A DNA stretch of 41,459 nucleotides from a virus (IMGVR_UViG_3300020045_004402:1-41459); one strand, 5' to 3'; counted from the stretch's first letter, positions 1-41,459 are shown. Notes: a model not told the origin generated them from the sequence alone. Numbers and translations are program-made.

Positions 1-121
1 GATGAGTCGTTTCTTCTTGGTTCTCGCAAAGAGGAGTTGGTTGATAAGCTCGGTGATATGGACTCACACTTTGAGAGATGTCGGTACATTATAGACAAGC
101 TACCAAAGTGGATGACTGACC
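1..121. repeat. Terminal direct repeat, copy 1 (assembly overlap; circular genome of ~41,338 bp)
   Basis: Bases 1-121 are identical to 41339-41459; the terL reading frame continues across the join. Confidence 0.97.
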
Positions 122-1158
122 GACTTGGCTACCAACACAAGAACGACAGCTTTCTTAAAATCTTTAAAGCGAATGGCGCTGCGCTCGTTGGTGAGTCAAT
201 GAACCAAGAGTTCTCAAGGCAAGGTAGGTACAAAGCAATTCTGTTAGATGAGTTCGCCTTTGTTGAGAACGCTGAAACGGTGTGGAGAGCTTGCGGAGAC
301 TCAGCTCCATGCAAGGTTGTTGTGTCAACTCCGAATGGTAGTGGTAATTTCTTTTCACAGTTAAGAGAGTCCGGCAAAATAAAGGTCAACACTCTCCACT
401 GGCGGATGCACCCATTTAAAGACCAGCTGTGGTATGAGAAGCAGAAGGTTGACCGCTCTGATAAAGACATCGCACAAGAGCTTGACATAAACTACGAGGT
501 CTCCGCCGGCGAGCCGTTCTACGTAGGCTTCCGTAGAGACTTGCACGTTGGCGAGTTTCGTCATACAAGCAAAGAACTTTTAGTCGGTTGGGACTTTGGT
601 TTCATTCATCCAGCCGTAGTTATAACTCAGATGGACAGCCACGACAGGTGGATAATCCTTAAAGAGTTTATGGGCAACCGCGTAACAATAGACATCTTTG
701 CCGACCAAGTCATCTCAATGCTCAACAGTCTGTATCCAGGCATTCCATCGAGGCACTACGGAGACCCAGCATGTGTTCAGGTTAATGATAAGTCTGAGTT
801 CACTTCATATCAAATCCTACAAAATAAAGGCATTCAGGTTTCACACAGGCCGTCAGAATATAGACAACGCAAGGAAATCATTGAGCACAAGCTGCACACG
901 CTTCACGATGGCAGGCCGGCGATGATGTTTGATAAGTCATGTGAAATCTTAATTAAGGCGTTCATGGGAGGCTATCACTATCCAACTCTTAAAGACGGCC
1001 AACAGTTCATCAAGAAGTTCGAGTTCCCATTTAAAGACGGATTCTATGACCATCTTGCTAACGCTTTGGAGTACATCGCTGTCAATGTGTTTAGTCCAAT
1101 CAAGACTGTTAGGCCTCCGCTCAGACAGCTGCAAACGGCAGGCGTGGATAATATGTAG
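1..1158 (+). CDS. terL: Terminase large subunit, C-terminal part (gene begins at 41018; ~492 aa in total)
   Basis: Walker B AILLDEFAF, coupling motif VVSTPNG, RNase H-like nuclease motifs VGWDFG and DHLANALEY; upstream of the portal. Confidence 0.93.
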   Translation, partial: DESFLLGSRKEELVDKLGDMDSHFERCRYIIDKLPKWMTDRLGYQHKNDSFLKIFKANGAALVGESMNQEFSRQGRYKAILLDEFAFVENAETVWRACGDSAPCKVVVSTPNGSGNFFSQLRESGKIKVNTLHWRMHPFKDQLWYEKQKVDRSDKDIAQELDINYEVSAGEPFYVGFRRDLHVGEFRHTSKELLVGWDFGFIHPAVVITQMDSHDRWIILKEFMGNRVTIDIFADQVISMLNSLYPGIPSRHYGDPACVQVNDKSEFTSYQILQNKGIQVSHRPSEYRQRKEIIEHKLHTLHDGRPAMMFDKSCEILIKAFMGGYHYPTLKDGQQFIKKFEFPFKDGFYDHLANALEYIAVNVFSPIKTVRPPLRQLQTAGVDNM

Positions 1159-1284
1159 CAGGGATACAATTTAATAGTTTTGTGGCTATAGTAATGAATA
1201 AAAAGGTTTTTAATTCAGGTCTTCCCTTAGCAAATAAGACCGCTATCGCTTTAAATACTAAAGGGGAAACATGGAAGTGATAAA

Positions 1285-1465
1285 GCTCGCCTATAACCAT
1301 TCCACCCCGACTGAGATACTTAGTGAAATGTTGCGGACTTTAGCTGTCCAATGTTTTCGAGACTAAAGAGCTAACTGGCTTCTTTTAATCACCTTCTTGG
1401 GTTCATCTCAGGAAAGAGAGTTTAAGGCGAGCCGTTAGAAATAACGAGAGAAGAAGTTAGCTCTT
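1285..1465 (+). ncRNA. Putative structured RNA between terL and portal
   Basis: Inverted repeats 1285-1292/1425-1432, 1311-1317/1405-1411 and 1366-1376/1455-1465; cgtta-GAAA-taacg hairpin. Confidence 0.4.
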
Positions 1466-1475
1466 AAAAATATCT

Positions 1476-1637
1476 ATGGATACAACTGAATACTGCTCAT
1501 TCTGTGGAGAGAAGGCGACATTGATAAGGCACGTCGGCAAGAAAGTCAGAAGAAAGCAAAGTCTCTGTAACGACTGTATCTTAAAAGAGCAGCGCGGTGA
1601 GCTTAACCAGCAATACGAAACGGTGGATAATCTATGA
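1476..1637 (+). CDS. 53-aa C4 zinc-finger protein (ClpX-type CSFC...CNDC); not in ORF track
   Basis: Translated by hand: MDTTEYCSFCGEKATLIRHVGKKVRRKQSLCNDCILKEQRGELNQQYETVDNL; ATGA overlap with the portal start. Confidence 0.7.
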   Translation: MDTTEYCSFCGEKATLIRHVGKKVRRKQSLCNDCILKEQRGELNQQYETVDNL

Positions 1638-3643
1638 TTAAGAAAGACTATTCAGTAGAGTTCGACCAAGCACAAGGCAAGATTATCGCTGAGGTTATCT
1701 GCAAAGAGATTGAAGGCTCGCTTAAGGACAACGCTAAAATCTATGAACGTGCTGAGAGCCGTGAACGTGCCTACAATCAAGTCACAAAGTGGATGGCTCA
1801 AGGGAAAGTACCAACAAGTCCGTGGTATGGCTCAGCCGATTACTTCGTCCCTCTCACTGAGTGGGTGGTAGACGCTGTTTGGGGGAGAGTATTAAAAGCT
1901 CTCTTTGCTAAGCGTCCTTACATGCAAGCTAAAGGCGTTGAGGCATCAGACACTGACAAGGAAGCTGGAATCACAGAGTTCACCGACCAAGTTTTAAATG
2001 AGAAGATAAACCTCTACGAAAACTTCCGCTACTACGTGAAGCAGATGTTGAAACTTCCTTTCGCTGTGCTTAAATACTGCTGGGTTTACGAGAACGACGC
2101 AGTGTACCAAAAAGAAAATGCGATTGTGATGACATCGCAGGATGGACAGACGCAACAGGTACTTCAAGAAGAACAAGAAAAGGCGATGATGCTTGCTCAA
2201 AGCGGTTTCGTGCCATCAGGCGAGGAAGAGGTCGTTGTCCGTAAAGACCGCGAGCTGTGGAACGCTCCTAAGCTTCAATACATTAAATTCTCAGACTATG
2301 TGTGGGCGGCGTCAGCGAAGAAAGGTTACAAGCCCTACTGGGAGGGTGACAGGTTTTGGCAAACACTTTCAGAGATAAAGTCAAACCAACAGTTCATCCC
2401 AGAGTCAGTGGAGAAGATTAGCCGAACGATTCACACCGGCGACATGACACTTTCTCAGGCCGTGCTTACTCAGCGCAGTAAGCTTTTTGAAAGTTTTCAC
2501 TGGTATGGACGACTTCCGATAGACCAAGATAATAAAATAAACTTTACAGACCCTAATGCACTTGAACACGAGGTTCATGCTGTCGTTTGTTATAAAGAAA
2601 AAGAATTACTCTTCCTAACTAAGTGGCAATACGAAAGACTGCCAACTCAAGAACGGGTTTACATTCGTGGACAGTTCGAGGAGACAGAGGATTTCATCGG
2701 AAGGTCGTTAGTTGACAAGCTGTACATGACACAGAAAGAATTAAACACTCTACACAACACCATCATGAACAACGCACAGTTGGCGATGACTAAGATTTTC
2801 ACCAAGCGAAGGACTTTAGTCGGCGAGGAATATGAACGTCCGATGATTTACCCTGGTGTGTTTTTAGATGTCGACCAACCAGGTGACATTCAAGTGTTGG
2901 ACGTTGGAGACGTAAAGGCTATCAGCTGGGAGCTTGAACAATCTTTCATTAACTTCGCTGAGAGAATATCAAACATCTCTGTGTATCAAACAGGGACAGC
3001 ACGTCAGGGCGGCTCGAAGACTAAGGGTGAGGTGGACAGGACTATCTACGAGGGCAACATCGGATTAGATAAGTTCCTCGAACAATGCGCGCTTTCATTG
3101 AAAAAGGTTTATCAATGGAGTGTTGACTACTACTACCACAACATGCCTGAGGGGCTTGAGAGACGAATCAACGGTGAGAATGGTGAGCAGATTTTCCCAA
3201 CACAACAGAACATGCAGCAGTTTAATGATAAAGGCATTCTCCCATACTGGCAAGAGGATGACCTCGCAGGTCAATACGATTTCCAGTGGCAGAACACAAG
3301 CTTGAACTCCTCTGAGGCGTACCAGATTCAACTCTCCAATGACCTACAGGACAGATATCTACCTCATCCGATGGTTGCTGGTTCGCTAATTTCCACATGG
3401 CATATTCTTAAGATGGGTCTTGAGGCAAGGAAGGTTAAAGATTGGCAGAAGATTCTTCCACCAAAGGAAGCTGTGATGGCTGAGATGCAACGGATGCAAG
3501 CAGAATCTCAAGCCGAGGCGCAGGTGCAAAGAGGCGAGGGAGACATAAATCAGAATGCTGTAAAACAAGCTGTGAGCAAAGGCGTGCCACCAGAAGAGGC
3601 GATGAGAATCCTGCAGTCAATGAACGGAGGCAAAAATGGCTGA
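1634..3643 (+). CDS. Portal protein (P22/T7-like podovirus type)
   Basis: 669 aa directly after terL; portal-like segments (GRSLVDKLYMTQKELNTLHN, GTARQGGSKTKGE) and a Q-rich C-terminal tail. Confidence 0.85.
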   Translation: MIKKDYSVEFDQAQGKIIAEVICKEIEGSLKDNAKIYERAESRERAYNQVTKWMAQGKVPTSPWYGSADYFVPLTEWVVDAVWGRVLKALFAKRPYMQAKGVEASDTDKEAGITEFTDQVLNEKINLYENFRYYVKQMLKLPFAVLKYCWVYENDAVYQKENAIVMTSQDGQTQQVLQEEQEKAMMLAQSGFVPSGEEEVVVRKDRELWNAPKLQYIKFSDYVWAASAKKGYKPYWEGDRFWQTLSEIKSNQQFIPESVEKISRTIHTGDMTLSQAVLTQRSKLFESFHWYGRLPIDQDNKINFTDPNALEHEVHAVVCYKEKELLFLTKWQYERLPTQERVYIRGQFEETEDFIGRSLVDKLYMTQKELNTLHNTIMNNAQLAMTKIFTKRRTLVGEEYERPMIYPGVFLDVDQPGDIQVLDVGDVKAISWELEQSFINFAERISNISVYQTGTARQGGSKTKGEVDRTIYEGNIGLDKFLEQCALSLKKVYQWSVDYYYHNMPEGLERRINGENGEQIFPTQQNMQQFNDKGILPYWQEDDLAGQYDFQWQNTSLNSSEAYQIQLSNDLQDRYLPHPMVAGSLISTWHILKMGLEARKVKDWQKILPPKEAVMAEMQRMQAESQAEAQVQRGEGDINQNAVKQAVSKGVPPEEAMRILQSMNGGKNG

Positions 3644-3992
3644 GCCTTATATGTCCCCATTTGAAGGAAGTGCTAAAAGAGGCTTTAGTGATATAGAGTT
3701 TTTAAAAAGATTTGGTTCAGTTAAGCCACAAATCAAAGTTAATGAACTCAAGAACTTAGAACAAATGGAAACAAGAAGAAGAATGGCTGAGCGGCTAAGA
3801 GGGAGTGTTGGAGCTGTAGATGCAGGGATGCTTGGCAAGGCCACTGGCATAGTTGGTGCAGGGCAAGCAGGATGGGGAGTCGGGAGAATGTTGGGAAATT
3901 CTCCATTACTTACTGACCCCAATATGACCTATGACCAATTTTATCAAAATATGTTAGGCAATCTATTTAGGAGGACAAATGTTCCAAGTTAA
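3636..3992 (+). CDS. Hypothetical head-region protein with a KRG|FSDIE pilin-like motif
   Basis: 118-aa ORF, SD ggagg, overlaps the portal end; Gly-rich hydrophobic segment. Confidence 0.65.
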   Translation: MAEPYMSPFEGSAKRGFSDIEFLKRFGSVKPQIKVNELKNLEQMETRRRMAERLRGSVGAVDAGMLGKATGIVGAGQAGWGVGRMLGNSPLLTDPNMTYDQFYQNMLGNLFRRTNVPS

Positions 3993-4320
3993 CATCAAGA
4001 AGATTTCCACTCACGAACTTAACAAGATGCTTCGTGTTGCCGGAAGACTAAAGAAGCTCGATGCCAGTAACGAGTCCGGATGGGCTGACTACTGTTTACT
4101 TTTAGACAACTACATTAAAAACCTTTTAGAGTATAAGAAGAACTTCAATATCTCACAGGCTACTGATGAGCAGATTTACCAGCTGAAGCTCTACGACCGA
4201 GACATCTGGCTGATAAGTAATTTCATCAGGAAAGCACCGAGGCTCTTCGTAGAGAACCTTGAGGCAGAGATTAAGAAGAAGCGTGAAGAGGCAGAGACAC
4301 CAACCGAAGGAGAGCTTTGA
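3979..4320 (+). CDS. Hypothetical protein
   Basis: 113-aa ORF, SD aggagga, coupled to neighbours. Confidence 0.7.
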   Translation: MFQVNIKKISTHELNKMLRVAGRLKKLDASNESGWADYCLLLDNYIKNLLEYKKNFNISQATDEQIYQLKLYDRDIWLISNFIRKAPRLFVENLEAEIKKKREEAETPTEGEL

Positions 4321-4526
4321 TGGAGCAGGAACACATGGATAAGATGAAAGAAGCGATGATTAAGATGGATGAGGCTTGCGCAATCATGCACGAGATGATG
4401 GATAAATCTGATGAGCTGTCTGGCGGTGATGAGCTGAAGGAAAAGGAATATATGTCAATGCCTAAAGAAAAGCGCGTTGAGTACGACCGAAAGCAAGTTC
4501 TTGGTAAAGTAGAAGAAGAAAAATGA
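4317..4526 (+). CDS. Small acidic Met-rich hypothetical protein
   Basis: 69-aa ORF, SD aaggag, overlaps both neighbours. Confidence 0.65.
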   Translation: MMEQEHMDKMKEAMIKMDEACAIMHEMMDKSDELSGGDELKEKEYMSMPKEKRVEYDRKQVLGKVEEEK

Positions 4527-4921
4527 GCTACGTTGCCTTAATGATGATTCTGGCGGCGTTCACGTATTCTGACATTAAGTACTTTTTGCTGCCGAATGTT
4601 TTAATGTTCTCAGCAATGTTCTTTGGTTGTGCTATCACTGGGTTTTACATCCCGTGTGCTGTGGCGTTCATCTCAGTAGCGTTGATTTGTGAACACGGCA
4701 AAGTCATTCGATGGCAAGGCGGAGATGTGAAGTTAATTGCCATGGTAGCAGCATTCATAGGCTGGCTCTTTATTCCAGTGGCGATATTAACGCATCTCTT
4801 TGTAAATTTATACAGGCGGGTGAGGAATTGTAATGTTGGGTTACCTCTTGCGCCGTTTGTTTCTGTAGCAACTTTAATTGTTTTGTTATCAGCGGCCACC
4901 CTAAAATTCATTGTGAATTGA
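4523..4921 (+). CDS. Prepilin peptidase, A24 family (TadV/CpaA-like; no Zn/methyltransferase domain)
   Basis: Polytopic hydrophobic 132 aa; A24 signatures YSD17IKYFLLPN, GGD68VKLIAMVAAFIGW and C-terminal LPLAPF. Confidence 0.88.
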   Translation: MSYVALMMILAAFTYSDIKYFLLPNVLMFSAMFFGCAITGFYIPCAVAFISVALICEHGKVIRWQGGDVKLIAMVAAFIGWLFIPVAILTHLFVNLYRRVRNCNVGLPLAPFVSVATLIVLLSAATLKFIVN

Positions 4922-4947
4922 TGGGTCGCTTTACAAGGAGGAGTAGC

Positions 4948-5859
4948 ATGAGTTTTTTAAAAAAGATGTGGCTGTGCATCCTTTCTCAAAGAGGCGAGGA
5001 GGAAGGTGAAGCAGCAAGCGGTAGCGGTGAGGCTTCTGTCGAAGGACAGGGAGAGCAACAAGCCGTCGCTGAAGGGCAGTCAGGTGAGAAGCCGGCTGTG
5101 AGTTTAGAGGAGCTGCAAAGACAGGTAGATGAGTACAAGTCCAAGCATGAGACACTATCAGGTCAGTCAAGGGCGACAGAGAGAAACCTGGCGGCAACGC
5201 GCAGAGCGCTTGAGTCAAGTGGCTTTCGATTACTTACCGACTCCGATGGTAACGTGCAGCTTGTGCCAGCAGCCAAGCAGACTCAAAACTCTCGCTTCAC
5301 AGACGAACATAAAAATAAGTTCTTTTCATACTTTCCCGATGCTAAGGCTGGTGAGGAGTTTCTTAACATCCAAAGACTTCTGATTGAAGACATGCTTGAT
5401 TCAGGCCTTAAGGGATTCAAGGGCGAGATGACGAAAGAGCAACAATTCTCCTCGCAGCGTCAAGACTCCATCAATAGAATGTATCAGCTTTTTCCTCAGT
5501 TGGACTCTAAGGACAAGGGTTTCAACAAGGAGTTCTACGACAAAGCTGATAGGATACTGATTGATAGATACCTTGACCCAAAGACTGGACAACCTTTAAT
5601 CGCTCACGCAGACCTTATTGCAGCTAATGAGGCAGCAATCGAGCTTGGAATATCTCCTGCATCTGTGGTAAAGGCTAAGGCAGAGGCTTTCGAGAAGGGC
5701 AAGGAGTCGAAGCAGATTGTAGGCACTGTGAAAAGCTCGCAAGCACAAGGCGGCGGTGGTGGATTCAAGAAGCTCGCCTTTGCAGAATACTCCAAGCTAA
5801 GCCAAGAGCAGAGGGCTGAGTATGATAAGAACGACATACAGACACGAAAGGTAAAGTAA
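4948..5859 (+). CDS. Capsid scaffolding protein with Flp-like N-terminal leader
   Basis: ATG 4948 has SD aaggagg; acidic low-complexity N-terminus plus coiled coil; directly before the MCP; leader MSFLKKMWLCILSQRG. Confidence 0.75.
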   Translation: MSFLKKMWLCILSQRGEEEGEAASGSGEASVEGQGEQQAVAEGQSGEKPAVSLEELQRQVDEYKSKHETLSGQSRATERNLAATRRALESSGFRLLTDSDGNVQLVPAAKQTQNSRFTDEHKNKFFSYFPDAKAGEEFLNIQRLLIEDMLDSGLKGFKGEMTKEQQFSSQRQDSINRMYQLFPQLDSKDKGFNKEFYDKADRILIDRYLDPKTGQPLIAHADLIAANEAAIELGISPASVVKAKAEAFEKGKESKQIVGTVKSSQAQGGGGGFKKLAFAEYSKLSQEQRAEYDKNDIQTRKVK

Positions 5860-5861
5860 AG

Positions 5862-7190
5862 ATGGATTTCTTAAAATGGTTACGACTGTTGATTAACGAA
5901 GACGGTTGGACGCCAGAGATGTCTGTAACGGGCGTTGCTGATGTTGATGCCGCTATTCCAGAGTACTGGGCCAAAGGAATTCTCACTGATGCAAACCGTG
6001 AGTCTTTCTGGGGACAGCTTTCAGGAAAAGAAGGCTCTCGTATGCCTGTTATAGATAAAACCGGCCCATTACGTCAGAACGGCGATTCTTTAATCTTCAA
6101 CACAATCGCTCAGTTGATGGGTACTGGTGTCACTGGTGGAAGTGTTTTAAAAGGAAATGAAGAGTCTCTTTCAATAGGCTCTTTCTCAGTTACATGCGAT
6201 GTTGTTCGTCATGCCGTAGCCATTCAACGCAAGGCTACTAAACAAGCGAACTTCGACACAGTGCAAGAAGCTGGCACATTGCTTAAAGAGTGGATGACAC
6301 GCAAGATGGATAATGATGTCTTTACCACAATCATTGACACTGCGTCTGATACGCTTTTTGCAAACTCAGCTGCTTCTGCTGGCGCGATGAGAAACAACAA
6401 CGGCAATGAGTTTGGTATGACTGAAATCGACATGATTCGGTTAGCTTTGCTTCGTCAGGGAGCAGACCCGATTCAAGTGACTCGGTCAAATCAAAGAACA
6501 GTGCCTGTTTATGGTATAGTGCTTGGTGAAATTGAAGAATACCGCATCTATCAAAACACAGCGTTCTTACAAACAATCCGTGAAACATGGCAGAGATTTC
6601 AACAGGGTGGTTCTCATCCGTTGATTGACAACGCCATCGGGATGTTTAAGAATGTTCTTTTGTATCGGTATTACTCAGTGCTTCCGATTCCGCAAGGAAC
6701 TCCGCTTCGTGCTGAGACTACAGTTTTCGCTACGCTCACAACGACAGCAACTCACTTGTCTGTTGGTGCAGCTTCTGCGACAACTGGCGTGACGCCGAAC
6801 TACACGTTGTTCTTCGCAACGGCTGGTTCGCTTCAAATTGAAGATGAGGTCATTGGTTACACTGGTAAAACCAACAACACATTCACGGGCTTAGTTCGCT
6901 CTGACCTTGAATATGTTGGAGGTTCTGCAACAACTGCTGTGCAACACGGCGCTAACACGCTTGTAACACAACGCAACATCGCTTCTGTCATTGGTTTTGG
7001 TGCTGAGGCTATCTTCCGAGCAATCGGCGATGAACCAGAACCAGTCGGTGAAAAGGATGATTACGGCGAGCAAGTTGGTATCGGAATTAGAGCATACTAC
7101 GGACAAAAACTGAAACAAGACAGACGTCGTGCTAAGAGCAAGAACGTTGTCGTGATGAAAGTTTGGTCTAAAAACCCTGGAACTGTCTAA
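5862..7190 (+). CDS. Major capsid protein (N4-gp56-like HK97 fold) with Flp-like leader and an inserted domain
   Basis: 442 aa; GTGVTGGSVLKGNEESL, VRHAV and DYGEQVGIGIRAYYG resemble N4-gp56-family MCPs; follows the scaffold; leader MDFLKWLRLLINEDG. Confidence 0.85.
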   Translation: MDFLKWLRLLINEDGWTPEMSVTGVADVDAAIPEYWAKGILTDANRESFWGQLSGKEGSRMPVIDKTGPLRQNGDSLIFNTIAQLMGTGVTGGSVLKGNEESLSIGSFSVTCDVVRHAVAIQRKATKQANFDTVQEAGTLLKEWMTRKMDNDVFTTIIDTASDTLFANSAASAGAMRNNNGNEFGMTEIDMIRLALLRQGADPIQVTRSNQRTVPVYGIVLGEIEEYRIYQNTAFLQTIRETWQRFQQGGSHPLIDNAIGMFKNVLLYRYYSVLPIPQGTPLRAETTVFATLTTTATHLSVGAASATTGVTPNYTLFFATAGSLQIEDEVIGYTGKTNNTFTGLVRSDLEYVGGSATTAVQHGANTLVTQRNIASVIGFGAEAIFRAIGDEPEPVGEKDDYGEQVGIGIRAYYGQKLKQDRRRAKSKNVVVMKVWSKNPGTV

Positions 7191-7206
7191 ACGAAAGGAG
7201 ACTAAA

Positions 7207-7701
7207 ATGATTAAGTTTTTATTAGCTCTCCTTGCCGTGGTGGCAATGGCAGGGCAGTTGTATGCAGATAGTACGTACACATCAACAACAAACATCAAAG
7301 GCGGAAACGCTGACTTTGCTGTCGGTGCTAATGTTGACCAGAACAATGGTTACACACAACGCATTGACTCAGAGGGAGCTGCTTACGTTCAAGAGAAGGT
7401 TCAAGAGGTTGTTGAGGCAATTGACGCAAACGACCTGTATAGTGGAACAACAGTAAAATCTGGGGCGTGCAGATTGTCCTCCATTACCTTTGGTGGGCCA
7501 ACAGCTGCTGCTGGAGATTTTCTGTTGGTGTATGACAATACATCAGCCACTGGAACTCCTAAGTTTGACATATCAGTTGGAACTGCTAAGGACACTGTTT
7601 TCTTTGTGGTTCCTGGTGGCGTAAAGATGGCAACTGGCATCTTTGTCAAGCAAGGAAGTGGTGGTTCTTCTGGTGTAGCTACTGTCACGTACGACGATTA
7701 A
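7207..7701 (+). CDS. Beta-rich structural/decoration-like protein with Sec signal peptide
   Basis: MIKFLLALLAVVAMAGQLYA| signal; C-terminal LVYDNTSATGT...GIFV phage beta-sandwich-like motif; directly after the MCP. Confidence 0.65.
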   Translation: MIKFLLALLAVVAMAGQLYADSTYTSTTNIKGGNADFAVGANVDQNNGYTQRIDSEGAAYVQEKVQEVVEAIDANDLYSGTTVKSGACRLSSITFGGPTAAAGDFLLVYDNTSATGTPKFDISVGTAKDTVFFVVPGGVKMATGIFVKQGSGGSSGVATVTYDD

Positions 7702-7705
7702 GGAT

Positions 7706-7742
7706 TAGGGGAGCTCTGCAAAAGCATCTCCCCTATCTCTTT
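7706..7742 (+). terminator. Probable intrinsic terminator after the MCP and next gene
   Basis: taggggag (7706-7713) / ctccccta (7728-7735) stem followed by tctcttt. Confidence 0.55.
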
Positions 7743-8771
7743 ATGAAAGACATCCTCTTAAAGCTAATCCTACTCATCTCACCTCTCGCCTACATGGCAG
7801 GTAGGGCTATAGATTCTTTTGACTTGGTGGTTTTCCACATCGGATTCATTCTTTTGTTTATTTCAGCACAATTCTTGACAAATAAGCCGATACAGTTAAA
7901 AGTTTTCTCAATCTTCCTCTTAGCTGTTCTTGCCTGCACTGCTTTAAGTGGGTTAAAGACTGTTTCAGTATTTGCCTTGCTTAATCTTACCGTTGCACTC
8001 TGCGTTGTTCAGTTGATGAGCATTGAGTCATATAAGAAATTTGCTAATATCTTCTTAATAGCCTCAATCATAAACATAGCGTTATGCTTCTTCCCTACAA
8101 TTTCTCCGATTGATAACCCGACAGGAGAGTCTGGTGGATTATTTGGAAACGCTCCAAGGCTCTGCTACTACCTTGCGCTCACAATGCCTTTTGTTGTTGA
8201 TAGATATACTCTTACACTTCCCGCTTACGCTTTGCTTGGTGTTGTATTTAAAGAGATTTACTTGGTAGCCTTTGCTACATTTATCTTATTCGCAAAGCTC
8301 AGTAAATTAAAATACAGAAAAACTATCTTTACGCTACTGTCCGTTGTGATGTTGGCGATATTTTATAAAGACATCGCACAATCTTTCTCTATCCGTTGGA
8401 CGGTGTGGCAACCGACTATCATTCAAGCACTACAACAGCCCGTATTTGGTTACGGCCTTGCCACGTTTCCGCAGGTTTCAACTCAATTCATAAAATCATA
8501 CTGGACAGCTGATGATTCATTTTCATCTATGTTGCAATTTTTCTTCTCATGCGGATTTATTGGTTTGACAGCTTTAGCTTACTGCGTAAGGCAGTTCCTT
8601 CCGATTAAATTAACTCCACCAGCCACAGCTTTAATCTTCTTGTCAATTCTTAGCCTCGTGGAGTATCCATTCGAAGTACCAAAATTATGGCTGACAATTT
8701 GTTTCATATTGTCGGCTTTTATCATAGAAAAGAACGAGCTTCAGAAAGGAGCACTAAATGCAGTTAATTAA
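7743..8771 (+). CDS. O-antigen ligase-like (Wzy_C/WaaL/O-oligosaccharyltransferase superfamily) membrane protein
   Basis: ~10 TM segments; GGLFGN loop; SFSIRWTVWQPTIIQALQQPVFGYGLATF matches the S..R..W......P.FG.G..F Wzy_C loop. The usual H-N motif is replaced by DDS. Confidence 0.72.
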   Translation: MKDILLKLILLISPLAYMAGRAIDSFDLVVFHIGFILLFISAQFLTNKPIQLKVFSIFLLAVLACTALSGLKTVSVFALLNLTVALCVVQLMSIESYKKFANIFLIASIINIALCFFPTISPIDNPTGESGGLFGNAPRLCYYLALTMPFVVDRYTLTLPAYALLGVVFKEIYLVAFATFILFAKLSKLKYRKTIFTLLSVVMLAIFYKDIAQSFSIRWTVWQPTIIQALQQPVFGYGLATFPQVSTQFIKSYWTADDSFSSMLQFFFSCGFIGLTALAYCVRQFLPIKLTPPATALIFLSILSLVEYPFEVPKLWLTICFILSAFIIEKNELQKGALNAVN

Positions 8772-9057
8772 AGTCAAGTATGTAGGCAAGGGCGACTCCG
8801 TCCTCACTGAATATAACGGAAAGAAGTACAGTTTTGGAAAATCAAACTCTGTGCAGACAATTCCGGTAGAGGTTTACAATTTTATGCAAGACTTCCAAAG
8901 TCCCTTCAGAGAGGACATCGTTCCATTCAGCGATTTCTCTGAAGAAGTAAAAGAAGAAAAGAAGAAATCAATTCTTGATGAAGTAGCTGAGATTGAGAAA
9001 GACTTAAAGAAAGAGGCACCACATGAGAGCAAGAAGGTCAGCGGTAAGCGTAAATAG
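8758..9057 (+). CDS. Hypothetical protein
   Basis: 99-aa ORF, SD aaggag, charged C-terminus. Confidence 0.7.
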   Translation: MQLIKVKYVGKGDSVLTEYNGKKYSFGKSNSVQTIPVEVYNFMQDFQSPFREDIVPFSDFSEEVKEEKKKSILDEVAEIEKDLKKEAPHESKKVSGKRK

Positions 9058-9373
9058 CTTAGACCCAGTTAAGACGGCGCATGAGGTTTATGACACATAC
9101 GACTATGCCTCATTCACCGTAGCTACGGCGACCACTAACTACGACTGTGAGGCGCAGCAGTCTACGTTGTGGCTTAACGTGCCAATAGCGACAGGTGTTA
9201 TCGTCTGGTCAGACCAAGACATCACAGTTAGGTTTAACAACACCACCATGCCAGCTATCAGCCATGAGGCTGTTTACTCTCCTCACGAGTGGTTTGATAA
9301 GCTGCAGGTGACGAACATCTACATCACAAACACATCAGGCAACACAGCAAACATAAGGATATTTCTTGTATGA
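9023..9373 (+). CDS. Small beta-rich putative virion protein
   Basis: 116-aa Thr/Val-rich ORF in the structural operon. Confidence 0.6.
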   Translation: MRARRSAVSVNSLDPVKTAHEVYDTYDYASFTVATATTNYDCEAQQSTLWLNVPIATGVIVWSDQDITVRFNNTTMPAISHEAVYSPHEWFDKLQVTNIYITNTSGNTANIRIFLV

Positions 9374-10185
9374 GCGAATTTACTGACTTAGTATCAGATA
9401 TGGAGAATTTAATAAAGCAAAAGCCTGTCATTCTTGCTGACATAGCCAATCTTCAAAGAAACAAACAAGCGTTGATAGCTGAGCTGGATGTTCTTGGCAA
9501 GTCTTTAGATTCAATTAAGACAGGAATTGAGATTGAAAGAGAAAAAGCTAAAAATGAAATAAAGACTTACAACGAGCATCAGGCTATTGTAATAAGAAAA
9601 GAAATTGACAGGCTAAATAAAGCAGCAGAAGCGACAAATGCGCTTATCAGCAAAAACATGATTGTCGAGGCTGAGCAAAGACAAAGAGAGAATGAGCTCA
9701 ATGCTTTACACTATAAGCTTGTTGAGCTTGAAAAGTCTCTAAACGAGAAAGATTCATCATTGAAGTCTTTACAAGTCGACTTAAATAAAAAACACGATGA
9801 TAGCACAATTAAGTTAAATAAAGTTGAAAGCCACATTAAAGAGATAAGAAGGCTTTTTATAGATAACGAACAGCTTAAAGTCGACTTAGAAAAGCAGATG
9901 GATTCTACAAAAGAGCAGTTAGCCGTTTTAAGCGATAAGAAAAATTCTTTGCTTCTTGAGCTAAGACAGTTTAACAATGAAAAGAGTGAGTTTGAAGCAT
10001 CAAAGTTAGAGGTTTTGACATTGAAGGAAAAGCTACATATAGAAATAGCAGATGCTGAAAAACAGAGGCTTTTTTTGGATAAGCGCAAGAAAGACCTCGA
10101 TGACAAGCAGCGAGCGTTAGAGGCGGAGAAGGCTGAACTTGCCTTTCAAAGCGCAAAGATAAGTGCGAAAGAAAAGAAGAAATGA
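9370..10185 (+). CDS. Long coiled-coil protein
   Basis: 271 aa rich in E/K/L with heptad pattern; ATGA overlaps at both ends. Confidence 0.75.
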   Translation: MSEFTDLVSDMENLIKQKPVILADIANLQRNKQALIAELDVLGKSLDSIKTGIEIEREKAKNEIKTYNEHQAIVIRKEIDRLNKAAEATNALISKNMIVEAEQRQRENELNALHYKLVELEKSLNEKDSSLKSLQVDLNKKHDDSTIKLNKVESHIKEIRRLFIDNEQLKVDLEKQMDSTKEQLAVLSDKKNSLLLELRQFNNEKSEFEASKLEVLTLKEKLHIEIADAEKQRLFLDKRKKDLDDKQRALEAEKAELAFQSAKISAKEKKK

Positions 10186-13100
10186 TTTTTAGGATTGCTG
10201 TTATATTTTTCTTCATGATGTCAAACTGCTGCTATGCACAGCGGGTGACGACACAGGGGATACTCATTAAAGAGTCAGATGGCTCACCTACAGGGCCACT
10301 TAGAGAGCTGACAACTACAAACGGCTCTCTTACAAACAATGGCGGAGGAAAGTTTGCTTTAAGCACCTCTGCTGGCAATGCCCCATCCGACGCCACCTAC
10401 ATCACCCAAATCCCTAATGCTACTCTCACAGCAGAACAAGCTCTTTCTGCCTTAGCCTCAGGCGTTCTCTCCTCTACCACCACAACAGGCGTTGTAGCCT
10501 CTACAGCCTTTACAGCAGGGTCAATCCCTTTTGGAGATGGAGCTAAGCTCACACAAGACAACGCCAACCTATTCTGGGACGACACTAACAACCGTCTTGG
10601 AATTGGTACGGTTTCTCCATCGACTTCTTTGCATACTGCGGGAGGGTGGCAGATAGACGGTACAGGGACTAACAAAGTTAGATTCCTTACAGGAAGTGCC
10701 TCAACAGCAGACCGATTGGATATTTATTCGCAAACTACTAATCTTGGGATTGGATTTCAGCTTATTCCTAACGGGACTTCTACTGTCTCTAAATTAGCTC
10801 TTGCAAACACAAACTCTAATTCTGTTTTTGGCTCTGCTTTTTTCGGAGTAAATGGAACATCGGCTTACATTGCACCTCAAACTGTCGGGGGCGGAAGTGC
10901 GGTTACTGATTTAATCTTTGGAGCTGATGTGGGGGTGGGTGGGTTAGCAGGTTCTAATTGGACATCTGTGCAATTTGCTGCAACAGCATTGATTTTGCAA
11001 ACGAATAGTTATATTAAATTAAATAACACAGCAGACATTCGTGGAACTGAAAGTGAAAGCGAGTATTATTCTCTTAAAGCATATAAAACTAACGATGAGA
11101 CATGGAAAGAACTAATTCGTGTTACAGCTGGAAGTTTTGACAATAATTATCCAGACAATACAGGTTCTCTAAAATTTTATAACCGAGCAGATTTTTCAGA
11201 AGCGATGAACATTCGCCTGCCAGATAGCACAATAGCTGGGGCTGCATCAAATGGCGAATACGGAGCTATATATTTTAACAAGGATTATTACGGAGTCGAT
11301 AAAGGAACCATTAAACTACACGACAGTGGAGAAATAAGAGATGTTATTGCTGTTCAAGCGCAGGCATCTCCCACAATAGGTCAAGCAGTTATTTTTAACG
11401 ACCAGTCGCAAGTAGCGTGGGGAAGCCCATACCTTCTGATTGGAAATCAGTATGAAATACCCTATGCCGCAGCCAGTGGCTTTGCCACATCAGAACAAAG
11501 TTTCAAGTGGCGCACAGATTTGAACAGACTGGTTTTAGGTATTGTAGGAAATCCAAGGGGTCTGATAATACAGAATAATTCCTCAGCTTTAAGTGATGAT
11601 GCAATGCAGAGAAGGGTTTTGTATATAGGTTTGGTAAACTCTTACAACACAGCCTCATCTGCTGCTTACTATGGCATACAAAATGAATCAAGTTTGGGTG
11701 CTGGATTAACAAATGTTTCATCCTATCTCCAATATGACAGTCAACCAGTGTTGGGGTCAAATATAACTGGAGCATTAAATCATTTTAGGCTTATTGAGGC
11801 TACAGGGGCGGGGACTACCCCAAGCTCTTACATGATTGAGGTTCGTAACGCCACTAAGGGAAGTACCCGAAACATAAACCTTTGGATGGGAACAGCAACT
11901 ACGCCGACAGGCAATTGGAACATTTTTGCTGATTCCACTTACCAAAATGCAATTGTTGGAAACATCATGTTCGGAAGTACGACTGCGCCTACAAGCAAAG
12001 TCCATCTCGGTGGGAACGAAACTAAGGCTGCTCCAACAACCACAGGAGCTTGGTTTGGTGTTTCAGCGGCAACTCTAACGGATAACTCAACTGCTGCATC
12101 TGGTACGGTAGCCACAGGGACTTTCTCGGCATTTGCTCAACCTACTTATGCTGCTTCGAATGTTTCGGTAACCGTAACTGATGCGGCGACTGTTTATATT
12201 GCTAATGCTCCGACGGCAGGAACGAACGTAACCATAACCAAACCATATTCATTGTGGGTAGATGCTGGAAAATCAAGATTTGATGGAATTGTTGACATAC
12301 GAGATAATTCTCCTCAACTCATAGGTACTACTGCCATTGGATATGACACTGTTATTTATCAATCGGGAACTGGTGGTGGTGGGCAGAATGTATTTAAGCG
12401 AGCTGATGGGACAGAGGCAGTACCAACTGACTTATTAAGTGGAATGTCCTTAGGTTCTTTTAGTTTTAGAGGTTATGTTAATGGCGGATTCTCTGGCAGC
12501 AAAGCGTATGTTACAGCTGTAGCAGAGGCTAACTGGTCAGCCACTTCAAACCCTACCAGGCTTGTTTTTTCTACTACAAAAACAGGAAGCACTACTCTTT
12601 CAGACAGGTTTACCATAGACAATGCTGGGTTAGTTGGCATAAATGTCACACCTACGGTGTATCTTGATGTTAAACCAGTTAACTACACTTCTCCAAGTGT
12701 TTTTTCCTATGATGGCGCTACGTTTACTGATAACACAAGTGCAGCCGCTACTTCCCGAGGTGCAACTTTTACCGTTCTATCCGACACAAACGATTATTTT
12801 TATGTAGGAAGCACTGAGACTTTCACAAACCTGAACTTTGATTTTTTTACCCTTGGAGTAAATATAACTCTTGTGAAGGAATATTCTAAAGGTGGCGGGA
12901 CATGGGGAACCCTGGCAGTTACCGATGGTACTTCAAACATGACCGCTGATGGGAACATTACTTGGACGGCACCAGCTGATTGGGCGACTGATACAGTAAA
13001 CGCGGTGGCTAGTAAATACTGGATTCGCTTATCTACTTCCTCAAACGCTACAACAATTCCATTGGCTTATGTGGCGTCAGCAGTTTCAGCGAACGCTCTA

Positions 13101-14468
13101 CAAGTCAAGTCTCAGACAGGCGATAGCTCAACACTTACTGTCACAAGACGAGGAACCATCTTGCTTGGTCAAGGCGCCGGCGAGGCAAGCTCAAGTAATT
13201 TTCTTTCTTGTTCAGCAACCCTAATTGACACCGCTGGTGGAGCGCAGATTGGTTCAAATTATCAGTTTACGCTTACCCCTACGGGAACTTCAGCAACCGA
13301 TTTTCGTTCACTCAATCTTGAAAACACAATGACTGGCGCTCAGAATTTTACAGGGGCAGGTTCTGTGGTCCAGGGGTCTTTTAACATCAACAGGTATAAC
13401 GCTACGGGAAACGCATCACTTCTCATAGGCGTATTTGGTGCTGGTTTCTGGCAAGGTGGTGGACAATCAAACTTTGGAACAGTTACTGATGCTATTGCTA
13501 TTAGAGCGCAGAGTGCTAACCAGTTTTCATCAGCCGCCACAGGGACAATAACCACTGCGACAGGTATTCAAATACAATCTCCAGGCCATACCGCCACTAC
13601 TGGTATGACCATGACCACCACCATTGGGCTTGATGTTCAGAACCAAGGTGTTTCAACTGCGCCACTTTCTACAAGCACTTATGGTGTTCGCATACAAGCA
13701 CAGTCAAACTCAACCAACAATACAAACCTTGTTATTGGAACAGCCGCAACTGGAACATGGAATATTTATAGCAATTCTACTAATGTAAGTTGGTTCGGTG
13801 GGAAAATAGGTATTGGAGCAACAGCGTTTACACCGACTAATATGTTATCTCTTAGCGGTCAAGTAGCTCAAACAATCTGGTCAGAACGCCACGCAACAGC
13901 CGATACAGCAGGGAATACCCTGACACTTCAAGCAGGTGGAGCTACTTCAGGAGCAACAGACAAGAATGGCGGGGACTTAATTCTTGCCCCAGGTCTTTCC
14001 ACTGGAACCGGTGTTGCTCAGGTCAGAGTCCAGGGGACGACTAAAGGAACTACTGGAACAGCGGATAATACTCTTGTCAATCGTATCATTGTCAACGGAA
14101 CAGTAAATCTTACGTCTGGGGTTGCCTCTACCGTTGCCACAGTTACAGCGGCAAAATTTCAAGGCAGTGGCGGTCATATTTTGTACTCGGTATTCGCTAC
14201 AGACGGAACTGATATAATTGAGGCATCTGGTCAGGTAGCTTTCTCAGTAGTTCGGGATACTACCGGTGCTTATATTAATACAACTAGCGTTCTTGGTACT
14301 GAGGCTCAAGCAAAGAGTGATGGGACGGATACCATCACGAACACCTGGGGAACTGCAGCCACAAACACAGTGCAAATCACAAGTACAATAACTGGGATGA
14401 CACCAACCACTTTTCAGATAATTTACACAGTTGTATCTAACAGTCGCCAGGCTGTAACAGCACCATAA
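10182..14468 (+). CDS. Large tail fibre/adhesin-like protein with N-terminal Sec signal peptide
   Basis: 1428 aa rich in T/G/S/A; fibre motifs NLFWDDTNNRLGIGTVSPSTSLH and GLVGINVTP; N-terminus MIFRIAVIFFFMMSNCCYA|Q. Confidence 0.7.
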   Translation: MIFRIAVIFFFMMSNCCYAQRVTTQGILIKESDGSPTGPLRELTTTNGSLTNNGGGKFALSTSAGNAPSDATYITQIPNATLTAEQALSALASGVLSSTTTTGVVASTAFTAGSIPFGDGAKLTQDNANLFWDDTNNRLGIGTVSPSTSLHTAGGWQIDGTGTNKVRFLTGSASTADRLDIYSQTTNLGIGFQLIPNGTSTVSKLALANTNSNSVFGSAFFGVNGTSAYIAPQTVGGGSAVTDLIFGADVGVGGLAGSNWTSVQFAATALILQTNSYIKLNNTADIRGTESESEYYSLKAYKTNDETWKELIRVTAGSFDNNYPDNTGSLKFYNRADFSEAMNIRLPDSTIAGAASNGEYGAIYFNKDYYGVDKGTIKLHDSGEIRDVIAVQAQASPTIGQAVIFNDQSQVAWGSPYLLIGNQYEIPYAAASGFATSEQSFKWRTDLNRLVLGIVGNPRGLIIQNNSSALSDDAMQRRVLYIGLVNSYNTASSAAYYGIQNESSLGAGLTNVSSYLQYDSQPVLGSNITGALNHFRLIEATGAGTTPSSYMIEVRNATKGSTRNINLWMGTATTPTGNWNIFADSTYQNAIVGNIMFGSTTAPTSKVHLGGNETKAAPTTTGAWFGVSAATLTDNSTAASGTVATGTFSAFAQPTYAASNVSVTVTDAATVYIANAPTAGTNVTITKPYSLWVDAGKSRFDGIVDIRDNSPQLIGTTAIGYDTVIYQSGTGGGGQNVFKRADGTEAVPTDLLSGMSLGSFSFRGYVNGGFSGSKAYVTAVAEANWSATSNPTRLVFSTTKTGSTTLSDRFTIDNAGLVGINVTPTVYLDVKPVNYTSPSVFSYDGATFTDNTSAAATSRGATFTVLSDTNDYFYVGSTETFTNLNFDFFTLGVNITLVKEYSKGGGTWGTLAVTDGTSNMTADGNITWTAPADWATDTVNAVASKYWIRLSTSSNATTIPLAYVASAVSANALQVKSQTGDSSTLTVTRRGTILLGQGAGEASSSNFLSCSATLIDTAGGAQIGSNYQFTLTPTGTSATDFRSLNLENTMTGAQNFTGAGSVVQGSFNINRYNATGNASLLIGVFGAGFWQGGGQSNFGTVTDAIAIRAQSANQFSSAATGTITTATGIQIQSPGHTATTGMTMTTTIGLDVQNQGVSTAPLSTSTYGVRIQAQSNSTNNTNLVIGTAATGTWNIYSNSTNVSWFGGKIGIGATAFTPTNMLSLSGQVAQTIWSERHATADTAGNTLTLQAGGATSGATDKNGGDLILAPGLSTGTGVAQVRVQGTTKGTTGTADNTLVNRIIVNGTVNLTSGVASTVATVTAAKFQGSGGHILYSVFATDGTDIIEASGQVAFSVVRDTTGAYINTTSVLGTEAQAKSDGTDTITNTWGTAATNTVQITSTITGMTPTTFQIIYTVVSNSRQAVTAP

Positions 14469-14477
14469 GGAGGGTCC

Positions 14478-14693
14478 ATGATTAAATACGTCAAGAACGC
14501 AGAAGGAACTATCAACGTAGTCGAATGTACCGAGCAAATCCTCGAAACCATCACCGTCGAGCAATTCAACGCTATGTTAGAAAAGGCTAAGGCTGATATT
14601 AAAGATGCTGAGAATTACAAGCAGAACTACGTAACAACCAAACAATCCTATGTCGATGTTTTGGAATCAGCCAAGACAGAGCTTGGGATATAG
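14478..14693 (+). CDS. Hypothetical protein (possible fibre chaperone)
   Basis: 71-aa ORF, SD aaggagg, after the fibre gene. Confidence 0.65.
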   Translation: MIKYVKNAEGTINVVECTEQILETITVEQFNAMLEKAKADIKDAENYKQNYVTTKQSYVDVLESAKTELGI

Positions 14694-14706
14694 AAAGGAG
14701 AAAGAA

Positions 14707-14952
14707 GTGAAAAAGTTATTCTTAATTATCGCTTTAATTTTTATGGCATCTTGCGCCTATGCCCAACAGGTTGACTTAACTAAGCAATCTGTCGCTGAGA
14801 TAAAAGCTATGATTTACGACCAAATGGTTTCACTGACAAACATCCAAAAAAACATTCAAATTTTGGAGGGAGAACTACAGAAGAGGCAAGTACCACCAGA
14901 AACTCAAGTAGAAGTAAAACCACCAGCCACTGTTGAGGAAGAGAAGAAATGA
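14707..14952 (+). CDS. Small secreted coiled-coil protein
   Basis: GTG start at 14707 with SD aaggag; signal MKKLFLIIALIFMASCAYA|QQ. Confidence 0.7.
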   Translation: MKKLFLIIALIFMASCAYAQQVDLTKQSVAEIKAMIYDQMVSLTNIQKNIQILEGELQKRQVPPETQVEVKPPATVEEEKK

Positions 14953-15218
14953 GTGACGGTTTAACCCTTGAGAAGATTAGGGTATCAGAACGCCTCACCA
15001 CTCTTGAAACCAAGGTAGATGGCATAGAGACAAAGATTGATACCATGTATAAGTGTCTTGTGGGAAACGGTGATGTTGGGCTAAGGACTAAGGTCGAACT
15101 CCTTGCCCAGAAGTCAAAAGAACAAGAGGAATCTCACAACAGAGTTTGGACTGCGGTGATTGGCACTGTTGTGGCTTTCGTTGGTAAGACTTTCTGGGAA
15201 ATCTTTAGAGGAAAGTAA
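14949..15218 (+). CDS. XhlA/holin-like protein (coiled coil plus C-terminal TM)
   Basis: ERLTTLETKVDGIE...GNG..GL..KV..L followed by a single TM (VWTAVIGTVVAFVG). Confidence 0.6.
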   Translation: MSDGLTLEKIRVSERLTTLETKVDGIETKIDTMYKCLVGNGDVGLRTKVELLAQKSKEQEESHNRVWTAVIGTVVAFVGKTFWEIFRGK

Positions 15219-15226
15219 CAAAGCTT

Positions 15227-15379
15227 ATGGAAAAACACATTCAGGAGCAGTTACTTGATGTCCTCACAAGCATCCAAGAGAGTGTTGATAAGATTGACAA
15301 GACTTATGTGGACAGGATTGAAGCCCTCAAGTACGACCTGAATTTAGCTATTGATATTGTAAAGCGTGAACTTGCATGA
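15227..15379 (+). CDS. 50-aa hypothetical protein; not in ORF track
   Basis: MEKHIQEQLLDVLTSIQESVDKIDK...RELA; ATGA-coupled to the next ORF. Confidence 0.55.
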   Translation: MEKHIQEQLLDVLTSIQESVDKIDKTYVDRIEALKYDLNLAIDIVKRELA

Positions 15380-15549
15380 GAGTATTAGGAAAAGAACATT
15401 GTCCTTTTCACCCAGCGTTAGAGCCAAGGTTCAAAGGCGTGAAGTTAAGTGGCGGCAATTATGTTAAGATATTCTGTTGTTCTGATAAAGATTGTTACCA
15501 CGAGTGGACTGTTGATGTGACAGAGAAGATGGCGGAGGATTATTTATGA
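15376..15549 (+). CDS. 57-aa zinc-ribbon protein (loosely Ogr/Delta-like); not in ORF track
   Basis: MRVLGKEHCPFH...IFCCSDKDCYHEW...; ATGA overlaps on both sides. Confidence 0.55.
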   Translation: MRVLGKEHCPFHPALEPRFKGVKLSGGNYVKIFCCSDKDCYHEWTVDVTEKMAEDYL

Positions 15550-15659
15550 AGTTATCTACCTACAAAAAGAAGAAGCGCAAAGCGCAGAAGAAAAAGAGCG
15601 GCTACGACATCAATCAGTTTTGGTGTTTTGGCGCAGTCTGTGCTAACCCTTCGAAATAG
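15546..15659 (+). CDS. 37-aa Lys-rich peptide; not in ORF track
   Basis: MKLSTYKKKKRKAQKKKSGYDINQFWCFGAVCANPSK; SD ggagg and ATGA overlap. Confidence 0.45.
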   Translation: MKLSTYKKKKRKAQKKKSGYDINQFWCFGAVCANPSK

Positions 15660-15667
15660 GAGAGAAT

Positions 15668-15907
15668 ATGATAGATAAAATCTTGGACAAAGTTTTAAGT
15701 GGGCGCTTCTTGGTTACAGTCTTAATGGCAGTTACCTATTGCAAGCTTGCGACATTTATGGTTACCAAGTTAGCCGATAAAATAACTGGAGACTTTGTTC
15801 TTGGATTTATTGGTGGCTTTAGCACTTCTTTCATACTCATTTTGCAGTGGTATTTCGATAAGGATAACAATTCAAACGGAGGCTCAGATGTTATTAAACC
15901 TGCTTAA
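15668..15907 (+). CDS. Putative holin (2 TM)
   Basis: 79 aa, LSGRFLVTV plus two hydrophobic helices ending WYF, charged tail. Confidence 0.55.
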   Translation: MIDKILDKVLSGRFLVTVLMAVTYCKLATFMVTKLADKITGDFVLGFIGGFSTSFILILQWYFDKDNNSNGGSDVIKPA

Positions 15908-16157
15908 AACTTTAGCTTCACGGTTCATTGTAGAATACAAGAAGGCTCTCTTGCTTATCGTCGTCAAAGACTTTTACGACCCGATTATTACTATCGTAGG
16001 CGGGCTTAAAGGCTCTACGATGATTGATGATGCTAAGAGGGATGCCGCTTTCAAGGAGATTAACGCTCTGGTGATAAAGAGCGGACAGTCGCTCAAAGAC
16101 AATGCTATTCATACAGCAATCAGCTTGGCAATCGATGTGTTAAAGGGAAGAGTATGA
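15888..16157 (+). CDS. Holin-associated protein (resembles the LL-H holin C-terminal domain)
   Basis: ATG 15888 with SD ggagg; AKRDAAFKEI...AISLAIDVLK pattern. Confidence 0.45.
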   Translation: MLLNLLKTLASRFIVEYKKALLLIVVKDFYDPIITIVGGLKGSTMIDDAKRDAAFKEINALVIKSGQSLKDNAIHTAISLAIDVLKGRV

Positions 16158-16345
16158 TAGAAGACGCTTTAAAGGCATTTAACTGGGTAACTGGCCGGAT
16201 AGATTCCGCTGCAAAGTGGATAAAGAAAAATGCGAGGAAAAATGAGATTAACAAGATTGATAACGCTGTTGACAGTGGTAATGATGTTGATATTGCCGCT
16301 CGGCTGCGCAAGCTCAAAAAGTCAACCGAAGATAGAAACGCCTGA
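16154..16345 (+). CDS. Small protein overlapped by a lipoprotein gene (Rz-like arrangement)
   Basis: 63 aa; the lipoprotein ORF starts inside it in another frame. Confidence 0.5.
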   Translation: MIEDALKAFNWVTGRIDSAAKWIKKNARKNEINKIDNAVDSGNDVDIAARLRKLKKSTEDRNA

Positions 16346-16457
16346 GAAGCCGATAGCTAAAAGTTTAAAACAAGGAGACGTGGCGACATTCAACTGTGTT
16401 TGCGTTGACCCTGAATATATTAAACTTTTATTGAAAGAATCGACAAGGACACCATGA
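16242..16457 (+). CDS. Lipoprotein, possible o-spanin (Rz1-like)
   Basis: MRLTRLITLLTVVMMLILPLG|C lipobox; Pro-containing mature part; lies in the lysis-like cluster. Confidence 0.6.
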   Translation: MRLTRLITLLTVVMMLILPLGCASSKSQPKIETPEKPIAKSLKQGDVATFNCVCVDPEYIKLLLKESTRTP

Positions 16458-16609
16458 GTTATCCTAAGCGTTTTTCAATAATTCTTTTAATATTTTTTGT
16501 ATGGAATTGTATGCTCACCTTTTTTGTCTTTAAGATATTCGGAAATATCGCCTTGCTGGCGAAGGCGGTGTTGTTGATTAAAGAATTGCTTCCTGGGACG
16601 TGGTTATGA
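16454..16609 (+). CDS. 51-aa membrane protein; not in ORF track
   Basis: MSYPKRFSIILLIFFVWNCMLTFFVFKIFGNIALLAKAVLLIKELLPGTWL; ATGA overlaps on both sides. Confidence 0.55.
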   Translation: MSYPKRFSIILLIFFVWNCMLTFFVFKIFGNIALLAKAVLLIKELLPGTWL

Positions 16610-17085
16610 GTGAATATGTGATAGGCTTTCAGGCAGTAGGTGCTTTGGTTGGACTTGTTATCGCAAGCGCTCTTTACATGATTGGCGGGCGTTCAAATAA
16701 AATTATCCGGCGATTAGGCGCAGCATTTGTATTGACTGCCACAGTAAACATCCTTTGCGCTATCCGTGGGATATGGCAGCCTTTAATGTTGGCTGTTCTT
16801 CCTTTACAATTCGCAGGGATGTCGCTTGGGTATGGCGCTGACATAACTTGGTGGAAAGTTATTAGACGTTCAGTTTATGCTTCGGCTATTTGTATGTCAG
16901 GGCTTTTGATGTGCTTTATTCTCGGTGGAAATGCATGGATGATACTACCATTGCATATTGGAGTGGCAGCATGGTCGATATGGTTAGCGGTGAAGAACCC
17001 CTTGCCTGCTGCGGCCGAAGAGACATTCGTTTGCGCTTTACTTAACACGGGCTTGATGATGTATCCGTTCACAGGAGGAGTTTAA
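16606..17085 (+). CDS. Polytopic membrane protein of unknown function
   Basis: ~5 hydrophobic helices; ATG 16606 coupled to the upstream stop. Confidence 0.7.
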   Translation: MSEYVIGFQAVGALVGLVIASALYMIGGRSNKIIRRLGAAFVLTATVNILCAIRGIWQPLMLAVLPLQFAGMSLGYGADITWWKVIRRSVYASAICMSGLLMCFILGGNAWMILPLHIGVAAWSIWLAVKNPLPAAAEETFVCALLNTGLMMYPFTGGV

Positions 17086-17798
17086 TGGGACTTTACATAA
17101 ATTTAGCAAGTGTAGTTTCAATCGTCGCTGATTCTACAGGAGATGACACATCAGACGCTCAAGTGAAGATAAGAAGGCTTGTTAATGAGAAAGGGCCAGG
17201 CTTTTGCCTTATCACTAACTGGCCGTTCATGCGCTCTGATGTTTCCTTCTCTATCTCCTCAACAGCAAACAAGTATTCAGGGGCAAGTTACTTACCTGAA
17301 AACTTTAAGAGGGTAGTTGGCGCTCATTTAAAAGACTCAAATAATAAGTGGTATCCGTTGACAGAGGTTTCTATTAACGAAAGATACCAAAGGTGGATTA
17401 ACCCTAACAATGATAATCAAGGTCTGCCAGATGAGTTTTGTATTACTCGTCCTGAGAGTGGTTACTATGAGATTGAGTTTAATAGACTGCCAAGTGAGAC
17501 GTACACATTCGAGGCTGACATAGAGCTTAAGTGGACTCCAGCCACCTCAACAACAGCTAACCTCGTAATCACCGACGACTACATGGAGACATTTACTCAC
17601 TTTATAGCAACGGCGAGAGCACGGCAGCAGGGAGACTTGGAGCTTTACGGTATTTTAAAGTCTGAGTGGTGGAATCCAAGCGACTCTCAAGGCAGTATCT
17701 TAGGCAGAGCTTTGGCGAGTATTAAATCTCCTCTTAAAAGACAAGGAATGACACCTCTTGAGGCTGAGAGGCAATACAGAGACTACAATAATGTATAA
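17085..17798 (+). CDS. Head-tail adaptor / tail tubular protein A-like
   Basis: WPFMR, LPENFKRV and GLPDEF motifs typical of podovirus adaptors; precedes the nozzle gene. Confidence 0.65.
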   Translation: MGLYINLASVVSIVADSTGDDTSDAQVKIRRLVNEKGPGFCLITNWPFMRSDVSFSISSTANKYSGASYLPENFKRVVGAHLKDSNNKWYPLTEVSINERYQRWINPNNDNQGLPDEFCITRPESGYYEIEFNRLPSETYTFEADIELKWTPATSTTANLVITDDYMETFTHFIATARARQQGDLELYGILKSEWWNPSDSQGSILGRALASIKSPLKRQGMTPLEAERQYRDYNNV

Positions 17799-18534
17799 CA
17801 AACAAGTATATTGTAAATGTGGTTGTGGAAATTTGATAAGCATGTTCGATTCCAGAGGCAGGGAACGCTTTTATACTAAAGGACATTCAAATAAAATTAT
17901 TATTGAAAAAAATAATCTAATTCATTTGTATATTGAGCAAATGTTAAGCATGCAAAAAATACAAAAGATTCTTAATAGGCATCAATGTGTTATTGTTTAC
18001 AATCTTAAAAAACATGGGATAAAAATTAGAAAGCCGCATGAATATAATATTGGAGCTAAAAGGGAAAAATCAACTTGTCTTAAAATAAGTAAAGCAAATA
18101 AGGGTGTAAAAAAGAAATTTACGGAAGAATCAAGAGCGGCAATTTCAGAATGGCGGAGTAAGAATTATAAAGGCAATAAAAACCATTTTTATGGAAAAAA
18201 GCATACGCAGGAAACTAAAGATAAAATATCAAAAGCAAAAGTTGGCAAATGTGGTGGAGAGAATCATCCATTATGGCGCGGAGGAACATCCAAAGAACCT
18301 TATTCTTTTGATTTTAACAACGAACTTAAGGCATTAATCAGAAAGCGTGATAATCACAAGTGCCAAATGTGTAGTGCGCCGCAAGAAGAATACTCTAAAA
18401 CTTTCCATGTTCATCATAAGGACTATGATAAGAAAAATTCATCCCCAAATAACTTGATTACACTTTGTCCTTCTTGTCATTCTAAAACTGTGCATAAGCC
18501 AGAAATTTATAAGGAATATTTTAATGTTCAATAA
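17791..18534 (+). CDS. HNH homing endonuclease with NUMOD3 motif
   Basis: CKCGCG, NHFYGKKHTQETKDKIS (NUMOD3), RDNHKCQMC, HVHHKDYDKKNSSPNNLITLCPSCH; AT-rich; overlaps both tail genes. Confidence 0.9.
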   Translation: MYNKQVYCKCGCGNLISMFDSRGRERFYTKGHSNKIIIEKNNLIHLYIEQMLSMQKIQKILNRHQCVIVYNLKKHGIKIRKPHEYNIGAKREKSTCLKISKANKGVKKKFTEESRAAISEWRSKNYKGNKNHFYGKKHTQETKDKISKAKVGKCGGENHPLWRGGTSKEPYSFDFNNELKALIRKRDNHKCQMCSAPQEEYSKTFHVHHKDYDKKNSSPNNLITLCPSCHSKTVHKPEIYKEYFNVQ

Positions 18535-20074
18535 ACGTTTGATTGGATTTTCTCGTGTGGATAATTTTTTCGGCGTAAATGCGAAAGATTCGTCTCCAAA
18601 CATGAATGACGGTGAGTGGCATAGAGACTCAATCAATGTAGTCTCTGACCCTCAGGGTGCGTTAGGCTCTCGTCCTGGCTTTACCGCTATTACAGCAGGC
18701 TCTATCGGCTCTACTAACGATTGGTGTGGCTTCTTTGAGTATCAAGTGCATTCAGGCGGCTCAACGAGTAAATACTACGTCGGAGGAGGTTCTAACGGTT
18801 GGGTTTATAACTACACAGGTGGAGTTTACACGGTTATAGGCAAGGGATACAGCACATCTTTAGATGATGATAAGCGATTCAACTTCTTCACTTTAAACAA
18901 TGTTCTTACAGTTATTCCTGGAGCAGGAGACTGGCCTGGACTTTGGTCAGGTAGCGGCTCGATACTTTCACATACGACAGCTGTGACAGCTGATTGGGGT
19001 ATGGAATGGCAAAGATACGGATGGCTTCACTCAACGGTAGACCCAAGACTTATTTACTACAATGCTGTCATTGGTGCTCCTGATTCCGCTTACACAGACT
19101 TCCTTAACTTTGATGATGACGGTGAGCCTCTCACTGGTGGAGGAAAGCAAGGCGACGATTTGATTGTAGGCAAGGAGCACGCTCTTCACCGTGTACAGTA
19201 TCGAGGCACAAGCCCTTTATTTAAGAAATACCGACTTCCAGCGAAGATTGGTCCAGTAAACTTTGAAACGTGCAAGACTCTTCCTGATGGAAGCCTTGTA
19301 TTCCTATCACCTGACTGTAACTTTTACAGGCTTGTAGGCGACACACCGATTCCAGTCGGAGACAACATCCAGCCCTATGTTAAAGATGGAGTGTTCTCAA
19401 GGCTTAAGTTCGCTGTGTCTGGTATAAATTATAAACGAAGCCAGTATTGGTGTGCCTTTACGTATACCTCTGGAGCTACGCAGAATGACCGAACGATAGT
19501 TATGGACTGGTCGAGGCCTTATGAGGATTTGTGGGGCAAGACTCAATATCCGTGGTTCATCACTGACATCGTAGCAAACTGCTTTGCTGAGGTGACCGTA
19601 TCTGGTGAGAACCTTCTCTATCACGGAGACTATGCTGGTAAGGTTCACAAAGACGATACCGGCACGAATGACAACGGAGCTACCTTCACCTCATTCTACC
19701 GTTCAAAGGTATTTGACTTTGGCGACCTTACAATTGAGAAGAAATACCCACACATTGAGTTTTCGTATGAAAACAAAGGTGATTGGAATTTAGACATAGG
19801 TCTTGTAGCAGATGAGAACGCCGCTACGCAAAAGATTTTAACTCAAAACATGCAGTCTGGTATTACAGACTCACCACGGTGGGACTACGTGACATGGGAC
19901 AACTTCAGTTGGTCGGCTGAGTCGGACTCTAACAAGACGAGGCATGTTGACCTTCAAGGTAAGACGCTTTATACAACTTTTAGCACTGATGGCTTAGATG
20001 AAGCTTGGAACGTGTATTGGTATGTTCTACATGCTCGTCCCTTATTTAGAAGCTCAAGAAAGAGGGAGAGTTAA
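18524..20074 (+). CDS. Tail nozzle / tail tubular protein B-like (P22 gp10/T7 gp12 class)
   Basis: 516 aa beta-propeller-like; N-terminal NFFGVN...NV...GALGSRPG; C-terminal YRSKVFDFG. Confidence 0.7.
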   Translation: MFNKRLIGFSRVDNFFGVNAKDSSPNMNDGEWHRDSINVVSDPQGALGSRPGFTAITAGSIGSTNDWCGFFEYQVHSGGSTSKYYVGGGSNGWVYNYTGGVYTVIGKGYSTSLDDDKRFNFFTLNNVLTVIPGAGDWPGLWSGSGSILSHTTAVTADWGMEWQRYGWLHSTVDPRLIYYNAVIGAPDSAYTDFLNFDDDGEPLTGGGKQGDDLIVGKEHALHRVQYRGTSPLFKKYRLPAKIGPVNFETCKTLPDGSLVFLSPDCNFYRLVGDTPIPVGDNIQPYVKDGVFSRLKFAVSGINYKRSQYWCAFTYTSGATQNDRTIVMDWSRPYEDLWGKTQYPWFITDIVANCFAEVTVSGENLLYHGDYAGKVHKDDTGTNDNGATFTSFYRSKVFDFGDLTIEKKYPHIEFSYENKGDWNLDIGLVADENAATQKILTQNMQSGITDSPRWDYVTWDNFSWSAESDSNKTRHVDLQGKTLYTTFSTDGLDEAWNVYWYVLHARPLFRSSRKRES

Positions 20075-21036
20075 TGGATTTAAGACCAGCATTTACATCT
20101 TTTGATAATCCAAATGATATTCTTGAATTAAAAAGAATAATACAAGAAATGTCCGACGAGTTAGATATTATATACACAACTTCTAATCCAAACGGAGTAG
20201 TAAGCGCCCGTCAAGGAAGAAGAGCAATTTACAAAAATGGAAGTAGTTACGAAACATATACTAATGTGGACGGACTTACTACATGGGTAAGAGTCGGTGG
20301 TTCACTGAACGCTCTGTGGGTAGTGGATGGCACTGAGACGCAACTTTCCACCGCCGATGAGATTGACATGCAGTCAAAGAAAATTATCAATGTCACAGAC
20401 CCAACGGCGGCGCAAGATGCAGCGACGAAGGCATCCAGTGAATTATATGCTAACGGAAAAATATCTAAAACTACTGCTGGCGAAATCTCCGCAATGACGG
20501 AGAAGACAACTCTTGTTGACGCTGACTTGTTTTTAATTGAGGACAGCGCCGCAGGAAATGCGAAGAAGAAAGTTCAGAAGAGTAATGTTTCTCAAAAGGT
20601 TTTAAGCAATGTCATTTTCTTAGATGATTTAACTATGGGTGATGCTACCTATGAACTTATCTCAAATACCTCTCTAACTGCTTCGCCAGGAACAAATGTA
20701 TATAGGTATTATATACGCTCTGTTTCTACCTCTTACTCGGAGGTACGTCCTAAGATAAGATGGGTAAAAATAGCTGGAGTTTCAACAATAACAGTAGTTG
20801 CTTACGTTTGGCAGTTTACAGCAGATAGTCAAACTCAAGGTTTTCAGGTTGATGTTGGTGGTCAGACAGGAGAGAATTCAAGTATTAGCAACACGCAAAC
20901 GCCAACAAGAGTTTCATTTACTATTGATGTATCTGGTTTAGTAAATGGAACTGAATACGATATTAAATTTAACGGTAAAAGACAAAGCACAACGTCGAAT
21001 GTTTATACTGGACTTGTTGCGTTATTTGGAATCTGA
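20074..21036 (+). CDS. Tail fibre/spike-like protein
   Basis: IDMQSKKIINVTDPTAAQDAATK fibre motif; beta-rich C-terminal head. Confidence 0.65.
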   Translation: MDLRPAFTSFDNPNDILELKRIIQEMSDELDIIYTTSNPNGVVSARQGRRAIYKNGSSYETYTNVDGLTTWVRVGGSLNALWVVDGTETQLSTADEIDMQSKKIINVTDPTAAQDAATKASSELYANGKISKTTAGEISAMTEKTTLVDADLFLIEDSAAGNAKKKVQKSNVSQKVLSNVIFLDDLTMGDATYELISNTSLTASPGTNVYRYYIRSVSTSYSEVRPKIRWVKIAGVSTITVVAYVWQFTADSQTQGFQVDVGGQTGENSSISNTQTPTRVSFTIDVSGLVNGTEYDIKFNGKRQSTTSNVYTGLVALFGI

Positions 21037-21104
21037 TGAAAAAATTCGGCAACGGCGGTTCAGGAATTTGTGTGGTGATGTATTAAAAAAAAGGAGTTGA
21101 GAAA

Positions 21105-21812
21105 ATGAACTTTTTAAGAATTCTGTTTGACGAACGAGGCACGACATTAGCTATCACAAGAGTTTCATCTGGAGCCATCGCCACAGCAGCAATTCAGTCC
21201 ACAAGAGACGCTCAAGTCGAAGCTGTAGTCAACGGAGCAATCGACTCTGATTCAAACATCGCCGCTGATGGAGTAAAGGCAGTAGCTTTAAATTCTGACG
21301 TCGTTAATGCAAACAACGGACTCAAGCAAGAGGCAAACGGCAGCCTCTCAGTCGACCCTTCAGACACGAATCCGTGCCTTGAGATTACAGACGGTGGTGT
21401 GAGGGTGAAGGTTACAGGATTGATTAACAGAACTTCCTCAGGGTTAGAGTTTGGAATATCTGGTGACATTTTATTAACAACTGTTTCAACAGCAAGAACT
21501 GGTTGGACAAACGTTTCTTCGACGTATTCAAATAAGTTTATACGAATTAACGCAACTGCATTATCGGCTGGCGGCGCGGATACGCATACTCACGGTGCTG
21601 GAAGTTATGCTGGGCCGAGTCATACGCATTCAGGCACGACTGATGGCGTCACGTTTGGCGGTGGCGGAAGTTTAACGGCTGGGGCGTTAGACACAACGCA
21701 TACGCATACATTCACAACGGGTGCTGGTGGCACAGGCGCTGTCACAGGAACATCAGCAAGCGGCGATAATGTCCCTGCTTACATGACGTTAATTATGTTT
21801 CAAAAGGATTAA
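21105..21812 (+). CDS. Tail fibre/needle-like protein with Flp-like leader
   Basis: Repeated HTH metal-binding fibre-tip motifs, GG.DTHTH and NVPAYMTL..K C-terminus; leader MNFLRILFDERG. Confidence 0.7.
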   Translation: MNFLRILFDERGTTLAITRVSSGAIATAAIQSTRDAQVEAVVNGAIDSDSNIAADGVKAVALNSDVVNANNGLKQEANGSLSVDPSDTNPCLEITDGGVRVKVTGLINRTSSGLEFGISGDILLTTVSTARTGWTNVSSTYSNKFIRINATALSAGGADTHTHGAGSYAGPSHTHSGTTDGVTFGGGGSLTAGALDTTHTHTFTTGAGGTGAVTGTSASGDNVPAYMTLIMFQKD

Positions 21813-21815
21813 TTA

Positions 21816-22127
21816 ATGTTTAACTTAGTCAGAAAACAAAAACGAGACATCTCCGGTGAGCTTATCAAAGAGCAAGCTCTTAAAAGTAAAGGCGTGTTGC
21901 TTGAGGTATTATCTGAAAGTATTGAGAAAGGTAATCGTCTTTGCCCTCTCCTTATGGGAAGTGCTTGCCTCGGAAAGGCTTGTATGTTTTTTATGCAGTT
22001 TAAAAGCGTGGATGAAAAAACCGGAGAATCTACAGATTTCTATAACTGCGCTTACGTGCAGACGCCGTTACTTCTTATTGAGTTAAACCGAAGTATTAAA
22101 ATTTTAAAGGAGGGAAAAAATGTTTAA
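21816..22127 (+). CDS. Hypothetical Cys-containing protein
   Basis: 103 aa; CPLL...C...C...C pattern. Confidence 0.65.
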   Translation: MFNLVRKQKRDISGELIKEQALKSKGVLLEVLSESIEKGNRLCPLLMGSACLGKACMFFMQFKSVDEKTGESTDFYNCAYVQTPLLLIELNRSIKILKEGKNV

Positions 22128-23016
22128 ATCGACTAAAAGACTTTTAGAAATTCTCAAAGATGAGAGTGGGATGGGGCTGCCATTGATAGCTGCTGGAGTT
22201 ATTGGCGGAGGCGCTTTAATGAAGGGTCTTCTTGGTAAGAACAAGGAAAAGACCATAGACCCTTACGCCGGATTGAGAGGCGATTATCAAAGCTACCTTC
22301 AAAAGAAGCTCGGCACATCAACTCCTTACTCGTACAACGAGGACTTTACGTTAGACCAGCCAAATATTGAGAAACAGACAGAGGGTGTCATCTCAGGAAA
22401 GCTTGGAAATCTTCCGAAGATTCAAAGCGACATCTATGATATTGGCACTAAGTATTACAATGCTCAGAAGGCTCAGATGACTGAGAGGCACGGCGAAGAG
22501 GCTAAGGCTAATCAGAATATGTATAACCGACTTGGGCTTGTCTCTTCAACTCCAGGGCTCCAGGCACAGACTGACCTTGGTAGGAAACAGGGTCAGGAGT
22601 TTAACGTACTTGAGGCAGACGTAGCTCGTCAAGGGATAGACCAAGAGATGAAAGCTTTAGCATTGGGCGAAGATATTGCAAATCAGTATCTCACTCAAGG
22701 ACAACAATTAGGAAATCTTCAAAGGGGCTACCAACGAGACTCAATGACGATGTCGATGGCTGACATCGAACGGATGGTTAATGAGGAGCAGGGCTATGCT
22801 CAGTTGGCTGGAGGACTATTAGAAGATAATCCACCAGAGACTTACTTCCAGCCTAACTTCTGGAGTCAGCTTGGAGACGCAGCAATGAGCGGAGGAACAA
22901 CTGCTTTAACCGCTGGAATGCTTGGTGGTGGTGGAGGTGGCACTGAGGGAACAGTTGGAAATACAGGAAAAACTCAAAGTCAGATATTAGGTAGAAGCAC
23001 AGCAAGATATAGATAA
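22120..23016 (+). CDS. Ejection/DNA-transfer protein (P22 gp7-like) with Flp-like leader
   Basis: SD aaggagg; MFKSTKRLLEILKDESG|MGLPLIAAGVIGGGALMKGLLG; Q-rich body with RLGLVSST motif; Gly-rich C-terminus. Confidence 0.65.
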   Translation: MFKSTKRLLEILKDESGMGLPLIAAGVIGGGALMKGLLGKNKEKTIDPYAGLRGDYQSYLQKKLGTSTPYSYNEDFTLDQPNIEKQTEGVISGKLGNLPKIQSDIYDIGTKYYNAQKAQMTERHGEEAKANQNMYNRLGLVSSTPGLQAQTDLGRKQGQEFNVLEADVARQGIDQEMKALALGEDIANQYLTQGQQLGNLQRGYQRDSMTMSMADIERMVNEEQGYAQLAGGLLEDNPPETYFQPNFWSQLGDAAMSGGTTALTAGMLGGGGGGTEGTVGNTGKTQSQILGRSTARYR

Positions 23017-23030
23017 AATCGGAGGCTAAC

Positions 23031-25238
23031 ATGGCTTTAGGAAGATATGTCATAGACAACCCAGAACCACCAACTGCAATGCAGAGTCTCGGAGGCAGCA
23101 TAAACGCATTGGGAAACGTTTATGTGCAGAAAAAGGTTTCTGATTTGAAGAGAAAGCAGGAGCTTGAGGATGCTATTGCTTTAATCAATGCTAAGACTGA
23201 GGCGGAGATGGAAAGTCCTTTAGGTAAACTAGACATTGAAACAAAACTTACGACATTAGACAAAAATAGAGAAGAGTTAGGATTACCAAGATTAGGAGAA
23301 AAACCAGCTCTCGGTAATATGCAAATTAACAGAGAGCCTGCATCTTTAAATACTCAAGATGTTCCTAATACACAAAATATTTCATTACCGCTATCTTCTC
23401 CAGCTTTAGCATTAGATAATCAAAGTTTCAGGATAAAAGAACTTGATAAATATGGGAGACCAACAGGGTACGAGATAAACAAGCCCACGGAAGCACAACA
23501 GAAGAGAAACGTTGAGAATGTTGAGCTTTCTGGGCAAACAAAGAATATCATGGAGTTATTTAATGCTGCCCGTCAGGAGTCAAAGGGTTCATTCGAGAAT
23601 GTCGGTAAGGAAGGAATCACTGGAAGAATTGCGAACATTGGAGCTATAGCAAAGGCTAAGTTTGGATACCTGCCTACTGTCAATGTTTTTCAAGATAGGA
23701 TAAAAGCTTTTGCTACAATTACCGCTAAACAAGCAGGGGAACAAAGGCCTACTGACGCTGATATAGAAAGATTTATCGGCGCAATGATGAACTTTAGGAA
23801 TAACGACAAAGAAAACGCCTTGCAAATAGGGCAACAGTTGAAAGATTTACAGTCACGCGGGTTAAACGTCGATTGGGCGAAACCCATCATGGAGCAGTTT
23901 GAGTCAATAACTGGGGTTTCTATAAATGCAGGAAAAGCTGTTAAACAAGAAGAAAAACCAATCTTCGGAGGTCAAAATAATCTAGAGAATACAATTTCTT
24001 CACAAGAAACTAGCGATAATTCGACACAAAGTGTTTTTGGGAATAGTATAAATCAACAATCATTCTCTCCAGAGAACGTTCCATTTCTTCCGAATATTGG
24101 AAAAACAGAAAATATGATTTCTAAGAGACCATCTGCTATTCAAGAATTAGTGAAAGACCCATCAACTTTCGGCAGATTTAAAAAACACCCATTGGGGACT
24201 TCTTTAAGAACAATGGCAGGGGCGGGAGAATTGGTAGAGGGCACTATAGCTAATGTTGGATTGGCTGCTCAACGTGGTTCAGCTGAGGGGCTGGGAAGGC
24301 AAATGTCTGATACATTCTCCGGTAAAAGACCGGCTCAGTTTGGAGACATTGTTAGGACTACCGGATTCGGCGGTGATTTAAACGAACCCTTAGCGAGAAC
24401 AACTGGATTACTCGCTTCTTCCGTTTCGGCTTTAAAAGTTTTAGATATACCAACAAAAGGAAAACTTATAAATTCTGTAAATAAGGCTGGGAGTTTTCTA
24501 AAGAGTAAACTTCCTACTTTTATGAACAAGGATTATATGATTAAGAGGGCAAATCTTGCATCTGATGGAATGGATGAATTGTACGAAGGCCTTTCAAAAG
24601 AATATGACACTATTTATGATAAGATTGGGAAGAATCAATTGAACAGAGTTCAGCAAGATTATTTGGAAAGCATCTTAAGTGAACTTCCAGAAAATGTTAT
24701 AAGTAAAATTTCAAAATCTAAACTTATTACAAAGACTAAAAATGGTGAGTTAGTCCCAGACTTGAATAACTTGAAAGCTATCAAAAACGTAATTAAGAGC
24801 GCTGTCCCTGAGAAGATTTGGCGTGGGAAAGCCATAGGTGATATGAACACCGCTGCTTTAGAGCAAAGTTACGGGAAAATTTCTCACATGATGTCTGAGG
24901 GGAATGATGAACTAATAAATCTAAACAAAAGATACGGTGAATTTAGAAATATGCAGAAAGAGATAAACAGCGTTATCTATGACCAGTTTGGAAATATAAA
25001 AACAAAAGCCCTTGAACAACTTTTCTCTAAATCAGGGGAGAGAGGGAAGCAAGTATTCTTCGAGAAATTTGCTCAGCAATGGCCTAAAGCTACTCAGATA
25101 ATAAAAGACACGCAGAAATATAACAGCAGACAAACTGCTAAAAAGATTGTCGGAGCAGGAGCCGGTATAGTAGGCGCAACCATGGTAGGTACGGCTGTAG
25201 CAAAACCTCTAATAAGAAAATTTGGTGGAGGTGGTTGA
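23031..25238 (+). CDS. Large internal virion/ejection protein
   Basis: 735 aa; EQRPTDADIERF motif; C-terminal Gly/Ala hydrophobic helix; position after the gp7-like gene. Confidence 0.6.
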   Translation: MALGRYVIDNPEPPTAMQSLGGSINALGNVYVQKKVSDLKRKQELEDAIALINAKTEAEMESPLGKLDIETKLTTLDKNREELGLPRLGEKPALGNMQINREPASLNTQDVPNTQNISLPLSSPALALDNQSFRIKELDKYGRPTGYEINKPTEAQQKRNVENVELSGQTKNIMELFNAARQESKGSFENVGKEGITGRIANIGAIAKAKFGYLPTVNVFQDRIKAFATITAKQAGEQRPTDADIERFIGAMMNFRNNDKENALQIGQQLKDLQSRGLNVDWAKPIMEQFESITGVSINAGKAVKQEEKPIFGGQNNLENTISSQETSDNSTQSVFGNSINQQSFSPENVPFLPNIGKTENMISKRPSAIQELVKDPSTFGRFKKHPLGTSLRTMAGAGELVEGTIANVGLAAQRGSAEGLGRQMSDTFSGKRPAQFGDIVRTTGFGGDLNEPLARTTGLLASSVSALKVLDIPTKGKLINSVNKAGSFLKSKLPTFMNKDYMIKRANLASDGMDELYEGLSKEYDTIYDKIGKNQLNRVQQDYLESILSELPENVISKISKSKLITKTKNGELVPDLNNLKAIKNVIKSAVPEKIWRGKAIGDMNTAALEQSYGKISHMMSEGNDELINLNKRYGEFRNMQKEINSVIYDQFGNIKTKALEQLFSKSGERGKQVFFEKFAQQWPKATQIIKDTQKYNSRQTAKKIVGAGAGIVGATMVGTAVAKPLIRKFGGGG

Positions 25239-25777
25239 TGGAAATGATAAACAAATTAAGGGTTGCAAGGGATTTAGAATCTCAAAGCAACAATGATACT
25301 GTTATTAAAATCGAGAAGACACCTACAGAGTATGAGATGGGTGCTAATAAGTATCTTTCGAGATTTAAAGGTTCTCCTATGACTGGAAGGATGTTAGACG
25401 AAGCGCACAGCATGGCTATGAATAAGTACAATATTGATGTTCCCTTGGAACTCTCTCTTTCCCAAGGGCAATTTGAGTCTCATTTTGGTACAGATAAGAA
25501 CCCTAATAGAGATTTTATAAACAATCCATATAATGTTGGTGCTGAGGACGAAGGTAACAAACAATCATTCAAATCTACTCAAGACGGTGTTAACGCTTAC
25601 TATGATTTAATGGCAAGGAAATATTTGAATAAAGCCAGACCAGAAGACTTGACTGTCAATTTTGTTAATGATGATGGGAAAAGATACGCTTCAGACCCAG
25701 ATTATGAATCTAAAATAAGGAATCAGATGGATTTCGTAAAGAAATACATTGGGAAGATAAGATTCTCTTCTGAATAG
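25235..25777 (+). CDS. Glucosaminidase-like (GH73/lysozyme-fold) peptidoglycan hydrolase
   Basis: SQGQFESHFG (catalytic Glu), NPYNVGA, F.S...GV.AY and YASDPDYESKI motifs. Confidence 0.8.
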   Translation: MMEMINKLRVARDLESQSNNDTVIKIEKTPTEYEMGANKYLSRFKGSPMTGRMLDEAHSMAMNKYNIDVPLELSLSQGQFESHFGTDKNPNRDFINNPYNVGAEDEGNKQSFKSTQDGVNAYYDLMARKYLNKARPEDLTVNFVNDDGKRYASDPDYESKIRNQMDFVKKYIGKIRFSSE

Positions 25778-25836
25778 TTATATCATCCCAGAACAGACGC
25801 CGAGATTCAACGGGTAAGAACTAAGTTCACAATACG

Positions 25837-25995
25837 TTAAAAACAAACTAAGCATGCTTGGTAGCACAGATTTCTATTCCCGCCGTCATTAACACATTCT
25901 CTGTAACACCTGTAGTCAAGCTCGCATCCTGAGTAGGCATACACAATTCCAGCGATTGAAATTAAAGCGATTGCTGCAATAATAATTCTTTTCAT
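25837..25995 (-). CDS. 52-aa secreted six-cysteine peptide; not in ORF track
   Basis: MKRIIIAAIALISIAGIVYA|YSGCELDYRCYRECVNDGGNRNLCYQACLVCF; SD aaggagg; ATGA overlap with the glycosyltransferase stop. Confidence 0.8.
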   Translation of the reverse strand: MKRIIIAAIALISIAGIVYAYSGCELDYRCYRECVNDGGNRNLCYQACLVCF

Positions 25996-28127
25996 TTCAC
26001 CCTCCTTATGGTTTTTAGGTTATGCTTAATATCCAAGTCTCTTGGGTTTATCTTTAACGCTTTTTCAAAAAAACCCTCTGCAGTATGATATCTTTTATTT
26101 ATCATCTCAAAGATTCCTAAGTTCTTCCATCCAATGGCGTAGCTTGGGAAGAGGTTCACCATCGATACGGTAACGGCATTGGCGTCATTAACCTTGCCTC
26201 TCTGACGGTAAATCTCTGCCAACTTATCTCCAACCTGCATGTCAGTTGTGTTAATTGAGAGAAACTCCTCAAAGTTCTTCTCAGCCTTGGAGAGGCAATC
26301 CTCAACAATCTTGTGTGCGTCTTCGTTATACATCTTCGCCGCCGACTTCTTTAGAGCGATGATGCTCTGGGCCTTGTTGTAGTAAGCGAATCCAAGCTTT
26401 GAAAGCATGACAAGCTCTATCGTCTGCATTTCGATAGGTACGTTGCACACCTCGAACTCTGTCTCCTTCTTAATCTCCTCTAAGATTTCAATCGCCTTGT
26501 CGTAGTCTTGAAAGCGCATGTGGCAGTCACCGAGCATCACAGCGGCCTCTGGGTGCTTCCATCCATGCCAAGCCTTAGCGAAGTTTGTCCTTGCGGCGTC
26601 TATCTGGTCACAGGTTAAAGCACAAGCGCCTCGTAGAATCCACATCTTTGGGATGAGTGGGTCTTTGCCGTTATCTGGAAACTTATCAAAGAACTTGTCT
26701 ATCCAGTGGATTGCCTCAACTGCTTTCTCCTTCGTGCCAAAAAGCATGAGTTCATTGACAATCGCAAAGTAGTGAAGTGAGTGGGCGCTTGGCAAGTTTA
26801 TCTCCTTCAGCGTGAGAGCGTAGTTTCTTAAGTTCTTCTTAGCGACTCGCTTGAAGACTTTATTGCCCAAGTGTTCAATGATTACATCTGTCCGCATAAC
26901 CTTAGCGTGAGGGTTGTGTTCTTTGTATGAGTAGGAGACGTCCTCATGCACGTTGTTTCTAAACTCAAGATAATCGTAACGCTTGAGGATTCGACTCTGC
27001 ATGATATGCTCATCTGCCTTACCTTCATTATGTGAGACGACGTGGCACACGAAAACATCTGTGTCAGGAAACCTACAGATGATGTCCTTTAGAGTCCACG
27101 GTGCAGGCACTACGTCATCACAGTCTAAGTACATCACGTAGTCGCCTGTGGCTTGCTTGAGCGTGACATTCCTCGCTTGGCTGAAGTTCTCGAACACTCC
27201 GACTGATATGTGGCTCTTGATGCTATACTTTCTTATCAATCCTTTAATGGACTGAATCTTAAAGTAGTTTTGCAGTCCCTTGTAGTTGATATAGATGCAA
27301 AGCTCATCTACCCAATCTTTTACGGAGTCAAGGCACTGCTTGATGTTTCTTAAGTCTTCATGTTGACCGATTATCATGCACAGAGAGATAGTCTTGTTAA
27401 ACTTCTTCTCCTCAAACATCGCCCGTATTATCTTTGAGATGTCGTTCCGTGCCTGAGTTCTTGCCCACCGTTTATAAGCCTCTTGGTCAAGTGAGTACAT
27501 CTGTTGTGAGTTTGTGTTCTCGAATATCTGGTCAGGAGCAGTCTTCTTATCAAATGGGTGCTTATGCTGGATGATTACATTTGAGTCGTAGTGAAGCCGA
27601 CCTATGCCCTTACCTATCGTTCCCCACACCCAATCACCACAGAGATGCTTTAATGCAGGTAGCTGAAGCCATCCTAACGTCCTAACTATGTTTCCAGAAA
27701 TCATTGTGTGAGACGGATACTTCTCTCCCGCTATCCTATCGTCTCCGTAAGCTACGCCCCAGCCGTCCATCTCCTTGATGTCGCTCATTAGCTTAACATC
27801 CCACACGGCGGTCAAGTAAACGAAGTCATCGTTGGTTAAGACATAGTATTTAAACTCTGGGAAAAGCCTAAACATATGGTTGAACATGTTAGTCGTCGTA
27901 TCTCTTTTGCCGACGTAGTAAGCTGTCTTTGTGCCAAGGAGCTCCTTGTATTCCTCAATCTTTTCGTCATCGTTGTCGAGGCAAACGAGCAAGCCTGTTT
28001 TAGGCGAGGACTTTTCATAGAAGCTCTTCACCATCTCTTTAAGTTTTTCTACTCTACCCCTCGATGGACATACCACGAGGCAGTCTTTGTCTTTAAGTGT
28101 TTCTTTGTTCATACAATTATGAAGCAT
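25992..28127 (-). CDS. Tandem GT-A/GT2 glycosyltransferase with C-terminal TPR repeats
   Basis: Domain 1 VCPSRGR...TNDDF; domain 2 ISLCMI...FSQARN...YLDCDD...VHE; TPR-like helices. Confidence 0.85.
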   Translation of the reverse strand: MLHNCMNKETLKDKDCLVVCPSRGRVEKLKEMVKSFYEKSSPKTGLLVCLDNDDEKIEEYKELLGTKTAYYVGKRDTTTNMFNHMFRLFPEFKYYVLTNDDFVYLTAVWDVKLMSDIKEMDGWGVAYGDDRIAGEKYPSHTMISGNIVRTLGWLQLPALKHLCGDWVWGTIGKGIGRLHYDSNVIIQHKHPFDKKTAPDQIFENTNSQQMYSLDQEAYKRWARTQARNDISKIIRAMFEEKKFNKTISLCMIIGQHEDLRNIKQCLDSVKDWVDELCIYINYKGLQNYFKIQSIKGLIRKYSIKSHISVGVFENFSQARNVTLKQATGDYVMYLDCDDVVPAPWTLKDIICRFPDTDVFVCHVVSHNEGKADEHIMQSRILKRYDYLEFRNNVHEDVSYSYKEHNPHAKVMRTDVIIEHLGNKVFKRVAKKNLRNYALTLKEINLPSAHSLHYFAIVNELMLFGTKEKAVEAIHWIDKFFDKFPDNGKDPLIPKMWILRGACALTCDQIDAARTNFAKAWHGWKHPEAAVMLGDCHMRFQDYDKAIEILEEIKKETEFEVCNVPIEMQTIELVMLSKLGFAYYNKAQSIIALKKSAAKMYNEDAHKIVEDCLSKAEKNFEEFLSINTTDMQVGDKLAEIYRQRGKVNDANAVTVSMVNLFPSYAIGWKNLGIFEMINKRYHTAEGFFEKALKINPRDLDIKHNLKTIRRVK

Positions 28128-28141
28128 TTTTTATCCTTTCT

Positions 28142-28300
28142 TTAATCACATTGACACTGTTGACCGATTGATGGGCGGCACTCCACTACATCTTGGCAAA
28201 TAAATTCCTTTTTATAAGATAAAAAATAAGACATGAACATAATCACGATAACAAGAACTGCAATAATGAAAATGTGAAAATTATCGATAAATTTATACAA
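28142..28300 (-). CDS. 52-aa single-TM protein with four Cys; not in ORF track
   Basis: TTG start with SD aaggag; MYKFIDNFHIFIIAVLVIVIMFMSYFLSYKKEFICQDVVECRPSIGQQCQCD. Confidence 0.5.
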   Translation of the reverse strand: MYKFIDNFHIFIIAVLVIVIMFMSYFLSYKKEFICQDVVECRPSIGQQCQCD

Positions 28301-28796
28301 GATTCTCTCCTTTTCTTCTTCTAAACTTACCTATGTCAAAGTGAAGGTGTTTATCATAATGATAATGACATTTCCTGCATAATTCTTTAAAATTATCCCT
28401 ATTCCTCTCATATTTTTTATTAAGAATTAAAGCCCAATCTGTTCCTAATTTTCCATCTTGTCTTATACCACAACATTGGCATATATTTGTTTTCTTAAAA
28501 TATTTCCTAAGCCAAATATGAACACCAATCTTTCCAACTTTTTCTCCTCGCCAATTAGGATTTTTATGTCCATTAAAATCAGCATGATTCTCACGCATTT
28601 TTTTAAGTGTTTTTTCAGTAAACCCATGACCAAACAGTGCTTTCTTTACTTTTTCAATATGTTCGGCAGACTTGTTTCTTTTTATCAAAACAGCTCGCAC
28701 CTTTCTATGCCATGACACATCACGCACTCTATTCTTTTGAGAAATGCTTCGTCGTATCCGAGCTAATTCTGGATTTTTTGGATAACCACTTGGCAT
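28293..28796 (-). CDS. HNH-type homing endonuclease-like protein
   Basis: NUMOD-like N-terminus; NPNWRG...HIWLR, CQCCG, ELCRKCHYHYD; AT-rich; lies between the two GT genes. Confidence 0.8.
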   Translation of the reverse strand: MPSGYPKNPELARIRRSISQKNRVRDVSWHRKVRAVLIKRNKSAEHIEKVKKALFGHGFTEKTLKKMRENHADFNGHKNPNWRGEKVGKIGVHIWLRKYFKKTNICQCCGIRQDGKLGTDWALILNKKYERNRDNFKELCRKCHYHYDKHLHFDIGKFRRRKGENLV

Positions 28797-28797
28797 T

Positions 28798-29571
28798 TTA
28801 CACCCATAATGAAGGCATGTTGTTGGATTGGCTTTTAGTTAAGATGTCTTTACTTGAGTATGGTTCATGTTTTAGAGATTTACCTGTATGAAGTAATTCG
28901 GCTCTTTTGCCATATATTGATTCTAACACTTGTCTGTCTTTAGTATAGCCAGCACGGAATTTGTGTTCTCCTAAATGTTTCTTTTGATGGTCTATCGAAC
29001 AATATCCTTCGTCGAATATTATTATGCTACCACCGACCTCGTATAAGTCAAGACAACATTTATTCTCATATTGTCCCGCGACAAACCTTCTATCAAAGCC
29101 GCCGGTCTCCTCGCATACCTTTCTACTCAGCAAAGCTACAGGCGCCATTAGTGGCGTCGCTCTGTTAAATCCTACAAACGAGTGGTCTCCCATATTGTAT
29201 TTATAGCCGTCCTCAATTGTCTGTATGGATAGCGCTACCTTCTCATTTCCAAGAGACTTCCAATATCTGTAAGCCTTGCCGAAGCAGTCTGGAGAATACT
29301 CACAATCGTCCGCAGACCAAGAGATTGTCTCTCCAACACAAGCTCTTCGCGCTATCTCATAACACTGTGCAGGCTTGATGTTGGCAGTTTCTATGAATGT
29401 AAATTTGAATTGGAATGATGCGGGCCTTGAACTTAGCGCTATCTTGCAATCAATTGGCCCAGCAAAGACAACCTCGCAAGATTCTGTTGTCGATTCTAAA
29501 GACTTAAAGAAGCCAGGCCAAAGCCTTGGTCTCACTGCCGAAGCGAAGATGCTTACCTTTATCTCACTCAT
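28798..29571 (-). CDS. GT-A/GT2 family glycosyltransferase
   Basis: VSIFASAVRP, EVVFAG, WSADD (DxD-like), GGFDRRF..GQYE. Confidence 0.8.
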   Translation of the reverse strand: MSEIKVSIFASAVRPRLWPGFFKSLESTTESCEVVFAGPIDCKIALSSRPASFQFKFTFIETANIKPAQCYEIARRACVGETISWSADDCEYSPDCFGKAYRYWKSLGNEKVALSIQTIEDGYKYNMGDHSFVGFNRATPLMAPVALLSRKVCEETGGFDRRFVAGQYENKCCLDLYEVGGSIIIFDEGYCSIDHQKKHLGEHKFRAGYTKDRQVLESIYGKRAELLHTGKSLKHEPYSSKDILTKSQSNNMPSLWV

Positions 29572-29756
29572 TTCCTCTCCTCATATGAATCTTCATTTCT
29601 CAAATTTAGTCTGAATTTCCCACATCCTCTACATTGATATAATTTATTAACACCCGACCAAAATGACCAATTATCTCGATACCTACACACATCGCAAAAT
29701 CCATAACCAAAAATTTCTTTCAGAAACCATTTAATTTTATAAAAAATTTTTATCAT
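29568..29756 (-). CDS. Small zinc-ribbon protein
   Basis: CDVC...YQCRGCG; 62 aa. Confidence 0.6.
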   Translation of the reverse strand: MIKIFYKIKWFLKEIFGYGFCDVCRYRDNWSFWSGVNKLYQCRGCGKFRLNLRNEDSYEERK

Positions 29757-29929
29757 TATTTCCCCTTCTCAATCACTCTGTTGAGTTTTTTCATTCTTTA
29801 GCCTTTCTGCTCTCATATGTTCCCCCTCTGAATGAGGCACTTTGTAATAAGCCCCCCTTGTAAAGTACTTCTTGCCGAAGTATTTCTTCATGGCTCGGAG
29901 GTCTTTGCTAAAGCGTTTGTCTTGGGCGG

Positions 29930-30382
29930 TCATCTCATCCTCTCCATGATGGCACGGGACGCTTTTTCAAAGCCATGTATTTTAAATTCTGTTTTACCAT
30001 TCTTTTTAAAATAAACTTTTTTTAAATTACTTCTCATAATTCTCATCATCTCCTCCTCCGTCAGAATGGGGCGAAGGTGGGAACGTAACTTTTCTTTGGC
30101 TTGATGATACAGGGCTGTATGAGCTGATTTTAAATCTTCTGGTATGCTGTTTTTAGTTTTGCTTTCCAACTCATCAATAATATTCTCCCAATCCCTCAAC
30201 CCCTTTTCAGGCGGGCGGGAGAATTTAGCCATTAGTTCAATCCAATCGTCTGGTTCAAGGTTGTCAATCCATTCCTCGAAAGCGTCAGGCATATCGTCGT
30301 CGCAACCATGATAATCCTTGGCATGCTCTGCTCGTAAAAAATCTTCAACAAGCCTTAACTTTTCCGTCATTCCCTTTGTCAT
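29930..30382 (-). CDS. Hypothetical protein
   Basis: Likely start 30382 (SD ggggga; ATGA overlap with the upstream ORF). Confidence 0.6.
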   Translation of the reverse strand: MTKGMTEKLRLVEDFLRAEHAKDYHGCDDDMPDAFEEWIDNLEPDDWIELMAKFSRPPEKGLRDWENIIDELESKTKNSIPEDLKSAHTALYHQAKEKLRSHLRPILTEEEMMRIMRSNLKKVYFKKNGKTEFKIHGFEKASRAIMERMR

Positions 30383-30639
30383 TTCTTCTCCCCCTTTAAG
30401 ATGGCGGTGATTTCGGAAAGGCATTGGTTGAAGCCTTTGGCTCTCTCTATGCTAAACGTTGCATCGGTGCATTCATTCATTATGATTCCATCACCCCAAT
30501 CAACTGGACTAAATTCTTTCTCCTTCGGCAACGCCTCTAACAAGACGGATTTGATGGCGGAGAGCAACTCATCAATATCTGATGTTCCAAGATATGTATT
30601 GAATTTCTCTACTATCCCCCTCAACTTATCGTCTATCAT
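30379..30639 (-). CDS. Hypothetical protein
   Basis: 86 aa; SD aaggag; LPKEK...GFNQCLSEI motif common in phage accessory proteins. Confidence 0.65.
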   Translation of the reverse strand: MIDDKLRGIVEKFNTYLGTSDIDELLSAIKSVLLEALPKEKEFSPVDWGDGIIMNECTDATFSIERAKGFNQCLSEITAILKGEKK

Positions 30640-30750
30640 TTCGCGCGCTCCTTATTTATCAGCAGGGTTGGCACTTGGTGTGCGCGTGTCTGGCTATCGT
30701 TACCTTTAGCTACTACTCAGAGTACCATCTCACAACCCTGCCGAAGGTTT

Positions 30751-30960
30751 TCAATCTTTTCTACTTTGCAGATTCCTTATTTCCTGAATGTATTCATTGC
30801 ATTTTGAAATGATATATTCAGCTTCCTCAATCAAATCACCACCATTCATTTTAACTTTATCATAAAATGACCATGTTAATTTATCTAAATTACGAACACT
30901 ATGAACGATAGAATTTACAATAATTTCTTGTTTTGTGCTTTCTCTTGATGCCCCCATCAC
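30751..30960 (-). CDS. Hypothetical protein
   Basis: 69-aa ORF with G-rich SD. Confidence 0.5.
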   Translation of the reverse strand: MMGASRESTKQEIIVNSIVHSVRNLDKLTWSFYDKVKMNGGDLIEEAEYIISKCNEYIQEIRNLQSRKD

Positions 30961-31788
30961 CCACCCCCTTCATTTAACTGGTTTATCCTCTTAATTACCT
31001 AATCTATTGACCATACCTATTTTGGTATTTCTCATTTTAGTTCCTCTTTTAAAGTATATTTACATTCCTTGGTGATTACTTTCTCAGCTCCATAACTCTC
31101 ATGTTTGATTGCTTCTTCGAGAGTGCTATATCCGGTTGGAGACCATCCTTCGCAGCCATAATTAACCCAAACAATATAATCAAATTGAGTGTCTTTTTTA
31201 CTCATCTCTCAAGCTCCTTTACCCTTCTCCTCAACGCCTTCTTGTTTATCTCATTCTGTTGATACTCATTGTTACGCTTGATAGCTTCTTCTTGGGCGAC
31301 GAAGTCTTTTGAAGAAAGTTTTTGTTTACCCGATAAAATTCCCATAGCAGCTCTCCTCCCACCTCTCCCACCAACACGTTTCACACTCTCCGATGTTTCA
31401 AAATTTTAAATGACGGAAGCAGAAGTGTATTATTTCAACTTTCCAATACTATCCCACACTGCCAGAAACGTTATTACAAGGATGAGCGTTGTGATGGTGG
31501 ATTCGAGGTGGTTCATTTAATCTTACCGTCAAAATATCTGTGAGTATGGTTTTCAAATCTATTTTCTAAAGCATCTATTCTTTTCTCACGCTCATCAATC
31601 CGAAAGTGGTAACGATTTATCTCCGGCATAATCCCATGCCTAAAATTTGATGGAAGCATAAGAAAGCTGTAACACACGGAAAGGACAAGTAAGATACCAC
31701 CGGCCCATCAAAGTTTTTCTTTCATTTTATTCTCCTATGTAAAACCAACATCAATACAATAAACATCACCTAGAGGCAAAGAAAACTG

Positions 31789-32199
31789 TTAGTTGGAAGG
31801 TCGAGAATCATTTAACTCCCTCTGATAGTGTGCAATCCTTGTCTCGTAGTCTTCGATAGTCCATTTGACAACCCTATTCTTGATTTCCATAAGCTCATCA
31901 AGGATTCCGATACCGTATTGCTTCGTGAGGTTGTAGGCATAGATGGTTTTATTTCCGGATTTGAATAAATTACACCCAGCACATTGGCAGTGAAGGTTTT
32001 TCTCATGGAAGTTGAGCTCTGGGTTGGAAACAGAAGCATCGTGGTAATGGCCGCAATGCATCTCTGCAATCGGCTTGAGCGCAGGGCAGGTGTAGCACTT
32101 CCCACAATCACGTCTTCGGATGTAGAGGCTGACTAAAGCCCACAACTTTTTATGGAGCTTCCTCTTAACCTTCGTTTGGTTTATTCGCTTTGATTTCAT
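31789..32199 (-). CDS. ninG: NinG/Rap-like HNH recombination nuclease
   Basis: SLYIRRRD..CYTC...HCGHY...FHEKNLHCQCAGCN..SGN...Y...L...YG. Confidence 0.85.
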   Translation of the reverse strand: MKSKRINQTKVKRKLHKKLWALVSLYIRRRDCGKCYTCPALKPIAEMHCGHYHDASVSNPELNFHEKNLHCQCAGCNLFKSGNKTIYAYNLTKQYGIGILDELMEIKNRVVKWTIEDYETRIAHYQRELNDSRPSN

Positions 32200-32362
32200 T
32201 TAATAGCCTCTCAATATCTGCTTCTGTTAAGTCCTCAAGTTTTAAGGCGCAAGTCTTCTCCAGCCATTCATCTGTTGAGCCTACGAAATTGGAATCAAGC
32301 ACTGCGTTTATCAGCTCAAGGCGCTTTTCGAAGGTTGACTTGAATACTCTATTATCCTGCAT
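32165..32362 (-). CDS. Hypothetical protein
   Basis: Likely start 32362 with SD ggagg. Confidence 0.55.
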   Translation of the reverse strand: MQDNRVFKSTFEKRLELINAVLDSNFVGSTDEWLEKTCALKLEDLTEADIERLLNEIKANKPNEG

Positions 32363-32690
32363 TAGATTCCTCCCATGGCTCAGGAATCCAATACCCCATC
32401 TCAATGCTCGCCCACTGGCGTATCTTTTCAAGGTATTCTTCAAAATCACCGATGGTCAAGCTTGCCGTGCTTTTAGTCACCCAAATCTCCCTAAGCCCTT
32501 CCTTCGTCTTCAGATACTTTGGTGTTTTCAAGAATAGTTCCTTCAAAACCTCGTGGACTTCGTTTGAGGTGCAGCCAAGCTCGTCTGAGAGTATCTTGAC
32601 GACTACCCCCCAATAGTATTTATTCTCAGGGGTAGAGCGTATCTGAGCCTGCTTTGAGAGAAACTCACGGTTGCAATGCGGACAACGCAT
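32352..32690 (-). CDS. NinB/Orf-like recombination protein
   Basis: RSTPENKYYWG...VHEVLK..FL...STASLT..DF..YLEKI..WA. Confidence 0.7.
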   Translation of the reverse strand: MRCPHCNREFLSKQAQIRSTPENKYYWGVVVKILSDELGCTSNEVHEVLKELFLKTPKYLKTKEGLREIWVTKSTASLTIGDFEEYLEKIRQWASIEMGYWIPEPWEESNAG

Positions 32691-32692
32691 AT

Positions 32693-33010
32693 TTAATTAT
32701 CCCACGTCTCCGCTTTTACTGGTGTTTGCGCTCCCAAAATCTCAACGACATATTTTGTGTCCATTGCTTCTCCGGTCTTTTTAATCCTGACCTTACTTCC
32801 GACAGGAACTTTGTCCATTTGCGTGGCGAGGCTTCCAGAAATAGAATCGAAAGTCTTTCCATCTATTCTATAACGGCAGACTTCTTTTTCCTTTCCGAAG
32901 GAATCTTTAATCACAATCTTTGCTCCCTCGTAAACACCTTCGATTATGCCTTCCTCATCAAAACTGATGAATGCGCTGTTTCTTTTTGCGAAATCTCCAA
33001 GCTGTCCCAT
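32693..33010 (-). CDS. Putative OB-fold ssDNA-binding protein
   Basis: 105 aa beta-rich; acidic/aromatic C-terminal tail (ETWDN); adjacent to the exonuclease. Confidence 0.5.
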   Translation of the reverse strand: MGQLGDFAKRNSAFISFDEEGIIEGVYEGAKIVIKDSFGKEKEVCRYRIDGKTFDSISGSLATQMDKVPVGSKVRIKKTGEAMDTKYVVEILGAQTPVKAETWDN

Positions 33011-33011
33011 G

Positions 33012-33680
33012 TTAAGCTCCTTTCGTTTTATCCCAAACTAATCCACCTGTTTTTTTGCAATGCTCAGAAAATTGGCAGTAACCACACTCCCATTTATAGT
33101 GAGGCTCCGCCTCTGGCAATTTGTCTTTTTCCCAGCATTCTTTTAAAGCGTTTATTTCTTTTTCAATAATCTCTGTCCATGCTTCTACAGAGAATCCATA
33201 CTCACGGATACTCAAGTCGTCTTTCGATATAAAAACCAGTCGGGCCTTTTCCTTCTTCAACTCAACTGCGTAGAAAACAGTCTGTAGGATGTTATGGAAC
33301 TTCTCCTTGTTAATATCATATGTGGGTTTGTCCATATACCAAAATGCTTTTGAATTGATTGACTTAATATCCATCACCTCGGTCTCGGTAACCACATCAG
33401 CGAAACCTTTGAAGTCTTCAGTCTCGACCAAGACCTGCTTCTGTGCCTCTGGGATGAGGTTTACCGCAAACCACTCGAAGAGGTTTCCGCACTTGAAACG
33501 CCTCAAGGACAGCTTGTCTATCGGCTCGGTAGGGATGTTCCCTTTACGTTTCCAGAAATGCTTGCGGCGGCACTGGCCCAGCATCGATGGATTAAACTTC
33601 CCACTGGACGTTCTCGGCTCGGAGTTTTCGATTGCGAGGCTGTCATCGATTAGTTTTTGGATTGAAAGGATGTCAGTCAT
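33012..33680 (-). CDS. Cas4-like PD-(D/E)XK exonuclease
   Basis: PSMLGQCRRK, GFADVV, MDIKS, Q..FY and C-terminal ECGYCQFSEHC (Fe-S cysteines); start 33680 by ATGA overlap. Confidence 0.85.
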   Translation of the reverse strand: MTDILSIQKLIDDSLAIENSEPRTSSGKFNPSMLGQCRRKHFWKRKGNIPTEPIDKLSLRRFKCGNLFEWFAVNLIPEAQKQVLVETEDFKGFADVVTETEVMDIKSINSKAFWYMDKPTYDINKEKFHNILQTVFYAVELKKEKARLVFISKDDLSIREYGFSVEAWTEIIEKEINALKECWEKDKLPEAEPHYKWECGYCQFSEHCKKTGGLVWDKTKGA

Positions 33681-33982
33681 AGCTTGGTTAAATACCTTTC
33701 TGATATGACTCTCTGTGTTCCATGTCCATGCGTCCACGGTCTTGAGGCGTTTAGGAAGTCAACCATGCTTACGCTGAACTCGCTTCCAGTATCTACTTCT
33801 TTAATCCTGATGTTGGCTACCTTATCCTTAATCTGATTGACAACATCGTCTTGGATGGCATACCCACTCACTACCCGCAGGTAATGCTTAGAGCGCTTGA
33901 CTTCTTTTATGAACCAGTCTCCGTCTATATAGCCCGCCATTACCTTGCGAGGCTTGGCTGGGTCTTTAGTGAATATCTTCAT
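33677..33982 (-). CDS. Hypothetical protein
   Basis: 101 aa; SD aaggagagg. Confidence 0.7.
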   Translation of the reverse strand: MKIFTKDPAKPRKVMAGYIDGDWFIKEVKRSKHYLRVVSGYAIQDDVVNQIKDKVANIRIKEVDTGSEFSVSMVDFLNASRPWTHGHGTQRVISERYLTKL

Positions 33983-34100
33983 GTCCTCTCCTTTTCTAAA
34001 TTAAGCCCGAGCGGATTAGTGGCGGAGGGTTCTGGAAGGAACCGCACCATTGCCTTATTTTCCTTTCGGAATGTTTCTATAGACACCGCTCGAGCCATGA

Positions 34101-34367
34101 TTATATTCCTTGAGTTGCTTTATCAAAGTCACGATTAGCCACGTCCTTAACCTCGTAGTCAGTCTTGCAATACTCCAGAGCGTAATTCTCCAAAGCCTCT
34201 AAGGTGTTGAAGTTCTTGCAGACCTTGCTATCCCCGTTTTTCTTTTCTGCGTGAAACCAGAACTCAAGGTATGGCTCGCCTCTATCAGTGATGGTGTAGC
34301 TGGCACTCACTGTAGAACTATTCCCGTATTTATCGAAAATCATCTGCGCTATCTCTCGTAGGTTCAT
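34101..34367 (-). CDS. Hypothetical protein
   Basis: Likely start 34367 after the repeated SD element. Confidence 0.65.
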   Translation of the reverse strand: MNLREIAQMIFDKYGNSSTVSASYTITDRGEPYLEFWFHAEKKNGDSKVCKNFNTLEALENYALEYCKTDYEVKDVANRDFDKATQGI

Positions 34368-34369
34368 TA

Positions 34370-34389
34370 TTACCCCTCGCTTTCTAATT
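34370..34389. repeat. 20-bp direct repeat, copy 1 (ttacccctcgctttctaatt)
   Basis: Identical to 34802-34821. Confidence 0.9.
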
Positions 34390-34801
34390 TGTAATACCCA
34401 TAGACGCATCTTGTTTCGCCTCTTGAGCAGTCGTAGGTATCATTGATTACCCCGTCAATCACGGCTACCATGTGCCTGGAGACCCTGCATAGCAACCTTC
34501 CAGAGGGCAACTCTTCCTTCTTTAGGTGAACCTTACACCCCGAGCCTATTGTCATTGTGGGTGTCCACTTCCACCCAATACTTTTCATGTATTTACGTAT
34601 CGTCTTTGTCTTCGTGCCACCATCTCTTGGGGATGATTTTCGTGGATTTTTATTGACTGACCTGTTCATCTCAAAGAGAGAGTCGTAAACTTCTTGGTAA
34701 GGCTTATTGGTTGCGATTGCTATTCCTCTCACGGTGCAATCTCCAGCCCTTCCTTCATAACCTGCCTCTTTCCTGCCACCATCATTGAATGTAAATTCCA
34801 T
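34370..34801 (-). CDS. Phage protein with papain-like Cys/His/Asp pattern
   Basis: NDGGR..AG...AGDCTVRGIAIA...RHMVAVIDGVINDTYD. Confidence 0.6.
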   Translation of the reverse strand: MEFTFNDGGRKEAGYEGRAGDCTVRGIAIATNKPYQEVYDSLFEMNRSVNKNPRKSSPRDGGTKTKTIRKYMKSIGWKWTPTMTIGSGCKVHLKKEELPSGRLLCRVSRHMVAVIDGVINDTYDCSRGETRCVYGYYKLESEG

Positions 34802-34821
34802 TTACCCCTCGCTTTCTAATT
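34802..34821. repeat. 20-bp direct repeat, copy 2
   Basis: Identical to 34370-34389. Confidence 0.9.
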
Positions 34822-35014
34822 GTTTGTTATCCCGTTCCAAACAGCACTCACCGATTTTAATTCCCTCTAAAACCTCGAACCAATCCCCATCCGGGATAAT
34901 CTCCCCGCACTCTTGGCAGATGTTGTCAGCCAGAGCACGCAGAGCGTCAAAGCCATGAGCCTCGATTCTGGCTCGCTCCATTTGGTAGTCCACCTCTTGT
35001 CCGTTGATTGTCAT
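34802..35014 (-). CDS. Small zinc-binding hypothetical protein
   Basis: CQECG...ECC; first gene after the promoter; SD ggaggg. Confidence 0.65.
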   Translation of the reverse strand: MTINGQEVDYQMERARIEAHGFDALRALADNICQECGEIIPDGDWFEVLEGIKIGECCLERDNKQLESEG

Positions 35015-35062
35015 GTTGCCCTCCGTTTTCTAATTGCTGGTCTTTCCCAACCGTCTGATATA

Positions 35063-35091
35063 ATTATAAACTGTAATTTACTATTTGTAAA
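35063..35091 (-). promoter_or_regulatory. Sigma70-type promoter for the accessory/recombination operon
   Basis: TTTACA-17 nt-TATAAT on the minus strand. Confidence 0.75.
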
Positions 35092-35094
35092 CAT

Positions 35095-35970
35095 TTATTT
35101 TATCTTTTTTAGCAGGTGACAAGAGAGCATCTTTACCCAACTTTGCCATGGCTCTGACAGCTTTGCTGCTTCTCTAGATACTAGTCTCAGTTGTCTAACA
35201 TCATGGTTTAGGTAAAATCTTCTCAACTGTTGTTCTATTAAAATTGTCTGCGTTAACTCGTCTTTAGTTATTGATTCAGTTTCAACTAACTCTCCAACTG
35301 TAGTCTCCTCTTTCTTGAAAGCGGCTTTAGCCAAGTCAAGCCTGTCAATGTATAAATGCTCGGAGCCTGCTTGGTGTGTATACTGACCAACCAGAAGTTT
35401 TAACTTACATGCCACAAATGACTGGATGTTTGTGAAGGTGAAGACATCATATGGAAAACCAAGCCAAGCGTCATTGCTTCTCATTGTCACAATCAAATCA
35501 AGCTCTTTTCCATTTGAAAGAAATTGAAAAGACAGTGTGCACGGAATGTCCTTGCTTTCTGAAGGTCGTCGCTCCCAGATTGAGATGATTGCCTGTCTTG
35601 AGCTTAGGTCTGCTCTTAACTTTTCAATGACATAGGTTAACTGATGACAAAACTTTGGTCCATAGGCGCCATGGAAGCTGAGACCATTATCTGAGAATTG
35701 GCTGATGTTTGAGTTGTATGGTTCTAACATCTCAAGGTCTGTTCTGCCTGATAAAATCCAAAGTAACTCAATCACGGCATAGGCTTTGTTTATCTTCCTG
35801 ACTGGATTTGACAAGACATTTCGTAATGGGTATGAGGTAGACCAGACAAACGGTGACAGCTCTAATGACGTAGTTCCTCTTGTTTGACGCTTGCTGCCAT
35901 AGTTTACAATTTCTTTTAAGATGTCTTTATATGAGACCTCTAACGAAACTCCTGCTTTTAGATACATCAA
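35095..35970 (-). CDS. Thymidylate synthase-family enzyme, probably dCMP-specific (hydroxy)methyltransferase
   Basis: GAYG, SRQAIISIW, DIPC (catalytic Cys), RSNDAWLGFPYD (Asp where dUMP-specific ThyA has Asn), GSEHLY. Confidence 0.85.
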   Translation of the reverse strand: MMYLKAGVSLEVSYKDILKEIVNYGSKRQTRGTTSLELSPFVWSTSYPLRNVLSNPVRKINKAYAVIELLWILSGRTDLEMLEPYNSNISQFSDNGLSFHGAYGPKFCHQLTYVIEKLRADLSSRQAIISIWERRPSESKDIPCTLSFQFLSNGKELDLIVTMRSNDAWLGFPYDVFTFTNIQSFVACKLKLLVGQYTHQAGSEHLYIDRLDLAKAAFKKEETTVGELVETESITKDELTQTILIEQQLRRFYLNHDVRQLRLVSREAAKLSEPWQSWVKMLSCHLLKKIK

Positions 35971-36839
35971 TTCCTCCTTGGGTGACGAAGCTCGTTAACA
36001 TACCTTGATATAGCGTTCTTGCCATAGAAACGTTTGGCAAAATTTGGGTGGTGGACATAGCGAAGCTTGACACCTAGCTTTGAGATGCGTCTCAGTGAGC
36101 TTAGACCAAGGCATACTACTTCCTTTGGGTTTATCAGTTCAATGTCTCGCTTGCTTAACAGCCAGTGACCTTCTTTTGAGTTAACAACACCAAAGCTGTC
36201 TTTTAGCCATGAAAGGCAGCTCATCAAAAACAACCCAGAGGTAGAGTTAAACACCTGATAGGGGACATGTCTACAGAGGTGAAGCCTGTAGTTTGGCTCA
36301 TCACCGATAAACAAGACTGTTGGGTTTTTGACTCCCAAGTAGGATAAGCCTAGGTTAAAGCTATCATAACACTTGTTTGTTTTAATCTTGTCATGGTTGT
36401 AGTTATATAATATCTTTGGCAGCAGGCTTCGTTGAAAGCCATCTCTGAAAAGCCTGTCTAGCTTAGGCACGTCTTGCAGCTTTGTAGTCTCCTCATTATC
36501 CTTAGTAAAATTGTAGGCTAACTCATTGTAGTCAAGCCAACAGTATACAAGTAGAGGGTTAAACTTAAACAGTAACTGTTCTAGGTAGAACTGCTGTATA
36601 GGTGATAACCTACTTTTGCCTCGATAGACCTGACCGTAGGCAAGTTCGCCAAGGTAGAAGCGGTCAAGGACATAATTCCGGTTTGTGGAAAGCCTGCTAA
36701 TTAGCTCCACATACTCTTGGAATGGCTGACTGGTTTTAGGTTGTGAGACCTTGATAAGCGTAAAACCATTGGCTTGAAACTGTTTAGCCAATGTCGACTT
36801 TCCTACCTTATCAATTCCTTCTAAGATAGTGAGGCTCAT
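35967..36839 (-). CDS. dNMP kinase fused to a uracil-DNA-glycosylase-superfamily-like domain
   Basis: N-terminal LEGIDKVGKST P-loop and LDRF; C-terminal NPTVLFIGDEPN...SGLFL...INPKEVVCLG...HHPN. Confidence 0.75.
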   Translation of the reverse strand: MSLTILEGIDKVGKSTLAKQFQANGFTLIKVSQPKTSQPFQEYVELISRLSTNRNYVLDRFYLGELAYGQVYRGKSRLSPIQQFYLEQLLFKFNPLLVYCWLDYNELAYNFTKDNEETTKLQDVPKLDRLFRDGFQRSLLPKILYNYNHDKIKTNKCYDSFNLGLSYLGVKNPTVLFIGDEPNYRLHLCRHVPYQVFNSTSGLFLMSCLSWLKDSFGVVNSKEGHWLLSKRDIELINPKEVVCLGLSSLRRISKLGVKLRYVHHPNFAKRFYGKNAISRYVNELRHPRRN

Positions 36840-37588
36840 TTAAGTTTACACTCCCACAGGACATTTCGGCTATGCTCAGGGAACAATGGGGCCATGAGAT
36901 TTGAGATTAGGTTGTCATCATAATACTCATTCAACCTGTCAAAGTATGGTTTTAAGTCTGTCGGTATAAACTTCTTGTAATCCTTCTTGCTGGCGAAGGT
37001 GCCAAAGTTGTTAACTATCTTCAGCTTTGTCTCAAGTAGTATCTTAAATTCATAGTAGGTAAACTCACCAATCTCACCGTTAATGATATGGTTGTCAGCC
37101 GCTCCTACCTGAGCATCATAGCAAGGGGTACTGACTAAGAGGATTGTCTTACTACCCATGCAGCCGACAATGTTGTCAAGTAATGCTTGACCATGGTATT
37201 TACCGATGTGCTCAAAAACCTCAAAACAGACAATTATATCCCAACTTTCCTCAGTGTTTGGCCTGAAAAATGGAATTGCCTTGACGATGTCACAAACCTC
37301 AAAGCTTATCCAAGGAATTGACTCAAACTTCTGGTTGTTAGCCTCGACTGTCTGTGGCCTGATGTCTACCCCAAGGTATTGAGTAGCCTTGTACCTGTTT
37401 CGGTAAAGCAGCTCAGCACAGTTCCCTGAACCACAGCCAACATCAAGGATGTTCATGCCTAGCTCAGCCCGCTTTAGGACATGAGTCCACCGAAAGACAT
37501 GGGCAAATTGGTCACGATGGAAGACATGCCTCTCAAGGCAGGTCTCTGGGTGTAGCTGAGTCTTGTTGTAGCTATCCTTAGGTTTCAT
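36836..37588 (-). CDS. Class I SAM-dependent methyltransferase
   Basis: ILDVGCGSG, YLGVDI, WDIIVCFEVFEH, VSTP; likely start 37588 (SD aaggag). Confidence 0.85.
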   Translation of the reverse strand: MKPKDSYNKTQLHPETCLERHVFHRDQFAHVFRWTHVLKRAELGMNILDVGCGSGNCAELLYRNRYKATQYLGVDIRPQTVEANNQKFESIPWISFEVCDIVKAIPFFRPNTEESWDIIVCFEVFEHIGKYHGQALLDNIVGCMGSKTILLVSTPCYDAQVGAADNHIINGEIGEFTYYEFKILLETKLKIVNNFGTFASKKDYKKFIPTDLKPYFDRLNEYYDDNLISNLMAPLFPEHSRNVLWECKLK

Positions 37589-37674
37589 CTTGCTGCTCCT
37601 TTTTAGACATGGTTTCTTGGTACCCTGGCTCATCAAGGTTGAGTTTGTTTATAGGCAAAAGTAACTTTTACAGC

Positions 37675-37854
37675 TTAGTTCTCAAGAGCTTTCATACTAA
37701 CATCATCTAACTTATTTTCTTTCAATAACTTAGAGTATAACCTTCCAATTATCTTTTGAAGATGCTCTTTCGTTAAGTCAGGAGCCTTAAATTTTATGGC
37801 TTTGACTGCTACCTGACCGTAATCATCTAACTCTACCCGTTTTAGCTTAAACAT
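37675..37854 (-). CDS. 59-aa hypothetical protein; not in ORF track
   Basis: MFKLKRVELDDYGQ...MKALEN; TAATG overlap with the upstream gene. Confidence 0.55.
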   Translation of the reverse strand: MFKLKRVELDDYGQVAVKAIKFKAPDLTKEHLQKIIGRLYSKLLKENKLDDVSMKALEN

Positions 37855-38234
37855 TAGTATCCCCTTTCTTGTCTGTTGATGTTCTCAGCATGTTTATTTA
37901 GAAATAACTTATAAAATTCCTGTTCGGTGCATCCTACTCCTAAAGCGGCGTTAATTAAGAAATGTTGGATGTCAATAAGTTCATTTAAGAACTCATAACG
38001 GTTAAACTCTTCCTTTGTCTTCTTCCAAGGCTTCCAGTTCAACCAGTTTAAAGCTTCAATGGCCTCAGCTATAATGCAAGTCAACATCAGTCGTTCATAA
38101 GAGGTGGCTTGCTTTATAGGTAGTGGCAACTCATAAAACCGCTTTTGAAACTTTAACTGTTTGTCAAACATGTCCTTTAGCTGACTTTCTTTTAACTTTA
38201 CTTTTATTTTTGGAATTAACTGTTTGTCTTTCAT
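37854..38234 (-). CDS. All-alpha dNTP pyrophosphatase (dimeric dUTPase/dCTPase, MazG-like)
   Basis: EAIEAL..WKPWK, ELIDIQHFL, KHAENINRQERGY. Confidence 0.85.
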   Translation of the reverse strand: MKDKQLIPKIKVKLKESQLKDMFDKQLKFQKRFYELPLPIKQATSYERLMLTCIIAEAIEALNWLNWKPWKKTKEEFNRYEFLNELIDIQHFLINAALGVGCTEQEFYKLFLNKHAENINRQERGY

Positions 38235-38336
38235 CTTTTCTCCTCTCTACGTGGTGCACTATATTTAACACCATCAATTAACACCCATTGAGCGTTAAAC
38301 ATCAAGCATATAAACTTAATCCATGTCTTCTCCTTC

Positions 38337-39242
38337 TTAGTCAGCTTCTTCATCCCAAGCTTTCTTACTCGTCTCCTCTTGCCTCACCACCTCAACCCAA
38401 TCTTCAAAGGAGCATGTCGGGGCGGAATATCTTAGCTTCACGTAACAAGTCTCCCCGTCTCTGTTCTTAGCTAAGTTTACCTCAAAATAGTTAAAGTTCT
38501 TATTGTTGTCATAGTGGTATGGCCAGTGTAGCAAGATAGCAACGTCGCACTTCTCTTCCATTGCACCAGTGCCCTTAAGCTGATGCAGCTGCGGTATTCT
38601 GTTCTCGCTTTCTGTTTGGGAGAGCCTGTTTATCTGTGAGCATATAACCACAGCAATATTTTCTCTTGTGGCTATTAAGCGTAGTTGGTCTAAGTAATCC
38701 TCCATGGCTTTTCTCTTGTCCATACCTGCCGCAATCTCTTGTATGTGGTCAATGAAGATAACATCTGGCTTAACAGGCTTTATTCTTTTAAGGTGCTCCT
38801 CCAAATCAACCGACTTTTTGCCAATCAAATCTGAGGCTACGAAGCTAAGCCCATATAGTTTATTTTGAAAATCTTTGAACTGTTGCTGCATACTTTGGCT
38901 GTTCTTGAAAGTGTCTGTCCTAAGGTCAAGGTTGTTTATGCCATACTCCATACAAAATAATCTTCTAAGAAGCCTTGGTATTGTCATCTCAAGAGATAAG
39001 AATAGAACTTTTTTTCCATCTTTAGCCAGTTCGTAAGCAAGAAACAAAGCCAAAGCAGTTTTTCCATTACTTGGTCTAGCTCCAATAATTGTAAGCCAAG
39101 ACCTTTGTAATCCCCACATTTTGTCATTCAAGGTTTTAAGCTTTGGAAATGAAAGTTCTGGCTCATTTGCTTGCCTTAAAAGAGACTCTCTTGTGGCATT
39201 ACAGAAATCACTTAAGTTCTTTATTTTTAATTCTTCTGCCAT
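38337..39242 (-). CDS. DnaB-like replicative helicase (ATPase domain only)
   Basis: GARPSNGKT, FLSLEM, IFIDHIQ, SQINR, LKGTGAMEEKCD, AKNRDG. Confidence 0.9.
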   Translation of the reverse strand: MAEELKIKNLSDFCNATRESLLRQANEPELSFPKLKTLNDKMWGLQRSWLTIIGARPSNGKTALALFLAYELAKDGKKVLFLSLEMTIPRLLRRLFCMEYGINNLDLRTDTFKNSQSMQQQFKDFQNKLYGLSFVASDLIGKKSVDLEEHLKRIKPVKPDVIFIDHIQEIAAGMDKRKAMEDYLDQLRLIATRENIAVVICSQINRLSQTESENRIPQLHQLKGTGAMEEKCDVAILLHWPYHYDNNKNFNYFEVNLAKNRDGETCYVKLRYSAPTCSFEDWVEVVRQEETSKKAWDEEAD

Positions 39243-39444
39243 ATTCCACCTGTATAATGTTGAGGTTTTGTTTAAGTGTATTGATTATATCTGCAGTAAC
39301 TTGTCTGTTAGCATTGGTTCTGTATGCTTCCCTCTCTTGGAGACCTTCGAAGTATATTAAAGATTCTTTTAAATCCCTTGACTCTGTGCTTAGCCAAGCT
39401 AAGTCAATTTGCGAATTTTCTTGTAGGCTCTCTTTTAGGTTCAT
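39208..39444 (-). CDS. Hypothetical protein
   Basis: 78 aa; overlaps both the initiator and helicase genes. Confidence 0.6.
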   Translation of the reverse strand: MNLKESLQENSQIDLAWLSTESRDLKESLIYFEGLQEREAYRTNANRQVTADIINTLKQNLNIIQVEYGRRIKNKELK

Positions 39445-40078
39445 TTTTCCTCTCCCAAGATAGTATTGTGTGGTAGTGGCTCTTGTATTTGTAACCCTTA
39501 CTCATGATGCCCATGTTTAAGTTGTCTATGCGCTCTTTAACACCATCTTCACCAAACTGGGCTAACAGCTTAGCATATTCAACATCAGAGAGATAGACAC
39601 AATCAAGATATTTTATCTTCTTAGGTATGCTTTTAGTATTTTTACTCTTACTTATACTATTACTTATACTTATACTAATAGAGGATGTATCTAAGGATGT
39701 ATCTAAGGATGTATCAATAAACCTTTTATCAATAATATATCCATTAGTAATATGGTTCTTTATACACCGCAGAATACCAATGTGAGCTCTGTTTCTTGGG
39801 TTATACTTACCATTCTGTTGGAAGTTTATAAAGTCAACTATCTGCCAGTAGCCATTCTTAAGTAAGTTTATGCGTTCCTTGTTATTATTAAGAGAAGTGA
39901 GTAAGTCAGTAGTAACCTTTTCACCGATGTAAAAGCTTAGTAATGAAAAGTCTGGTTTCCATACCCCAGACATATCACACTTTGTTATGAGGAACTCCCA
40001 GGCACACTTATAAGCAGGAATTAACGAGCGATACCACTCATCATCCCATTTATCACTGGTTGTAAAGCGTCTTGGCAT
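39404..40078 (-). CDS. Phage replication initiator protein (lambda O/DnaD-like architecture)
   Basis: RFT...W.D.W N-terminal wHTH, low-complexity linker encoded by repeats, C-terminal KYKSHYHTILSW; upstream of the helicase. Confidence 0.75.
   Translation of the reverse strand: MPRRFTTSDKWDDEWYRSLIPAYKCAWEFLITKCDMSGVWKPDFSLLSFYIGEKVTTDLLTSLNNNKERINLLKNGYWQIVDFINFQQNGKYNPRNRAHIGILRCIKNHITNGYIIDKRFIDTSLDTSLDTSSISISISNSISKSKNTKSIPKKIKYLDCVYLSDVEYAKLLAQFGEDGVKERIDNLNMGIMSKGYKYKSHYHTILSWERKNEPKREPTRKFAN
39645..39716. repeat. Putative replication origin iterons within the initiator gene
   Basis: aggatgtatcta x2 plus aggatgtatca (39682-39716), next to an imperfect (tactta)n AT-rich tract. Confidence 0.7.
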
Positions 40079-40095
40079 ATTACCTTAAAATAAAA

Positions 40096-40164
40096 TATCC
40101 CCAGATTCTGACCGAAGGATAACCTTTTCGTTGTCGGCGGACATCAGATTTTAGACTGGGGATA
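40096..40164 (-). ncRNA. c4/CI-like branched antisense RNA
   Basis: Closing stem 40096-40104/40156-40164; two internal hairpins complementary to 40220-40229 and 40233-40240. Confidence 0.5.
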
Positions 40165-40191
40165 AAAAAAATACCGAGAATACTTTCTCGG
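40164..40191 (-). terminator. Intrinsic terminator/attenuator in the replication-gene leader
   Basis: ccgagaa/ttctcgg stem (40174-40191) followed by a U-tract on the minus strand. Confidence 0.7.
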
Positions 40192-40255
40192 CAGCTATTT
40201 TCTTTTTGTTTCATTTTCAGTTATCCTTCTTCGTCCGCCGTGTTTCATAAAATAT

Positions 40256-40283
40256 ATTCTATCACAAATTAAAGAAATGTAAA
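40256..40283 (-). promoter_or_regulatory. Sigma70-type promoter for the replication operon
   Basis: TTTACA-16 nt-TAGAAT with TGn extended -10. Confidence 0.65.
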
Positions 40284-40286
40284 TAA

Positions 40287-40502
40287 CTATCTTCTGATAT
40301 TGTCCATGACAATGAGGTTAGTTAGCTCTAAGCCTAGCTCACGCCAGAGAATCTCAATGTGTCTCAATGTAAAATAGCGCTTACCTTGCTTGATAAGTGT
40401 GTAGTGTCCAGGTGAGATGCCAAGGAGTGACGCAAGCTTTAACTGTGAAAGTGATTTTTCTTTTCTTGACTTCTCGATTAAGTTAATGTTAATATGTGCC
40501 AT
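40287..40502 (-). CDS. XRE-family HTH transcriptional regulator
   Basis: RKEKSLSQLKLASLLGISPGHYTLIKQGKR. Confidence 0.9.
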   Translation of the reverse strand: MAHININLIEKSRKEKSLSQLKLASLLGISPGHYTLIKQGKRYFTLRHIEILWRELGLELTNLIVMDNIRR

Positions 40503-40509
40503 GAAATAA

Positions 40510-40537
40510 ATTATACCATAAATTTTCTAAATGTAAA
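40510..40537 (-). promoter_or_regulatory. Promoter for the HTH gene (probably leaderless mRNA)
   Basis: TTTACA-16 nt-TATAAT with TGn; ATG lies 7 nt after the -10; no SD. Confidence 0.7.
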
Positions 40538-40561
40538 TAGTTAATTTAATTAAAAAAATTG

Positions 40562-40589
40562 TTTACATAAAAAGCATATGTGATATAAG
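40562..40589 (+). promoter_or_regulatory. Divergent rightward promoter upstream of the late operon
   Basis: TTTACA-16 nt-TATAAG with TGn. Confidence 0.6.
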
Positions 40590-40596
40590 TAACTTG

Positions 40597-40671
40597 GAGG
40601 CTAAAGCCGTGTCGAACAAAATTGCGAAAATAAAAAATTCGAACAGTGTGCTGAAGCCTCTTTTTATTTTT
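40597..40671 (+). terminator. Long hairpin plus U-tract directly after the rightward promoter
   Basis: gaggct (40597-40602)/agcctc (40655-40660), inner tcgaa/ttcga, then tttttattttt. Confidence 0.5.
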
Positions 40672-40737
40672 CCTCGTCGGTGTTAATTTTAAATAGTTGC
40701 AACTATATGCAATAAAAAGTTTTAGAGGATTTTAATA

Positions 40738-41064
40738 ATGGCTGGCAATAAAAACTCTGGACGTAAATCCTGGGATAAAGAAATTCAATCAAGAGAGCTT
40801 TGGGATTTAGCTATTCCAGTTTTAAAACACGCATTACTTTCCACCTCTGAAGATTTAAAGATGCGAAAGATTGATATTGCTCTTGCTTTAGTCAACAAGA
40901 TGATTCCGATGGAAGTTAAGAATGACAACAGTGGTGACAAACATTATCACTACACAACTATTCAACTCACAGATAAATCCGAGAGTGAGCTAATCTCAAC
41001 TTTACTTGGGAGAACTAATGGAGTCGACACTCAAAGACAACTTAATCCAACGAGTTCAAATTAA
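40738..41064 (+). CDS. terS: Putative terminase small subunit
   Basis: 108 aa; MAGNKNSGRK N-terminus; overlaps the terL start. Confidence 0.6.
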   Translation: MAGNKNSGRKSWDKEIQSRELWDLAIPVLKHALLSTSEDLKMRKIDIALALVNKMIPMEVKNDNSGDKHYHYTTIQLTDKSESELISTLLGRTNGVDTQRQLNPTSSN

Positions 41065-41459
41065 GCAGAACTGTGAAGGTGATATTCAAAAACAAGTCGC
41101 CGCTATTGAGCTTTGTAAACGCAACATAGTAAACTTCTTCACTTACTTCGCTCTTACCTACGACCCACGCAGAGAAACTAAAGACCTGCCGTTTCTTCTT
41201 TGGGACTACCAGCAGACTTACGTTACAAACTTAAATTCAGATATTGTCTCAGGCACATCATCTCTCACTGAGAAATCCCGCGACATGGGAGTCACGTGGA
41301 TGACGCTCGCTGTGTTTGTGTATAGGTGGTTATTTTTTGATGAGTCGTTTCTTCTTGGTTCTCGCAAAGAGGAGTTGGTTGATAAGCTCGGTGATATGGA
41401 CTCACACTTTGAGAGATGTCGGTACATTATAGACAAGCTACCAAAGTGGATGACTGACC
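41018..41459 (+). CDS. terL: Terminase large subunit, N-terminal part (continues at position 1)
   Basis: Translated by hand from ATG 41018: MESTLKDN...PFLLWDYQ...EKSRDMGVTW (Walker A variant); in frame with the 1-1158 segment. Confidence 0.92.
   Translation, partial: MESTLKDNLIQRVQIKQNCEGDIQKQVAAIELCKRNIVNFFTYFALTYDPRRETKDLPFLLWDYQQTYVTNLNSDIVSGTSSLTEKSRDMGVTWMTLAVFVYRWLFFDESFLLGSRKEELVDKLGDMDSHFERCRYIIDKLPKWMTD
41339..41459. repeat. Terminal direct repeat, copy 2
   Basis: Identical to 1-121. Confidence 0.97.

Follow-up and report, generated by a model that had tools for sequence, protein, structure and literature searches.

The stretch of viral DNA analysed here (the window, 41,459 bases) encodes a predicted A24-family membrane protease of 132 amino acids, and four of its putative virion proteins begin with a short leader whose last residue is Gly. 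We judge it probable, at roughly 0.7, that the phage enzyme cuts after this Gly (after Ala in some relatives) and so frees the scaffold, capsid, tail and ejection proteins of their leaders, a reading drawn from sequence comparison.

The A24-family gene and its surroundings

The gene order of the window is podovirus-like. The plus strand carries terminase, portal, small genes, the 132-amino-acid membrane protein, scaffold and the capsid protein MCP, followed by fibre-like genes, an adaptor, a nozzle-like gene, ejection-like genes and a glucosaminidase; the replication genes lie on the minus strand. The portal protein (1634..3643, plus strand, as are all features below) has no leader and matches PF23899 weakly, below the cut-off. 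Downstream of the protease gene (4523..4921) a Shine-Dalgarno sequence, aaggagg (4935..4941), sets the start of the putative scaffold at ATG 4948; the scaffold (4948..5859) is named by its position and has no family match. The MCP (5862..7190) is N4-gp56-like by PF13252 and matches phrog_334 in PHROGs (E 2e-30). Directly after the MCP lies a single jelly-roll protein with a Sec-type signal peptide (7207..7701), possibly a decoration protein, and then a Wzy_C (O-antigen ligase-like) membrane protein (7743..8771), which scores below the Pfam cut-off and is conserved at this place. Further along are a putative head-tail adaptor (17085..17798), named by position and without a leader in the window, a tail fibre/collar-like protein (21105..21812) and a likely ejection protein (22120..23016) with features like those of P22 gp7 and T7 gp14. 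The tail and ejection labels of the initial annotation are supported by feature searches as leads only; its coordinates and sequences, and the placement of the A24 ORF between portal and scaffold/MCP, all proved right.

The ORF at 4523-4921 matches PF01478 (Peptidase_A24) with 30.3 bits, above the Pfam cut-off of 26.5 (E 5.9e-7), and this is its sole domain. Both proposed catalytic motifs are present: D17 (codon 4571-4573) and D68 of GGDVKL (codon 4724-4726) are invariant in 9/9 homologues and in all 44 of a larger set, as are K70 and P111 in the 44. The two conserved Asp residues, the second within a GxD motif, are those expected of an A24 enzyme, and on this sequence evidence the ORF is an A24-family membrane protease gene. 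About 55 short homologues (94-148 aa) rank above the first cellular enzymes in a profile search. The predicted structure is all-helical (pLDDT 85). Searching Foldseek with this model gave nothing significant, the best TM-score being 0.67 to FlaK (3s0x_B; probability 0.51, E 4.3, rank 10), and a sequence search of the PDB gave no match; in BFVD, two viral models align with TM 0.70 and 0.61. Cultured phages yielded no A24 match to the enzyme and distant relatives only of the MCP. Further A24 matches are unannotated or bacterial-looking records.

TadV/CpaA peptidases lack the methylase domain, and this domain (DiS_P_DiS) is likewise absent from the 132-aa ORF. The earlier label 'TadV/CpaA-type' holds for the architecture only. 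A quick tree was built from 81 rows and 148 columns; just five of the rows were CpaA, and the PilD rows had been selected with the phage profile. It unites 39 phage enzymes on one branch (98), which also contains a single long-branch cellular row; the enzymes of records L038 and L039 join PilD-type domains (85), and one long row falls near CpaA. In this tree the phage enzymes, of about 120-135 aa, have their own branch and are not placed with CpaA. Neither flp pilin nor tad genes, the neighbours of TadV/CpaA genes, were found beside the gene among the 60 ORFs. More widely, no pilin or Tad family was matched by the 60 ORFs compared with Pfam or the 30 compared with PHROGs, and five loose matches to a pilin-motif pattern all lay away from the N-terminus of any pilin-like ORF, in line with the claim that the genome has no pilin or Tad machinery gene. 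Classical prohead proteases are soluble serine proteases of the S21/S49/S77/S78/S80 types. No such gene was found in the head module with Pfam and PHROGs, nor did the 60 and 30 ORFs, respectively, match any other protease, as the initial annotation had stated.

N-terminal leaders on virion proteins

All four leaders end in Gly: those of the scaffold (4948-4995, 16 aa), the MCP (5862-5906, 15 aa), the 21105 protein (21105-21140, 12 aa) and the 22120 protein (22120-22170, 17 aa, followed by a Gly-rich hydrophobic stretch). When the 67 called window genes were scored with a matrix derived from 168 leaders outside the window, these four proteins came out on top, with scores of 23.9, 21.6, 10.0 and 5.1 (next 3.7); shuffling (20,100 N-termini) gave a chance expectation per window of 0, 0, 0.03 and 0.22. 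The score of 5.1 belongs to the MCP and is within chance taken alone, so that the MCP leader rests on homology: it was recognised by eye in all 110 full-length homologues of the 120 listed, the other ten being N-truncated. When 1,399 unique called genes were scored with a matrix built from MCP leaders, which is circular for MCPs but not for other proteins, nothing reached 10.4 except MCPs, scaffolds and, in the window, the 21105 and 22120 proteins. The leader was also present in 7/7 full-length scaffold homologues, in 8/8 homologues of the 22120 protein and in seven of the eight homologues of the 21105 protein, the eighth beginning at the cut register. The adaptor family carries it in 4/8 relatives, though not in the window, and would be a fifth substrate family. 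At the level of sequence, the leader behaves as an optional module that is attached in register to five unrelated protein families.

The leader consensus comprises a basic residue, an amphipathic hydrophobic helix, D/C/N at -4 and G/A at -1. Of 107 capsid homologues with a pattern-located site, 71 have D at -4, 83 have G at -1 and the remaining 24 have A there, although the locating pattern itself demanded G or A at -1, so that this 107/107 is partly built in. A strict D-E-x-G consensus was rejected in favour of this wider one. No Flp or class III family of Pfam matched the leaders. As in class III signals, the leader is short with a terminal Gly in all four window proteins; the roughly 21 hydrophobic residues and the Glu+5 that follow the site in class III were not found. 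The best 17-residue hydropathy after the site is below 1.5 in 34/40 phage proteins, and the window values run from -0.61 to 1.78, the highest being that of the 22120 protein, which alone among the window proteins has a moderately hydrophobic stretch there and has no Glu+5.

We considered whether the leaders might be products of gene calling, the true starts lying downstream. That reading could draw on two window genes: for the MCP, the Shine-Dalgarno at the leader start is weak (-3.9) and position +5 is a Met; in the 22120 protein, Met occupies +1, and a further ATG, preceded by a good site, follows at +17. Against it, a strong Shine-Dalgarno precedes 36/40 leader starts compared with 3.5% of random internal sites, the leader start is better than every downstream start in 39/40, and 20/40 leader genes have no ATG, GTG or TTG within 40 codons past the site. 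Both the frame and the amphipathic pattern are, moreover, preserved across the 110 capsid homologues. Artefactual starts were therefore rejected as largely refuted by these sequence data and are very improbable; the leaders appear to be real translated N-termini.

Co-occurrence of enzyme and leaders, and likeness to Flp prepilins

In lineage A, the peptidase gene is present at 24/24 distinct MCP loci with sufficient upstream DNA (nine of the 33 distinct loci were too short upstream). In a second clade, MCP and scaffold are leadered, and the A24 gene lies at another position in L038, L039 and L041; the remaining records of this clade are short and show no A24 gene. Six complete peptidase-positive genomes encode 3, 5, 5, 3, 6 and 4 leader proteins, and one of those with three has in addition a split MCP gene with a leader. 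Forty further records, seven of them at least 90% complete, contained no A24 gene (0/40; positive control 5/5), and an unfiltered HMM search of DNA from these records was likewise negative. The seven near-complete peptidase-less records have 1, 1, 1, 1, 1, 1 and 0 leader proteins, on the MCP only; G461 gave a second leader match, but this one is a signal peptide of the Sec type. In the half-complete record G471 (50%) at least three proteins, the MCP, the scaffold and one that is ejection-like, are leadered, and its available sequence shows no A24 gene; the records with a leaderless MCP, all partial (11-53% complete), show none either. On a quick MCP tree, in which the leader labels of unplaced proteins were assigned by eye, the no-leader label needs six changes, two of them forced by strong branches.

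Strict co-occurrence of leaders and peptidase, as first proposed, therefore fails, since six of the seven near-complete A24-less relatives keep the capsid leader. That A24-less phages carry the same leaders, the observation that was to tell against the proposal, holds for the capsid protein in these six but for no other protein. Having the A24 gene goes with having three to six leaders, in a contrast of two or three clades that are not independent samples.

The likeness of the leaders to Flp prepilins is supported by residue patterns and by position -2. Known Flp prepilin ends include ARNESG (S. meliloti pSymA) and LKDESG, the latter from a gene adjoining a CpaA-type gene, and the LKDESG-type cellular leader shares its last five residues with the 22120 leader. 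K, R or S stands at -2 in 13/14 Flp pilins, 24/24 leaders of the peptidase-less clade and 45/107 of lineage A, and the pattern [KR][DNS][EQN][KRS]G occurs in 9/14, 12/24 and 7/107, respectively; a hydrophobic -2 is found in 52/107 lineage-A leaders and 0/14 Flp leaders. These comparisons set one clade against one clade, with a small Flp set (14) mostly from one phylum. They would fit a constraint imposed by a host enzyme and relaxed after capture of the gene, and the order of events that fits is host processing first and capture later. In the ancestors, a host Flp-type peptidase would have acted on the capsid protein alone; once the phage had its own enzyme, the leader could have spread to more proteins and drifted. 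The search for hosts found no MCP relative in genome_contigs, and 401 Omnitrophota genomes gave just two distant capsid matches and four shared-domain matches; many Omnitrophota pilins have basic leaders unlike those of the phage, and a minority match.

Proposed cleavage, its alternatives and known systems

The strongest sequence argument for cleavage, though indirect, is the register of leadered and leaderless homologues, which supports the predicted cut after Gly. In the adaptors, the start Met of five leaderless proteins (that of the window included) aligns with the last Gly of four leadered ones, and both continue with GL. The single leaderless 21105 homologue shows the same Met/Gly register, and the capsid proteins of the peptidase-less clade pair up likewise, the M-ATLN or M-STLN start of the leaderless ones standing opposite G-xTLN in the leadered ones. 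A cut after the Gly would therefore yield the N-terminus that leaderless homologues obtain by Met removal. In the mechanism we propose, the leader helix would lie on the inner face of the cytoplasmic membrane, standing in for the pilin transmembrane helix, and would bring the substrate Gly to the Asp pair of the active site; the cut would then restore the leaderless N-terminus. Until the cut, the leader may stage or time assembly at the membrane; whether its purpose is such staging or that of a plain folding or timing tag we rate about evenly.

The known A24 enzymes PilD, TadV/CpaA and FlaK are alike in being two-Asp membrane enzymes with a GxD motif, according to the available text of PMC4471445, PMC10934763 and PMC4985597, and in FlaK the Asp pair is on the cytoplasmic side (PMC4985597). 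The phage leaders resemble class III signal peptides in a predicted cytoplasmic-side cut after Gly and in their Flp-like ends, but the phage differs from pilin systems in that its substrates have no Glu+5, mostly no hydrophobic tract, and no pilus machinery. In class III substrates, according to PMC4471445, the Gly is followed by a hydrophobic tract of 21 residues, and FlaK is reported to leave short peptides without this tract uncut. Its absence from most phage substrates is the main difficulty for the proposed mechanism.

This absence favours the view that the leaders are never cut and stay on the proteins as amphipathic tags for assembly or for the membrane, the A24 protein having another job, for example cutting host pilins to remove a receptor. 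Leaders found without the gene, and the relocated gene of L038, L039 and L041, could be read in the same way. Yet the junction falls exactly in register with leaderless starts, position -1 is always G or A (as the locating pattern required), the gene and multiple leaders go together, and drift from the Flp pattern is seen only where the gene is present, so that we consider permanent tags unlikely. Alternatively, a host TadV/CpaA- or PilD-type peptidase might cut the leaders in all these phages, the phage gene being a booster or back-up. Six near-complete phages keep the capsid leader without A24, Flp leaders with the last five residues of the 22120 leader adjoin CpaA-type genes, and prepilin peptidases are often promiscuous (PMC4471445, available text); but the gene is kept at every scorable lineage-A locus, and about half of the lineage-A leaders have the hydrophobic -2 that the Flp leaders lack. 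General processing by the host enzyme also seems to us improbable, and cleavage by the phage's own A24 enzyme remains the preferred reading.

Among phage systems the closest parallel is Prp (MEROPS C108), which processes the capsid and scaffold proteins of the staphylococcal phage 80alpha and has a phage-encoded relative in Cp-1 (PMC9405229 and PMC5744158, in part). In that system, too, virion proteins with no homology to one another share a short N-terminal leader borrowed from a substrate of the host, ribosomal L27, and an enzyme of the host or of the phage takes it off. Prp, however, is a soluble cysteine protease. The candidate here belongs to the GxGD aspartic proteases of membranes and would act on mimics of a pilin, and up to six proteins are leadered, including tail and ejection proteins. 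The C108 family was not matched with Pfam or PHROGs, and the L27-like motif differs from the leaders, so by analogy the phage system would work like Prp processing but is no member of it. The 22120 protein has gp7-like features, and P22 gp7 is likewise an ejection protein that loses a short N-terminal peptide; its trimming differs in that a soluble host peptidase, OpdA, acts on one substrate and the loss matters little. Assembly of 80alpha requires the scaffold leader but not its cleavage, and gp7 works without its peptide (available text of PMC5744158 and PMC8402733), so that the cut need not be the release step.

A non-viral parallel concerns a soluble substrate of a membrane protease. The pro-sequence of pro-sigmaE is amphipathic and membrane-binding. 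SpoIIGA of Bacillus subtilis, a membrane aspartic protease, removes this N-terminal pro-sequence from a soluble protein (PMC7593790, in part), although it belongs to an unrelated family (A36) and has a regulatory role.

Implications for virion maturation

We could not find this combination of enzyme class and substrate type reported for virion maturation; the full-text literature searched, including the available text of PMC6563490, held no description, subscription journals and supplements lying outside its scope. A fuller picture, which we put forward as possible but doubtful, is that the inner membrane is the site of particle assembly: the precursors of scaffold, capsid, adaptor, tail and ejection proteins would be tethered there by a pilin-mimicking helix and released by the captured peptidase, while Sec-type decoration or fibre proteins would be exported and perhaps glycosylated by the O-ligase-like enzyme. 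The family would then preserve a series from leaderless phages, through mimicry of host Flp on the capsid protein only, to an own enzyme with multiplied leaders.

If the proposed cleavage is true, a membrane-embedded GxGD aspartic protease would join the enzymes that mature tailed-phage virions, and the leadered proteins would be the first A24 substrates without a transmembrane helix. An enzyme of 120-130 residues with a portable tag of 12-17 residues would make a minimal model for presenilin/FlaK-type proteases, one that synthetic genes open to tests in E. coli. For the peptidase-less sister clade, the prediction is that its hosts have Flp/Tad peptidases, which may offer a handle on host assignment for these uncultured phages.

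Leaders and possible A24-like genes beyond the window

The related genome G023 carries a sixth protein with an N-terminal Flp-pilin-like leader, encoded (L242 14916-15575, minus strand) next to the homologue of the window's likely ejection protein at 22120-23016; no homologue of this sixth protein was detected in the window. The related virus G471 (L360 and L361) is a high-GC provirus record and a promising one for assigning a host. Its major capsid protein (MCP), scaffold and ejection-like protein all bear leaders, and no A24 gene was found in 36.6 kb of its sequence. Two BFVD viral protein models, A0A5Q2W8A6 and A5Y2D8, resemble the A24 peptidase of the window (TM 0.70 and 0.61, respectively); other viruses may also encode A24-like genes.

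Interrupted capsid genes and accessory genes

In two relatives the MCP gene is split ~35 codons in by an insertion containing an endonuclease-like ORF (L010 9854-11988; L026 3596-5620); the insertion is probably a group I intron. Short N-terminal pieces of this kind also occur in the sequence clusters examined.

In the window, a Wzy_C (O-antigen ligase/O-oligosaccharyltransferase-like) membrane gene (7743-8771, plus strand) holds its position after the MCP gene across clades. Together with the window's glycosyltransferase-like genes (25992-28127 and 28798-29571), it points to possible glycosylation of the virion or host surface. On the minus strand of the window (35095-38234), thymidylate-synthase-like, kinase-like, methyltransferase and dUTPase-like genes lie clustered; they may serve DNA base modification.

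Signal peptides on putative virion-associated proteins

Judged by eye, fibre-like and adjacent proteins begin with Sec-type signal peptides in every clade seen, both in the window (10182-14468 and 14650-14952, plus strand) and in relatives (L008 14308-18882; L010 14897-18458; L049 17419-20922). Directly after the MCP gene of the window, 7207-7701 (plus strand) encodes a possible decoration protein that starts with a Sec-type signal peptide. Its single jelly-roll fold weakly resembles the capsid cement proteins 7eel_H and 7dn2 (E about 0.02-0.03). Protein and signal peptide are kept in >100 loci, including phages whose MCP has no leader. If it is indeed a decoration protein, its predicted export would be unusual.
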